A stretch of 64,000 nucleotides of DNA from Bilabrum cf. latius (lineage: Eukaryota): contig OZ237754.1 in the NCBI GenBank assembly GCA_965178125.1, forward strand, positions 62,001 to 126,000. Reading direction: 5' to 3'. A program made the position numbers and the translations under genes. The notes beneath the pieces are model-generated. The model did not search any database. It was not told the origin of the DNA and was given only the letters and a program-made list of their open reading frames with translations. Numbering within the stretch: the stretch's first letter is position 1; each line of letters opens with the position of its first letter. Positions 1 to 64,000 of the stretch are shown here, piece after piece.

Positions 1-383
1 CTCGGCTCACCACGCTGTAGGGTCGGAGTCTTCTGCTGAGCCAGGATTTTTTGCGCTGCTTCCGAAGATAGTGCACATGCCTACACTACTGCAGCCCTTC
101 CCCTGGCTCGGGCCGCGTCACCCATTCCCCGCTAGTCGGCCACTTCGTCTTGGGGAGGTACGGTGCTCCGCCTACGTTTTGGGCCCCGATGTCGTCCCTT
201 TTTGGCGCTCTGACTCCTGCTGCGACTCTTGTCCACCCGCACTCGCGCTACTGCTGCTGCTGCTGCTGCTGCTGGCCTTCGCTGACTACCGTTTTGCCGC
301 TGCCCCCGCTCCTCCAGCTGCGGCCCCATGCTCCTTTGCCACCCGCTTCGCTCGCTCCAATGCTGACTTGTCTATCGCGGCTG
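1..383 (-). CDS. Possible second ORF overlapping the end of the 118-2658 ORF and running off the window
   Basis: The frame of track ORF 132-329 is free of TAA/TGA from 383 to the left edge (TAG only). No homology recognisable. Confidence 0.25.
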
Positions 384-2658
384 TCACATCCTCCCACGCC
401 ATAGCGCTATGGTTGCCTGCCGGATTCAGTCCCAGTAATTCCCACGTGGGCCCCACCTGAGTCTGCGTCATCCGCAGCGGGGTCTCGTTCTCGCTCCGCA
501 ACTACCACAGTCGAAGCACCGCAGGAGTATCCATTCTCCCCACTGGTGCCACCCTATGTATCAAAATCATGCGCAGAGCAGTTGCTAACACGAAATGCTG
601 ACCCGTATTGGCTGTGTCCCCGTTGCCTCCACCTGCCGTGCGGACTGCTGCCGCATGAAGGACCATCCCCAAGCCCAAGAACATTCTTCGCACTGCAATC
701 TCCAACGCCTCGTGAAGCTTGCTCATTACTGCCCTGGCTTCCGCATGCTTATCCTGGTGCAGCAGTGTCGCAAGTGTGATAACCACCTTCAGCAACGACG
801 TGCTCCCTGCCACGACCCACTCGAGCGCCCCACACACCGATCTGGTCAATATCGTGGGTAATCGAAAAATGTTGCCTTGTTCCAGTTCTGCCACTCCCGA
901 CAACACGTGCTACCCGCACTTACTCGCAAATTGCCTGATCCCGTCCGGCATGAGCAAATCACCCGCCTCCTCCAGCACCGGTGCCACATGAAAGCTGCGG
1001 CCAGATCCTGACTCCCGGCGAAAACCAGCCGCACTCGCCATAGAAGCGAACATTATCTGCGCGGGGCGTTCAATCCGAAGCAACGAAATCTTTGCCTTGT
1101 CCGCACTCGTCAGCGCCACTGAGGCCAAGTCCTTAGCTCTCTCGCCTTCCTCCCCGAGTTCGGCCAAATACCGTGCACTGTCCCTAAATTGAAGCACCTC
1201 CTAAGACCGTACGGTGTCGTAGAACAAAGAGTCAACTCCCTTCGCCGTGGGAATGGAATTATGCACTTCCTTGGCGCCGTCTCCATCGTCTGCTCCGACC
1301 TGGCCCTGGTATGGTGACTTCTTGCAGGCGCCGGCTGACGACTTAATCGCCTGGGTGGAGTGCTCGGGCCGGGCATTTAACTCAAGCGCAAGGGCACGGA
1401 GCAACTACAACGTACCATTGGGCTCACCCGATGCCATGGCCGCAACCGCCTGTTGAATTCGCTTGTCGATCGCGTCACTCGCGGTCGCCTCTCCTGCTCC
1501 CGCGGATGCTCCCTCGACCTCTTGCTCGCGCCTTGCCGCCTTGGTGCGACGTTCCGAATCCGCCACAATGGCCTCCCAGGGAGCTTGTGCTTCCCCCACC
1601 TCTTCCGCTCTCCCCCTTTTTCCCAGCGTTGCGCCCGAGATGGTGCCCATCGACGCCTGCGCCCCAAACACCGCGCTGGCACCGCGGCTTGCCGTTGGAC
1701 CTCCCGCTGGTTTGCCACCCGCCCCAGCATCGGCCGCAGTCACTCCACCATGGCTGAATCCGCCCCCAAAATCAAAGAGGCCCAGCTCGCTCGGCGGATG
1801 GCCTGAGGTAGCAGTCGCCCCTGCACCGGCCCCCCCGCTTGGGGCAGGCAGTTTCCACCCAAACCCGCCACCGTCCATGATGCCCCGGCCCAGTGAGTGC
1901 GCTCCCATCGGCCCCCCGGCTACACGTTCAGGCCTTGACCCCGTGAATGGTGCTGTTGTTGATGCCCCGGATGGTACCGGGATCACCGGTGCTCCCCAGA
2001 GTGGGAGCACCCCATTGCTGCCCGTCGCATCTTGGTCTGAGTTTCCACCCGTCGCCGCGCTCGCCGACGAACTGCTGCATGTTGGCTTCGGCATCGCATG
2101 GATCAGCATGTTGGGCAACAGAGCATCGAACATTTCGTCGAGGAAGGGGATCGTCCACGGTGCCACCCGGGCATAGCCGAACAGGGCCGCACGTGCTGCC
2201 CACGCTGCCTGCTGTGGCGTTACACCACTCTGTAGTGGTTGCTGCAGGCATTTCCAGAGCTCACCATGGTCCTCGGGCATCAGATCGTCCTTTGAGAACC
2301 CTGCTGCCACTTCCAGAGCGCCACGCAGGCCCGATTCCACGTCTGGCGTCGTGGTCGGTTTGAACACGCCCATAACGGCAGCCCCTGCGCCCAGGGAAGC
2401 GACCGGCGTGTGGCCGCGTACGCAGCTGCCCAACAGAGCCCGCTGCGCATCTGCCCCTTCTTTGTTTAGCATGTTCACAGCCTCGCGTACGACAGGCTCC
2501 GAGAAGCTCGACATGTGTTCAACAGCCATACCTTGAAACACATCGAAAACACCACCCACAGCGTTCACCCTCCGCCTCACCGTTGGGGCCATACGAGTGG
2601 TCATTCGCGCCACGATCGCCCGGCTTTGCTTCCATTGCGCACTCTGCTGGCTGAGCAT
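118..2658 (-). CDS. Hypothetical 846-aa protein (possible retroelement Gag-like ORF1)
   Basis: Track ORFs 1405-2658, 1201-1404, 910-1197, 502-906 and 286-501 share one frame. They are separated only by TAG (1405, 1201, 910, 502, 286, plus 172), and the first TGA is at 118-120. No recognisable domain. Confidence 0.6.
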
Positions 2659-2732
2659 TATTTCCTTTATCTTCTTCTGAATTCCCCTAAGTAAAAATTA
2701 TTTCCTTTATCTTCTTCTGAATTCCCCTAAGT
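2657..2732. repeat. 36-bp direct repeat, two copies separated by AAAA
   Basis: ATTATTTCCTTTATCTTCTTCTGAATTCCCCTAAGT at 2657-2692 and 2697-2732. Confidence 0.95.
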
Positions 2733-3281
2733 GAGAGCGCTGGTCTCGCTCAGCTCGTACTCGGAATTGATCCGATCAGTATACCACTATCGGCCCAAAC
2801 ATCACTGTACATGGATGCTCTGTATTCGTCAGTAGGGGTGCCATTGAATCACGTGGCATTCGGTTTTGCTGGCAATCCATGCCTGATTGAGAGCATATTT
2901 AACGTCAGCCGCTGTGAAGTTTCATCCGCCACTCTACATTCAGCCCCAGCCACGATCACCACTCGTTCCCCTCCAACTCCACTTGTGAGCACACACGCTC
3001 CAGAGGCCCTCCAAGTCCCTGGCAGGGGACTCCCATTGCCGCAGGGCCCTTGCCTGTCAGCGTGAGCACCGGAGTACCACACCTTTACGGCCTCTTCGGC
3101 AGCTGCACAGCAGACAATCCGTGGCATTGACCAGAATTATAATAGTCACAACTCTATCATCCGCCCACAATGGTTCCGGGTCAAACGGAGCGGTTCAACG
3201 AATACCCAATTAACACGTTACAATTTGGCAATCCGAAAGGAATTTCATTTCGGGCCCACTGTGTGCCCAAACTGAGATAAT

Positions 3282-6200
3282 ATGGGACAAGGAACTTCAA
3301 ATCACAGTAAAGAGCGAACAACTAGGACGCCTCGCGGTTCACACTCCAAGTCGTTGTCTCGGAGACGCAGCGAAGCATCGCCGCCGCAGTTGCACTCCCG
3401 TGGTGGAAGCTAGCCGCCGTCCCCTGCTGCAGTGCAGGGGCAACCACCCCATGGACTCAGTATTACAGCTCACTAGCATCTTCATGAGTACCGTGAGGGT
3501 GGTGCCACTCCTATCGGTGGCGACTCCAGCGACGAGGATGACGACTTCGCACACGGGGACTTGGGTGCTGCTTTCTAGGGGTTTGCAGAAAAGTGTAAGT
3601 TCGACGGATCTCGCTTTAGGTCATAATTCAGCATGAATGTTGCCTTCCTTGTCGCCTGAGGCCGTTGGCGCCCATCAAATTTCTCCGCATTCGAACAGAA
3701 TTGAACCTATGAATCTTTCAATGCTCGGCGACGCGCGCAGTCAATGACGGTGAACTAGTAACTCTTAAGGCAAAATTTAGGGATCTAGCCTATCGTAGTG
3801 GCCCTGGATGGGGCCATACGGTCGATAAAGACACCTTCTTAAAGTTTTTCCCGTGGCCGGGCCTTCTTGGTGGTGAGATATCGTGCATGAGTCGAAGCTG
3901 CTGGAGCACTGGGAACCCATTTTGCCCGTCAGTTCTTGCAAGTTGTTTTGAGTGTAGCAAGGAATGTATCTGTATATCCTTCCGGGCCAGTCAATCCTAC
4001 TGGAGCATCCCCCTTTAGTTTAGCGTTGCACGCTTGGTCTCTTGCTCGCAGAGCGCCTGTTTCAGCTGTTCGACAAGGCGGGCACCGGACGCATTAATTT
4101 TGAGGAATTTATCGCCGGGCTCGCTCTGTGCTGCAGGGGAGACACGGCCGAGAGGGCCCGGTTCCTGTTCGAAGCGCACGATCTGGCGGGCGACGGCGTG
4201 GTCAGCCGCAGCGAGCTCCGGACCCTGCTGAACCACTTGCCTCAGACGGTCATCCATGCGATGGACGAGGCCTCCAGAGAGAGGGAGCGCATCGACAAGA
4301 AGAAGGCCAAGGCCATCCGGCTCACTGCGGCCAGAGCACGCAGCGGGTCCATCGCATCGACGCGTGGGAGACGCAGGCGCTCCCGCATGGGCCGCAGGGG
4401 CTCCTCCATGGTCTCCATGGATTCCATGACCAGCGGGTCCATCGCGTCTTCTTCCGCTCCGGGCACACCGGTCTCGGCCGCGACCACCCCCACGGGCGCC
4501 GTGGGCAGGGCTCCCGCGCGACCCTCCCCCCTGCACCCCGGCACACGGGGGGGGCCCTCTGCGCTGGTGCCCGGGCATGCTGCGGAAAAGGGCACGGAGC
4601 ATGACCATGAGCTTGGGGGGGCAGCAGCACCAGGTGCTGGCAGTCCCTCGACCTCCCCCGAGCTGCACCCCGTCGGTGGGGTGGCGCACGCTCCCAGCGG
4701 CAAGACCCCGCTTCACCGGAGAGCCGCATCCGCCCCTCTTGCCCTGAGCGAGGGACAGGGACAGGTCCCCAGCTCGCAGGCCTCTGGAACCATGGCCCTG
4801 CCCCCGCCGCACCCACCGGGCACACCCGCTGGGACGGGGACAGGACCAGGGGCGCACCTGCCCAGGGTGCAGCAGCTCAAGCAGCAGGAGACGGGGGGGC
4901 GGGGCAAGGGCAAGGGGCTGGGGAAGGCCAAGGGCAAGAGCAGGCTGGCCCCGGATGGTGCGGACCCTGTCTTGCCTCGAAGCAGGGAACCGTCCGCAGA
5001 CGGCAGCAGCGCTGGCGAGCACAGCCCCGTGGACAGCGGGTACTCTCCTCGATCGGGAGACACGAGGGCCACCGACAGCACGCCGGTGGGCGATCACCCC
5101 TCGGGCGGGCTGGGGATGCCACACCTCTACGACAGCGACATGGATTCGGTTGCAACCGACGACCACGACACCCCGCTGCCTGGCAGGTACCACTCCCAGC
5201 GCATGGACTCTGGCAGGATCTCGGAGGCCGGCTCGCAGCTGGCGAGAGGGGATGGGCACGAGGACGGGCCCGGGTGGGAGGGCGGCCCCGACCTGGACCA
5301 CGGGCATGTTGGGGTGATGGAGGGCCGACTGGATCGGCTGGGCCGGATGCAGTCGCGGGAGGCCAGCGCGGACCGGCTTGGCGTGCAGCTGGCATCGGGG
5401 TCCGAGAGCGCCTCTGCAGAGGAGGGCGGGCCCCAGGGGAGCAGGCGGCGGGGGCACAGCCCGGTGAGCAGCGATGGGGGGCACGGGGGCCACGGGGGGC
5501 ACGGGATATCCAGCGATGAGGACCATCACCACCACGATCATCGCCACGCTGGTGGACCGGCCGATGCAGCAGGGGCAGACCATGGAGGCCGACTCAGTGC
5601 GCACAGCAGCGCCAGCAGCTCGCACGCCCGTGGGACGACTCCCAGCGGGCTCATGGGTTCGGCTCCACTGGTGGACCGTGTGGTGGAGCGGGTGTTCCGG
5701 CTAGCGCGACCCAAAGACAAGCGCCACATGATCTTCTCGGAGTTCAGCGCCTTCCTGGAGACAATGCCAATCCTGCCGCAGTTCCTGTCTTCCGTGTTCC
5801 CTTACGACCACCTGCGGGGAGCAGAGGCGGGCAGTGCCCTCCCAGGCGATCTGGGCAAGGCGCAGCACCGCCGCATGCTGCAGGAAGCCTAGGAGGAGGA
5901 GGAGGAGAAGGAAGGGGGAGGAGGGAGCTCCGGTGGTGCGAAGGGTGGGGCAGCGGGAACGAGCGAGCAGGGGCCCAGGGACGCGGAGCAGCCTGCAGCC
6001 GGGCGACTCCAGCCTCCGCTGCGGCCCTCCGCCGTGGTGCCTGCCCCCAACGGGGTGGCCCCGCGCACTGGCAGCAAGCTTAAGGCCCCTGTCCACGTGG
6101 ACCAGGGCAGTCCGCCCCAGGATCGGGCGGGCAGAGGCCTGGCCGGAGGCAAGTCCGTGGGCGGCAATACCGTGCCCAGCGGGTTGGCAGCCCCCACCAT

Positions 6201-9200
6201 GCAAGAGGAGGACTCCCCCGATGAGGGGGACAGCGAGGCTGGCGCGGGTGCAGCCGGCAAGCAGGCTGATGGCACCGGTAAGGGCGTCGGGGCAAGCACC
6301 AGCAGGTCCGGGAAGAGCTCGACCAAGAGCACCAGCACGAGCACCAGTACAGGCGCGGGCGCGGGCAGGGCAAGCGGCTCCCACCCCCCCTCCAGCCAGG
6401 GCAGCCCCTCGGGCCCGTCGGCCGCGCAGAAGGCAGCGCCTCGCAATGCGCCGGCCTTCCCGCCGCCCCGCACGCCCGCGGATGCCAGGCTCGCGGGGGC
6501 ACGGGCTGCTCGACTGGTCGTGGGATCGGGCCCGCAGCGGGCCGCCCTCGTGGCCGCGCTGGAGGGGGTGAGCCACGCCCCGGCGGCGCGCGACCGGCCC
6601 ATGTGCCTCGGCTGCTCCAGCTGCAGGTCGAGGCTGCGGTTCTGTCCCGCCACGGGGGCCCCCTACACGCGGCGGACCGAGGCCATGTTCCGGGCGGGGC
6701 AGGGGTGGACGCTGACGGTGACTGCGGCGCAGCGGGCAGCCATGGGAGCGGGGGCTCGGGAGGCGTATGTGCGGCACCTGTGGGCTGCTGACTGGCTTTC
6801 TGCAGCGGCGCGGGTGCCTCTGCGGGAGGCGGGCGCCGTGAATGCAGTGGCGCACGAGCACGGCCGGCGGGGTGCGCTGGAGGGACTGGCGGCCGACGGG
6901 GTGCTCGGGAAGGGCGTGTCGGGGGGTCTGCAGAAGGGCCCGGGCGCACAGGGGGCAAATGGGGGGGCCGGTGTCGCGGGGAACAGCGGGGCCATGGAGG
7001 ACGGGCAGCTGAGGCCGAGCCCTCTGGCCGTGTCACTCGGGCCCGGGGCGCAGCAGCGGGCGGGCGCTCGGCGTCCCCGTGGCGCCAGCGATGGCATGTC
7101 GGCGGGTGCCGCCCCGGGGCCGGGGGGCGGGCCCTCGGTGCAGGAGCGAGAGAGGGTGCTCTCCTTCGCGTCTGACCTGCAGTCGGCCGATGGGGACGCA
7201 TCGGTGGCAGCTCGCACCGCGCACAGCACTGACGACGAGAGGGAGAGGGAACGGCTGTTCCCTCCGATGGACGGGGCGCAGGGGCCCACCTCGCCGGACA
7301 CGAGCCCGCTGCTGGGTGCTGCCGCCCGCAACCGAGCCCCGCACTTCGCCATGCCGGATCTGGACCTCAGCCGGAGCCTGCAGCCGGGGGCGCCGCTGCT
7401 GCAGCTGTCCCCTCGGGCCGCGATGCTGCAGGCGGGCAGCGGAGGAGACGAGGATGGCACGCTCGACTCGCTGGCCCTGGCTGGCTTTAGCCGGGAGGGT
7501 GTGGGCGCGCTGGGCTCCAGTGCCACGGCAGAGCGGCGGGTGGAGGTGGACAGCAGCGACAGCGGTGACTCGGGCGGGTCTGCCTCCTCTTCCACCTCCT
7601 CCTCGGACGACGGCAGCGGTGGAAGCGAGGAGGACGACGAGGGGGAGGCGGACGAGCTGGCGGCTAGGAGGGAGAGGGCCAGGGAACAAGGCAGGGAAAG
7701 CAGCAGGACCAGCGTTGGGAAGGGAAGCAAGCGGCAGCGGAGGCTGAGAGCGAACGGCCGCAAGTCTCCGGGGCAAGCGCCCGCTCCTGTGGGGCCCTAG
7801 GGGTCGCTCTGGGCGAAGCAGGCCGCGGGGCATGCGGCTGAGTCCGCCGGAAGCGGCACAGGCAGCGAGCCAGGCCACTTTGGCAGGCAAGACACGCTCG
7901 GAGATGCAAAGGCGACCTCTCTATCGCACCACGTGGGCACTGCCCTGTCTAACTCAATGGGTGAGCTGCTGCGGGGGGAGGGGGCCGGAGAACAGGGGCA
8001 GGGTGGGGCCGGCGCAGGCGGAGAAGTGCGCACAGCAGTATTGAGCAGCAGGCAGAGCGGCAATTTCGAGAACGAAGAGGGCATCGGGCTGTCGATCGAC
8101 TCGGGGGCGGAGCCGAAGGGGGGGGGTGCAGCCGCGGGCGACAGCGAAGGAGAGGACCGGCCCCCTCGTGGGTCTCTCAGCTCGGAAGGGGCCAGCTCCC
8201 TCCCGCGTCTGGATGCCCTGAGGAGGGCGCCCAGCCTTGAGTTTGACCCTCTGGAGACTGGCAAGGCAGGGGGTGCACCCCGGGGGGCGCTGTCGCTGGA
8301 GCTTGGGCCTGCTGACGGATCGCAGGGGGGCACGGAGGGCGGGTAGGACGAGGACGAGGGTGAGGACGAGGGTGTGGAAGGGGGCAAGTCGCAGGGTGAC
8401 AGCCCTGGGTCTGGCAGGACATCCGAATCGCAGGGGGGGCTGGGCCTGTTGGCAGCTGGAGGGCCCTCCATGGAAGGCGGGCAGCGGTGGAGCAAGAGGA
8501 GCTCGCGCGGAAGAGCCATATCGGATGGAGGCAGCTCCGCCTTCTCGCCCACCACACCGGACCCGCGAGAGGACCAGGACGAGGTAGAGGGTGAGGGCAG
8601 TGGGCTGTGGGGCCGAAACAAGGACAAGGACAAGGGTAGGGAGAGGGAGAGGGCTGCGTCGGATGGCAGCAAGAGCGAAGGGACCCATGACGAGGACGAG
8701 GACGAGGACAAGGGGGCCGAGGCCGTGTCCAAGAGCTCGGCGGCCCCAGCAGCGACTAAACGCGCCCCGAGCGCCACCGCGTCGGGTGGGGTGATCCGCA
8801 CTCCGTACGGGGCAGCAACGGGTGGCCGGTACCAGTCGCTTGCCAGGGACCACCTCGATGGGGCGCTGCCTACCCCGGGGAAGGCGATCGGGGATGGGAG
8901 CGGGGTCCACAGCGGGGACAGCAGCCAGGACGCAGGCGCGGCGGGGCACGCACTCGGTGCGACTCGCGGGGCAATCAGTGACCGGGGCCAGGGCAGCAAT
9001 GGGGGTGTGGGCGGAGGCATGGCGCAGGAGGGCAAGGCCAGGGGCAGGGACGGGCTTCCGCCCAGTGGGCCACCGGCTGCCATGGCCAGCGTGACCACTC
9101 GTCACACCTTTTGCTCTCTGTGCGGCGCGGCCCACCGCTCCGACGACTGGCAGCCCACCGGCGGGCTGCTCCTCGTGCAGGCGCTCGAGGGCTTCTTGGC

Positions 9201-11562
9201 AGCAGTGGGCGCGAGGGGGCCCGAGGCGGCGCGCGCACTGCAGCAGGACCTGGAGCGGGCCGCCTCGAAGAGGAGGGAGGAAGTGGCGGCGGCGGAGGCG
9301 GAGGCAAAGGCAGAGGCTGCGGCGGCACGGGCCGACGGCAGGGGCAGCAGCAGCCGCAGTCGCGGCTCTCACCGGCCCACGACCCGTGACCTGGGCCCCC
9401 TGGCAGAGCCTGCCTCTCGGCTGGTCGGTCCAGGCGCGGCAGCCGCAGCCCCAGCTGCTGGGGTGAATAAGTCCGGGCCTGCATCGGGAGCGCCTGCCCG
9501 TCTGCAGCGGCCCCTCGCGGTGCCACCCGTGGCGGGCCGACAACCCTCGGCGGAAGCGACGCCCATGTCCACGTCCACCGCAGGACCGGGCAGCATCTCC
9601 CGGGGCGCGTCCGATAGGAGCGGGGCCGTGTCTCCCGCACACGACGGTGCCTGGCGGGATGGGGAGAACACAGAGAGGGACCGGGACAGGAGGTAGGGCG
9701 CGAGCCCCACCTCGCCTCTGCTGCGCGCCCACGCCTCCAGGGCCGGAGACACGGGCTTTGGCATGCCGTACTCTGCAGGGAAGGGCATGCAGGGAGGGGG
9801 CGGAGGGGACGGATTCTCGGACCGTGCCTCCCACGGCAGTGACGAGGAGGAGGAGGAGGCAAGAGCGGCTGCTGCTGCTGCAGCTGCGGCCCAGGGGGCG
9901 GGCAAGGGCCCGCCTCCCTTGCAGCTGCCCGGGCGAGGGCCCCTGGTTCGGTCTAGGTCGGAGGGGGCGGCGAGGGCAAGCCGCGGGGGCACCATAGCGA
10001 CGGGCGAGCCTGGTCCAGACGGAGGGGAGGATGGCACCGGGGACGAGGGCGCGGTGAGCAGGGTGGTGTCTGCTCCCGGGAGGCGCAGCAGGGACAAGGG
10101 CAAGGAGGCGGCAGGGGGTGCGGGCGCAGGTGAGCAGTCCGGGGGCGTTGGCGCTCTCGTGTCGATGGATCACTCGATGGGCGCGGGGGGCGGCCGGGTG
10201 AGGGGCGCCGCGGGCGTGAGTCTCGTGGAGCACGACGGGTGGCTGTACAAGTGGAGCCGGACCCAGCGGCAGTTCACGAAGCGGTTCTACTTCCTGCAGC
10301 ACAACTTTTTGTACTGGTACTCGACCCACCAGGGGCACGGAAACCACCCCCGCGGCGCGCTGTTCCTGGAGGACTCGTTCGTGCGCGCGACGGACGAGAT
10401 GCAGGACAAGGGCTTCTTCGGAATCAGCATCCACACCTCGCTGGCTCACGGTGACCGCACGCGGGTGCTGTACGCGCCTTCCAGGGAGAAGCGGGACGAG
10501 TGGCTGCGGGTGCTCGAGATGGCCTGCCGGGCTGCTCCCTTCCTGGACCTGTACGACATGGGCGCCACTTTGGGGCAGGGCAAGTTCGGCAAGGTGCTGG
10601 AGGCGACCCGGCGGGACACGGGGGAGGTGCTGGCCGTGAAGGTCGTGGACAAGAAGGCTCTCACGGAGGAGGAGAGGGAGCTGCTTCGGACTGAGATCGC
10701 CATCCTCAAGCTGGTGCGGCACCCGCACATCATCCGTCTCGAGGGCGTGTTCGAGACAGGGTCCACGATGTACATCGTGATGGAGCTGCTGCGGGGCGGA
10801 GAGCTCTTCGACTCGATCGTGGGCAGGGAGCGGTTCTCGGAGGACGAGGCGCGCACGGTGGTCAAGCCGCTGGTGGAGGCGCTGGCCTACCTGCACTCCC
10901 TCGGGGTCACGCACCGAGACCTCAAGCCGGAGAACGTGCTGGTGGGGGAGGGCCTGCACGACCTCAAGATCGCCGACTTTGGCCTCAGCAAGCTAGTGCA
11001 CCCCCGCGAGCTCATGACTCAGCCCGTGGGCACGCTCTCCTACGTGGCACCCGAGGTGCTGAGCATGCAGGGTTACAACCGGCGAGCAGACCTGTGGTCC
11101 CTGGGCGTGATCCTGTACCTCATCGTGCGTGGCAAGCTGCCCTTTGACGCCGAGAGCAAGGAGGAGGTCATCCACCTGACCCTCAGCGCGGAGATCGACT
11201 GGGAGGAGAGCCCGTGGACGGAGTGGACGCCCGAGGGGAAAGACTTCGCCAAGAGTTTGCTGGAGAGGAACCACAAGCGGCGCATCACTGCGAGGCGCGC
11301 CCTGCAGCACCCCTGGCTGACGGGGCAGACGTTTGCCGAGCGGGACAAGGCGAGCAAGAGGGCGGCGAGGAGCAGGAGGGCGAGGGAGAAAGAGAGGGAG
11401 CGGTCTGGGGGCAAGGACAAGAGCAGGGGCAGGGGGAAGGGCAAGAAGGAGCGGACGGTTGGGTCGGGGGCGGGTGCAGGTGCTGAGGGAAAGGCAGCTG
11501 CCAGTGGGACTGGGGCAGCGTCCGGTGCTGCCGGAGGAGACGGGACGTCTGCTGGCACATGA
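3282..11562 (+). CDS. CDPK7-like kinase: myristoylation motif, EF-hands, long disordered linker, PH domain, CAMK-group kinase (~2,651 aa)
   Basis: join(3282..3594,3741..3872,4052..11562) with GT..CAG introns. Starts MGQGTS; EF-hands DKAGTGRINFEE and DLAGDGVVSRSE; PH domain HDGWLYKWS..KRFYFL; kinase motifs LGQGKFG, HRDLKPEN, DFG, APE. Seven in-frame TAG (3411, 3474, 3576, 5890, 7798, 8344, 9694); ends TGA. Confidence 0.9.
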
Positions 11563-12584
11563 CGAGTATGTGGGTCCGTAAGGTGGTTATTATACGCCCA
11601 AAGTACGTTGAGATGAATCGAAATATGGCAATTCGCGCACTGTGGCTGGCCGTTCGGATGGACTTCACTAGCGGGAGCCTGCCGTCTGTGATAACGACAA
11701 TCACATCAGAATAATTGTGTCTGTACCGCAATGCAACAGCCGGACTTGAACCTGGATCGTGATCTCACCACGGCTTGCAGACCCTGCACCCATCCATCAC
11801 GCACCGTGTCGACGCTGGGGGCAAGCGGGCAAAAAGTGAGTCGTCATGATCGCCCCAAAGAAGACCACTCCAAGAATTGCAGGTGATAGAAGCCCATAGA
11901 CCGGCCATAATCCTGCGCACAACAGGACAGCTGCCAGGAACCCCGTGATCTACCCAAGCCACAGCGCGTTCGGATTGTACGCTTCCCACTCTAAATGAAC
12001 GTCTTCGACGTATGGTACCCAAACCACGAAATATAACATAACGCCAAATGATATTCCAAAGCAAGCGAGGCCAAGGTTGAACCACAGCCTGCGATGGGAG
12101 GTGATATGTCTGCTGAAGTAGCAGCGCTTAAAAAAAAATCAGAACCTTGGACGAATGCGGGCTTTTTCTAAATTTCTTACCTAGCGACATCGCTACTATG
12201 AATAATAACTTCAAATAACTTCGTGTAGTAGGCCAATGCAGCGGCTCCAATCACCCACAGCGCAGCCTGTACTTTCGTTGAAATCATATCGACCCGTTCC
12301 ATGCGCTTCTGCTGCTCCTACTAGTACTAAGCTCCTGCAGATGATCGATGTCCTGTTCTTCGCAACTACACGTACGGCTGTTCGGACATGATAAACGCCT
12401 AGAAGTTTTGCGCGTCCGCTGTTCGATGGCTTTCGGTTTCGCTTCTGAGAAAGTTCGCCACGATTCTTCAAGAAGTTCTGCTCTTTGCAACTAGTCTAGC
12501 ATCAGCATACATTCGAGGCTACTATTCGCACAGATATGTAATTGTTACGTATTGATACTGACAAGTGCCCGCACAAGGTCAGAG

Positions 12585-13529
12585 TCAGCCACAACACCCG
12601 CCTGGTTTCCCCCCACTGCTACCTCCCGCTGGGCCCCCGCCGCCCAAATCGACTCGACCCTCAGAGCTGCCCGACCCACTGCCACCCGCTGCCGCACCAC
12701 CCCTCGCGGCCCCTCCCTTCGCCCTGGTCCCCCCAGATCCTGATCCCGCCCCCGCGCCCCCCGCTGCCGCTGCCCTCTTGGCCCCTTTCCTCCGCAGAGC
12801 CGCCTGCGCGAGCCCCAAGAAGGCCTCCGACACGCCGTCTCCCTTCCTCGAGGACGTTTCTCTGAAGCCGGCCGAGGCGCCCAGCGTGCTTGCCAGCGAC
12901 TCCCCAGTGGCTGGGTCTACTGCCTGCGGGTGGGGGCGGGGGAGAGAGGGCAGCAAGCCGAGTGGGAGTCGTCGGCACTTGAACCTGATAGTGGCGCAAC
13001 GCTCGAATGGATCCTCGAGGCAGACGATGTGCGGGACTTACCCGTTCCGATTCGAGGTCACTTTTGTTGCCTACAAGCACAACGTCAACGTCGCTACCGG
13101 CCTTTTCTCGCAAATCCTCCAGCCAGCGTCGGACGCCCTCGAAGCTATCCTATCTTGTGATGTCGTACACTAGAAGTACACCCTGCGAGATGATGTAGTA
13201 GATGGCAATGATATGCTTTACGTCCTTGCGTATTACAAGTCAAACAATTCTCAGGCGTTTCCAAAAGGATTGCTGAGAAGGCTACTAACATCAGCGCCCT
13301 TGAAATAACTTTTGGCCAATGACCTGAACCTCTCCTATCCAGCAGTATCCCAAATTGTTAGCTTGACCTTCGTTCCATCGATATCCACTGTCTTCTGCTT
13401 GAAATCAATTCCAATCGTGCTGGTCATGTTCGGCCGGAACTCCTCGTCGCAAAAACGGTCCACGAGCGAGGTCTTCCCGACAGCGGAGTCCCCCAACATT
13501 AGTAATCGCAAGCTTCTTTTCGCGGCCAT
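12585..13529 (-). CDS. RAB8: Rab GTPase, Rab8/Sec4-like
   Basis: complement(join(12585..12923,13042..13182,13290..13529)). Motifs GDSAVGKT, TIGIDFK, WDTAG[TAG]ERF, GNKSD, ETSS and a C-terminal CCG prenylation motif. TAG at 13335 and 13150; TGA stop. Subfamily assignment is less certain than Rab identity. Confidence 0.9.
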
Positions 13530-13665
13530 TTGGATATATTGCAGCAGGAGTGGTCTAGGACCCGCAGTCAACCGCAGCATTGGGTTGCGTGTAGTTTGCT
13601 CTGCGCGAACGGTGGCCGGTCCACGTCGATAGCAGATCCCAGGTTGAATCAATTGCCATGACCGA

Positions 13666-14586
13666 ATGCCGAGTCTAAAGCGAACATAGCTACTCTACGA
13701 GTAGCTTGCTAAGCTGGAGCCTGAACAGCTCAAGGATCAGGTCGTCCGCGATGAGTTGCAGTTGTTGCTGCAAACCAAGGCGGTACCAATCAAAACGCAG
13801 AAACTGGTTTCCTTGACCGATCAGCTCTTTGCTGGGTTGCTTGAATGTGTGCGTAGGACAGCTGATGAGTCTGAGCGAGACAGGATCCTGTACAAGCTGC
13901 AACAGCATCTCGTGTTTGGTGGAGTGGCATCCAGCCACATTAATCCGACCCCCCAGAAGAGAGCTGCGGCGACGAGGGAGAACACACGACCTGATATGTC
14001 GTTTTCTGCCATAATGCGTGACGGCGGTGCCGCCCTACACCTTGGTGCTGGCATTGTCTCCGGCGCCCTGCTCGGCTACTTTGGTGCTTACGTGATTTTC
14101 GCCAAAGACATCATGACTGGCAACGGTGCCTGGCCTACACGAGCTGTATGGACTGCGATTGCCATTGCTGCCCTTGTGGTTGCGCTTGATCTCGGCCTCA
14201 TTCTCACGCGGGTGTGCCGCAGCTCCATCCCGTCCCAGCGCAAGCGGCTGGCTATGCCGCCCGCGGCGAGGCACGGCGCCGCGGGGATCGGGCCATTCAC
14301 GGACCCGAAGCTACCTGCTAGGAAGATGCACCCAATGCCATCAAGCCCTGGCTCTGACCCACCGCAAGCCACCACCGGGGATTAGGGCACCGACGGCGAA
14401 GTGGAAAGGGACGAGGGTGTAGCGAGGGAGGCTGGCAGGAGCGAGCGAGGCCCCTCCAGGTCTAGGTCTAGCAGCACCACCAGTGGACACAAAGAGGAGG
14501 AGGAGGAGAGGAAGAGGCGAGGCTGTGGCCAGGTCCGCAGACGCAGACAGGCGCGCAAGGAAGAGGAGGAGGGGAAGACTCAATGA
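13666..14586 (+). CDS. Two-TM membrane protein, possibly Vma12/TMEM199-like V-ATPase assembly factor
   Basis: ATG at 13666, three in-frame TAG, TGA at 14584. Two hydrophobic segments follow a soluble N-terminus; ends GKTQ. The family call rests on topology only. Confidence 0.5.
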
Positions 14587-14672
14587 ATGACAACGGGCTG
14601 GACGTGACAATTTGGCCATGGTGTCCTATAGCTAGTGGACCGGAACCATACCCCAGAATATCCCTGTGCATT

Positions 14673-15807
14673 TCAGCTGCTCTCGGTCGCTTTCTCGACC
14701 CCTGCCACCTCCTCTTTCTTGCCCTTGCCTCCTTCCTCGCCCGGTGTGACGAGCGACTTGGCCCCCAGACATCCCCTGAGGAAGCGTGCCACATCCGCTA
14801 GCTCCTCCTCGTTGGCGCTGTGCTGCAGCCCTTTGTACCACTTGAACTGCACCGTGCCCTCCCCAGGGCTGACCCCCGCTGCCTCCCCCTTCGCGTCCCC
14901 GTCCGCCTTCACCTCCGCTGTGCCTGGCATCGTGCTCGCCTCTGCCGCAACCGACTTTGCGACTTTTTCCCTCGTCCACTGGCCTGAACCCCCTCCGCAC
15001 CGCGTGTCCCAGAGCGTCCTGCCCCCATGCAGGCCGCACCACGGGGTCTGCGTCGCCGTGGAAAAAGGCCAGAGGGGTCCCTGCTGCCGCCCCCGACAGC
15101 TCTTCCGGTACCTTGCCCGGCACTGGGAGGTACCCGGACAGCACTGCGCAGCCTGCCAGGGCCTCCCCCGCGCCTCCCGTGGCTCGCAGCGCTGTGCTGA
15201 GCGATAGGGCCCCGCCCTGCGAGAACCCCATGAGAACGATCCGCCCTCTCGGGATTCCCGCCGCTACTTCGTCTGCAATCAACGATTCGATGAACTCCAC
15301 GTTTTCGTCAAGTCCTGGACATGTCTCCTTGGAGCGGTCGCCGTCGAGTGTGCTCAGGTCGTACCACGCAGGCATCGGCATGCCGCCATTTAGGGTCACT
15401 GGGACCGTCGGAGCCGTAGGAAGAACAAATCGGACGTCGGGAAGCTTTGGCGCTAGCATCATTGCGGCGTCTGCCCAGCCCATTGCGGTATCGCCCAGGC
15501 CGTGCGAGAGGATGACCGTGCCCTGCGGCGCATCCACACCGAGTTGACCAAGCGTCTCTTCTGAAGGCTGAAACGCCAACATCTTGCGCCTGCCAGTGGC
15601 ATCTAAGTCTGTTGCCATAGCTACATGCGGAAATCCTGGCGGCATTCGGAGAGGCGTCCACTTGCGTTCGGTCGTGCTAGTTGCTGCTGCGCTTGCCATG
15701 GTGGCAAGAGCTAGGGCAGCCCGTGAAGCGAATGGGTGAGTAAACAACCTACTATTGGTTATTCTCCTCGCGCTTTGCGCGATTCGTCTCGAGTTTCCAA
15801 GCCGCAT
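14673..15807 (-). CDS. Acyl-protein thioesterase/lysophospholipase (phospholipase/carboxylesterase family) with a 1-nt frame break near 14964-14971
   Basis: HGLGDT, PVTLNGGMPMPAWYD, GFSQGG and FHGDADPVV lie in one frame. The catalytic His segment (WYKGLQHSA) lies in the next frame (track ORF 14673-14930), which ends TGA. Confidence 0.85.
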
Positions 15808-15905
15808 TCAGTATGCTCTTTTGCGGCAACTAACAATCTTCTTCTTTGCAATTTGCAGCACCACAAGATTGAGTGGTGGAAGGTGGAGCAAACGCTTTAA
15901 GATCA

Positions 15906-16739
15906 TTATCGTCCACGACCCCTTCCGCCACCCCGTCCTCGTCCGCCGCCGCGACCCCTGCCTCCCCCACGACCTCGGCCCCTGCCCCTGCCACTGCCTC
16001 CTCTGCCCCTGCCACCGTCGCCGAACCTGCCTGGCACCCGCAGTACCCCACCTCGGACCGGTGCTGAGTCCAGATCCAATGTACCCCCCGCAGCCCTAGT
16101 CTTTCGCCTGCGCTAAGCCATGTCGAAGGCCTTGGAGCGAACCTTGCCCAGCGCGAATGAGGCCCCCGACCTGCTGCGGCTGTGCACCCTGTCCTCCTCC
16201 CTCTCCTTTTCCTTCCTCTTCTTTTCTTGCTCCTGCTGCTTTTTCTTCACGCCGAAAAACATCTTGAGAGGCATTTTTACCTTGTGTTGTACGATTGCAC
16301 CGGCCCTGGACCGCTCCTTCGCCTTCCATATTTCCTTGTCACGGCCTTCCAGTTCTTCGACGCCAAGCTGCATGGCCTCACGCTGAAACTCAATGAACTT
16401 TTTTCGCCTTTCATAGGTGTCTCCATCCTCAGCTAATTCGGCTTTTCTACCCTATCGCTTTCTAGTGTCTTTCCTGGTGCCCCCAGAGCCAGCCTCGCTG
16501 TCGCTTCCGCTTCCGGCGGGCTCATCGTCCTAATTCGCAACCTTACGTTTTTTCTTTATTTGTTCAGCCGCGGCACTAGCACCACCGGCCATTCCCACGC
16601 CCGAGTAGTCCACTTCAACTATTTTGCCGGCAGTCGCATCGTTCTCGACAACCTGTGCTCTCTTGCGCTTCTTGGCCCTTCTTTTCGGAATGAACCCCTT
16701 TGGATCGTCGGATAGTGCATGTCTTGACTGCGAGAGCAT
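15906..16739 (-). CDS. Basic nucleolar-type protein, possibly FAF1/DUF4602-like SSU processome factor, with RGG tail
   Basis: Track ORFs 16530-16742 and 16113-16373 join through TAG at 16530, 16452 and 16113. Contains KVKMPLKMFFGVKKKQ, GGVLRV and RGG repeats; ends TAA (15906) directly followed by TGA. Confidence 0.65.
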
Positions 16740-16874
16740 CAAACCCGACCGTCACGCTATGGAAACGACTGTGCAACGCCGGTTGACTTGCAGTTGCACT
16801 TTCGTTCCTTGCGCGAAGGTTCGTTTCAACTACCAGCCCCTTGATCCGATCAACGGAGGGGCTGTGCCCGGCAG

Positions 16875-19019
16875 TCAGTGTTCTGCCCCTCCTCCCCCTG
16901 CCTGCACTCCTGCGTAGTACCCGCTCACCATGGCAGCCACGATCCCGCGGAATGCGCCGGCCGCATCCCCTGCGACCAGCAGGTCGGGGCCCCCCTCAGG
17001 CTGCCCCTTCGCCTGCCTGCCGTCGTCACCCTCTGATCCACGGGAGCCCCCCGGCCCCGCACCGACCTAGGTCATCTCCTCCATGCACCACAGGCTACCT
17101 CTCTCTCGCCCGTCCAGATCAGGATACCACCCCACGCCTTCCAGCGTGGGCAGCGCCAGACCCAGCAAGTTGCCCTCCGATTCATGCCCCCCTTCTGCAC
17201 CCGCTGCACCCCCATCTTCGCCCCCAACTTCCTTGGCAGAAGCACCAACTAAACTTCCCCCTGCCTCCTCCTGTCCCTCCCAGCGCATCAAGCCACCGAC
17301 TGTTCCCCCGCCTGCCCCTGCCTCCTCCAGCAGCGCCAGTCCCAAGCGCAGCAGCCCGGCCCCGTGGCCCCCGTATTCCTCCTCGATCCTGGGGTCGAAT
17401 GGGCTACGGGCATAGACCGCCCTGTGCTCGTGGCTACTCGAGCCATGGAACATCCGCATATCGTGGGCCACAGCTCGGGCCATGCTGTGGTCCAGCACCC
17501 TCACGTTGAAGCCCATGTTGTGCAGCACGCCGCCTCCTGCTGACACCCCTGTGGAGACCGTTTCCTGCCCTCCTACGACTGGCTCGAACTTCGCTCGCAG
17601 CTCCTCCGCAGCCCGCAGACTCCCTTCCTCCGACAGATCCCCCCGCCCACTCAGCAGCAGCGAGCCGCCGCCCACATCCGCCTCCACCACATCCCCCGCC
17701 CTGCAGAAGCAAAAGGTGCGCCATTCCACCCAGCCCTCGTGCAGCACCCGGGCTGCTGGGTCTGCACCAGCACTTGCACCTGCACCTGCATCACTTCCAC
17801 CTCCATGGCCACCGCTATCGCCAGCTAGCTCCACAACGCCGCCGGCCAGCAGCCGCACCCGCCGCCGAAGCACCAGTTTCGGATCCAGCTGGTGCGACTC
17901 GAGAGCGGCGAACAGCGGGGCGCTGGGGGGACCCACCACCCGCGCCCCGTACTCCAGCCGGCGAAACTAGGACCGGAGCCTGAGTCCAGAGGGAGAGCCG
18001 TCGAGGTCATGATCACCATCTGCCACGTCTCTCGCGCGTGCTTGCAGTGGCGATCCAGTGCCTTTCGCTGCCTCACCTCTCAGCATGGCTGTGCCAGCAC
18101 CCGGGGAAGGCCCCCTTGCGATGTCCTGAACCGAATCACTCTGCATCGGCCAGCATCTGCCGCCCGCGAGGATCACCCGATTGCAGCGGAGTGTGACAAG
18201 CGGTTCCAACGCCTAACTCGCACCACCACCACAACCGCTGGCGCTTCTACTAGCAGTGGTGACTCCCTCCGAGTCTATCCTCTCCGCGCTGGAATCGAGA
18301 ACTGGTCGAACCGGCACCTCCCAGCCCCTGCCACCGTCCAGGCACCGCCGAGGAGTCCCCGCCCAGGCCCCGGTGAAGATCCAACCGTGGGGAGCTGCCG
18401 ACACTGGCAGAGCGAGCGGGTCGCTTGGCTGGTCTCCGCTTCGTCGGGACGCTGCCGATTCCACTGTCCTCAAATGCTCGCGCAGCTGCTGCACCCCTTG
18501 CTGCGAGAGAGGCCCCGTCGGCCCGATCTCGTCGCAGAGGCGCTGCACCATGGCCTCGCGCCCCTCCTGCCCGATGTAGATGCTCGGATAACGCTTCAGC
18601 TTCCACGACCCGATATTGGCCGCATCGGGGGCAGTAGAACTAGCGAGACATTTAGTCGGCTTCAAAGCAGCTTCGGGGAAATCCGGAACCGCCGAGGCAT
18701 CGTCCGCATACGTTCGCAAGACCCCAGCTACCCAGCCGTAGCTTCGACGGAGGATTCCGCTCTGACTGAGATTCCACAGCTCCGTGGCAGATGGGAAGAA
18801 GCTAAACTTTCCATCGCTCCACGCTCCTGCACCACCGCATCCCGAAACTGAATCAGATGGACGGTCGCGAGAGCGTTCTCGAAGGGCTGGACCTGCCTCC
18901 AGCACCACGACGCTAGATGAACCCGATTCCAAAGCACCATGCGCCGCAGCCAGCCCCGCAGGCCCCGCACCTACTACGACAACATCAGATTTGATAATTT
19001 GTCCCGCCTGATTCCACAA
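16875..19019 (-). CDS. FAD-dependent oxidoreductase (start uncertain; in-frame ATG at 19091 or an upstream exon)
   Basis: VVVVGAGPAGLAAA, GCGGAGAWSDGK, VILAGGR and C-terminal LVAGDAAGAFRGIVAAMVSG. Joined through TAG at 18213, 17967 and 17067; TGA at 16875. Confidence 0.85.
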
Positions 19020-19317
19020 AAGGCGCCTAGGGAGACACCAACGGAAGGGCGTAGTCTAGCGACGCCAAGCTCCCCCATAAATGGCAATCATTGCGGGGAC
19101 ATGCCGCACAAAGGAGCCCTTCATATGCTTAGCTTCGGTTGTCAAACGCTTAGTTGACCTTCATACTGATATAGTACGAAGATGGATATGATGGACCCAT
19201 GTCAGGTTGCATTCAAGCATCTTCATCTTCACTGTGTGACAGATTCAATAATGAAGATGAAGCACGTTTCTGGAACATCAGCGCAATATCATACTTTGCT
19301 CTCTGCTCCTTTACAGA

Positions 19318-21021
<1,704 letters not shown>

Positions 21022-21148
21022 ATCGGTGACCGAGACCCGGAACCTCCAAAACCGGAACAATCTGCGGATTCGCAAAATTTCAGCTATAGGTCGGTATTAC
21101 TGCGGTTCCCGTTGCGTTTCGCCGTTGGATGTGTGATTTGTGCTAACA

Positions 21149-24100
21149 ATGAACAGCTTGGCAGGAACCCGTGCAGCCTCTCGATGGTTGCGGTCGCACA
21201 CGCGCCTGTTTCACACCATGCAACGGAGGCATCGTTCAACTCAAGCCTTCACGGCAGCCCAGCAAGCGATTCGCTCGGGGTTTATGAAGTTGGTTGATTC
21301 AGGTGGTGACGTTACCCTGGACTCGACTACCAGCTAGCCGTCCATTGCAGTGATGGACACTTCGTGCAATCCGCCTACGCTTTGCCACGAGGCCATGCTG
21401 CTGAGAGCTTTCGACAAGGTAGGCGCACGCGCTGGAGTCATTTTAGTTAGTAGCTCAAATGCCGATAAGGCATCTGCGGCTGGTCATGGCTCTACTCTAG
21501 CGAAACGGCTGGGCCTAGCGCACGCAGCGGCCTCCAGCGTCATGCGGCAGGAAGCCTCGAGGAAGGTTGCTTGCGCTGTGACCGACACCCCGCTGTTTGT
21601 CGACAAAGCAAAGATGCTAAGAAGGGCGCTGCAACCAGGACAAGAAGCAATGTTTCTCTTGGGTGCCGACACGGTCCGCAGGCTGCTGGACCCCTGCTAC
21701 TACGTCGTGAGGGCTCGCAGCGGAGAGGTGGCTGCCGCTGGCAGTGGCAGTAGCAATATCACTGGAAGTGGTGGTCGATCCCTGGTTGGAGCATCGAGTC
21801 TGGCGCACGGAGGGTGCTGCGGGTGCAAGTCCGGCGCATTGCACGCCCGCTCCCGTGTGGACGGTGCATGTGGCAGCCCAGCTGCTGCCGGCAGCCTGCA
21901 CCACGGCCTCGGCGGAGGGGCGGCGCTCCGGGAAGCCGTTGAGGAGCGTGATCTGGCGCTTGAGGAGATGCTGTTTGGAGGGGGGGTTGGCCATGGTGCT
22001 GCGCCCACTGGCAGCGATGGACCTGCCTCCAGTGCAGCAGAGGACTGGGGGTCGGTAGCATCGGCATCGACTGGGGCTGGGACTGGGGTGCGCATTCGTC
22101 TCGTGTGCTTCGAGAGACCCACTGGACCAAATGTTGATGGTGTGACGACTGATCACTTGGATTAGCTCCTTGGTGCGACCAAGCCCCCATCCGCTGACAG
22201 TGCAGCCACAGCCTCGGATGAGGTGCAGATGCAGATGCAAATGTACGCGCCCCTCCCAGCTCGTTTGGCGGGCCAGGTAACCAGGTTGAGGCAGCTCTTC
22301 CTGCGGGAGGACGCGGAATCACCGTTGCTACGGGAGGGGCGCCAAAGAAACGCGGCGGTTCCGCCTTGGGAGGACCTGCCCTGGCTGCAGCGCGTGTGGC
22401 TGGGCCTGGAGCCGGGCAGGGGGCTCTCCTCCACACAGGCCAGGATGGACATCGCCGCGTGGATGGGGGGGCAAAGCGCGGGCTAGAGGGACGAACGGGT
22501 AGAGGATGGGGAGGAGGTGGGAGCGCTGTACCCTGGGGAATACGAGGGCCATGCCAGCCCCTGTCTATCCCCGGAAGTGGACGAGGCCGCACGCCGCTCC
22601 GGCTTGTACGCAGAGACAGACCCAGGTGGACACCGGATGGTGGACAGTGGTGAATAGGCCAAGAGGTTCGACTGGCGATCCGTGGGCTGGGCTGCCTTGG
22701 GTGTGTGCGCATCAGCTGTGCTGCTGCACCTGTGGAAGGGCACTGGGCAAAGCCGAGGGTAGGGCTCAATCCAGTGCCAGGAGGCTAGTCGGCAGCACCA
22801 ATAGAGCCCCTATACCGAACCCAGCCATGACGAGCGCAGCCCCAGCCCCAGCCCCAGCCCCAGCCCCAGCCCCAGCCCCAGCCCCAGCCCCAGCCCCAGC
22901 CCCAGCCCCAGTTCAGCCACGGCATGGTACTCAGCCCACCGCCGCATGCACCGCGGGCGCGAGGAGGGCCGCCCCCGCGCGGGGTACTTGGACGAGGCAC
23001 AGCGAGTGCTGGCCTCTCCGGTCCCTAGGGCGCGGCTGGACCAGCTGGGGGCCATGGTGGGGAGGTGGGCTGCTGGCGCTCGCTGTGTGCCCGCGTCCGA
23101 TCGGTCTACAGAGGACACGGTGCGCTTGTGGGAATGGCCGCGTCCTGACAGCGAAAGGCCGGTGGTAGGGAGTATTCCAGTCGCTGATCCGGCCTTGAGG
23201 GAGGGCGAGGTGCCCAGTCTTCTCAATGGCATCAGTCTGCGGGTATTTGACAGCAGAAGTGCAGCCTAGGTGGAACAAACAGCTGGGATCACGCGCAGTA
23301 TCACAGTGCCTGCCAGTCGCGACGATGTGGATCAGCTCAATCCCGCGCTGCTGGCGGGCCTGCTGCGCGCACATGAGGCCAACGAGCTACGCGAATGGCT
23401 GATGGGGGCAATGAGCACAAGTGCACGAGGGCCTCCCATGGGGGCAATGAGCACAAGTGCACGAGGGCCTCCCATGGGGGCAATGAGCACAAGTGCACGA
23501 GGGCCTCCCATGGGGGCAATGAGCACAAGTGCACGAGGGCCTCCCATGGGGGCAATGAGCACAAGTGCACGAGGGCCTCCCATGGGGGCAATGAGCACAA
23601 GTGCACGAGGGCCTCCCATGGGGCCACGAGACTCGGCGAAGGGCGGGCCCCCGGGCTGGGGATATCACACGCAGGGCAGGCGCCAGCTCGCCTTTGAGAG
23701 CCCTTAGCTGTCGGCCGAGCTGTGGCACAGGGTGACGGCTTAGTCTGGCTCCGGGCTGTTCCCTCGCAGGGTGTGGATGGGGGGCCGTCGGTGGAGGGTG
23801 GCGGGGCTGGGCACGGGTTGGAGGGCCGTGTGGTACGGACAGGGCGCTCGTCACACCTGGCACTGCGACGAGGCTGTGATCGGTGGTGGGCCGAATCCCT
23901 GCCGCTTCGTCCAGCCTCGCGCTGCCAACGGGGGCCCGCCGTCGGACGGTGCTTGCACCAGGGACCATGGCAGCGGGGACACACGCATCACGGTGCGGTC
24001 CACAGAAGGGGGCCTCAGGCACGTCTCGTGCTGCACACTCATGCTGTATCTAACCGCACCTGCGTGCGATGCATCTGGGGGACAAGGCAGCACCAGCTCG

Positions 24101-24685
24101 ACTGCGTTTCGTGGAGGCCAGCTCGTATGGCTGCAGCCAGGCAGCCCGGTGCCGCAGCCGTCCAGCGAGACGCCGAACTGCAAGGCCTAGCAGCAGCCAT
24201 AGCACACACGCCATGCGCTCGGCGTCCTACCCCGCTTGGGGGACGCCGCACTCGTCACATACGACACCCCTCACGCGAGCCTGCCGCAAGCCCCGGCCAG
24301 CACTGGAGGCAGCGAAAGGCCCGGACCGATGAGCGCAGGGCTCGAGGGAGGACAAACCGGCGAGCCAAACTCGTCGTGCTAGCTGGCAGGGAAGGTCATT
24401 CTCCGCGGGGATGTGTGGCTGGAGCGAGAGGAGGGCGAGGCAGACGTGGAAGACGGACGCGGGTCGATTGAGGCTTGCAGCCGTGCGGTGGAGCTGTACC
24501 ACAAAGCGCGCCAATACCGAGCATCTGGGCGATGGAAGGATGCCGATACTATGTTCGCAGAGGCCCTCAGGGGCTCCGAGGCCCCCCAGGCAGGGATGGG
24601 TGCGGCGGAGGCCAATTGCCAGTGGCTGCGGGTACTCCGCGAGTAGCCTTCATATGAGCCAAATCAAAGTAAATCCTCGATCTAA
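21149..24685 (+). CDS. POF1-like nucleotidyltransferase (NMNAT) fused to a 2OG-Fe(II) oxygenase domain, with putative mitochondrial presequence (~1,178 aa)
   Basis: Single frame with about 13 TAG and no TAA/TGA until TAA 24683. N-terminal part: MDTSCNPPTLCH, SNADK, PLFVDKAK, LGADTVRRLLDPCYY. C-terminal part: WRAVWYGQG..WHCD, TLMLYL, FRGGQL, PHAS, KVILRGDV. Confidence 0.7.
22837..22908 (+). repeat. (CAGCCC)x12 microsatellite encoding a Ser-Pro tract
   Basis: Direct read; in frame as AGC CCC. Confidence 0.95.
23402..23617 (+). repeat. 36-bp coding minisatellite x6 (MGAMSTSARGPP)
   Basis: ATGGGGGCAATGAGCACAAGTGCACGAGGGCCTCCC, six identical copies. Confidence 0.97.
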
Positions 24686-24849
24686 ATGCTTAATAGATCA
24701 ATGAATGGGCGTGAGTGTCTTTTTGGCAGCAATATTACACCTGTGGTGCCCAGGTCAAACCAGCATCGATCGGAGCCACGGCGGGGCAGCAGTTTCCGTT
24801 CCGTCGTGGCGGAACTTTTCTGCATTCAATACGAGGAATTTCACCAACA

Positions 24850-26426
24850 ATGGCTGACTCTGAGCTTCAGGAAGTATTTTTGTCATTCATAAGCTTCGGT
24901 AAGACGCGCTTTGGTATGCTGTAAGACCCTTGAAGGCCAGAAATCTCGCTAAGTGTTGCTATGTCGTTGACTTCCTCCAACCGATTTTCTCGCCATAAAC
25001 CCGCGCAGGCGACCGATCCGGCAAGGCCGAGATGGATAATGTCAAATTTGCAAAGCTGTGCAGGGAGACTGGTGTCGTAGATCGTCGCCGAGTCACACCA
25101 ACGGATGTGGACCTGACCTTCACAAAGGTCAAGCCCAAGGGGCAGCGCAAGATCACATTCATGGAGTTCTTGCTAGCGCTGCAGCAACTGTCAGCTAAAC
25201 GATATCCTAAAACGGCCGCAGAGGATGCATACTTGAAGCTAAGGGCCCTTGTGCTTGAAAAAGGGGCCCCGAAAGAGTCGGGCACCTCGAAGGCTGAAAC
25301 AGGCGGGATCTACGACAAGCTCACCGATGCGAGCCTCTACACGGGTGCCCACAAGGAACGATTTGACGGCGGCGGGAGGGGCCGCGGTCTTGCAGGGCGC
25401 GACTCCGTTGGCAAGGGAAAGGGGTACGTCCGCGGGGCCGGCGGCGGTGCGGTGCACGACTTGTCGCAGATCACGCGGCCGCACCTCAGCACTGGAGCCA
25501 CAGACAGGCGAGCCGCAGGAGCGGGAGCGCGCAGCCCTCGCTCTGGCCGAATGGGCGGGCTGGGCGGGGCCTCGCCCGGTAGCTCTGGTCCGCGGAGGGC
25601 GGCCCCCGGCAGTCACCGCACTGGGGGTGCTGGGGGTGCTGGGGCTGGCTTGCGCTCCCCTGCGGCGGCCAGGGCCCGGGAGACGAGGGAGTACGCCGGC
25701 AGCAGCGCGGCGGGCGGCTCGTACGCGGCCCGGGCGTCACCCGCGGGCGCCTCCGCCGGGGGGCGCGGGGCTGGCAGCAGCAGCTCGGTGACGTCAGCGG
25801 CACTGGCCAGGGCCAGGGCGGAGGATTCGCGGGGGGCGGGGGGTGCCCATCCTGGGGAGATGACCCCGGGCAAGATCAGGGAGCAGCAGGAGCAGGTGCG
25901 GTCCGTGTTCCACTCGTACGCTCGCTTCGGGGCGGGTGCCACTGCCCGCGGTGCGACGATCGATGGGGCCAAGTTCGCCAAGCTGTGCAAGGAGACGGGC
26001 GTGGTGGGCGGGCGGTGCTCCGCAACGGATGTGGACCTGGCGTTCACCAAGGCCAAGCGCAAGGGGGAGCGGAGGCTAACGTTCGAGCAGTTCTACACCC
26101 GCGCGCTGCCTGAGCTGGCCGGCAAGCGCTTCCAGGGCATGGACCCGGCAGAGGCCTCGAAGGAGATCCTGGGCCTCGTGGCATCGGCGGCCGATGAGGG
26201 GCCCAAGACCTCCGGGGCATCCAAGGCAGAGACGGGGGGAATCTACGCCAAGCTCACCGATGCGAGCCTCTACACGGGTGCCCACAAGGAGCGATTTGAT
26301 CGCGGCGGGAGGGGCCGCGGGCTGGCGGGGAGGGACTCGGTGGGCAAGGGAGGGGGGTATGTGAGGGGAGCAGGCGGGGGGGCCGTGCACGACTTGTCCC
26401 AGATCACGCGGCCCCACCTCGGCTGA
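24850..26426 (+). CDS. TPPP: TPPP/p25-alpha family protein with two tandem p25-alpha domains
   Basis: join(24850..24898,25009..26426); an alternative donor about 15 nt downstream is possible. Two copies of KFAKLC.ETGV..TDVDL.FTK.K..LTDASLYTGAHKERFD.GGRGRGLAGRD; TGA stop. Confidence 0.92.
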
Positions 26427-26684
26427 TTCCTGCCGTAGTGAGATCATGGGGAGTACTCTGTGGCCCAGGTGTGACCAGGGGCGGGGGAATAGGCGCGGCT
26501 TGCGTGCGTGCAACCCCAACAGGACTTCCGTGTGATTCGGTCGGTCTGTTAAGGGTTCAAGCACCAGGCTCTCGCTGCCTGCCTTCGCGTTGATTGTAAA
26601 AGTGCTTGTAGAGGGTTATAGTGCTGTATAATCACTGGATTGCCTCGACTATAGCATTGTCTCGGGCAGCCAAACACTCGCGAC

Positions 26685-28050
26685 TCATGATTCCATGGGA
26701 GCCTGCCCCTACCCCTGCCCGTGTCCCGCCGTCATGGCCTCGGCCTCATCTGCGTACCCCATGACCTCCGCCAGTCCCTGGAACTCCGCCTCCTCGTCAT
26801 CCTCCTCCTCTTCCCTTCGCCTCCGATCTGCAGCTTCCAGCGCCGCGCCGCTGTTTGCCCACCCCGAGTCGGCCTGCTGTGCCAGCTGCGCCAACAGCTC
26901 GGCCTCCTCTCCCGCCTCATCCACGTCGTCCTACCCATCCGCACCACTCCCACTCCCGCCCAGGCCCGGCCCCAGGCCCGGCTGCTCCTCGGGCAAGCCC
27001 AGGATCTCCCTTCGCCTCTAACGCAACTCCTCCTCTTCCTCCGAGCTGCGTTCTGGTGGCGCCGCACTTCCCTGCTGCCGGAACTTCGCCTCCAGCTCCC
27101 TGAGGTGCTCCATGTGGCCCCTCACCCTGCCCTTGCGCGCGAGTCGGCCCGCAGCTGCCATGGTCTGCTGGAAGGATTCCCGGGGAAACAGCTCGCGGGA
27201 CCACTCGGCGTACATGCCCATGATACGGGCCAAGTCGCTCGTCTGCGATTCGGTGGGTGCGCAACGGCAGCGGGGAATTGAGGGAGAACGGCGATGACAG
27301 GGTGAATGCTGGCGATCCCACAAGGCCTCAGATCAAATGAAACAAGAAGATGCATCGAACCATGCACGTAAGTGATGAACTCACCTCGTGCCCGGGCCCC
27401 TTGAGCCTGTGGCCCGATGGGCCAGACCGGCAGAGAGACCAGGCCCTGGCCTGGAGCCCGCCGAGCCCCTTGGACGAGACCATGTGCGTCTCTTTGAGCG
27501 TGCGCACCAGGCGCCTTCGAGCTGCCGCCTTAACGTTCACGTTTACGTTTACCTCCACGTCATCTTGGCCCTCTCCGTCCATCTGCTGCTGTCCGTCCTT
27601 CTATCCGGGGCCGCCTTGCTTCTCGGGTGTCGACGAGGAACCTTGCTGTCCTAATGGTCGCGCTGATCCTACGTCTACCTCTATGCGGTCTATTTGCGGC
27701 GTTGCTGTAATTGACGTCTTCTTTCGCTTCGTCGTGGACCGGCGCGCTTGGGCATCCACTGAAGAGCGGATCCGTCCCTGCTGCGCAGGGGCCTTCTATG
27801 AGGACCTTTGCTCATGTCGCCGAAGAACTTCCATTCTCATCTAGTCCGTAACTCGTTCTGGCATGTCATCTTCGTCATCATCTCTCTCAAAGGCCATTCT
27901 TGGCACAACAAAATCAAACTCTTCATCTGAATCATCACCAGGAATATCACCCGCTTTTGTATCTTCCTTAGCTTTCTTAGACTACCTTTCTGCATCAGTC
28001 TCCGTCTAACCTATGATTTCGTCATGATCATCAAAATCAGTCACCTCCAT
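26685..28050 (-). CDS. TIPIN: Tipin/Csm3/Swi3 replication fork protection protein
   Basis: complement(join(26685..27242,27385..28050)). Swi3 core LKETHMVSSKGL..LKGPGHETSDLARIMGMYAEWSRELFP. Eight in-frame TAG; TGA at 26685. Confidence 0.82.
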
Positions 28051-28207
28051 TACCTTAATCGACGTACACTGGCAGATATCCGAGCCGCGTTTGAATTCGC
28101 CGCAGCGGTTGCAACCGTGCGTTCAACTGCAACTCGCGGCACCAAGCCGCATCCACACAGCTAGTAGAAGAATTCGCAAACCAACTGTACACCAGCATGC
28201 ATGCACC

Positions 28208-29954
28208 TTAGTCATCATCATCGTCAAATAGCGAAGACACAACCCCGCCCATACCCCCCTTTGCCTCGATCAGGCCAGCCCCAGTGGCCGCCCTCGCCTC
28301 CCGCGCCCTCCGCAGAGCGAGCCACTCCTTCACCTGGGCGAGCGCAGCGCTCTCCTCCACCTCCTGGCCGCCCCCATCGGACCCTGCCCCTTCACCCTCA
28401 CTTCCACCCTCCTCCACGCCCCCTTGTTCCCTGGGATGCTCCGGCCTGTCCTCGATCGCGCGCACCACGGCCCCCCCCTCCCCCAGCGGCCTCAGGGCCT
28501 TCTCGAGCAACTTGATGGCGCCGCCCTCGCCCTCGCACGCGCTCTTCCACGCCTTGCTGCTCTTGCCACCGGAAACGACCCACGACAGAAGCTCGATCGC
28601 GTCCGCGTGCGCCTTTGCGTCCTCTGGTGTCCTGATGCCCAGCAGCAGCGCGCTCTCGGTCCATTTCTTGGCCTCGTCGCTCCTGCCCATACGACGGGCC
28701 GCCCTGGCCAGCATCAGCTGGTTCTTCTTCCAGCAGTTGGGCTCCACCCCTTCTGCCCGCAGAAAGCACCGCACCGCATCCGCATAGCTCGCCTCTGGTG
28801 GCGCCCTCACGCACGAGGCCAGGAACCATCGGAACCACCACGAGAACCCCGCCGCATCGTAGTAAAACGTGCCAAGGACGTGGAGTGCCGCCGCGTCCGA
28901 GGGGTCGATCTGCAGCGCCTGCTTCAGTCGATCCTCGGCCTCGAAGGAAGCGTCGATCCAGTCGCAAAAATTCATGTGCTCCCCCGCCGCCAGCAGCACC
29001 AGCCCGCACCACCGCTGGGCCAGCCGAGAGGTGGGGCTGGCTCTGACCGCTGCACGGGCTGCCTCCATCGCGTCGTCGAGGAGGGCTCGCTTGCGGGCGG
29101 GATCCAGGGGCTGGTAGGCGCGCGCTGCCTTGGGCGGCTGTCCCCATGGCCCCTGGGGGACGGCCAGGGGCTGCTGCATGGCCAGGCAGTAGGCTGCCCT
29201 GGCCCTGCGCCACAGGAGCTCAGGATCCACGCCCATGAACTGGGGAGTGCGGCGGGAGCTGCCAGGGGCGAGCCCAAGGGATGGACGGGCGGAGGCAGAG
29301 AAAGAGGAGGACGAGGAGGACAAGGAGGAGGGCGGGATGCCTGCGGGGGACAGCTTGCCGGCCTGCTCGGCGGCCGCGCGGCCCTCCCGCATGCGAGCAC
29401 CCGAGGGATTGGACAGCGACGAGACATAGCCTGCCGCTCCACTTCCGCCTGGCTGAGATCCTCCCGTGAGCTCCACGCACACATCGTACACGAGGGAGCG
29501 AGGGTATTGGCCCGGGTTCTCGTGCATATTATCTGCGCCAGTTCGAAGGACCGTCTTGGCTTGGACAAATGCGGCATACACACCTACGCAGAGCCTATGG
29601 TACAACATTGACGAGGGCACTTTACTTACCAATAAATCTTAAATCTTCAAACGGCACGCTCTCGCAGCTGGACTGGCCTGTACCTGCTGCAGCCAGCAAA
29701 CCAGCGAGGATCGTGCCCGTACCTGCCAACTGCGCCCACCTAGCCCACTAGTCGCGCTACCATCTGCGTTGATAGCAGTTACTACCTATGATTCCAGTGT
29801 CGAATCCGCCACGCAGACTTAGACTAGCTGCCAAACCATCACCCGACGCGATGTGCGCAACTGCAGGCCGCAGCATGCTCGACAACGAGCGGTGAATCCC
29901 GGCCCTCCCCAGCCCTCGAACGGCATATGTCCTTTGTAAGAGAAATTTTTGCAT
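28208..29954 (-). CDS. RMDN1: Regulator of microtubule dynamics (RMD1/RMDN-like) TPR protein
   Basis: complement(join(28208..29532,29630..29954)). PELLWRRARAAY, AQRWCG, ALQIDPSD..HVLG, PPEASYADA..FLRAE..PNCWKKNQLMLA. Two TAG in exon 1; ends DDDDD-TAA. Confidence 0.82.
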
Positions 29955-30138
29955 GGCGGCCTTGATGTGGATTCGAATCGCAAGGATATCTGCGGATCTC
30001 TGTCTCGTCATCACACACCAATCAGTGCACCTCGCGATCCATCCGCTCACGCAGACAAAAGCTTAAACCAATCGCAGCGAGTCTCGCGTTCGCGTAAGTG
30101 CTTCCTATTCTCAAGCTTGCGGGGCGGAGCTGCATCGA

Positions 30139-33100
30139 ATGTCTGCCAGTGGCAGCAAGGCCACCAGTGACAACAGCTCGTTGCGAGCACCGCTCCTTGT
30201 GGCAGATAGCAGATCGAATGAAGGACTCCACCCAAGCAGTCCCGGATCCAGTGAGACTAATGTACGTGAAAATGCAGTTGGCGAGCCTGGATAGGCTGGA
30301 AGCAGTGTCGTCAATCGGCGGGGGGCCAGTTCTGGCAAAGGTAGCCATCGGCTTGGGCGCGTCAGTGCGCACCATAACTCATCGTTTCGCGCAAGACCGG
30401 CCCCTGGCTGGGAGCCCGGTCTCTTGTCAGGCCATCCGGACCACCCGAAGCGGTCTGACCGCCAGTCCCCGGATGCTCGCCGCGGAAGCGTGCTGGCATC
30501 CAAGGACGACATCGCCGCTGCCACGCGCGCCCTCCCCGACGAGCACCGCACCCCGCCGCCCGGGTGGCCTTCACTCCCTGCCTTCGAGCTCGCATGCACC
30601 TTCGTGCAGGACGCCCTGGCGAAGCGAGACACGGAGTACAAGCACGACCGGGCCTCCCTCCGGGTGCGCGCCGCCTACCTGCACCCCGCCTGGCAGTGGA
30701 CCGTGTATCTCGCTGCCGTGGGGCACCTGGCCATGACTGCCTTCGAGCCAACGAGTCACAGGAGCCCCAGGGGTTCGGCTGCCCTGCACCATCACGGAGA
30801 CATCCGCACCGGCTGGATTGAGGCTGTGCTGCTGCTGCTGTATCTAGTGGACAACCTGCTGCAGGTGCGCTTCATGGGCCCAGTCCCCTTCCTGCGGTCC
30901 TGGCGGTCCATCGAGATCCCAGTTTGGATCCTGTGTGCCGCGGACGTGTTGCTGCGGACGGTGGGAGCATCTGACCTCCAGTTCTCCAGGCCTCTTCGGC
31001 CCTGGTTCTTCCTGGGCAGAGAGCCGGGCGTGCGGTTCCTCTTCTTCGCGGTGTTCCACGCCATTCCCGGGATGGTGCCTATCTTTGCGCTGCTGGGGCT
31101 GCTCGTGGCAGCGGGGGCGGCCCTGGGATCCACGGTGCTCTCGGCGGCAGCGATGCCCGGCCCCTTCGGCTCGCTTGCCTCCAACCTGACGAGCACTCCT
31201 CCTCACTGCTCCTCCTTCACCGGTGCCAAGGGGGGGTGTGACGACTACTTCTACTCGCCCGGATCCGGGGCGTACCAGCTGACCCTGCTGCTGAGCAAGA
31301 CGAGCTGGCCCGGTGTGATGATGCCGTTCTTCAGCCAGGCCCCGTGGACGGCTCTCTTCTTCGTGGGCTTCCTCCTCGTCGGGCACTTCTTCCTCCTGCG
31401 CGTGCTGCTTGCCACCGCCACCACGGATTTCAAGCGGTACTGCCAGACCGAGTTCAGGATCGGGCAGCGGAAGCAGCGGCTTGCCTTCGCCTCTGCGTTC
31501 CACCTGCTGTCGTACTGCGGGTACGTCAGCAGGGGCACGTGGGTCGAGATGGTGGGGAGGGTAAGGCCCGACGGGGGCCTGCCCCCGGGCGCTGCTCGCG
31601 CGCTCTTTATCGCGGCGGGGGGGCTGCACGGGCTGCTGGGCAGGTCTGGTTTCTTGGCAGCGTGCGAGCTGCTGGACCTGGAGGCGGCTCGCTTCGACGG
31701 CAAGCGCAGCGATAGCGATTCCGGGCCTCAAGCCGCACCGGACGGGAGCCACGGGCAGCTGAGGCTGGAGGGTGGCACGGGTGTTGCAGTTCAATAGCAG
31801 AGCCGATCCAGTGGACCCTAGGGCGCGGCAGACCGGGTATTTGTGTTTGCGTGCGTGGACGCTAGCACGCTCACTGGGCGTTGGCTGGCCCGGACCGCCG
31901 CACAGGGCGCGCTGCTGCTGCGGTCCACGGCCGCGCAGTGGACCGTGGGTTTCATGGTGGTGCTCGGCGTGGTGGTGGAGGTGCTGCAGACGCGAGCCAT
32001 AGGAGCGGCGGCTGTGGCTTCGAGGCACACCGTGCGGGAAGACTGGCACACTGTGCACGAGGTGACGCAGGGGTGGGTGCACGGGCTGTCTCTCTTTGTG
32101 ACCGTGTTCTTCGTGCTGGACGCGGTCTGCAAGGCCCTTTGCTTCGGGATCGAGCGGTACCTGAGGCAGCTGCAGGACAGAGTGGACCTCGCAGCCGCTC
32201 TGTGCTGCGGCGTGGCGGCCGTGATGGACCTCTCCGTGCGAGCCACCTCGAACAGGTTCGAAGAGCGAGGGGACGCCTCTCCCCCACACCTTGTGATGGC
32301 CTTCCGCGTGGCGATGCTGCTGCGGGTCACTCGATTCTTCCGGCTCGTGAGGTTTCTCAAGCCCTTCGAGACGCAGCTGAGCACGCTGGGCATCGTCGCT
32401 CCCCTGCTGGCGCTCATCGTGCAGGTGCTTGGGTGCGTGCTGTTCGCCTTCGCGGCCATCGGCATGGAGCTGTTCGACAGAGCGCTGGATCCGAGCACGC
32501 CCGGGATCACCGGCACTGCGTACGCCAACGGGAATCTGTTTCCCATCAACTTCAACGGGCTAGGTCGCGCTTTGGTGCTGCAATTCGAGCTGCTCATGGT
32601 GGGCAAGAGTCCCTTCTTCCTCGAGGCAGCCATGGCGGCAGAGGACTCGTGGTGGCCCGTGCTGTACTTTGGGGGGTTCTACGTGCTGGGCGTGCTGGTG
32701 CTGCTGTCAACCATGGTGGCGCTAATCATCCAGAGCTTCATGGCTCTCTTCTAGCAGCAAGCCAAGCGCAAGAGTGGGATGGTGCAGGCCTGGGAGCACG
32801 CCCTCTGCGAGGCGCAGGTGCAGATCTACTCGGACCCGGACAACAGGGATGCCTTCCCGCAACCCATCACCTGGCGCTTCGCCCGCCCGCTGCGCCTCAA
32901 GCAGCTGGAGGACGCTCTGTTCGGGGAGGGCCTGCTGGTGGACTTCGAGAGCAAGGGGCTCAGGGTGGTGGACGAGTTTGACGCGGCGGGGTATGCCAAG
33001 CAAGTGGCCATTGACTGCGGGGCGCTGCCCGCCACAGGGAGGCAGGCCTGGAGCACGCGAGGCAAATCGTCGCGCGGTAGACGGCAGGGTGCCAAGCGCA

Positions 33101-34782
33101 CAGAGAACAGCAGCGTAGTGGGCGGGGTTCGGCCCCACTCGCTGACTGAGTTCATGCGCTCTCCTTATGCAAGCCTGCTGCAGGACCCGGATGCTCTCAG
33201 CAAGGAGCAGGACATGCAGGCGCTGGAGGATGATTTGGGCCAGGCAGGCCAGGAAGGTGCCAAGGGTCATGGCGGCAGCATCAACGGCGGCTCGACTTCC
33301 AACAGCGGCAGTGCAGGGGCTGGGAAGGCGCCCCCTCCTCCCGCGCGCCGGCTGGCCCTGGCCCAGGTCGGTCTGCTGGCGCACTCTGTGGAGGATCTGG
33401 CCCAGGTTGGCAGCAAGACCCTCCGAAAGCTCGTATCTGCGGCCAAGACCAGCCTGGGCATGTTCGGGGAGGTCCGTTCCCGCGCCTCCTCGCAGGTTGA
33501 CCTCGCGTCATCCGGGAGCAGATAGGCGGGGAACAGATAGGCGGGGTAGGCAGGCAGCACCGCGGCGGCTGAAGCGAAGCAAGGCGGGAGCAATGGGCAG
33601 CAAGGGGTGGCGACCGTCGGGCAGTCAGATGCAGAGCGGGCGAGGCACGCAGCGGTGCTGGCCAGGGCCAGGAGGGCGCGGCAGCTGGCTCTGCAGAGGC
33701 CTTGGTACCACGCGCTGAACTGGAGCTGCGGGCTCGGGGGATGCTGCGGGGCCAGGCGCAGGTGCTGTCCGTGCGCGCAAGTGTGCTGGGACTCTAGCAT
33801 GTACGTGGCATGCGCCACGGCCCGCGGGGAGCCAGCTGTGCGGGAGGAGCTGGGGCTGTCGATCGGCAGCGATGCTGTGCGAGGCCGGGGAAGGGGCCAA
33901 GGGCAGCGAGGAGGTGGCAAGAATGTCCACGCATACGGTTTTGCCACTGCCTCCGGCTCGGGGCAGATGGCCCGAGAGGTCCCCGCGGATCTGCCCCACA
34001 TCAGCGCCCTGAATCGGGTCAAGGGCATGCGGCGAGCTGCACTTAGGATGAAAAATGGACTGGCCGCTTCGGGCCGGGCTCAGAGGCTTTGGGGGGTGCT
34101 GCGGGCTCGTCTCAGCGAGGCCCTTGAGCTGTACAGGGCTGCAAGACAGGCGGAGCGGGCGAGGGCCCGGGAGCTGTGGGCTTTGCTGCGGGAGAACCTT
34201 GACGAGGCGGTGGAGAGCTACTACCACACGAGGGTGCTGGGGGACGCGGGGCAAGGGCTCCACGGGCTCGGGAGCCCAGCGGCCAGCAGGGGGCGCAGCT
34301 TGCCAGCGGGGTCCGGGGTGGCGGGCTCGAGCTAGGCGTCATGGAGCGGTGGCGCGCATAGTGCTGCGCCTGGGGGCAGGAATGCGAGCCGACGGGCCAC
34401 TGTGGCCCCAGCAGGAAGTGGTGCGGGTCAGCGGAGGAGGTCAAGCTTCGGTCTGAGGCGGGGCACCAGCAGCAGCGGAGGGGGCGTCGAGCTGTCAGAG
34501 GATCCGGACGAGCGGCTGGCTCAGCTGGTGGGGCTCATGCAGGACCTCGCGCAGCAGCGGCGGACGGGATCTTCGGGTGGAGCTGGGGGGACACAGAGGC
34601 AGCGCCCTGGTGTAGGACAGGCGGGAGCTTCGCTTCCCGGTGGCACGGGTGTGGGCGGGATAGGCGGTGCTGCGGGTCTGGCGGACGTGCCCCATGTGAT
34701 CTTGCCGGCGTCCAGGAGAGAGCGGATGGCTCTGCTGGTGCACATGCTGGAGCATGAGGCACACGGGGCTGGTGGGAGGTGA
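30139..34782 (+). CDS. Two-pore channel (TPC)-like ion channel (~1,547 aa)
   Basis: Five same-frame track ORFs joined through eight TAG; TGA at 34780. N-terminal dileucine-like SLRAPLL; two 6-TM repeats with S4 segments FSRPLRP and LLRVTRFFRLVRFL; pore segments LLLSKTSWPGVMMP and NFNGLGRALVLQFELLMVGKS. Confidence 0.8.
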
Positions 34783-34955
34783 ATTGGGGTCGAGCTCATG
34801 CACGGAGCCCATGTGCGGCTTCGTGATCGATTCAGGTCTGCGCACGCTTATCATAGACAGGACTGTTGCAGTGAGGTGACTCTTGCATTCATTTGCATAC
34901 ATTTGCATATATTTGCATTCTTTCTGTATCACATGCACCATAACATCTCAGCAGC

Positions 34956-35036
34956 GCTCAAAGAAGTACTCAGGTCCCTCCACACTGGCAGTCAGGGCTC
35001 AAAGAAGTACTCAGGTCCCTCCACACTGGCAGTCAG
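34956..35036. repeat. 40-bp tandem duplication (period 41) over the COMMD2 stop codon and 3' flank
   Basis: GCTCAAAGAAGTACTCAGGTCCCTCCACACTGGCAGTCAG at 34956-34995 and 34997-35036. Confidence 0.95.
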
Positions 35037-35935
35037 CGCGCGTACCGGCTGAGCCGGTTGAAGTGCGCCCCTCGCAGCTCCGCCACGGCCTCTGTCAGCC
35101 TCTCCCTGACCCTGTTCAGCGTGGCGAAATCAGACGTCATGGGAAGGGACCAGAGCGCCGCACCGCTGCCGCTCGCTGCACCGCTCCCAACGGCTGACGC
35201 GCCTGCGGCTTGATCCACGGTCGCGCCACCAGCTGCCTGTGCGGAACTTTCTGTGGCCCCCTTTGCGTCCCCTGCCTTCACGTCGAGGCGCAGCAAGAAG
35301 GATGGCCGGATCTGCGGCATCTGCCCGCCGCCTGCAGCTCCGTCAGTTGCGTCTGGCAGCCGTCCTACACCGGGAAACGCCCTTTGCCTCGAGGCTACCT
35401 CCACGTCAAGTCTCCAATGCAAGCTTTGCGCCTCTGGCACGATTGATGCCGCCGTTGTTGAACTAGGGGCCCGCATATCGCCGGCTTTGGCAGCCTGCTT
35501 GGCAGCCGCACTTGCCGCGGCCGCGGCGGAGAGCCCAAGCGCCTGGCCACCCTTCACGGGCTCCGACTGCGCCTAATGTATTGCGCCAGGAATAAACCCT
35601 GCCAATTCGTCTTTTCGCGACTTGAAAGCATCTGCGGCCGCTGCTGCAGCCTCATCAGAAAAACCTGCGTGCTCAACAAGACTACTTCGCATGTCCGAAT
35701 CGCTTGCGCGCAGCCTAATGCTGTCCAAATATATCTTCGCAAAAGCCTCAACCGCATTGGATAGCGTCCCTTCATCGATGCCAGCCCTGGTAGCTGCTTT
35801 TGAGTACATTCCAGGTCGAGGGCCATCCAACAAGAAAGACGAAGCAATTAGGCCGCAGTCCCCGCACGCTTCAGCAGATGCTCGAATAGGTTGTAAATCG
35901 GTCCGAACCGCATCATCTAGTGTAATTTGAGGCAT
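35033..35935 (-). CDS. COMMD2: COMM domain-containing protein 2
   Basis: N-domain FLLDGPRPGMYSKAA..VEAF; COMM domain SLHWRLDVEVASR..QIRPSFLLRL..SDFATL..LTEAVAELRGAH. TAG at 35573; TGA at 35033. Confidence 0.85.
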
Positions 35936-36122
35936 TTGAAAGCGAGACTGGCACGTCGGGAGACGGGGGCCCCGATCCAGACTGCGGAACCACTGGCATC
36001 ATGCTGGCGCGGCGCCGAGATCAGGGTGCGCAAAACGAACTGAGTCTGCTTGCTTATATTCTGTGCTGCAGTGTCCATGCTATGGATACAATATTGCAAC
36101 GTGGTTACCCTTGAGTGCTGCT

Positions 36123-37298
36123 TCACGCGAGCTGCGACACGAGCGTGAAGACCCGGTTGGATCCGTCGTGCGAGCCGTCCGACGGCAGCACCCCGTTGCT
36201 GAAGCCGACCAGCTCGCCCTTGTTGTCCACAATGAACTGAGGTCGCTCCCTCCTACGGAAAGAGCCTTTCTTCCCGTCCGCGTACGTTACGGAGCACCAC
36301 GGCAGCGGGGCGGGGAAGGCCGTGTTCCAGTTGCGCCCGTCCTGGCTCCAGGTCACAAGGTAGTTGCAGCCGCAATGGAACACCGCGATGAACCGCCCCG
36401 TCACCGGGCCCTTGTACACGCCCGCGTCCTCGCACGAGGTGGGCACTCCCTCCATGGGCCCGGTCCCCACCCTCTCGTAGGGCCCTGCCCAGTGGTCTGC
36501 CCACGCCACCCCCGTGCGCATGGCGTTCGGGTCCGAGGACCCCCTCCCCTTGTACACGAGCAGCGCCGAGCCGTTGGGGAACACGTGGGCCGAAGGGTTC
36601 GTCACGAAGATGTCATCCCAGGCCCCGGCCGGCCCTGGCTCGAGGATGGGCGCGGGCCTGCGGGTCCAAGGACCAGAGGGCGAGGGCGAGGTTGCGAGAC
36701 CCACTCGCTGGGTCTTGGCGGCTGCGGGGAGCCCGCCCAATGCCCCTTCCAAGCTCTCGCTGCCCGAGCAGTTCTGCGGCTTGGCGCCTTGCAGCTGATT
36801 TCCCATGTAATAGAGCAGATAAGTCCCATCAGGAGCGCGCTGGATCGTGGGGTTGTGCTGTGTCAACGAGTCCCAGTACGATGCGTTTCGCGGCCCGAGG
36901 GCTATGCCTTGGGGAATGAACGGCTCCTGGAGAGACTTTGCGGTAGCATGCTGTACTCGCGAATTGGTGAGCCACGACGAGAGCGAGCAATGCTCGTCCA
37001 TGAGTGCCGAGTACATGTGGAACTCGCCGTCGTCTGACTGTACCACGCCCCCGCCCCAGTTGCTTGTCCCGTTGACGCAAAGACCTCCATTACCACAAGA
37101 TAGAGGCTGCAGATCAAGAGTTTGACAGGTCGTGCCGGAAAAAGGAGGCTCGCATTCGCACGAACCTTGCGAAGTGCAGTGCCCCAGGTAGCTGCAGTCC
37201 GCGTCAGAACCGCATTCGCCAGCAGTGGCAGTGTCCTGCATCGATTGCACGGATACCACGAAGGATAAGCAACAAACTGAGCAGACCAATGACCGCAT
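36123..37298 (-). CDS. Secreted beta-propeller glycoside hydrolase (GH43/GH117-like) with N-terminal EGF-like module
   Basis: Hydrophobic signal peptide; CGSDADCSYLGHC..CECEPPFSGTTC; SNWGG, HNPTI, YLLYYMG, RVGLATSPSPSGPW, TNPS, CED, RRERP. No TAG; TGA stop. Confidence 0.8.
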   Translation of the reverse strand: MRSLVCSVCCLSFVVSVQSMQDTATAGECGSDADCSYLGHCTSQGSCECEPPFSGTTCQTLDLQPLSCGNGGLCVNGTSNWGGGVVQSDDGEFHMYSALMDEHCSLSSWLTNSRVQHATAKSLQEPFIPQGIALGPRNASYWDSLTQHNPTIQRAPDGTYLLYYMGNQLQGAKPQNCSGSESLEGALGGLPAAAKTQRVGLATSPSPSGPWTRRPAPILEPGPAGAWDDIFVTNPSAHVFPNGSALLVYKGRGSSDPNAMRTGVAWADHWAGPYERVGTGPMEGVPTSCEDAGVYKGPVTGRFIAVFHCGCNYLVTWSQDGRNWNTAFPAPLPWCSVTYADGKKGSFRRRERPQFIVDNKGELVGFSNGVLPSDGSHDGSNRVFTLVSQLA

Positions 37299-38147
37299 TT
37301 TGTGCGTGGGCAGCGTGGCCAAGGCGCAGCGACTCGCGCGGGGTTGCACATTCGTGCAATAACTACTGGCACTGTGCTTGCCTCCGTTGTGTCGTCACTC
37401 CGTTGCGGACGAAAGTCCACCGTCATGGTCATGCTGTCTTTGCGCAGCACCCATTGTTCGGTTATGCTTGACCTTAAATCAGATTTCAGATAGATTTCAC
37501 TCTTGGCCAAGCCGTCCAAACAAGTCACGGGATATTTGCTTCGTCGTAGCACTATTTTTGATCTTTTCACCACGCAAATTCGATGTTGAACTGTTGTCTT
37601 TCGATCAAAGTGGCCCTGCAACCCGCGAACTACGCGCCCCCGATGGCCGCGACCGCCAGTGGTGGGCCCACTGGGTGGAGCAGCAGTTGGGCCAGCGTGT
37701 CCTCCACAGCCACGCGCTGCCGATGCTACCCTCTTGCTGTCCATCGTCTGTATGGCACCTATGTCACACCTATGTCACACCCCATCCCACCACATCCCAC
37801 CACATCCCACCACTCACGACCCGATAGGCGCGCTGCCCCGCGGCTGCTCGGCCACCTCCACAGTCACCCCGTAATGATGGAGCAATTTTGGCATAAACTG
37901 GTATGGCCTTGTTGCCCAAACCGATGGCGTAGAAGAAGATTTGGCCGTGCGTGAAGCTACCTGCCGCACCCAGCGCTCGTGACACGAGCTGTTCCTGTTG
38001 CACTGCCCAGCCTTGGCCACGTTCCAGACTGCAGCGCACTGCCGCACCCGTCGAGGAACTCCGCAGTAAATCCCATCTCTGACACCGACTTGGTGCTAGA
38101 AATCACAGTGTTGAGTCACTATGGCTTCTTTCTTTGTATATCCATAG

Positions 38148-40385
38148 CTGGATGCATGTTTAGTCGAGCTGGTTGAGCTCCGTGCTGCTGTGGAGGTGGA
38201 CGCCGATCCAGACAAGCCTGTCCAGGAGTTTGAGGCGCTCCGAAAGCTGATTCACCAAGCCGCTGAGGAAGTAGCAGCCGCAATAGGAAAATCTGCCGTT
38301 GCCATGTCGCAAGTGCGCAACGCCAGAGAAGCAGAGGTGCTGTGCAAGGGAATTACGACGCCCGCTGCAACCTTGGTGTCGGCTGGCCAGCTGCTAGTGC
38401 GCCACCACGGCCGAACGTTCACCCATGATGTCCGCAACGTGGTAGGTCGAATCATGGATGCGGCGATTGGGGCCTACTTGAAGGCGGCACCCCGCAACCC
38501 TGCGTTCCGAATCCGCACAGACGCGGCTAAGGCAGCGCCGGGCGCGCCCAGCTCAGGGTCAGGGGAGGGCGGTGACTGCAGCGACGTGGCCCACCGAGCG
38601 AGCCTGGCAGCCGGCGCGGCGGGGGATGGGACGGAAGCCGAGATGGCCCGGAGGCGCGTGCAGGCGGCGGGCGTGCTGCAGGAGCTGGTGGCCAAGGCGG
38701 GCGACCTGCCGAGGAGTGACGCGTCCGCTGCCATCCGGCGGCTCACAGGAGCCACGCGGTGCATGCGACAGGCCGCGCTGGAGATGTTCGAGAGGGCTCC
38801 CGACGGGCCCACCCCGCAGGAGCTGAGGGATGCCGTGGAGGCGCTGCAGGCCCCCAGCGCGGGGGGGGGACCCGCCTCGGGTGTGACCCCCAGCGAGGGG
38901 ACGCCCGGGCGCGCGGGCGACGCCGCCGCCCCGGGTGCAGGGGTGGGTGAGAAGGGCGGCAGCAGCAGTGGCGGTGGCGGTGGCGGTGGCGGTGGCCCGT
39001 GGGACCGGCCCGCGGAGGAGCTTGACTGCGCCGAATTCGACGATTGGAGCGACGAGGAGGAGGACGCAGAGTGGAGGCAGGACCCGATTTGCAGGCAGCG
39101 CTGGTGGTGCGCCCTCAAGAGCTTCAAGGCCACGAGGAACCTCTTTCAGTACGGCGTGGAGCTGCTGAACCTGATCGGGCTCAGGGTGCGGAAGAATCGC
39201 AAGGCCCGGTCAGCCAAGGCCAAGACGGAGCAGGAGGAGATGCAGACCCCCGAGGGCAGGGCCAGGGCTGCCTATCTCTCCAAGAGGAAGGGCGGGGCCA
39301 AGGCCAAGGGGGCAGCTGGTGGGGCTGCCAGCGGGGCGGGGGGGCGCAAGAAGCGCAAGAGAGGCAGCGGCAAGAAGAAGGCGGGTGGGTCGGGAGGCGA
39401 GGCGGCAGCAGCAGCAGCAGCACCGACTGCAGGCGCGGCGGCCGAGTCTTAGGTAAAGGCGACGGATGGCGCAGACGATGACGAGTCGGCATCGGCCAAG
39501 GCAGCCCCCACGCTGGCAGCCGCAGCCGCCTCGGTCGCAGCCGAGATCTCCCAGGCGGGGCCCATGGGCAGCAGGCGGCCGGCAACGGCTGTGCCAAGGG
39601 AGGACACAGCCGCTTTCCTCGCGCGTGCGGAGGAGGCCGCCAAGCAGCCTAGTGTGCGGGGGCAGCTGCGCCCCGACTGGCACGAGGCCTCCTGGCACCA
39701 CCTGGTGCGGTGGTTTGACGGTGTGGCCGATGCCGCGGCCATCGTGGAGCGGGGCGTGGCGGTCCTGGCCGACGCGGCAGACGATCCGTCCGAGCCGGAC
39801 GCGCTGCGGGAGGGGGAGAAGGCGTACCGGGAGGCGGTCGCGGCGCTGTCCCTGGCTCTGGTCGGCTCCGTGGCGGGGCCTGCAGCAGCTCAAGAGGGAG
39901 AAGGGAGTACAGGCGGCGAGGACTCGGCGGCGGCCCGGGAGGCGGCCGCGTGCAAGCTGGACGGTCTGCCTCTGCCACTGCCCGATATCCACTGGAAGCA
40001 CGTGCAGGCGGCGGGGCTGGACCCCATCACACTTCACCTGATCCGTGAGACGGCCCGCAAGTCTCTCGAGTCTCTGGACGCGCTGGGCGAGACTTTGTCT
40101 GTGGAGGGCCTGCGCCGCGTGGTGGGGCTGGACGAGTCCCGGGTGGCGGTGGGGTTCATGATGGGCGGCGGGGCCGTGGTCGCAGAGGGGGACGCGCCCC
40201 CGGAGGTGCCCATCCTGGCCGAGTCGGGGGCGCCCCCGAGGAAGGGCAGCGTGGTGGAGGTGGAAGGAGGGACCGGGGCAGTGGTAGAGGGCAAGGAGGG
40301 CTAGGGCTAGGGCTCGGCTGCAGCAGGCGGTGCTGCGAGAGATGGTGGAGCTTAGGAAGAGGGCATGGGGGAAGAGGGTAGCTGA
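38148..40385 (+). CDS. GCIP/CCNDBP1-like helical protein (5' exon probably lies near 37900-38065; start unresolved)
   Basis: Track ORFs 38190-39452 and 39564-40304 join through TAG (39450, 40302, 40308, ~40353) to TGA at 40383. The pattern HGRTFTHDVRNVV..AAGVLQELV..LPRSDASA..MRQAALEMFE and an acidic patch resembles GCIP. Confidence 0.55.
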
Positions 40386-40507
40386 CGATTGACTTTTGTT
40401 TCATGCCACACAAAGAGATAGGTCATTCAGTGGTCGCACGGATCATAATCGTGCTTCAACGCAATCTGAACGCAATCCATCCAACGCAATCCACCCAAGA
40501 CCCAGTA

Positions 40508-42146
40508 TCACGTGGCCTTGAGGCCCCCTTTCCTGGCCCGCAGGAGCCCCGCCTCCTCGCCGTGCCCCTCACCCGCACCTGCTGACGCACCTTCGGACCC
40601 TGGCACCGACGCGCCCCCGCGGGCTTGGCCTGCATCCTTCGCCCTTGCATCCCCATTGCCCTCCTCGTCTTCGTCCCAGAACCCCCCTCCCATGGCCCTA
40701 GTCCGCCTGACATCCGCAGCCGTGGGCCAAAAGTACCCCGGCGTGCCCTTGGGAATGCTCGTAGATCTTGCCCCGCCAATGGGACCCACACTGTCGTGCG
40801 ATGCACCCTCCGTGCGTGCGACCACCCACCGGGTCATCACGGCGCAGTACCTGCGCCTCGTGTCCAGCGGCTCCACGCTCGCGACGTGCTTGGCCCCCTC
40901 TAGCACCACGTGCGTCTTGTCCTAGGAGGAGGCCTCGTCGAAGAGCTTGGCGCTCATGGCTGGGTCCGTGACCTTGTCGTCCTCTCCGTGGAATACGATG
41001 AACGGCGTCTTGATGGTAGAGAGGTGCTCTTGCAGCCACACGGTCGAATTGAACAGCTCGAACGCGGTCTTGAGCCTGTTGTTGCCCTTGTACCGGATGG
41101 GGTCGGACCGCACCAGAGGCATGGTCGTGGCGTCCGCGAAGCACCTCTCCAGGTGATCGGGGGCGGGTACGATGGGCGCAGCGGGGAAGAGAGCCATGGC
41201 GACCTTCAGGAGGCACTGCGTGCACTCGGATGGGATCATGTCAGCGGCGATGCCCACCATGGGGGCAAACACGATGAGTCCGGCGGGGGGTGGGGAGAGC
41301 TTCAGGCTGCTCAATAGTAGCACGCAGCCCCCCAGCGACTCTCCGTTGAAGAAAAGCGGCACATCGTCTGTGCTGCCTGCGCCCCGCCCGCCCCCCGCTG
41401 CCTCGCTATCTTCGCCGCTGGGCACCTCTGCCGGGGGTGCCTGCCTGCCTCGTGACCTGCTTCTGCTCCTGCTCCTGCTCCTGCCGCTGCTGCTTGTGCT
41501 TGTGCGGTCTTTCGCCCTCGATATCGTGCCCTTCGCCTCTGCCCGTGCTCTCTCCCGGAGCCTCGGCCGAAACACGTCGTTGACGAACTGCAGCACAGAG
41601 TCCACCACGCCCTCCATTGAGCTGACCAGGCCCTTAGTGCCGCCCGACTTCCCATGGCCCTCATAGTCAATCGCCCCACAGGCATAGCCCAGCTTGTTCC
41701 AAATTGCGGCTTGTCTGGCATACGGCCGATCGTGTCCATAATGCAGATATCCCTGAGAGTTATGGAGTGCGGGTAGTGCGGGGGTTGCAGGGCCAGTGGT
41801 CAAGACAGAGTCGGGAAGCAGACAAGAGCGAACATACATGTTGTGCATGGTTCCTCACATGGAAAAACATGATGGCACCCTTCAGCTTGACGTCTTTTGG
41901 TGGCATCCAGATAAATGTGGCGATGTCGATCCCTGCTGGAGTTCGTATAGACCTCTCATCTGGAACAGGATCGGGGCCCTATCCGTGCTCTTCCCCCCCA
42001 AAAAGCGTGCATGTTCTGCTCTGGTGATGCTTGAAGACCTCTTGCGGCGTCATTGTGGCGAGAGTTTCTGCATCAAGCAGCGCTGGCCGTGGCAGGTAGT
42101 CAGACAGGTGTGTCTCGTTCTCTTCGCTCCTTGCTGATGACGACAT
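40508..42146 (-). CDS. Monoacylglycerol lipase-like alpha/beta hydrolase
   Basis: complement(join(40508..41752,41859..42146)). KGAIMFFHGY, IDYEGHGKSGG, GESLGG, FHGEDDKVTDP, SS[TAG]DKTHVVLEGAKH; TGA stop. Confidence 0.9.
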
Positions 42147-42579
42147 CCTGGGAAAATAATTCAGTGTAAAACATAAGGCATTTGTACCATGTGCAATGAC
42201 GAAAGGGTGTGTGTTGGACCGACAAGCATGCAGCAGGACCCTTATAGATCTAGTCCAAGAGTGTTCCGCCCGTGGGTTCGCCACAAGGACAAACTTCACG
42301 AGCGAGGGCAGCTCGTCTTAAGGATGAGCCGTTTAATGCTCTATTCTTCCTCACAGCGTGTACTTTAAGAAGTGTAGAGAACCGCGAGCGATTCAATGAA
42401 CGAAACCGGAACCATGGCAGGCACCACGGCCCGGGGTCGCCACTGGCAACGTCGACTCGCCCGTGCCCAAGCGGTGGGGTGCATTGATGCATTGGATCAG
42501 AATGCAGATGATTCACAACTTGCGATACAACACTATGAGCAGCCAGCTACTAATCGACTTGCACCAGAGTGCGGTTGCT

Positions 42580-44445
42580 TCATTCCCGAGGTGATGACCC
42601 CCGTCTGCCAGTGCTAGCCGCAGCAGCAGCAGCCGCCGACTACTACTTCCAATTGGCCGACAGGAGGCGGTACCTCGCCTCTGTGCTCGCTCCTGCTGCC
42701 ACCCGCGGGCTCAGGAACCCGCTGCCCTACCCCCTTGCCGGCAGCTTCTGGAGGGGAGTCCCGGTCATCAGGGCAGCGTACCTCTTGCCTTTCCCGATGC
42801 CGTGGCTCGTGGCATGGCTCGTGGCATGGCCAGGCGTCCTCACATTGAAATGCAAGCCTGACATTCCATTCAATGAAGCGCCTTGACCCGCAGTTGCTCC
42901 TCTTCCCGACACACCAGAGAGTGTCTCCCCGCCCCCCATCCTGCCACCGCTCCCGCCACCGCTCCTGCCACCGCTCCTGCCCGAGGTGCTGCCCCGACCC
43001 CCGCTAGCGGCGAGTGCACCCGGCCCACCAACCAGCTACCGGGTCCGTCCCAGCGCTGGCGATGGAGACGGGCCAGCGCGATACCCACTCGTCACACCAT
43101 TGTTATCTCCTGCATCACGCAGCTGCACCGCGCCAGATGCCTGCAGGCGAGGGGGGCCTGATCCGTGCTAGCCTTGAGCACCTGCTCCGTGCTCGGTTTG
43201 AGCACCTGCTCCGTGCTCGGTTTGAGCACCTGCTCCGTGCTCGGTTTGAGCACCTGCTCCGTGCTAGCCTTGAGCACCTGCTCCGTGCTCGGTTTGAGCA
43301 CGTGCTCCGTGCTCGGTTTGAGCACCTGCTCCGTGCTCGGTTTGAGCACCTGCTCCGTGCTCGGTTTTGATCTGACTCGGTGACTCCGTACCGGCTCTAG
43401 CGCCCGCAAAGCTTAGCTCAACTGGCCTTGCAAGCCCACTGTCGTGCGATGCATCCAGAGAGGGCGGTGGAGGTGAGCGGGCCAGCCGCTCGAGCGCACT
43501 CATATTCCTGGGAGGGGAGCGGACCCAGTACACGGGCTCGGCCCAATGAGGTTGAACGGTGCCCACCTCCCCGCTGCCTGTGGCTGCACCTGCACCTGCA
43601 TCTCCTGGTCGACAGGCAGGAGATGGGAAGCGCCCCAGTGACCCCGGCATGGCGACCTAGGGCAGGGCCAGTCTCATAGCCGTGCTCTCACCGGGCCCCT
43701 CGCGGCACTTTCCATCGCTACTCCCACCAATGGCAGACTTTCTATTGCGGTCACGATTGTCTTGCACTGGGCTGTGCACCCTCACGGGGCGTGGGGCGAC
43801 CCCCCTCTGGCTCGCTGGCAGGTGTGCAGCATCCGATCGCCGAGGCTTGCTCGATTGAGAAGTGGTATCTGCGTGATGCCCAGCTGTAGCAGTGGGCGCA
43901 GAACTGATTCCTGCCGAGGAGCGTTGCAGCAGCACCATCACATCGCTCGAGGCAGGTAGCGGTTTCACAGGGAGCGTGCGTCGCCATGAAGGCGCCCGAG
44001 GGGCGCCTTGCGTCGGAGTCTTGAGTTTCGGACTGAATTCTCGGGAACCTGCCGTCGACTCCTATTCCCACTGTGGATAATCACCGTTGCATTCTTCCAG
44101 GGCGACACGCTCGAGAGCCAGAAGGCGAGCATCGGAGCGATCGAGCCTATCCAAAGCAGCATGCGATCCTGATCCCGTTGATGAAGTGGTTAAGTGAAGA
44201 GAATGCACTGAATTTGCTAGCTACGAACCTGTAGATGGGTCTGATAGACGCCTGACGCGCGGAATTGGTTTGGAACTAGAATACGGACCTTTACCGGTCG
44301 CCCTCGAACGCCTGCCGCCGCGGTCCCGTTTCACTGAGGGTCCAAGTCCGCTTCGTCGGTTTCGTAGCGGAGCTGTGGAGCGCTGCTTGCCGTATTCTGC
44401 TCTCCTTCTTGTCAAGCCTGGGGCAACATACTCTCGATGCTCCAT
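42580..44445 (-). CDS. Hypothetical low-complexity protein (~621 aa)
   Basis: Track ORFs 44221-44637, 43657-43968, 43264-43650 and 42727-42939 share one frame. Nine TAG (including TAG TAG) and no TAA/TGA from ATG 44445 to TGA 42580. Confidence 0.65.
43162..43367. repeat. 24-bp tandem repeat, about 8.5 copies, each with an internal inverted repeat
   Basis: Consensus TCCGTGCTCGGTTTGAGCACCTGC; copies 1 and 5 read TCCGTGCTAGCCTTGAGCACCTGC. Stem GTGCTC/GAGCAC. Confidence 0.95.
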
Positions 44446-44652
44446 CCCGAGAATAATATACCTCCAATTCGCAAACGATGGGGAGGATACCTGCACAACG
44501 CTTGTAGGAAAGAATGATCCTACCGAAAATAATGTAGAAATAGCTAATTTATTGTGGATCGGTGCAGTCTGCTGGGAAGCGGAACCGCGATCGCAGACAT
44601 GATGCGCGGCGCCTTCCAGCTCGATAATTGGTCGCACAACACGATTGGGTCA

Positions 44653-47292
44653 ATGTAGAGCTGGTACGCATGCTCTGCTATTGTGCTCGCTAGTTGCAGT
44701 GCCGCGCTATCTACCTATCATGGCGGCGCTAACCCTGACGCAGTCGTGGAGCGGGGCAGCATACGTGTCACGGTCCTTACGTCTCGAATCTTTCGCATTG
44801 AACGACTATAGAGCGAGAGCAATAGCTTTGTGGACCTCCCCAGCCTCGCAGTCACAAACAGATTTTTACAGGTTCCTTTGTTTGAAGTCAAGAATTTGTC
44901 ATCGGACTCGTTCTTCCTCCAAACTGCCAATGTTAATCTGACAGTGCGTGGCTGTGGCGGGTTTGGTCAATTTTCTGCGGGGTCCCTGCACGCTGATATA
45001 TAGTATTCCGGTGCTAATGGATCCGTGTACCGTTCGAGGTGGTCTGTGCGGGAGAGCTCGCGTGCCGGCAACTTAGGAGGCACGATTTCGTCATGGAACG
45101 AGGTCGCATCGTCAGACCTGTAGCTGCAGCCTGGGTTGCTTTCAATAGACGGCTGGGCTACAGTGAACGACAGCATGTCACCTTTGTTCAGCACAGCATA
45201 TGGCCCTCTCGGGGGTGGAGGCCCTAGGGCCGGCGGGACCCAGCCATGGGTCGACGTGTCCCGCACCAAGCAAGCAATTGCCCAAGAAGATATTTACCTG
45301 CTCGCTCACGGAAGGGATTACCCTGCTGCCCTGCAGGAGTGGGCTTCAGTCGCGGGAGAGCCCCCAATTCCACCGCTAAGCGCCTACGGCAATTGGTACT
45401 CGCACTACCAGAGCTACAGCGAATCGCAGGTGCTGCACGAGGTGCTGCAGCAGTACGGGGAGCGCGGCCTGCCGCTGGACCACCTTAACCTAGACGTGAA
45501 CTGGCACAACAACACAAACGGGCCCGAGTGCAAAGGGTACAACGGGTATGCATGGAATGAGACCCTGTTCCCTGACCCGTCTGCATTCGTCGAGCAGCTT
45601 CACGCAGGCAACGGCACCGGCGTGGATCCCCTCCAGCTGGGCCTGAATACGCACGCATTCGAAGGCATTGACACTTGTAACTCGCCACCTAGGTGCTACT
45701 AGGCTGTCTCAGTTGCATCCGGGGATGCAGAAAAGCGCCACAGCTCTGGTTCAGCTGGTAGATCTAGTGGCACCCCCCCGCTCATCCCCATCAACCTGAC
45801 CAGCCTGACCTTCCAGCAGGCCATGTTCCCCAGCTGTCTAGACCCAGTGGGAAACGATCTCTGGTGGGTGGACGGCACACTATCGAAGTGGCGAAACACG
45901 GGCGATGCTGGCCCCTGGAACCTATTCTGGAACGTGTACCTGCACGACTCGTGGCGCCGTGAGATGCACGCCCGCCGGCCGCTCACGATGGCCAGGTACT
46001 CTGGCCTGGGGCAGCACAGGTATGCAATCGGTTTCAGCGGGGATGCGCCTGCCAGCTGGACCACTCTACAGGCTGAGGTTAACATGACTGCGAAGGCAAG
46101 TAACGTGCTGTTTGGCCACTGGTCCCACGATATCGGTGGGTTCAACTCAGAGGGCCAGAAGACTGCCAACCCAACCCCGGAGGCCTTCGCCAGGTGGATC
46201 CAGGCCGCTGTTGTGTTCCCCATCGCCCGCATACACGGAACCAGAGGCTCGGAGCGGCGGCCGTGGATGTACCCCAGCACCTTCCCTGTGATGCAGCAGC
46301 ACATGAGGATGCGGGCCTCGCTGGCACCTTACCTCTACTCGCAGGACCTCATGGGCTCCTATGCCGGGATGAGCCTCCTGCGGCCCATGTACTACGAGTG
46401 GCCCTGGGAGCACTCCGCGTATGGAGAGGACACCGATCTCCAGTTCATGGTGGGGAACAGCCTGATGGCCAGGCCGGTCACCCAGCCCTCCACCGACGAG
46501 AGCGGGGCGGTGAACGTCTCCGTGTGGATGCCACCGTGCAGCGAGACCCAGCCCCCGTTCTACCGCTGGAACGACTCGACTCTGCTCCCATGCGGGGTGT
46601 AGATCAGGGAACACGTGGACCTCTGGGAGCTGCCCCTGTACGCGCGAGCAGGGAGCGCCCTGCCGACCCTGCCCCTCGGCACCACCACCGTGACGGACAT
46701 GAACCGGGCGTCTCGGCCCATCGTGTGGGTCGTGTTCCCTGCGACCAAAGCGCATCGGTCAAGCAGAGGCAGCGGTGCTAGCTCTAGCTCGGGTGAAGTC
46801 GAAGGACCAGGCGGGGTGGAGGTGTCGGACGACGGCAACTCGACGGTGTACGAGTCGGGCGGGGCATGCGTGCGGCGGGCCACTGTGTCGCTGCTGGACG
46901 GTGCAACGGACGGGGCGAGTGTCGGGATCGGTAGCAGCAGCTTGCCGGTGCATAGGGTGTGTCTGGGTGCATTCCATTGCGGCGACGGCAAGGCCCCGGT
47001 CGTCTCGGCCCGCAGGTACTCGTTCGAGTTGAGGGGAGTGGCAGTGGCAGCGGGGGGTGCCGCGAGGGTGTCCTGGGCCGGAGTGGAGCTGCCCAAGGTG
47101 CCCCCGCCGGTAAAGGAGCGGGTGGGAGGCGATTGGGGCGGGGCGCTGTCTCGCACACAGGAACAGGATCCGGTGGGCTGGTGGGTGGCAGGCGCTGCCT
47201 ACGCGACGGTGATGCGGCCTGCAGGCACGCTGGTTGCGAGTGTGCCCACGGTGAATGCGACGGAGGCAGCATGCCTCGAGGTATCGCTATGA
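44653..47292 (+). CDS. Secreted GH31 alpha-glycosidase (~879 aa)
   Basis: ATG-TAG start then a signal peptide; RVTVLTSRIFRIE, NLGGT, GLLSIDGW, YGNWYSHY, LPLDHLNLDVNWH, LWWVDG, HRYAIGFSGD, WSHDIGG, LLRPMYYEWP. Six TAG; TGA stop. Confidence 0.92.
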
Positions 47293-47725
47293 TGTGGCCG
47301 CATGAGGCTGAATATGGTTACTGGTAGCAATGGTGCTGGTGCAGGACCATGGCCTGGTTGCGTGCACTTCAAGTTCCCAGCGAATCCTGCTTCTAAACTC
47401 CCAACAACGTGCAAACCAGGGCTCTGTCCGGCTCAATTGCGTTCGGCCTGGCAAATCTCCTGTTGTGCTATTTCTGTTGATGCCCACGAGCCGAAACAGG
47501 CGTGCTTCACAGTCATCAGAAGCACGAGCCAAGAGAAGCACAAAGCGCGTAAGAACAATCGTGATGCTTTGCAGCTAATGTATCGCGCACTCTGGGGCAA
47601 TGCATCGCTCTATCAATAAATGTGTACATTTGTATTTGCAGGCTCGTTCTAGAGGGCGCTAGCCTAAAACCAATCGTCCAACTGGCCGGTTGACACGCCG
47701 TAGACCCGACTCTTCGGAGACAAGA

Positions 47726-49278
47726 ATGCAGGCAGACGAGGTAGCATGCAGTGAGGCGAGGGGTAGAAAACGAATAACAGATCAGCAAGCCCAAGTGACA
47801 TTACCTGACAAAGAGTTGTCGACAGGCAGCACCCAACCTCCAACGTTGCCATCAAGCACCCCGGCTAATATTGCCCCCGATGGCTCTGCCGTTGTAATTC
47901 GCAAATCGCACCGATCAGCGTGGCTATGGTCCGCCGGAATTGTTATGATGTCGGTGATTGCCGCGGTTGAGGTGTCTGGCACACGGTAGTCGCTGTTCAG
48001 CGGCAATCCGATGTCACAAGGTTCTGAGTTGCTGCCCAGGCAGAATAATGATGATTTATAGAGGCACAGCACAGCTCTTGATGGAGAGTTTCCGCCTGCA
48101 GCAAGCTCAGTTGATGATAGAGAAGGGTCCTTGCCGAGGGCTTCGGGTGATACAGATGTGGCACAGCCACTGCCGCAGCGACGAGAGGAGAAGGATCGCC
48201 ACAGCACAGAAAGCAGCGCGTTTGTGGCAGCACCTGTAGACACCACTGGCGAGCTCCCTAAGAGTGGTTACCGGTTGCCGTCGCTGAGCGAGGTGTGGCT
48301 CGTTTGGTGCGCCGCCTGGCTCACAGCTGCCGCCACTGGCCTGGGCGCGCTTCCATTCGCGTGCGGGTCCAAGCTGCCGGACGCTCTTGTGGCGGTAAGC
48401 AACGGTGAGTTTACTGTTCCATGCATGCCCCCCTGCTCCTATCCTTTTCAATGGTGACGACTCCTCGTGCCTCCCCTTGGTGACCCCTGTTCCGATTCGA
48501 CCCTTGCATCCCATCGCCTCTGATCGCAGCCGCTGCCGCCGGCATGATGCTGGCAGCCTCCACCTCACTTGTGCTGGAGGCACTGGCCCATGCCGTTGCG
48601 ATGCACTCGTCAAATTAGATGGGGCTGGGAGACGGCGATGACTCGGGAATCCTGCCAGGGATGGCGGACGATCTGCTGGACGGGGCAGCGGCGGGCCTCG
48701 GGGACTGGTGGGCGGTGGCGCAGGTGCTGCTCGGTGCAGCGTGCGGGGTGGGCTTCGTGCTGGGCACGCACCGATGGCTGTCAGGCCACGATGATGTGAC
48801 GCTTGCGGATGTGGGCGGGTTGTATGCCAAGAGAATGCTCCTGCTGGTGGCTGTCATGACCGCGCACAGCTGCACAGAGGGCATCTCAATCGGGGTGAGC
48901 TACGCGGGCAGCAGTGGGGAGGCCCTGGGGCACTTTATGAGCAGCATCCTTGCCCTGCACAACGTGCCCGAGGGACTGGCCACTGCCCTGGTGCTGGTTC
49001 CCAGGGGAGTGGCACCTCTGGAGGCGGCCGTGTACGCGGTGGGCACCTCTGTTCCCCAACCCGTCTTTGCTGTGCTGGGCATGCTCTTCGTGTCGGTGTT
49101 CAGGGGTCTGCTGCCCGCGGGGTTCGGGTTCGCAGCGGGGGCCATGGTGTGGGTGGCGCTGTTCGACCTGGCCGTGGAGGCGGCGGAGGCAATGGGGTGG
49201 GTCAAGACCGTGGCGGTGACGGCGCTGGCAGGGGCTGGGATGATGGCCACACAGATGCTCATGCGGGGGGGTGGGTGA
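47726..49278 (+). CDS. ZIP family (ZupT/GufA-like) zinc transporter
   Basis: join(47726..48404,48530..49278). TAAATGLGALPF, AAGMMLAAS, MTAHSCTEGISIGVSY, LHNVPEGLA, SVPQP, GFAAGAM. Three TAG; TGA stop. Confidence 0.92.
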
Positions 49279-49422
49279 CGCATGGGGAATTGATAGGTGG
49301 AGTCTTGGAAGGGAATGCTCGTTGCCTTGCCCCCGGTGAGGCTTGCTGTTATTTCGCATGAACTGCGTGTAATTGATTAACGTCACACTGGTAAGATACC
49401 ATGCCGCAGTATATTGGTACAA

Positions 49423-50963
49423 TCACCCTTTCGACTTTCGCCTAGACCCCTTCTTGCTCTTGCCCTTGCTCTTTCCCTTGCCCTTGGATGCAGCGCTCCC
49501 CTTGCGCGCCCCCTCCTCCTCCTCGTCCTCATCATCACCACCGTCCATTGCAGCAGAACCAGCCCCCACGCCATCCCCCGAGGCCGAACCAGCAGCTGAA
49601 GAGGCGGCAGGGTCCCCCGCTCGCCCCGCCCCCGCCCCAGACGCAGCCGCGGCGGCGGCAGCCAGCCCCTCCACCTTGTCCAGCGCCGCCACCACTGTGG
49701 AGCACTTGCGGGCCAGCACCCTTAGCGCCCGCTTCACAATCATAGCGGCGGGGAACTGTCCGGCGCTCTCCACTGAGAACTCGAAGTGCTCGTTCTTCCG
49801 CCTGAGCTCAACGAGGTGCTGCCACCCGGGGTGCCGGATGCACTCCCTGCACATGGTGCACTTCCTCACGTCCTTCACGTACGCAGAGTACTCCCGCCCC
49901 CCCGACACATTCCCGACGGGCGCGCCCTCCTCCAACACGCCCTATTCACCTCCCTGCCCCTCCAGCCCCAGCCCAGCGGCAGCCGCCGGATCTGCGTCCA
50001 TCGCTGCCTGCCCCGACCCCGACCCAGACCCGGCACCCCCTCCAACGGCCCTCCCCAAGTCCTCGATATCGCCCGCCACCTCTGTGCCGTCGTCTCTCCT
50101 GCGGCCAAAGACCCCTGGGGCACACATGCTCACCAGACGGTCTGCCAGGTCGCCCCGGATGGGCCTCGAGAGCCGCACGTCGGGCAGCATGCGGTAGGTT
50201 GCGGTGGCCACCGGGCTCCATTTCGCGTGCTCCCTGCCGATGCCCTTGCTGGCGTGCGCCTCAAGCTCGATGTCCTAGGAGGGCAGGAGGCGCGTGATCT
50301 CGATGTCTCCGTGCACCATGCCAACGCCCTTGCAGGTCGCCTCCTGGTCCGGCGTGGACGGCTGGAAGTGCACCTGCGAGCTATACACAGTCGACTTGCG
50401 GTCCGCGGGCTCGCCGTCGCCCGTGCGCTGCGGAGAAGCACCCTTGACGTCGAGAATGAACACCAGCGTGTCCTTGTCGGAAGGGTGCTCGCCAACTTCG
50501 TGAAACCGGGCCGGATCGGCTCGGATGGGCAGAAGACCCAGCCGGTGAGCGAGGACCTCGTCCTGCATCACACCGGTGTTTTGCCGGATGTACACCTGCT
50601 CAATTGCCATTGTCGGTACTTCTGAAATCATAACGCGCCTGAGTGCGTTCGCAAGTGCCGGTGCGACGCCAACGAGATCAAAAACAACCTTGTCCGGGGA
50701 ATCGGACAGTATCCGCACTGACAGCTTCGACCGAAGAACTTCCAGGAACTGGCGAGCATCACCCGGACTGACAGAGTACTCCTGCGTGCAAGCAGTATCA
50801 CCAAATTATGCTGGCCACGCGTGTTATGCGCCTTGATGGGAAGCCTGCTGTACAATTGCCTTAGTGCGGTATCACTCACTTTCTTGGTACCATGCACTTC
50901 CAGCCTCGTGTGTGTGGCCTTGGTACGACGTGCCAAATCAATCGAGGAGGATGTTGCACTCAT
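49423..50963 (-). CDS. POLR1C: RNA polymerase I/III subunit AC40 (RPC40)
   Basis: complement(join(49423..50781,50880..50963)). ALANALRRVMISEVPTMAIE, QDEVLAHRLGLLPI, [TAG]DIELEAHASKGIGREHAKWSPVATA, CTMCRECIR, HFEFSVES. TAG at 50275 and 49942; TGA stop. Confidence 0.95.
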
Positions 50964-51142
50964 GGCTACTTTGACTAAGTGAAACAATGCATGTGCCCCA
51001 TTGCTCCAGAAACTGTATTTGATCATTTGTAGCGAGTTGTTTTACAAGAAAGGAGCGTTGGTGCAACTGATCCATTTTAAGCGCACTGAGTCAAAGTTTC
51101 GTTGTATCGTTGGATTCAAGTTTATCTATTATATTATATCAT

Positions 51143-53251
51143 ATGCACAGAGGACTATCATGCGCCATAATTGCGTTTGTGACAGTGTGTCTGGTGCGTG
51201 AATCCGAGGGAGACGATTTTGATGTTACCATCCACGACAAGGGCTCTCTGGGCATGCAGCTTGATTCAAGACTCCAGGTATCTGGGTTTCGGAGAGGACC
51301 CAACGGCCAGCCCCTGCCTGCGGAGGACTCCGGTTGGATTCGCGTTGGCGACCGTTTGATTGCTGTCAATGAGCGCAGCGTTGAGGGCCAAAGTCTGCCG
51401 AACGCGGCCAGCATCATCGCGAGAGCGGACCATCCAAAAATATTGCGATTTAGGGCTTCCTCCGGCTAGAATCGCACTGCGGAAATGCAGGCTCTGCTGA
51501 GCAGGCCCGGAGGAGTGCACGGCGTGCGAGGCGTTCTGGACATCCGCCGCGAAGGCCTCCCGGCGATGGAGCTCCCGTTCACCAAGGCGCTCTTTGGAGG
51601 TCCCACCGGCTGCTGGAAGGCCCCTCTTGTGGTGGCGTAGCCCCCCGAGGGATGCGGCGCGTACCGGAACGGCCCCTCAGTGCGGGACTCACTGGTGGTG
51701 GTCCGCAGGGGCCTGTGCTCGTTTCACTCCAAGGCGGTGCAGGCGCAGCAGCAGGGGGCCAGGGGGCTCGTCGTGGTGAACGACAATGATGACACCCTGC
51801 CCATGCCGGGCCCCGACAACGAGGACGAGGGCAAGCACAAGCACGGCCACAGCCCCAGCCCCAGCTCCAGGCGAGCCCGGGCCGAGGACAGTGCCGACCT
51901 GCCTGCGGTGATGGTGGGCCTGGAGCACTTTCGGTCCCTGGCCCGGCTCCTGCAGAGAGACCCCTCCGAGCCCGGGGCCAGGGATGCCAGCCTGGAGGCG
52001 AGACGCACCATGGGGCTGGGCAAGGCCGCTCGTGATGAGTCTCTGTGGCTGGGGTGGGGTCGGTCCAGGAGGCACGAGGGGCTGCTCGTGGTGGAGGGGG
52101 CGTGGTGCGGGGAGGGACAGGCCATTGAGGGGCCCCCGGAGGGAGAGGACGGGGGAGAAATCGAGGGGGCGGGAGAGGGGGGTGCTGCTGGTGATGCGGA
52201 GGAGGTGACTCTCAGGGGTGCTGGGCAGCTTGCTCTGGAGGATTCGGCCGCGGGGCCAGCGGCCGGGGTGCTGTCGGCCTTGCATGCAAGCGCAGCTGTC
52301 GAGGACCAGGACGGGGACCAGGACCAGGACGGGGAAGGGCACGAAGGCGGCAGCAAGGGGCAGCACTCTGTGGAACGGGCTGAGTATCTCCGGGCCCGGT
52401 TCGGGGGGGCTGTTCCCCGAGGGCCCCTTCCGCTGGTGGTCGCCTCGGAGCCAGCGGATGGGTGCGAGACTGGCCAAGGTCGGTGGGTGGGGGCGGCCGT
52501 GCTCGTCTCTCGCGGTGGATGCAGCTTCGAGCGCAAGCAGGAGGTCGCGATGGCCGCGGGGGCGCGCGCCGTGGTGGTGTCCAACAGTGGGCCCGGGCTG
52601 GAGAGGGCGGAGTCGGAGGCCTCCAAGCGGTCCAGGGGCTGGAGGGAGCGGAACCGGCTGGCGAGAGCAGCGGCGCTGCTGGGCAGAGAGGTTCCGCAGG
52701 AGGCGCCGCGCGCTAGCGATGGGGCTGAGTCGGACGAGGACCAGGCAGGCGACACCGAGGTGCATCGCATTGCCGCGTAGCTGCCCGCGGAGGCAGGGGA
52801 CGTGGGCGAGGGCATTCCGGTGGTGATGGTTCCCACGGCTGCTGGGCAGCGGCTCCGTGGCGCAGTGGCTGAGGCGGGGCACAAGGGGGTACGGGCCGTG
52901 GCGGCGGCGGGCGAGCTGGGCTCGCAGGCAGAGGTAGGGGCCGGGGGCGCGAAGGTGAAGGCAGGGGCCGCCGCGAGCAGCCCCGTGTGGGTGCAGTTCC
53001 GTCCGGATGCCGGGCTGGTGGACGGGTGGGAGTCTCTGGAAAGGCTGTTGGACGAGGGCGAGTGGCCAGGGAGCGGGCGGGGCAAGGCCCGGACCAAGCT
53101 CTACCGCCGGTTGAGCAGGGCACATCACCCCGACAAGAGAGGCGGGGACGAAGACCGCTTCCAGCTGCTCTCGTACGCGTACCGCAGGGCGTGCCACAGG
53201 TTGGACCCGGAGCAGTGGCCGGACTTCCAAGACGACTGGGCGTCAAGCTGA
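51143..53251 (+). CDS. Signal peptide, PDZ, two PA domains and C-terminal J-domain (~702 aa)
   Basis: PDZ: KGSLGMQL..AEDSGWIRVGDRLIAVN. PA domains: VVRRGLCSFHSKA..GARGLVVVN and LVSRGGCSFERK..AGARAVVVSN. J-domain: YRRLSRAHHPDKRGGDEDRFQLLSYAY. Three TAG; TGA stop. Confidence 0.85.
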
Positions 53252-53312
53252 AGCTTGCCAGAACGAGCACCCGATTCCAACCGCATGATTGCACTGATTA
53301 AATTATACTAAA

Positions 53313-55244
53313 ATGAGAAGAATCGCTACTACCCAGCACTACGTGCGATTGTATAGAGGAGTATCCAGGAGCGTCGCGAGTCGAATGCGGCTGCGGCTCT
53401 AGCCGCTTCCTCAAGCTCTGATTGGCATGATGCGACCGATGTCATCTGCCGCCGCCCTGAGCCCTACCGCAATGAATGCCACTGAGGGCCAGCTTGTCTC
53501 GCTCCGTGGTGTCGTATCCAAGGTGATCTACAGCTCTGCAGACGGCGGCTATGGCATTGTGCAGCTCAAGGTCCAGTCGTACGGCGACGCCTAGGTCGCG
53601 CAGGACCGCCTAGCTTCCCAAATGCAAGGGGTAAATGCATCTGCCTTCGGGATTGCCGGCACTGCCGCGCAAGGCCCGGGAACACCTGGTGGCGAGCCAG
53701 CCGAGCGGCAGCTGGCGAGCCCGAACGAATCTGTCACCGTGCAGGGGGGACCGCAGGTCGCTTCCATGCAAAAAGGAGAACTAGTCAATATTGAGGGTAG
53801 CTGGTAGAAGCATCGCCGCTACGGGATGCAGGTGAAAGCCAGTGCGGTTCGCGCAACCCCACCAGATTCAGCCGACGCTCTTGTTCGATTGCTGGGCAGC
53901 GGATCATTCAAAGGGATCGGACCGGTGCTAGCAGGGCGGCTTGTGGAGTAGCTAGGCTCGAGTGGTGCGGTAAAAGCGCTTGGGGAGGGGGATCATGCAG
54001 CCCTTGCCCGTGTTCGCGGGATCAGCGCTCGCATTGCGCGCGAGGCAAGTGCTCGGTGGCGGGCGCGCTCGTCAGGTGCCGAGTTCGAGGGGCTGTGCGC
54101 GCGCGTCGGCCTCAGCGCATCTGCCACTGCCCGCCTTCGGCAGGCGTTTGGCGGGTCAAGCGAGGCGATGGAGGCGCTTCGGCGAGACCCGTACGGCGCG
54201 CTAGCGAGGGTCAAGGGGCCCGGCCTGGGCCTGGCAGTTGGAGACAAGATGGCAAGGGCGCTGCACGCGGGAGGCGATGGAGGCCAAGATAATACCCAGT
54301 CGTAGCAAGCAGCAGAGGAGGTGACAGACCTCTCTAGAGGCTCCCCAGGTGCCGGCATGGAGGGGGGGGCAGGGGGCGCCACCAACCACATGCACCAGGG
54401 GGGCGCAGAGGGAACACACAAGGGGACGACACCTCAACCGAACCGAGGACGAGGGCAATCGCAGGAAAGCACCGCGACCGTCGCTCCGGATGCGCCCGCT
54501 CCTGGTGACCCGCTGTACGGCCCCAGGGTCCGGTCCGCGGTGCTGCAGGAGGCCAGGCAGGGCATGCTCCGGGCGGGGCACTGCTTCCTGCCCGCAGGGG
54601 AGCTCCTGCGGCTGGGGGCAAAGGCGGTGCTGCCGGGAGCATGGCGGGGGAGAGCAGCACGCAAGAGCAGCGGAGCGAGCGGCGGTGGGGATGGGGATGG
54701 GGATGGGTTGGTTCCGCTCGCACAGGTGCTCATGGAGGGGGTCCCGAGCGCCTAGCCTCGCGACCAGCAGGTCGGCTCCGACTCGGAGCCGAAAGTACCC
54801 AGTGCTGCGCGCGATGAAGACGCGGCGGGTCTGATTCGTCGGGCGATGCTGCAGGTGCTCGAGGCGGAGGGTGTGGTGGAGGTTGCTGGCCCTGGTGGAA
54901 GCACAAGCGGGGATGGGGCGATCGACCTGGACCAGGCCGTGGATGGTTCCTCGGGCAAGGTCAGATCGCTGGCAGCGAGCGCAAGGGGCGTTCTGGATGG
55001 AGTCAGGGGAGGGCAGCTGCACGTGCAGGCAGTGATGGGGGGAGCAAGGGACAGCACCGACGAGTCGGGGGCCGCTGTGATCGCGGTGTCCTTGGCAGGC
55101 ACACGGCGCACCGAATAGGCTGCAGCAGCCGCGGTGGGGCGGTTGGTGGGCTCGTTTCTGGAGTCGGGAGCTCGATTGAGGACGCACGGGGGCACCCAGA
55201 CGATCCTCGCCGGGGATGCGACCAGCAAGGAGGAGGGAAAGCAG

Positions 55245-55300
<56 letters not shown>

Positions 55301-58088
55301 GGGGTAGGAGCAGCGCGATGGTGCCTAGCCGAGGGCATCGGGCAAGGGCAAGGACAAGGGTGAGTCAAGGGAGCTCACCGAGGAGCAGAGGGCAGCAGTG
55401 GACACGGCGCTCAAGTCTCCCATCGCGGTCATCACCGGTGGTCCGGGGACAGGCAAGACCACCGCAGTGAGGGCGGTGGTGCAGGCCTGGCTGAGGCAGG
55501 GGCGGCGGGTTGCGCTGGCCTGTCCCACCGCCCGCGCGGCGCATCGACTGAACGAGGTGTGCAGCGGCATCTTGAGCGCATTTCAGGCCGAAATGGCAGC
55601 CTCGGCAAAGGGCATGCGCGGGCAGGGTCCGGCGGTCGCCCTCGCCCAGGCACCGCACGCTGTCACCGTGCACCGGCTGCTGGGTTACGGCATCAGCTCC
55701 GAGTCCCCAGCGGGACTGGCCGCTCAGGCCCGGGCCGATGCACTGGCTCGCGGCGAGGCCGTGCCTGCCTTGTCCGGTGAGAATGCGGGTCCAGGATCAG
55801 GGTTGAGGCGGCGGGGCCGCGGACAAGCGGACAGCTCGACGCTGCCGCAGGTAGGTGCCCTGTCTCTCGGGAGACAGCTCGGCGGTGGGGGCGTGGGCAT
55901 GGGCATCGCTGGCGGTTAGGGCACCATGGGGGATGAGGGCGGGCCAGTGGTGGATCTGGATGGAGAAGGAGCGTATAAAGGTGTGGGTGGGATGGAAGGC
56001 ATGCGGGATGGCTATGGTGGTGCGCCTGGCAATGGAGGACTAGGTGTGGGGCTGCCAGAGCAGACGGGGGGTGGGGAGGGGGAGGAGGAGGATGACGGGG
56101 CGGCGGAGATGTCGATGGATGCTGCTGCTGGGGTTGTACCTGGTTCACAAGCGGGAATAAAGGGCAAAGGCAAAGGTAAAGGAAGCTCCCACGGGCCGTT
56201 CCTGTTCCATGCCGACAACCCGCTGCCCTACGACGCGGTGCTGGTGGACGAGGCCAGCATGCTGGACCTGAACCTAGCGCGGGCGCTCATCGAGGCGCTG
56301 CCCGTGCCCAAGGTGGCGGACGGGGAGGTACCGGGGGCACAGGAGGGGGTCAATCCAGGGAACAAGCGAGGCGCCCCCAGCCTCATCCTGGTGGGCGACC
56401 ACGATCAGCTGCCCAGCGTGGCGCCGGGGCGGGTCCTGCGGGACATGGTCAGCGCTGGGGAACAGAACCAGCAGGATGGTGGCGCCGGTGTGACGAGCGA
56501 TGCATCCGTTCAGTTCCCAGTGGTGCCTGTGGCCCGCCTGCAGCGCATCTTCCGGCAGGCGGCTGCCTCCTCCATCGTGAGGAACGCGCACGGCGTGAAC
56601 GAGGGCAAGGGCCTGGTGGCCGTGCACGAGCTGCCCCTTGATCTAGGCTCTCGGTAGGCAGCCGGGGAGCAAGAAGGAAGCGGGGCCGCGGCCGGCAAGA
56701 GCAAGTGGCTGCTGCCTCTGCCGAGCGAGACGGAAGAGGCGCTGAGGGCAGGTGTGCGCGCGGCCAGGACAGGCGGGGCTGCACCCGGTGGCCCTGCAGC
56801 CCCCGCCCCCACTTTCCCCTCCCTGACCGAGTTCCCACCTCCCGAGATGGACACACTCTGGATCGACGCCGAGGACCCAGCAGGTGCCGCCCGCAGACTT
56901 CGAGAAGACGTGCCTGCCCTGGTGCGAGCCATGGGGCTGGAGCCAGAGGAGCACCTGCTCGTCATGTCGCCCATGCGGAGGGGGCCTCTGGGCACCAACC
57001 AGCTGAACGAAATGCTGCGGCCCGTGCTGCGGAAGCGCGATGCTCGCGGGGTGCAGAGAGATGCCGATGGCGCTCCCTCGGCAGGCCGATGGGGGCAGGA
57101 TTCCGCACCCGCGGTGGGTGTGGGGGACCGCGTGATGCAGAAGAAGAACAACTACGACTTCGGGGTGGTGAACGGGGACGTGGGACACGTGGCAGATGTG
57201 GGCACGGACGGGTCAGTGCTGGTTGTGTTCACCTCGCCTGCCCCCCAGATCGACGGGGTACCCCAGGGCGGGGGGGGCATGTTCGGGGGGCTGTTCGGGC
57301 ACGACATGCGTACGGTGCGGTATTCCGCGGCAGAGGCGCGCAGGCAGCTGGAGCTGGCCTACGCTGTGACCGTGCACAAGGCGCAGGGGAGCGAGTGGCC
57401 AGTAGTGGTCGCATGTGCGCACACCTCCCACGCGCCCATCCTCACGCGCGGCCTGCTGTACACGGCGGTGAGCCGCGCCCAGCGTCTCCTCGTGGTGGTT
57501 GGCTCCAGGCGAGCCGTGCGCATGGCCGTGAACAAGGACGCAGAGACGAGGAGGCACACCATGCTGGCGGGAGACGTGCAGCGGGCCGTGCTGGGTGCCA
57601 TGGCCGGGGCGGGGAGGCCCCTGCTAGAGGACGACACGGGTGCCAGTGCCAGTGCCAGTGCCAGTGCCAGTGGCAGCAGTGCAGCTGCCACGGGGCTGTC
57701 GCCACTGGCAGCCTACGCCAGCATGTGCGGGGCCATGGGGGCCGGGGAGGGGGAGCACAACTTCGTATAGAGGGTGGTAACAATCGATGACGAGATCAGC
57801 AGGGCCAGGGAACAAGGCGGGGGCGCCGGCCTGGGACTGGCAGCGGTGCCCGCGGCGGACCTCGTCGGTTCCACGCCTCCTATTCAATCGAATGGCCCGC
57901 GCGGGGACAGCCGGGCAATGCATGGAATGGAAGACCAAAGGAGAATGCCGATGGGTCTTTCAGGCCTGTCACTGCGGCGGAAGGCGCAGTCCCTGCTGAA
58001 TGCAGACGTGGACGCGGCTCTGGTGAGGCGGGGCCAGGAGAAGGCTGCAGGATGGGCGGTGGAGGTGCGCGCCGGTGAGAGGCAGTAA
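53313..58088 (+). CDS. recD2: RecD2-like SF1B DNA helicase with putative mitochondrial presequence (~1,591 aa)
   Basis: One frame, 12 TAG, TAA at 58086. RecD2 N-terminus GVVSKVIY..GYGIV..IEGSW.KHRRYGMQ..GSGSFKGIGP..DPY; helicase motifs ITGGPGTGKT, TVHRLL, VDEASM, LVGDHDQLPSV, RIFRQ, GDRVMQKKNNY, AYAVTVHKAQGSE, LLYTAVSRA. Confidence 0.9.
55245..55298 (+). repeat. (CATGGG)x9 microsatellite encoding a His-Gly tract
   Basis: Direct read, in the RecD2 frame. Confidence 0.95.
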
Positions 58089-58242
58089 TAGGGATGCAGC
58101 CGGGTCAGAGGAGGCAGCATAGATTCGCTTAAACGTGTTGTGCGATGAACAGATAGATCTACTTGTAAAGTGCAGTCCACTGCCACAGGCAGCATCCACT
58201 GTTCAGCAAGGCCTCCTCACATACATAATCGAACACTTGGCC

Positions 58243-59275
58243 ATGGCCACCGTGGATATAGTGCCTTTGGCTGGCATTTCTAGTTAGTGAGTGGATCTGA
58301 GCTTCCCCGGTTGCAGCAACGACGGTAGGATCGTTCCTCGATACTTGGCAAGCTCCAAAACAATATGATTCTCGCAGCTGGGCAGCGATCTAGTTGTTCG
58401 ATGACGTCGAGAATACAAAGGAGATTGTCACTGCTGTCATCAAGGGGGACCTAGATGTTTCCATTCTGGACACAAGCGCGGTGCTCTCGAGCAAAGTGCT
58501 GCTAGCTGCTTGCCAACGGGCTTGCTACCAGCATGTGAATCACAAGCTGGTGGCATCCACCCTTGGGGCGGAAGTAGCATACAGAATCAGCCCGTACCGA
58601 GGTGTTGGGGAGGCCTTGCGTGAATTTGGCGCTAAGGAGACAAGCCGATCCATCGTGATTGTGGGCTTGCTGGCACCAGACGCCGATGGCTCAGCCGCAG
58701 CAGGTGCTGGGGTAGCGGAGGCGGCGTCCAAGCTGCAATCATCCATCTCTAGCCTAATTAGGGGGAAATCCGTCCCAAATCCATGCTCCGCGATCGATGG
58801 TCGCAGGACGAGCAGCGGGGACCGGGCCGTGCTGGCGCTTTACGGCCTCGAGCCAGATGGGGAGGAAATGGCGGTCTACGCGGACGGTGGGGCTGATGCA
58901 GTCCCACCCAAAGGACTTTCAGCAGCTGCATTGAGCGGGGAGAGGACAGGAGATGATGTAGGATCCCAGTCTCACTCAGGATCTGCAGCTGCTGGCTCAG
59001 GTGCAGCATCGGATGCCAGCGGCGCAGTGGCTAGCGCTCGTCGGCTGGATCCGGCAGAGGCCGCGTGCATTGCATGCATGTGCATACGATAGCCCAGCAC
59101 TAGGCCCAGGGGTGCTTCCAAGGGCAAGGGCAAGGGCAAGGGAAAGGCAGGCGCGGCAGCAGGGGGTGCCGGCGGAAGCACCGGCACGAGCAGCCGACGA
59201 GGCAAGAAGAGGCGCCGAGGGCCACCAGCTGAGGGAGCATCGGCCAGCGGGTCTGCTGAATCGAAGCCAGAGTGA
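58243..59275 (+). CDS. CGI121: KEOPS complex subunit CGI121/TPRKB
   Basis: join(58243..58286,58378..59275). LFDDVEN..LLAACQRA..TLGAEVAYRISPYRGVGEALREFG..SIVIV. TAG at 58391 and 59090; TGA at 59273. Confidence 0.8.
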
Positions 59276-59425
59276 TGTTCTTTGCATCTATGTCGCGCAC
59301 GCTATCGGATCTTGGTAGCGAGCAATTACTGCTTTCCTCCGAGTCGGGGAGCGTAGCACGGTGTCGGCCGATGATCGGCCACTACCCATCTCTCTACTAT
59401 TCGACAAGCAATTCGCTGGGCAAAG

Positions 59426-60983
59426 ATGAAAAGTTTTGCGTGTTTCGCTACATTCGTTGTGACCGCTGCGGTAGGATCCTCGCAGCATGCCTCTGGATCC
59501 TATCCCGTGCGTCCCGATTGGCAGCAAGTCGTCGCGATCAGCCGAAGCAAGGCGAAACAACACAATCTCCCTACTTCCGGTCCCACACCAGGGCCTACTG
59601 GATTTGCCGTATCTCCGGCGTAGTTTGGCGGAGATCCGCTGGGCCAGAAGGACTCCACTGCGGCTGTTCGTGCAGCTGTTGCAGTGTGCGTCAACGTCTC
59701 CCAAGTAGAGCCGCTGGACTTCCCCGTCGGCACCCGCGATGCCGCTGGTTGCACGGTGGATTTGCAAGGTGGTGAGTATCTCATCAGCGACACGATTCAA
59801 ATCCCTGCGTTTGTCGGAAACATGCAGATGTCCCGCGGGTCGCTGCGCGCATCCTCATCATTCAAGTCGGGGGCCTTCATGGTGGTGGTTGGGGTGGAAG
59901 GAGCGTGTAAATTCCCTTAGGGGTCATGTAATGTGGACATCAATTTCCCAGACCTCTTTTTGGACGGATCCCGCGTGGCGCACGGCCTGCTTTAGATCAA
60001 CAGCGTCATGGGCACAACGGTGGGCCCTGGGACGTACATGCTAAACTTTACAAGCGCTGGCATCGAGGTAAATGGTGGCCATGAAGTTATGATCTTGGAG
60101 ACGTGGCTCGGCGAGACGAACTGGAACCACCACTTCACCACGGACGCGCCTCCGGTCGCGACCGCCATCGCAATCAACAGCAACGACCACTACATCCAGA
60201 ACTCTGTCGTTTTCTCCTCTCTCGTGGGTCTCGACATGAGGGGCGCTGCGAACTACGTGAGAAGAATGGGCGCAGGTTGGAAGCTCCCATTCTATCTGCG
60301 ATGTGCCACTGCACCATGCCGCGGCGCGGAAGCCCACACATCCTGTACGCTTGTCTTTTGTTCTGTTCAAACCCATGCAGGTGTCTGGCCTCCACGTCTG
60401 GTTTCCGTGGAACGCAGCTGATCAGTTCGGGGCCACTGCATTCCAGATCTCGGGTGGCCAGAACCGCTTCTCCGGCTGCTACATCGACTGCTCCAAGGCA
60501 GTGATCGCGCAAGGGGCGGGGCTCGTAGAGTTCTCGGACGGTTTTTCGCTCGGCGGGATCGGCATCGTGCTCGATGGCGCCAGCTTCGAGAAGCTGCAGA
60601 TCTACGACAACGAGTTCCAGGGCGGATCGGGCCCCGGGATCGTCGTGCCCTCTGGCGGTCAGCAGAACGTGACCCTCGTGGACTCCAGGTTCCAGAACAA
60701 CCTATTTAACGGCAAGCAGGGCAGCGCCACCAGAGTCACAAAGACGGTCGCTTCCACCACACCGACCACGAGCTGGAAGGCCAGCTTCTGCCAAGAGATC
60801 GTGGGCAAGGTCCAGTCGGTGCAGTTCAGCGTCACCGCAGACACCGGCTTCCCGAGCGTGGTGGCGCGGCCAGTCGCCGCCGACGGTTGCACCGTGACGC
60901 TCGAGTCCCAGACTGCCTTTACCGGGTCCATCACCGTGTCGGTGGACTCGAGCACGTATTCGAGCAACTGCGGGCTCTGTTGA
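59426..60983 (+). CDS. Secreted pectate-lyase-superfamily beta-helix protein (QRT3-like)
   Basis: join(59426..60256,60381..60983). Signal peptide; [TAG]FGGDPLGQKDSTAA, VDLQGGEYLISD, GSLRAS, GGHEVMILETWLG, NDHYIQNSVVFS, CYIDC. Three TAG; TGA stop. Confidence 0.8.
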
Positions 60984-61094
60984 ACGCATAGTCAGAGGAA
61001 GCTAGCTCTGTAAGCGGTGGGTTCTTGCTAGCTAGACTTTCCCGCCTGCGCTTCATTTGCTTCTGGTTCGATATGCCACGCATCTCCCATCGGT

Positions 61095-63221
61095 TCACAC
61101 CTTGCTGCTCGACTCCTCTACCGCACTAGCACGAGCTATTTCCAATGCGCGCCCCGCATCGTCAGCCTCCTTCTTGGTCTGCACCTATAACTCAGGCTCA
61201 GGCTCCCACCCGCACCACGCCAACACGAGCGCGAGCGCAAGCGCTGCTCCGTAGGCGGCTGGCAGCAGCCCAAGCGCTGCATCGTACGCGCCCTCGCTCC
61301 TTTTGACGTCCTTGCCATCGGCCCCCGGCCCATCGACGGCATCCAGGACCGCACCCACCGCGGGCTGCAGCACGGCCCCGCCCACGATCATGCCCGCGTT
61401 GACCACGGCGATCACCACCCCGCGGTGGGGGGCCGCCCACTCCGCCTTGGTGGCCGCCCTAGTCAGCCGAAACACCGCGGGAATCACGGTGGCAGACCCG
61501 AAGAGGAAGAGCACCACGCCCATGGCCGGCCTCCCCAGCGCATCCACGTATACGAGTGCAGCCGAGGACAGGCCCCCCAGAAGAGCCGCCCCCGCTGCCA
61601 CCGCGTGCATGCTCCAGGGGGCTCGGTCCAGCAGCGCGCCCACCAGCGGCCCCGACAGGCCCCAGCCCACAAGATACACGGACATGAGGACAGACGCCTG
61701 GGCCCCATTTGCGCCCTTGGTGTCCTTGAGGAACGAGTTGCCCCACAGCGACCCGAAGGTTAGGAAGGGACCGACAATGAGGATCCCATAGGTGAAAATG
61801 AGCATCACCCTGCCGCCCAGAAGCAGCCCGATCGTCCCCATGAGCCCCTCGCCCTCCAGACCGCAGTCGCTGGTGCCGTCCCCCGCGCACCTCGAGCCGC
61901 AGGTGGAGACCCGGCCCGCTGCCGTGCTCATGCCCTTGTTCTCCGCTGCTGCATGTGATGGAGGCACCCCACCGCTTCGATGCGGCTGTTTCTCCTCCTC
62001 CTCTTCCTCCCTCTAGTTGGAGGGTAGCCCTGGGATGGCGGCAGGGGAAGGAGGCCAGGCGATCGGCGGGCTGCCCTGCCCGGACTGGACGAGGGGAGGC
62101 GTGGCATCTGCCTGCACGAGCGGCACCTGGCTGGGGGTGCGGCTGGGTCCTGAGGCTGCGGTGTAGGGTGAGGATCCTTGTCCCACGGGCTCCGCACCGG
62201 CCTCTGACTTGTTCTTCAAGTTCGCGTGCCCCGGGGTGCCGCCACCCACTGCCTGGTTCCCTGGACCGCTGGCATGCTCCACTGCCTGGTTCCCTGGACC
62301 GCTGGCATGCTCCACTGCCTGGTTCCCTGGACCGCTGGCATGCTCCACTGCCTGGTTCCCTGGACCGCTGGCATGCTCCACTGCCTGGTTCCCTGGACCG
62401 CTGGCATGCTCCGCTGCCTGGTTCCCTGGACCGCTGGCATGCTCCGCTGCCTGGTTCCCTGGACCGCTGGCATGCTCCGCTGCCTGGTTCCCTGGACCGC
62501 TGGCATGCTCCGCTGCCTGGTTCCCTGGACCGCTGGCATGCTCCGCTGCCTGGTTCCCTGGACCGCTGGCATGCTCCGTTATGTCACTGCCCTCGGCAGA
62601 GGCTGTGCGGCACACTGGCAGGCAGCCAGCGTGGATCGACCACAGCACTAAGAATGTAGCACCAATGCCGACAGGAAATACAGAGCTCCACCCAAGCACC
62701 GGTCTCCAGCCCAAGTTTTCCACAAGGACCGCAAGCGGTGCCTGGGCGAGGAGGCTGCCAGCGAGCCCGAACATTATGCCCGCACCGGTCATTGTGCTAG
62801 CAAGGCCGCTTGCTTTGAAATGCGTCTCGCTGAGCGTCACAACTCCAATCCAAGCTCCACCGACACCGGCGCCGACTAGTCCTCGAGCAGCTGCCGCCAG
62901 TGCAAAGGAGCTCGTGGAGGCAAACCCCAAAGAACCAAGCGCTGCAGCGAACGCACAGCCTGCAAGTACGGGCAGGTGTCCGAAGCGCTGAAAGGCCCAC
63001 CCACATGGCAGCTAGACTGCAATATACGCATAGAAATACGTGGAGGAAAGAACGCCAACGGCGGAGCTATCAATTTTGTAGGCGAGCTGCAGGTCGTCCG
63101 ACACGACCGAGGGCGCCACTCGCTGGAAGAAACTATACGTAAAGAAAAGGGATGCAACCAGCCATGCTACCCAAATATCAAGGGGTGGGAGGTTCGATGT
63201 CGAGCTGCTCGTGGCTGCCAT
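61095..63221 (-). CDS. Major facilitator superfamily transporter (~708 aa)
   Basis: WLVASLFFTYSFFQRVAPSV, GVLSSTYFYAYIAV[TAG]LPCG..RFG, ARGLVGAG, AQAPLA..GWR, FGSLWG, GGAVLQP. TAG at 63012, 62013 and 61185; TGA at 61095. Confidence 0.9.
62246..62575 (-). repeat. 33-bp coding minisatellite x10 (EHASGPGNQA[A/V])
   Basis: CC[A/G]CTGCCTGGTTCCCTGGACCGCTGGCATGCT; five A copies followed by five G copies. Confidence 0.97.
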
Positions 63222-63540
63222 TATGTGGCTAGATTCGATTGCACAACTGTGTCCGTCATCGCTTCGTCACACACCGTGTGACGGCTCGGGGACACACTGT
63301 GGCCAAGGCCGCCAGCGGGCGTGATTGGCGACTTGTCCACCCCTGTGCAGAATAACCATTGCGGCCTAGAATATATCTGCATCGCAGGAGCCATTGACAA
63401 GGTAGCCTCGTTGCAACCATGATCACAGCATGATGGCAATTACTCTGACCACCCCCGGCCAATCCTCGCGCACCTTTGGGGTGCTGTCACTGCTGCACAC
63501 CCGAGCGCAGTATCGCAAGGCCGCACACCCTTAGTGCGGC

Positions 63541-64000
63541 TTATGACCCGCCCCTCCTGCGCCTCACCTCATCCGCGGGGTCCACCTCGGCCCCCGGCTG
63601 CAGCTGCTGCAGCACGCCCACCTCGATTGGAAGGTCGCCGGGCCCCTGCGGCTCCACGCTCCTCCCGTCCGTGAAACCGACCAGCTTCCAATCAAGCTCC
63701 GCCTTGTCACCCTGGAACACCGGCACGCGCAGCCGCCTCAAGTACGTTCCGCTGCGGGGGCACAGCATGCGCAGCGCCCGCGTCCTCCAGCCCATCTCGG
63801 ACTGGTGGTAGGCCATGCCAGGGATGCCCTCCACCTCCTCGTGGCGAGAGGCGTGCTTGGGCTGCTGGATCGCAGTCATCAGGTCCGCCTTGGTGGAGGC
63901 AAAGCTCAGCGCCGGATACGAGAACAGGCTCTGCACCCACACGTGCCTTCCCCTCCACCGCAGGCCCCTCCACGTGCTGTGGAAGGGGTGGATCTCACGG
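63541..64000 (-). CDS. 3' end of an unidentified protein (partial)
   Basis: Frame open from the right edge to TAA at 63541, with GC-rich third positions like neighbouring genes. No family recognised. Confidence 0.6.
   Translation of the reverse strand, partial: REIHPFHSTWRGLRWRGRHVWVQSLFSYPALSFASTKADLMTAIQQPKHASRHEEVEGIPGMAYHQSEMGWRTRALRMLCPRSGTYLRRLRVPVFQGDKAELDWKLVGFTDGRSVEPQGPGDLPIEVGVLQQLQPGAEVDPADEVRRRRGGS

What the first reader, a model, noticed from the sequence alone, without database searches (positions are those of the whole stretch)
118..63221. Nuclear genetic code reassignment: UAG encodes glutamine
Seen in sequence: about 23 genes on both strands are interrupted in frame only by TAG (roughly 100 codons by manual tally). 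The frame continues with normal coding character to a TGA or TAA. Core conserved genes (enolase, RPC40, Rab, CGI121) are among them. Established knowledge: the positions in Rab DTAGQE, enolase QEFMILP, RPC40 PGQEI and MFS Y..QIP are conserved Gln. Inference: TAG is a regular Gln codon in this genome. This predicts a tRNA-Gln(CUA) and an eRF1 that ignores UAG. The gene content does not look like a ciliate or fornicate, so this may be an undescribed independent reassignment.
Basis: partly seen in the sequence, partly recalled or inferred. Interest (0 to 1): 0.97.

Follow-up and report, generated by a model that had tools for sequence, protein, structure and literature searches.

The report
Stop codon UAG encodes glutamine
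In this GC-rich microbial eukaryote the stop codon UAG sits inside most genes and is read as an ordinary glutamine codon, a rare change of the genetic code that here seems to belong to a lineage where it has not been reported.

Summary
In 26 gene models (17,130 codons) there are 99 in-frame TAG but no in-frame TGA or TAA. The two other frames hold 239-260 TGA and 40-50 TAA. With TAG read through, enolase, a Rab, an MFS transporter, a kinase, a GH31 hydrolase and a RecD-like helicase become full length.

TAG falls on the invariant Gln of enolase (113 of 113 homologues), on the catalytic Gln of Rab, and on a column that is Q in 146 of 151 MFS stretches.

A 64%-identical relative from a metagenome (L001) also carries 14 in-frame TAG. 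Seven align to CAG or CAA in the window and one to a shared TAG.

Intron-less, hence RNA-derived, contigs from other studies keep TAG unchanged.

TAA (4) and TGA (25) end the genes, so the code equals NCBI table 15.

No tRNA-Gln(CUA) or eRF1 could be examined, because no genome is held.

The organism could not be placed. It does not resemble the known users of this code (Iotanema and three ciliates): it is GC-rich, has multi-gene contigs, and uses UGA as its main stop.

Verdict: a new member of a known kind, probably an independent origin.

The parts
118..2658 (-). ORF of 846 aa with no Pfam family; 6 in-frame TAG; ends in TGA
3964..11562 (+). EF-hand / PH / protein kinase gene, 2532 aa; 5 in-frame TAG, all outside the kinase domain; ends in TGA
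11800..12467 (-). TMEM128-family gene in two exons (intron about 12088-12179). One TAG lies in the conserved exon; further TAG lie in the 5' exon.
   Evidence: (joint 12087/12180)
12585..13529 (-). Rab GTPase with exons 13289-13529, 13041-13181 and 12585-12922. TAG at 13335-13337 is the catalytic Gln of WDTAGQE; a second TAG is at 13150-13152. Ends in TGA.
13666..14586 (+). ORF of 306 aa; 3 TAG, all inside contigs of runs X5-X7
15021..15807 (-). Abhydrolase_2 (acyl-protein thioesterase-like) domain part; no TAG. The rest of the ORF down to 14341 is doubtful.
15906..16739 (-). ORF of 277 aa, basic with an RGG tail; 3 TAG; ends TAA followed directly by TGA
16875..19124 (-). FAD-binding oxidoreductase-like ORF, 749 aa; 4 TAG
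19318..21021 (+). Enolase: exon 1 at 19318-19365, intron 19366-19671, exon 2 at 19672-21021. TAG at 19837-19839 is a variable column. TAG at 20155-20157 is the invariant Gln of QEFMILP. Ends in TGA.
21149..24685 (+). ORF of 1178 aa with no Pfam family and a 12-residue tandem repeat; 13 TAG; ends in TAA
25032..26426 (+). p25-alpha (TPPP) protein with two domains; no TAG; 5' intron at 24898-25007
26685..28050 (-). Swi3/Tipin-like gene, probably two exons (27385-28050 and 26685-27242, intron 27243-27384); 5 + 3 TAG
   Evidence: (joint 27242/27385)
28208..30062 (-). RMD1-3 family gene: main exon to 29532, intron 29533-29629 (GTAAGT..CAG), upstream exon with 2 TAG. Ends in TAA.
30139..34782 (+). 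Two-repeat Ion_trans channel, 1547 aa; 8 TAG. The TAG at 32752-32754 is shared with relative L001. Ends in TGA.
35033..35935 (-). ORF of 300 aa; 1 TAG
36123..37298 (-). Secreted protein with an EGF domain and GH43-like features, 391 aa; no TAG
38121..40385 (+). ORF of 754 aa; 5 TAG, three of them in the last 27 codons
40508..41848 (-). Monoglyceride-lipase-like Hydrolase_4. The TAG at 40922-40924 aligns to Gln of human MGL.
42580..44445 (-). ORF of 621 aa with an 8-residue repeat; 9 TAG. In two repeat units TAG stands where the other units have GAG.
44599..47292 (+). GH31 glycosidase of bacterial type, 897 aa; 6 TAG at variable columns
47600..49278 (+). ZIP transporter region with two ORFs (47600-48457 and 48544-49278); 3 + 1 TAG
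49423..50631 (-). RPC40/Rpb3-like RNA polymerase subunit (N-terminus lies in an upstream exon); 2 TAG
51143..53251 (+). Protein with PDZ and PA domains and a J-like C-terminus, 702 aa; 3 TAG
53313..58088 (+). RecD2/YrrC-like helicase with long low-complexity inserts, 1591 aa; 12 TAG; ends in TAA
58301..59275 (+). CGI-121 (TPRKB) gene; 2 TAG in the open frame; ends in TGA
59426..60980 (+). Beta-helix protein read in two frames (intron or frameshift not resolved); at least 3 TAG
61095..63221 (-). MFS_1 transporter with an 11-residue repeat in the central loop; 3 TAG. The TAG at 63012-63014 sits on a column that is Q in 146 of 151 aligned stretches.

Best explanation
The window is nuclear DNA of a GC-rich, gene-dense, intron-poor eukaryote. 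Its cytoplasmic translation reads UAG as glutamine, while UGA (the main stop) and UAA (the minor stop) still terminate. This is the same code as NCBI table 15.

Shown here:
- TAG is a frequent in-frame codon, about 5.8 per 1000 codons and about 15% of Gln codons.
- It stands at conserved Gln positions.
- It survives in spliced mRNA.
- It is interchangeable with CAG and CAA between two related species.
- TAA and TGA never occur in frame.

Inferred from how the other lineages with this code are thought to work:
- A tRNA-Gln with anticodon CUA, one mutation away from tRNA-Gln(CUG), pairs with UAG but not with UAA.
- The glutaminyl-tRNA synthetase accepts that tRNA.
- The N-domain of eRF1 has lost recognition of G at the third stop position but still recognises UAA and UGA.
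For: 1. Frame statistics. There are 99 in-frame TAG, 0 TGA and 0 TAA in 17,130 codons of 26 models. Off-frame counts are 260/239 TGA, 40/50 TAA and 88/90 TAG.
2. GC3 is unchanged across internal TAG (0.670 against 0.675) but falls to about 0.5 after terminal TGA and TAA alike.
3. Pfam domains span TAG codons in enolase, GH31, Hydrolase_4, MFS and RecD-like.
4. Conserved columns:
   - Enolase aa164 is Q in 113 of 113 homologues. I aligned 113 of the 120 listed and dropped 7 outside 400-520 aa.
   - Rab aa65 is the Q of WDTAGQE in both PDB alignments shown, out of 436 matched sequences.
   - MFS aa70 is Q in 146 of 151 aligned stretches from the best 150 of 4,702 hits; 4 are L and 1 ends there.
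   - Hydrolase_4 aa309 is Q in the three human MGL alignments shown.
5. Relative L001 (5.6-kb metagenome contig, 56% GC, 64-69% protein identity) has 14 in-frame TAG in a 1,326-codon ORF that ends in TGA. Their partners in the window are CAG x6, CAA x1, TAG x1, and GAG, GAC, GAT, GGG, GCT, AGG once each. In columns with at least 7 of 10 identical neighbours the partners are CAG 3, CAA 1, TAG 1, other 2. One more L001 TAG aligns to a window Q in the neighbouring RMD1 exon.
6. P0197 is 93% identical to the MFS N-terminus and ends exactly before TAG70. That is what a standard-code gene caller would produce on a close relative.
7. RNA. Contigs of runs X5, X6 and X7, from two studies other than the DNA source, lack introns at GT..AG sites that the DNA run X1 keeps. 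They cover the Rab and enolase TAG codons. No run showed any differing letter over 12000-31999. The listed pieces (32 of 263) cover 15 of the 38 TAG in that stretch.
8. The base after internal TAG (G 36, C 29, A 17, T 8) resembles that after CAG (G 195, C 161, A 55, T 38). It does not resemble the base after the real stops (A 8, C 7, T 7, G 3).
9. TAA is not a sense codon. Reading through TAA splits no coding ORF: the 4 candidates all lie in other frames or antisense to annotated genes. If TAA:TAG followed CAA:CAG, about 29 in-frame TAA would be expected; 0 are seen.
Against: - No tRNA(CUA), eRF1 or peptide was seen. None could be looked for, since there is no tRNA in the window and no genome is held.
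- Most TAG codons lie at variable columns that say nothing about the residue: all 6 in GH31 and 10 of 12 in RecD-like.
- Enolase aa58 is K in 104 of 113 homologues and Q in only 6.
- In the repeat of ORF 42580-44445, TAG stands where sister units have GAG, which is Glu.
- 6 of the 14 L001 TAG align to residues other than Gln.
- 9 TAG lie in the last 30 codons of six ORFs, against about 4.6 expected. The 108 codons behind them have GC3 of 0.51, like untranslated sequence. So UAG could still terminate some genes.
- All of this rests on one 64-kb window and one 5.6-kb relative.
Confidence: 0.9

Rival explanations
1. Dual-meaning UAG. It is glutamine inside genes but still terminates a minority of genes at their 3' ends, as in the context-dependent codes of Condylostoma, karyorelicts or Blastocrithidia (for UAA).
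For: - 9 TAG fall in the last 30 codons of 6 ORFs, against about 4.6 expected from uniform spread (positions).
- The pooled tails behind them have GC3 of 0.51 (n=108 codons), against 0.56-0.81 in the bodies of the same genes.
- The tail of ORF 21149-24685 scores like untranslated sequence: codon log-ratio -0.67, with controls at +0.51 for coding and -0.28 for UTR.
- ORF 42580-44445 has two adjacent TAG 19 codons before its TGA.
Against: - The excess is small.
- Tail scores are mixed. Those of 38121-40385 (+0.49) and MFS (+0.29) look coding, and three are intermediate.
- The base after the near-end TAG is G in 6 of 9, like sense TAG and CAG and unlike real stops, where G is 3 of 25.
- Every gene whose C-terminus can be judged ends at TGA: Rab with its CC motif, and the ion channel, which is conserved with L001 to the last residues.
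Confidence: 0.12
2. Both UAG and UAA encode glutamine (NCBI table 6, as in many ciliates, hexamitins, oxymonads, some ulvophytes and Amoeboaphelidium). UAA is merely rare because the genome is GC-rich.
For: - This is the commonest variant nuclear code (PMC11687900 Introduction).
- TAA is the rarest stop triplet in the window, with 196 + 166 occurrences on the two strands.
Against: - There are 0 in-frame TAA in 17,130 codons, against 40 and 50 in the other frames.
- No coding ORF is split only by TAA.
- The 4 ORFs that end in TAA lose GC3 behind it (0.50, 0.53, 0.60, 0.42), just like the TGA-terminated ones. One TAA is followed directly by TGA.
Confidence: 0.03
3. UAG is a sense codon but for another amino acid: Glu as in peritrichs and Blastocrithidia, Leu as in the rhizarian exLh, Ser as in Scotinosphaera, or Lys.
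For: - In a repeat, TAG replaces GAG.
- Enolase aa58 is mostly K.
- 3 L001 TAG align to D or E.
- 4 of 151 MFS stretches have L at the TAG column.
Against: - The three near-invariant columns are all Gln: 113 of 113, 146 of 151, and the Rab catalytic Gln.
- 7 of the 13 informative L001 TAG pair with CAG or CAA, where the protein's Gln content is 4%.
- The Gln of the enolase active site and of Rab switch II are catalytic residues (established knowledge, recalled).
Confidence: 0.03
4. No code change. The TAGs are assembly or sequencing errors, pseudogene lesions, or sites corrected in the RNA by U-to-C editing or splicing.
For: None found. It is kept only because most TAG were not individually seen in RNA.
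Against: - Four independent runs agree with the window at every base of 12000-31999.
- Spliced contigs keep the Rab and enolase TAG.
- A different species (L001) has the same habit and shares one TAG.
- TGA and TAA never interrupt the same frames.
- 22 of the 26 refined models carry TAG (13 of 17 Pfam-supported and 9 of 9 without Pfam), essential ones included.
Confidence: 0.01

Closest known systems
Nuclear code of Iotanema spirale (Fornicata): UAG = Gln, with UAA and UGA as stops (Panek et al. 2017, PMC5304391; abstract and section 9 read)
   Same: Same codon table. UAG is decoupled from UAA. The expected mechanism is the same: tRNA-Gln(CUA) plus an eRF1 blind to UAG.
   Different: - In Iotanema UAA is the dominant stop; here UGA ends 25 of 29 genes.
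- Iotanema's nearest studied relatives keep the standard code (PMC9161772, passages). Here a relative only 64-69% identical shares the change.
- This organism is GC-rich with multi-gene contigs. Iotanema is known from a transcriptome only.
- No phylogeny links or separates the two here.
Ciliates with UAG = Gln only: Hartmannula sinica, Trochilia petrani and Protocruzia tuzeti (McGowan et al. 2024, PMC11687900; abstract, Introduction and Discussion passages read)
   Same: Same reassignment, with UAA kept as a stop. UAG is in widespread use as a sense codon.
   Different: - According to that abstract, UAA is the preferred stop there.
- The window is 63% GC, carries more than 26 genes on 64 kb on both strands, and has 92-306 nt GT..AG introns.
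- From recall, that architecture does not fit the gene-sized macronuclear chromosomes of phyllopharyngeans.
- Top named enolase relatives are placidid stramenopiles and streptophytes, not ciliates.
NCBI translation table 15 ('Blepharisma nuclear'; also used by some phages, per the tool text and the PMC9523058 listing)
   Same: It is the formal table that translates this window correctly.
   Different: It is a table, not a lineage. The phage users are unrelated systems.
UAR = Gln codes (table 6): many ciliates, hexamitin diplomonads, oxymonads, some Ulvophyceae, Amoeboaphelidium protococcarum
   Same: Stop-to-Gln through a tRNA one mutation away from a normal tRNA-Gln. UGA is the remaining main stop.
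   Different: UAA is also Gln there. Here UAA was tested and is not used in frame.
Other UAG-only reassignments: rhizarian exLh (Leu), three uncultivated phyllopharyngeans (Leu), Scotinosphaera (Ser)
   Same: UAG is decoupled from UAA in a nuclear genome.
   Different: A different amino acid is encoded.

Membership tests
UAG = Gln nuclear code with UAA and UGA as stops (table 15 type) | In-frame UAG in many conserved, expressed nuclear genes | tested here: met
   There are 99 TAG in 26 models, and 13 of 17 Pfam-supported genes carry one. Spliced contigs carry them too.
UAG = Gln nuclear code with UAA and UGA as stops (table 15 type) | UAG columns correspond to glutamine in homologues | tested here: met
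   Enolase 113 of 113, MFS 146 of 151, the Rab catalytic Q, human MGL Q, and L001 TAG pairing with CAG or CAA 7 times. Many other columns are variable and uninformative.
UAG = Gln nuclear code with UAA and UGA as stops (table 15 type) | UAA and UGA are not used as sense codons and end the genes | tested here: met
   There are 0 in-frame TAA or TGA, against 40-50 and 239-260 off frame. 25 genes end in TGA and 4 in TAA. GC3 drops after both. No ORF is split by TAA alone. The sample is one window.
UAG = Gln nuclear code with UAA and UGA as stops (table 15 type) | UAG never terminates translation | tested here: inconclusive
   There is a slight excess of TAG near ORF ends, with tails of low GC3. 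The +4 context of those TAG looks like that of sense codons.
UAG = Gln nuclear code with UAA and UGA as stops (table 15 type) | A tRNA with anticodon CUA and glutamine identity | not testable with these tools
   No tRNA was found in the window or in L001. No genome is held.
UAG = Gln nuclear code with UAA and UGA as stops (table 15 type) | eRF1 N-domain altered at the positions that read the third stop base (GTS, TASNIKS, YxCxxxF) | not testable with these tools
   The eRF1 gene is not in the window and there is no way to reach the rest of the assembly.
UAG = Gln nuclear code with UAA and UGA as stops (table 15 type) | Gln found at UAG positions in peptides | not testable with these tools
   This needs proteomics.
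UAR = Gln code (table 6) | UAA used in frame as Gln | tested here: not met
Lineage of a known UAG = Gln user (Iotanema, Hartmannula, Trochilia, Protocruzia) | Phylogenetic placement within Fornicata or Ciliophora | tested here: inconclusive
   The enolase tree is unresolved: the query has a branch of 0.3 and best identity 74% to a placidid. The GH31 and RecD-like searches gave only unnamed or bacterial relatives. There is no rRNA in the window. Stop usage and genome architecture argue against membership.

The most novel reading that the evidence does not exclude
This is an undescribed, independently arisen UAG-to-Gln nuclear code in a poorly sampled, GC-rich, flagellate-type eukaryote lineage that is neither ciliate nor fornicate. 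The lineage holds at least two species: the window's organism and the metagenome relative L001. It would be the first such code in which UGA rather than UAA is the main terminator. UAG might also keep a residual terminator role at some gene ends.
Probability: 0.5. Interest if true: 0.85.

Novelty: new member of a known kind. Interest (0 to 1): 0.72.

Why it matters
Changes of the nuclear genetic code are rare. Cases where UAG and UAA part ways are rarer still: the papers read here name about ten lineages.

A further, apparently independent origin in a GC-rich genome is informative for three reasons.
- Simple codon-capture reasoning expects UAA, not UAG, to become scarce under GC pressure.
- UGA, not UAA, is the working terminator here.
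- Two diverged species are already in hand for comparison.

The organism must also own a release factor that tells UAG from UAA and UGA, and a natural glutamine amber suppressor with a matching synthetase. Both are of practical interest for amber-codon-based genetic code expansion in eukaryotes.

There is a practical consequence as well. Any annotation of this genome under the standard code will truncate most of its proteins. P0197 is an example already sitting in public protein collections.

Tried and rejected
- Whole genome: none is held. So there was no genome-wide tRNA, eRF1, rRNA or Codetta-style test.
- tRNA and ncRNA: ARAGORN found none in the window or in L001. Rfam at gathering threshold found none.
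- A genome-contig scan with the channel alignment found no relative.
- The first try of the metagenome scan met a busy machine and was repeated, as the message allowed.

**RNA runs**
- The look-up of sequencing runs listed no RNA holder on record.
- The library type of X5-X7 is a guess by the tool. X5 is marked 'probably DNA' and also holds an unspliced contig over the enolase intron. Only the intron-less contigs are taken as RNA-derived.

**Taxonomy, not resolved**
- Enolase best hits are 71-74% identical (Placidida, Suigetsumonas, Chara, land plants), and the tree is unresolved.
- GH31 hits are bacterial or unnamed. One cluster member is labelled Picozoa and one Mastigamoeba-like.
- RecD-like gave 4 unnamed hits.
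- Cluster look-ups gave no useful names.
- The atlas on two TAG-free ORFs gave only family names. The nearest cluster of the EGF protein is 'commonest Cercozoa', with phylum known for 5 members. That is a weak lead.
- No TGTAA or AATAAA enrichment lies behind the stops: TGTAA behind 4 of 22 genes, AATAAA behind 0 of 22. This gives no sign of a chlorophyte-type poly(A) signal.

**Uninformative or inconclusive analyses**
- ORF length alone is not proof. Reading TGA as sense also lengthens ORFs, through shadow frames.
- GH31 and RecD-like TAG columns were uninformative.
- The near-end TAG analysis was inconclusive.

**Literature**
- Seven searches found no report of a GC-rich non-ciliate with UAG = Gln.
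- Subscription journals are not covered. Supplements were closed, so the eRF1 alignment of PMC5304391 (Additional file 6) was not seen.

**Not used**
- Structure prediction, fold search and complex prediction. No open question needed them.

Full report
**What the window is**

The 64 kb are 58-72% GC in 4-kb bins. They hold no tRNA or other Rfam RNA. With TAG read as sense they resolve into a dense row of eukaryotic genes on both strands:
- an EF-hand/PH/kinase protein
- TMEM128
- a Rab
- an acyl-protein-thioesterase-like hydrolase
- enolase
- a two-domain p25-alpha protein
- a Swi3/Tipin-like protein
- an RMD1-3 protein
- a two-repeat voltage-gated-type channel
- a monoglyceride-lipase-like hydrolase
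- a GH31 glycosidase
- a ZIP transporter
- RPC40
- a PDZ/PA protein
- a RecD2/YrrC-like helicase
- CGI-121
- an MFS transporter
- about nine ORFs without a Pfam family

Contigs from public runs laid on 12000-31999 show short canonical introns of 92-306 nt with GT..AG ends. They occur in TMEM128, Rab (two), enolase, p25-alpha, Swi3 and RMD1.

Enolase starts at an ATG at 19318. Sixteen codons, which include the usual ITKIHARQIF start, are split from the rest by a 306-nt intron.

This is nuclear DNA of a compact, GC-rich eukaryote.

**The observation**

Under the TAG-sense reading, 23 of 26 long ORFs contain TAG: 103 codons in 17,394. 22 ORFs end in TGA and 4 in TAA.

After two corrections of the models, the coding frame holds 99 TAG, 0 TGA and 0 TAA in 17,130 codons. 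The two other frames of the same DNA hold 260/239 TGA, 40/50 TAA and 88/90 TAG. TAG is therefore not avoided in frame at all, while the other two stops are avoided completely.

Third-position GC is the same before and after internal TAGs (0.670 and 0.675). It drops to about 0.5 behind the terminal TGA or TAA.

13 of 17 Pfam-supported genes and 9 of 9 others carry TAG. TAG is 11% of Gln codons in the first group and 22% in the second. Its share falls weakly with GC3 (Spearman -0.39, p = 0.047).

ORF length alone would not prove the point. Reading TGA as sense also lengthens ORFs, through shadow frames.

**Which amino acid**

I translated TAG as X so that searches were not biased.

Conserved columns:
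- Enolase aa164 lies on the active-site Gln of QEFMILP. It is Q in 113 of 113 homologues (113 of the 120 listed were aligned).
- Enolase aa58 is a variable column: K 104, Q 6, R 2, T 1.
- The Rab TAG is the switch-II Gln of WDTAGQE in both PDB alignments shown.
- The MFS TAG at aa70 is Q in 146 of 151 aligned stretches from the best 150 of 4,702 hits. Four are L and one protein ends there.
- The lipase-like TAG aligns to Gln of human monoglyceride lipase.

Uninformative columns:
- All 6 TAG of GH31 are at variable columns.
- 10 of the 12 TAG of the helicase cannot be aligned with confidence.

One observation points elsewhere. In an 8-residue repeat of ORF 42580-44445, TAG stands where sister units have GAG.

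**A relative with the same habit**

One scan of JGI metagenome contigs with the channel protein found a single relative, L001. It is 5,621 bp and 56% GC, and the proteins are 69% identical in the pairwise alignment.

- Its orthologue is open over 1,326 codons only if 14 TAG are read through, and it ends in TGA.
- The 14 TAG pair with these window codons: CAG x6, CAA x1, TAG x1 (shared, window 32752-32754), and GAG, GAC, GAT, GGG, GCT, AGG once each.
- In columns whose ten neighbours are at least 70% identical, the partners are CAG 3, CAA 1, TAG 1, other 2. The channel is only 4% Gln.
- At well-aligned Gln sites the two species show CAG/CAG 10, CAG/CAA 7, CAG/TAG 3, CAA/CAA 2, CAA/TAG 1, CAA/CAG 1 and TAG/TAG 1. 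So TAG behaves as a third synonymous Gln codon.
- The neighbouring RMD1 exon is syntenic and gives one more pairing of an L001 TAG with a window Q.

A protein in the public collection, P0197, is 93% identical to the MFS N-terminus and stops exactly before TAG70. That is the signature of a standard-code gene call on a close relative.

**RNA**

Four runs were laid on 12000-31999.
- The DNA run of the probable source (X1) matches throughout and keeps the introns.
- Runs X5, X6 and X7, from two other studies, contain contigs that skip the introns at GT..AG.
- Their depth varies about 50-fold between genes.
- No run shows a single differing letter.

The intron-less contigs cover both Rab TAG (all three runs) and both enolase TAG (X6 and X7, spliced at 19365/19672). 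Listed pieces of these runs cover 15 of the 38 TAG in the stretch; only 32 of 263 pieces were listed.

The tool does not have the library type on record and marks X5 'probably DNA'. I therefore count only the spliced contigs as RNA evidence. For those four codons, editing and splicing-out are excluded.

**UAA and UGA**

- 25 genes end in TGA and 4 in TAA.
- Allowing TAA as sense joins no two coding pieces. The four candidates are other frames or antisense shadows of annotated genes.
- GC3 falls behind TAA stops as it does behind TGA stops.
- If TAA were Gln in the CAA:CAG proportion, about 29 in-frame TAA would be expected. None is seen.

The code is thus UAG = Gln with UAA and UGA as stops, which is NCBI table 15.

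**An open point: does UAG ever terminate?**

- Nine TAG lie in the last 30 codons of six ORFs, against about 4.6 expected.
- The 108 codons behind them have GC3 of 0.51.
- Their codon-usage scores are mixed: one tail looks untranslated, two look coding, three are in between.
- The base after these TAG is G in 6 of 9. That is like sense TAG and CAG and unlike true stops.

I regard a residual terminator role as possible but unsupported.

**Mechanism (inferred)**

To keep UAA as a stop, the decoding tRNA must carry anticodon CUA. That is one change from tRNA-Gln(CUG). The synthetase must accept it, and eRF1 must stop recognising UAG. This is the argument made for Iotanema, whose eRF1 has a T32G change in the GTS motif (PMC5304391, section 9).

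None of these parts could be examined here.

**Comparison and novelty**

According to the papers read, UAG = Gln with UAA kept as a stop is known in four organisms: Iotanema spirale, Protocruzia tuzeti, Hartmannula sinica and Trochilia petrani (PMC5304391; PMC11687900 abstract, Introduction and Discussion passages).

- In Iotanema and in the phyllopharyngeans, UAA is the main stop. Here it is UGA.
- Iotanema's studied relatives keep the standard code (PMC9161772 passages).
- The aphelid Amoeboaphelidium reads both TAG and TAA as Gln (PMC6299283 passage).

The organism itself could not be placed.
- Its enolase is at most 74% identical to any collected sequence, and its position in the tree is unresolved.
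- Other genes gave only unnamed or bacterial relatives.
- The only lineage hints are weak: placidid or streptophyte-like enolase, and a Cercozoa-labelled cluster for one protein.

Seven literature searches found no matching report.

I therefore file it as a new member of a known kind. It is very probably an independent origin shared by at least two species. Whether it is already in print cannot be decided without the organism's name.

Noticed in passing
window 30139-34782 and L001 1590-1770: The ion-channel orthologue of the relative L001 has an intron of roughly 180 nt at a place where the window's gene is continuous (LLQ|VRFMGP). So this is an intron gain or loss between the two species. The divergent RMD1 neighbour is syntenic in both.
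   Followed up: partly
window 19318-19671: Enolase begins with a 16-codon first exon followed by a 306-nt intron, the longest seen here. The in-frame ATG at 19666 just before exon 2 is intronic, so a naive ORF call gives a wrong start.
   Followed up: yes
window 21021-21149: Only 127 nt separate the enolase stop from the next ORF's ATG, and one contig of run X5 spans both genes. Intergenic spacers are very short, so UTRs of neighbours may overlap.
   Followed up: no
window 44599-47292 and 53313-58088: The GH31 glycosidase and the RecD2/YrrC-like helicase have mainly bacterial or unnamed metagenomic relatives (best 40% and 38% identity). The helicase has a basic N-terminal extension and very long Gly/Ala-rich inserts. 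They may be old transfers from bacteria, and the helicase may go to an organelle.
   Followed up: partly
window 22829-22918 / 23400-23600, 42580-44445, 61095-63221: Perfect or near-perfect coding tandem repeats occur in three genes: a 12-residue unit (about 6 copies) in ORF 21149-24685, an 8-residue unit (about 8 copies) in ORF 42580-44445, and an 11-residue unit (about 10 copies) in the central loop of the MFS transporter. Assemblies of the runs break at the first of these.
   Followed up: no
window 58758-59453 (-) against 58301-59275 (+): A 231-aa ORF with 6 TAG on the minus strand is only the antisense shadow of the CGI-121 gene. In this GC-rich DNA, long antisense ORFs are common and inflate naive gene counts.
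   Followed up: yes
window 59426-60980 (+): A right-handed beta-helix protein is read in two overlapping frames (59426-60421 and 60261-60980). An unrecognised intron or a frameshift lies between them.
   Followed up: no
protein P0197 (public collection): A 128-aa predicted protein is 93% identical to the MFS N-terminus and ends exactly at the TAG. It also starts in what is 5' UTR here. Proteins of this lineage are already stored truncated in public collections.
   Followed up: partly
window 42580-44445 (-), codons 601-602: Two adjacent TAG codons lie 19 codons before the TGA of this ORF, followed by an alanine run. This may be either Gln-Gln or a tandem terminator.
   Followed up: partly

Follow-up and report, generated by a model that had tools for sequence, protein, structure and literature searches.

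UAA and UAG nearly always change meaning jointly, and the DNA considered here raises the question of whether the two codons have been separated, with UAG read as glutamine and UAA kept as a stop. The window, by which we mean the whole 64-kb stretch that was analysed, is compact eukaryotic nuclear DNA of 63–63.5% GC; about 30 genes lie on both strands of this contig, and the introns are of the GT-AG type and 97–306 bases long. Within the 64-kb window it is confirmed that TAG encodes glutamine while TAA and TGA still close genes, TAA doing so at five of them. The best reading of the code, to which we assign a probability of about 0.8, is of the table-15 type: UAG is glutamine, and UAA and UGA are stops. 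A table-15-like code had already been put forward in a first-pass annotation of this DNA, and it is supported: TAG falls on invariant glutamines, in-frame TAA is absent where 16–23 are expected, and the coding signal ends at TAA.

With TAG treated as a sense codon, the longest ORF grows from 1012 codons to 2536, and all ORFs of at least 300 codons together rise from 16,342 to 35,770 codons (shadow frames included). When TAA is additionally taken as sense, the longest ORF stays the same.

3952–11562, plus strand: longest ORF, 2536 codons, with EF-hand, PH and protein kinase; six in-frame TAG, no TAA, TGA stop

The counts given here come from a set of 20 ORFs (15,876 codons) read with TAG as sense, and 13 of them contain a Pfam family above the curated cut-off. 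UAG makes up about 13.5% of the glutamine codons in this set. In frame, TAG occurs 85 times and TAA and TGA not at all; the two remaining frames of these ORFs contain 37 and 42 TAA, 74 and 78 TAG, and 239 and 187 TGA.

The meaning of TAG can be read from alignments with homologues, on which the following in-frame codons were placed.

20155–20157, plus strand: TAG in enolase, at the invariant glutamine of ..QEFMILP.., a residue shared by all 113 aligned homologues
19837–19839, plus strand: second TAG in enolase; its column varies (K in 104, Q in 6, R in 2 and T in 1 of 113 homologues)
50275–50277, minus strand: TAG in RPAC1, a subunit of RNA polymerase I/III, at an invariant glutamine (120 of 120 homologues)
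13335–13337, minus strand: TAG in exon 1 (13290–13529) of a Rab18-like GTPase, at the catalytic glutamine of WDTAGQERF
40922–40924, minus strand: TAG in a monoglyceride-lipase-like hydrolase (MGLL), at the glutamine of ..AKSQDKT..

The enolase chains of Chlamydomonas and human both carry Q at the column of the first enolase codon, and the RPAC1 chains u118266 and u118810 do so at 50275. The Rab codon aligns with Q in both alignments made, to Rab18 and to Sec4; to our knowledge, the catalytic glutamine of this motif is universal in Ras-like GTPases. The hydrolase codon corresponds to Q in three monoglyceride lipase chains, which are near-identical and so amount to one independent comparison. 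Four other TAG codons fall on variable or unalignable columns (the second of enolase, two in GH31 and one in Rab exon 2), and one more sits within an insert.

Could these TAG codons go untranslated, the apparent genes being pseudogenes, products of assembly error, or frames with unrecognised introns or RNA editing? Nothing specific speaks for this beyond the existence of introns and of one ORF-closing TAA that is intronic, and the frames are interrupted by TAG alone (85 times) though out of frame no stop triplet is as common as TGA. The TAG codons at invariant glutamine columns also lie within gap-free alignments. For enolase, contigs from runs X6 and X7 in which 19365 is joined to 19672 across GT..AG span the two TAG codons and show 0 differing letters and 0 gaps there; spliced contigs thus retain TAG unchanged, so that it is neither spliced out nor edited. 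That runs X5–X7 are RNA is a guess, and parts of 14001–34000 without X6 or X7 cover are uninformative. For the tested genes this explanation is refuted, and over the window its probability is negligible.

With TAG as glutamine, the next question is whether TAA is sense as well. A code of the table-6 type would have UAA and UAG both as glutamine and TGA as sole stop, TAA being too rare at high GC to appear as sense in 64 kb. In line with this, TGA is the main terminator, ending 15 of the 20 ORFs to the five ended by TAA, and A-ending codons are disfavoured: the A/G counts at the third base are 116/427 for CAA/CAG, 163/728 for GAA/GAG and 76/400 for AAA/AAG, which puts NAA at 16–21% of NAA plus NAG. 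A commoner UGA terminator also fits a genome of 63% GC as such. When each ratio is applied beside the 85 TAG, the number of in-frame TAA expected if it were synonymous with TAG is 23.1, 19.0 and 16.1, respectively, and the probability of the observed zero is 9e-11, 5e-9 and 1e-7. The absence of in-frame TAA therefore exceeds what high GC explains, and the frequency has a 95% upper bound of 1.9e-4 per codon (0 of 15,876 in the window). The first-pass annotation was right that no TAA lies inside any coding sequence, and its caveat that high GC makes a sense TAA rare anyway does not account for the absence, given 16–23 expected and a probability of at most 1e-7 of finding none.

This count is partly circular, because TAA was taken as a stop when the ORFs were drawn. 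The TGA-ended ORFs address the circularity, since their 3′ ends are independent of TAA: in these 15 ORFs alone (12,200 codons, 57 TAG), 10.8–15.5 TAA are expected and none is seen (P 2e-5 to 2e-7). A scan of TAA by coding score on both sides addresses it too. Among the 66 TAA flanked on each side by 60 TGA-free codons, the ten best two-sided scores all belong to triplets antisense to a gene, as judged by coordinate comparison, so that none of these ten has a two-sided coding signal in a sense frame.

TAA had been described as closing five genes, at 15906, 24683, 28208, 58086 and 63541, and all five were located at these positions, each at the end of an ORF whose length depends on TAG being read as sense.

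15906–15908, minus strand: TAA of a FSAF1-like ORF (15906–16742), with TGA directly after it at 15903–15905
24683–24685, plus strand: TAA of a 1181-codon ORF (21140–24685) with 13 in-frame TAG and no Pfam family
28208–28210, minus strand: TAA of a RMD1-3-like TPR gene (28208–29632), after DDDDD; 5′ intron at 29533–29629
58086–58088, plus strand: TAA of a RecD/YrrC-like helicase ORF (53313–58088) with 12 in-frame TAG; TAG is next after the TAA
63541–63543, minus strand: TAA of an ORF truncated at the end of the window (63541–63999)

Since a TGA follows at once, the TAA at 15906 cannot separate a TAA stop from a sense TAA before a TGA stop, and it counts in favour of a table-6-type code. At all four testable TAA stops, codon score and GC3 fall as low as they are after TGA stops. 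The coding score falls from 0.22 to −0.11 and GC3 from 0.68 to 0.49 across 24683, from 0.45 to 0.03 and from 0.74 to 0.55 across 28208, from 0.27 to −0.34 and from 0.74 to 0.47 across 58086, and from 0.39 to 0.06 and from 0.88 to 0.71 across 63541, where the next TGA lies 17 codons on. Read-through at 24683 or 28208 had been said to enter the next gene, which is roughly right: from 24683 it runs over two more TAA to a TGA 94 codons on, where the p25-alpha gene has its first exon and intron, and from 28208 over one more TAA to a TGA 56 codons on, within the minus-strand ORF that comes next. The TAA at 28208 is also preceded by the same last residue as protein P0241 of another assembly (...SSLFDDDDD; 95% identical, 374 of 395), a comparison of proteins only that leaves the stop codon of P0241 outside view. 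This near-identical protein is the sole homologue found for the RMD1-like protein and the only one to define a C-terminus for any TAA-ended gene, as the Pfam domains finish well short of the stops.

If UAA were glutamine, each of the five TAA would need to precede a TGA by 0–94 codons, within stretches that score as non-coding; two of these stretches contain more TAA and run into the next gene. Even with all five terminal TAA counted as sense, the probability of five or fewer is only 1e-3 to 6e-6. We regard joint reassignment as very unlikely, and UAG as glutamine with UAA as a stop remains the preferred reading.

One counter-example shows that a TAA can close an ORF without being a stop, and each of the five was therefore checked for donor context.

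12177–12179, minus strand: ORF-closing TAA within a GTAAGA splice donor (..GCTAG followed by GTAAGA..)

Past this donor, the reading of a small membrane protein resumes downstream in another frame, and the TAA is thus intronic. The TAA at 58086 reads GTAATA with its preceding G and is without the +5 G that is common to all five donor sites found in the window. Separately, a plus-strand ORF at 12562–13308, which ends in TAA and has a coding-like score, was rejected as a sixth TAA-ended gene because it is an antisense shadow of the Rab gene.

In certain contexts TAG may act as a terminator as well. A dual UAG would be glutamine within genes and a terminator near the 3′ end of the mRNA, some of the tails counted here as coding then being 3′ UTR, with those after 24644 and after the last TAG of ORFs 118–2658 and 42580–44637 as candidates. 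Over their final 30 codons, the 20 ORFs contain 8 TAG against 3.2 expected (P 0.017, uncorrected), with CAG (12 against 16.1) and CAA (3 against 4.4) below expectation. Some TAG lie 9–29 codons before present stops and are followed by UTR-like tails, one being that at 24644–24646, 12 codons upstream of the TAA at 24683; three genes out of five have GC3 values of 0.53, 0.33 and 0.42 past the last TAG, again UTR-like. The excess appears, however, at only one of four cut-offs, the last 10, 20 and 50 codons giving 1 against 1.07, 4 against 2.14 and 9 against 5.35, and TAG is spread evenly along whole ORFs (KS test, P 0.67). No gene in the window requires a TAG stop to match the end of its homologues, and enolase, Rab and p25-alpha end in TGA. 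Old TAG stops that had simply turned sense would give an identical pattern, and in Iotanema, according to the available text of PMC5304391, such codons were taken as sense in 81 of 81 cases. We regard a dual UAG as unlikely here.

In a code with UAG as glutamine and UAA as a stop, a tRNA-Gln with anticodon CUA would pair with UAG and not with UAA, and a tRNA with anticodon UUA, which reads both codons, would be absent (following the code logic in the available parts of PMC5304391 and PMC11687900). Release factor eRF1 would have lost or weakened its recognition of UAG and kept that of UAA and UGA, with changes expected in its GTS, NIKS and YxCxxxF motifs for stop-codon recognition, of the kind of T32G in Iotanema, and former TAG stops may have turned sense, lengthening proteins. 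ARAGORN identified 0 tRNA genes in the window and Rfam 0 families, and no eRF1 gene is among the window ORFs scanned against Pfam.

How does this code compare with those already known? UAA and UAG are both glutamine (table 6) in Tetrahymena, hexamitin diplomonads, ulvophyte green algae, Streblomastix and Amoeboaphelidium protococcarum. These lineages share UAG as glutamine with the window; however, UAA is also glutamine in them, whereas here in-frame TAA is absent. Other codes split the pair: UAG is leucine in the rhizarian exLh and some ciliates and serine in Scotinosphaera, while Oligohymenophorea sp. PL0344 reads UAA as lysine and UAG as glutamate. The split resembles that seen here, but the columns at TAG in this window are Q (113 of 113 and 120 of 120) and not L, S or E. 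Condylostoma, karyorelicts and Blastocrithidia have all or several stops in frame, whereas TGA and TAA are never in frame here; a possible likeness to such context-dependent codes would be the dual use of one stop codon, for which TAG is only a candidate.

Few nuclear lineages have separate meanings for UAA and UAG, and UAG alone is glutamine in Iotanema, Protocruzia and two phyllopharyngean ciliates (PMC11687900, available text). The list of split-code lineages in the first-pass annotation agrees with what is available of PMC11687900 and PMC5304391. Iotanema spirale (Fornicata) has UAG as glutamine with UAA and UGA as stops, and shares with the window all three assignments, UAG at conserved glutamines and the absence of in-frame UAA (PMC5304391, in the part available). 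It differs in its stops, which are mainly UAA (104 UAA and 15 UGA of 119, against 5 TAA and 15 TGA of 20 here; Fisher P 3e-8), and in being known, as far as that text goes, from a transcriptome only, whereas the present data are a genomic contig of 63% GC. Among ciliates, Hartmannula sinica, Trochilia petrani and Protocruzia tuzeti use the same NCBI table 15, with UAG alone reassigned to glutamine and a CUA-anticodon suppressor tRNA as explanation (PMC11687900, available text). According to the same text, UAA is the stop employed most often and UGA the one employed least in those phyllopharyngeans, and their GC content is 27.4–53.6%; here TGA dominates and GC is 63.5%. GC-rich and with TGA as its main terminator, the organism looks unlike any of the known lineages in which UAG is glutamine. 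An affinity with Amoeboaphelidium, which parasitises algae and uses a variant code, was rejected because its genomes have about 40% GC (PMC10608142, Table 1, as available); both TAG and TAA are reported as glutamine in it (PMC6299283, available text).

The genes themselves give little indication of lineage. The best enolase matches are 73–74% identical and come from Placididea and land plants alike, while those of RPAC1 are about 40% identical and come from an amoebozoan, oomycetes and plants. In a 66-row RPAC1 tree the query's branch is long (1.16) and no partner to it is supported, nor does it show affinity to a named group; the rows are best matches only and none is a named ciliate, which places a ciliate affinity outside the reach of this tree. 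Enolase has 80 loci in metagenome contigs, the best only 66% identical, so that no close relative is present in those contigs, and the 1181-residue orphan ORF has no tblastn match in them. No usable taxon came from the protein atlas for an EGF/GH43-like protein.

Taken further, the window might represent an undescribed, independent origin of UAG as glutamine with UAA as stop, in a GC-rich, long-branch eukaryote outside ciliates and fornicates, and the first with UGA as main terminator; the change would be recent, with former TAG stops still visible 9–29 codons before the new stops and UTR-like tails between them. We offer this tentatively, at somewhat less than even odds. No description of such a code in a GC-rich, non-ciliate eukaryote was found in the full text of open papers. 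With UAG reassigned, many proteins must have acquired C-terminal tails, and at high GC TAG should earlier have been a fairly common stop, so that 'codon capture' by disappearance explains the change poorly. Each further independent case tests whether a CUA-anticodon suppressor tRNA frees UAG from UAA, and can reveal the accompanying changes in eRF1; being GC-rich, the genome offers a useful counterpart to the AT-rich ciliates. At least one in-frame TAG is present in 16 of the 20 ORFs, and annotation under the standard code would therefore fragment most genes of this genome.

The window has a G+C content of 63.5% over its 64,000 bases, and its longest open reading frame (ORF) grows from 1012 codons with standard stops to 2536 codons when TAG is read as sense. 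Summed codons in ORFs of at least 300 codons rise from 16,342 to 35,770 (shadow frames counted in); setting TAA additionally to sense leaves the longest ORF the same and adds short extensions only. From both strands a non-overlapping set of 20 ORFs was obtained, of which 13 match a Pfam family above the curated cut-off, namely EF-hand/PH/protein kinase, Abhydrolase_2, FAD-binding oxidoreductase, enolase, p25-alpha, RMD1-3-like TPR protein, two-repeat ion channel, monoglyceride-lipase-like hydrolase, GH31, RPAC1, PA/PDZ protein, RecD/YrrC-like helicase and MFS transporter. Other ORFs encode Swi3, CGI-121, beta-helix, ZIP transporter (below cut-off) and Rab GTPase proteins. GT..AG joints occur at 19365->19672 and 24897->25008 in contigs of two sequencing runs (X6 and X7), and a contig of a third (X5) spans 29532->29630 across CT..AC, a minus-strand GT..AG; all three runs are tentatively taken to be RNA. 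The following genes change frame from one ORF piece to the next and therefore contain introns:

47579-49278, plus strand, ZIP transporter
59375-60983, plus strand, beta-helix protein
26685-28122, minus strand, Swi3/Tipin-like protein

The stop codons of these genes, and of the Abhydrolase_2 gene (14341-15807, minus strand), were read from the last ORF piece only; in the latter the Pfam match ends at 175 of 217 and a junk-like tail follows. The enolase gene (19666-21021, plus strand) has its first codons in an upstream exon, past a 306-base intron, and encodes a five-residue insertion (..NEWGWCKQK..) missing in Chlamydomonas and human chains and a C-terminal tail that exceeds that of 108 of 113 homologues by 11 residues. 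The window is compact nuclear DNA of a eukaryote, with some introns present.

TAG is a sense codon in this DNA and specifies glutamine. Across the 15,876 codons of the 20 ORFs, TAG occurs in frame 85 times, TGA and TAA not once; in the two alternative frames of these ORFs TGA is the most frequent stop triplet (239 and 187), and the reading frames are therefore real. The enolase TAG in ..QEFMILP.. falls at a column that is Q in all 113 aligned homologues, and one RPAC1 TAG at a column that is Q in 120 of 120. In the minus-strand Rab18-like gene, the catalytic glutamine of WDTAGQERF is encoded by TAG. A TAG of the lipase-like hydrolase aligns with the Q of ..AKSQDKT.. in monoglyceride lipase chains, which are near-identical and count as one independent comparison. 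The second enolase TAG falls where homologues vary (K 104, Q 6, R 2 and T 1 among 113), and the second RPAC1 TAG within an insert; a pair of TAG in GH31 and a single one in Rab exon 2, all at variable columns, are uninformative. Two splice-joint contigs from runs tentatively taken to be RNA cover both enolase TAG gap-free and without a differing letter, so that TAG is neither spliced out nor edited.

TAA behaves differently, as the first-pass annotation had proposed. The five TAA at 15906, 24683, 28208, 58086 and 63541 lie where it placed them and each terminates one ORF, the other 15 of the 20 ending in TGA; its statement that TAA never occurs inside a coding sequence holds for the whole set. 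Its caveat, that high GC makes a sense TAA rare anyway, does not suffice. NAA:NAG ratios in the 20 ORFs are 116:427 for Gln, 163:728 for Glu and 76:400 for Lys, from which 23.1, 19.0 and 16.1 TAA, respectively, are expected beside the 85 TAG (probability of none, 9e-11 to 1e-7); out of frame, TAA:TAG is 79:152. Because the ORFs had been cut at TAA, the count was repeated with only the 15 ORFs that end in TGA (12,200 codons, 57 TAG), where 10.8-15.5 TAA are expected and none is seen. TAA with at least 60 TGA-free codons on each side were also scanned on both strands and ranked by a two-sided codon-usage score (n = 66); by coordinates, each of the ten best-scoring is antisense to a gene, and none is in the sense frame of one.

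Coding signal was measured across the stops by a codon log-odds score, trained for each ORF on the remaining 19, over the last 50 codons before the stop and between TAA and the first in-frame TGA beyond it:

24683, plus strand, TAA, score 0.22 before and -0.11 after, 94 codons to TGA
28208, minus strand, TAA, score 0.45 before and 0.03 after, 56 codons to TGA
58086, plus strand, TAA, score 0.27 before and -0.34 after, 19 codons to TGA
63541, minus strand, TAA, score 0.39 before and 0.06 after, 17 codons to TGA

The TAA at 15906 (minus strand) is uninformative because TGA comes directly after it. Across the four testable stops GC3 is 0.68-0.88 before and 0.47-0.71 after, two of the four stretches up to TGA contain more in-frame TAA, and TGA stops show a like fall in coding signal. 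A Logan-derived protein from another assembly (P0241) shares 374 of 395 residues (95%) with the RMD1-like protein and ends at the identical residue, ...SSLFDDDDD; judged from this protein end, a stop-like codon of some kind is retained at the C-terminus in the diverged copy.

A TAA may also mimic a gene end within a splice donor: that at 12177-12179 (minus strand) sits in GTAAGA and was rejected as intronic. A GTAAG or GTGAG context is absent at all five TAA stops. The TAA at 58086 with its preceding G reads GTAATA, lacking the G at +5 that all five donors seen in the window have, and coding score is not regained beyond it in any frame before the next gene. A TAA-ended ORF at 12562-13308 (plus strand) scores as coding and was rejected as an antisense shadow of the Rab18-like GTPase gene (12585-13529, minus strand), which has at least three exons and a TGA stop after ..GGCCG.

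TAG is spread evenly along the ORFs (KS P 0.67). The last 30 codons hold eight TAG versus 3.2 expected (P 0.017, at one of four cut-offs, with no excess at the others), in these ORFs:

118-2658, minus strand, ORF
21140-24685, plus strand, ORF
38121-40385, plus strand, ORF
42580-44637, minus strand, ORF
61095-63221, minus strand, ORF

In three of the five the tail behind the last TAG is UTR-like (GC3 0.33-0.53). Such TAG may be former stops turned sense, the proteins now running on until a TAA or TGA follows; alternatively, TAG may have kept a terminator role close to the 3′ end.

Within this one 64-kb window, the reading of UAG as glutamine with UAA kept as a stop (a table-15-like code) is supported, the underlying observation being confirmed. 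By the logic of PMC5304391 and PMC11687900, it would involve a tRNA-Gln with anticodon CUA, the absence of a tRNA with anticodon UUA and an altered eRF1. PMC11687900 describes split UAR codons with UAG as Leu (a rhizarian and some ciliates), UAG as Ser (Scotinosphaera), and UAA as Lys with UAG as Glu (one ciliate). It lists Iotanema spirale, Protocruzia tuzeti and two phyllopharyngean lineages under UAG as Gln with UAA as stop (NCBI table 15), so the code variant as such has been described before. Stop usage differs: according to PMC5304391, Iotanema has UAA at 104 and UGA at 15 of 119 stops, whereas the window has TAA at 5 and TGA at 15 of 20 (Fisher P 3e-8). Phyllopharyngeans, according to PMC11687900, have a GC of 27.4-53.6% and UGA as the rarest stop, unlike the window (63.5%, TGA 15/20). 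Amoeboaphelidium, an algal parasite, is reported to use both TAG and TAA for Gln (PMC6299283) and has a GC of about 40% (PMC10608142), whereas in the window TAA is a stop and GC is 63.5%. Homologue searches with enolase and RPAC1 gave no clear kin, and in an RPAC1 tree of best matches, none a named ciliate, the query is a long branch with no supported partner. Metagenome contigs queried with the 1181-aa orphan ORF and enolase held no close relative. Searches of the open full-text literature gave no account of UAG=Gln/UAA=stop in a GC-rich non-ciliate, which is not proof of absence. If the lineage is a new, independent origin, it is of real interest for specialists.

Many contigs of the runs matching 14001-34000 are just 90-99% alike to the window; in one run (X1), 33 of 87 fall at 95-99% and 45 at 90-95%. 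The second copy in public assemblies, about 5% diverged (P0241, 28211-29530, minus strand), might stem from a sister strain or a hybrid genome, or represent a diverged haplotype. Several ORFs contain repeats:

about 23405-23621, plus strand, near-perfect tandem peptide repeat, 6 x MGAMSTSARGPP, inside an ORF
about 62246-62579, minus strand, near-perfect tandem repeat, 10 x EHASGPGNQA(A/V), within the MFS transporter
about 43137-43329, minus strand, near-perfect tandem repeat, ~8 x TEHGAGAQ, inside an ORF
about 22829-22918, plus strand, run of SP dipeptides inside an ORF, where short-read contigs break

At 17336-18002 word depth reaches 1471, 2702, 411 and 213 in four runs versus about 0-12 beside it (20-250x neighbouring bins), which points to repeated or low-complexity sequence within the ORF of the FAD oxidoreductase.
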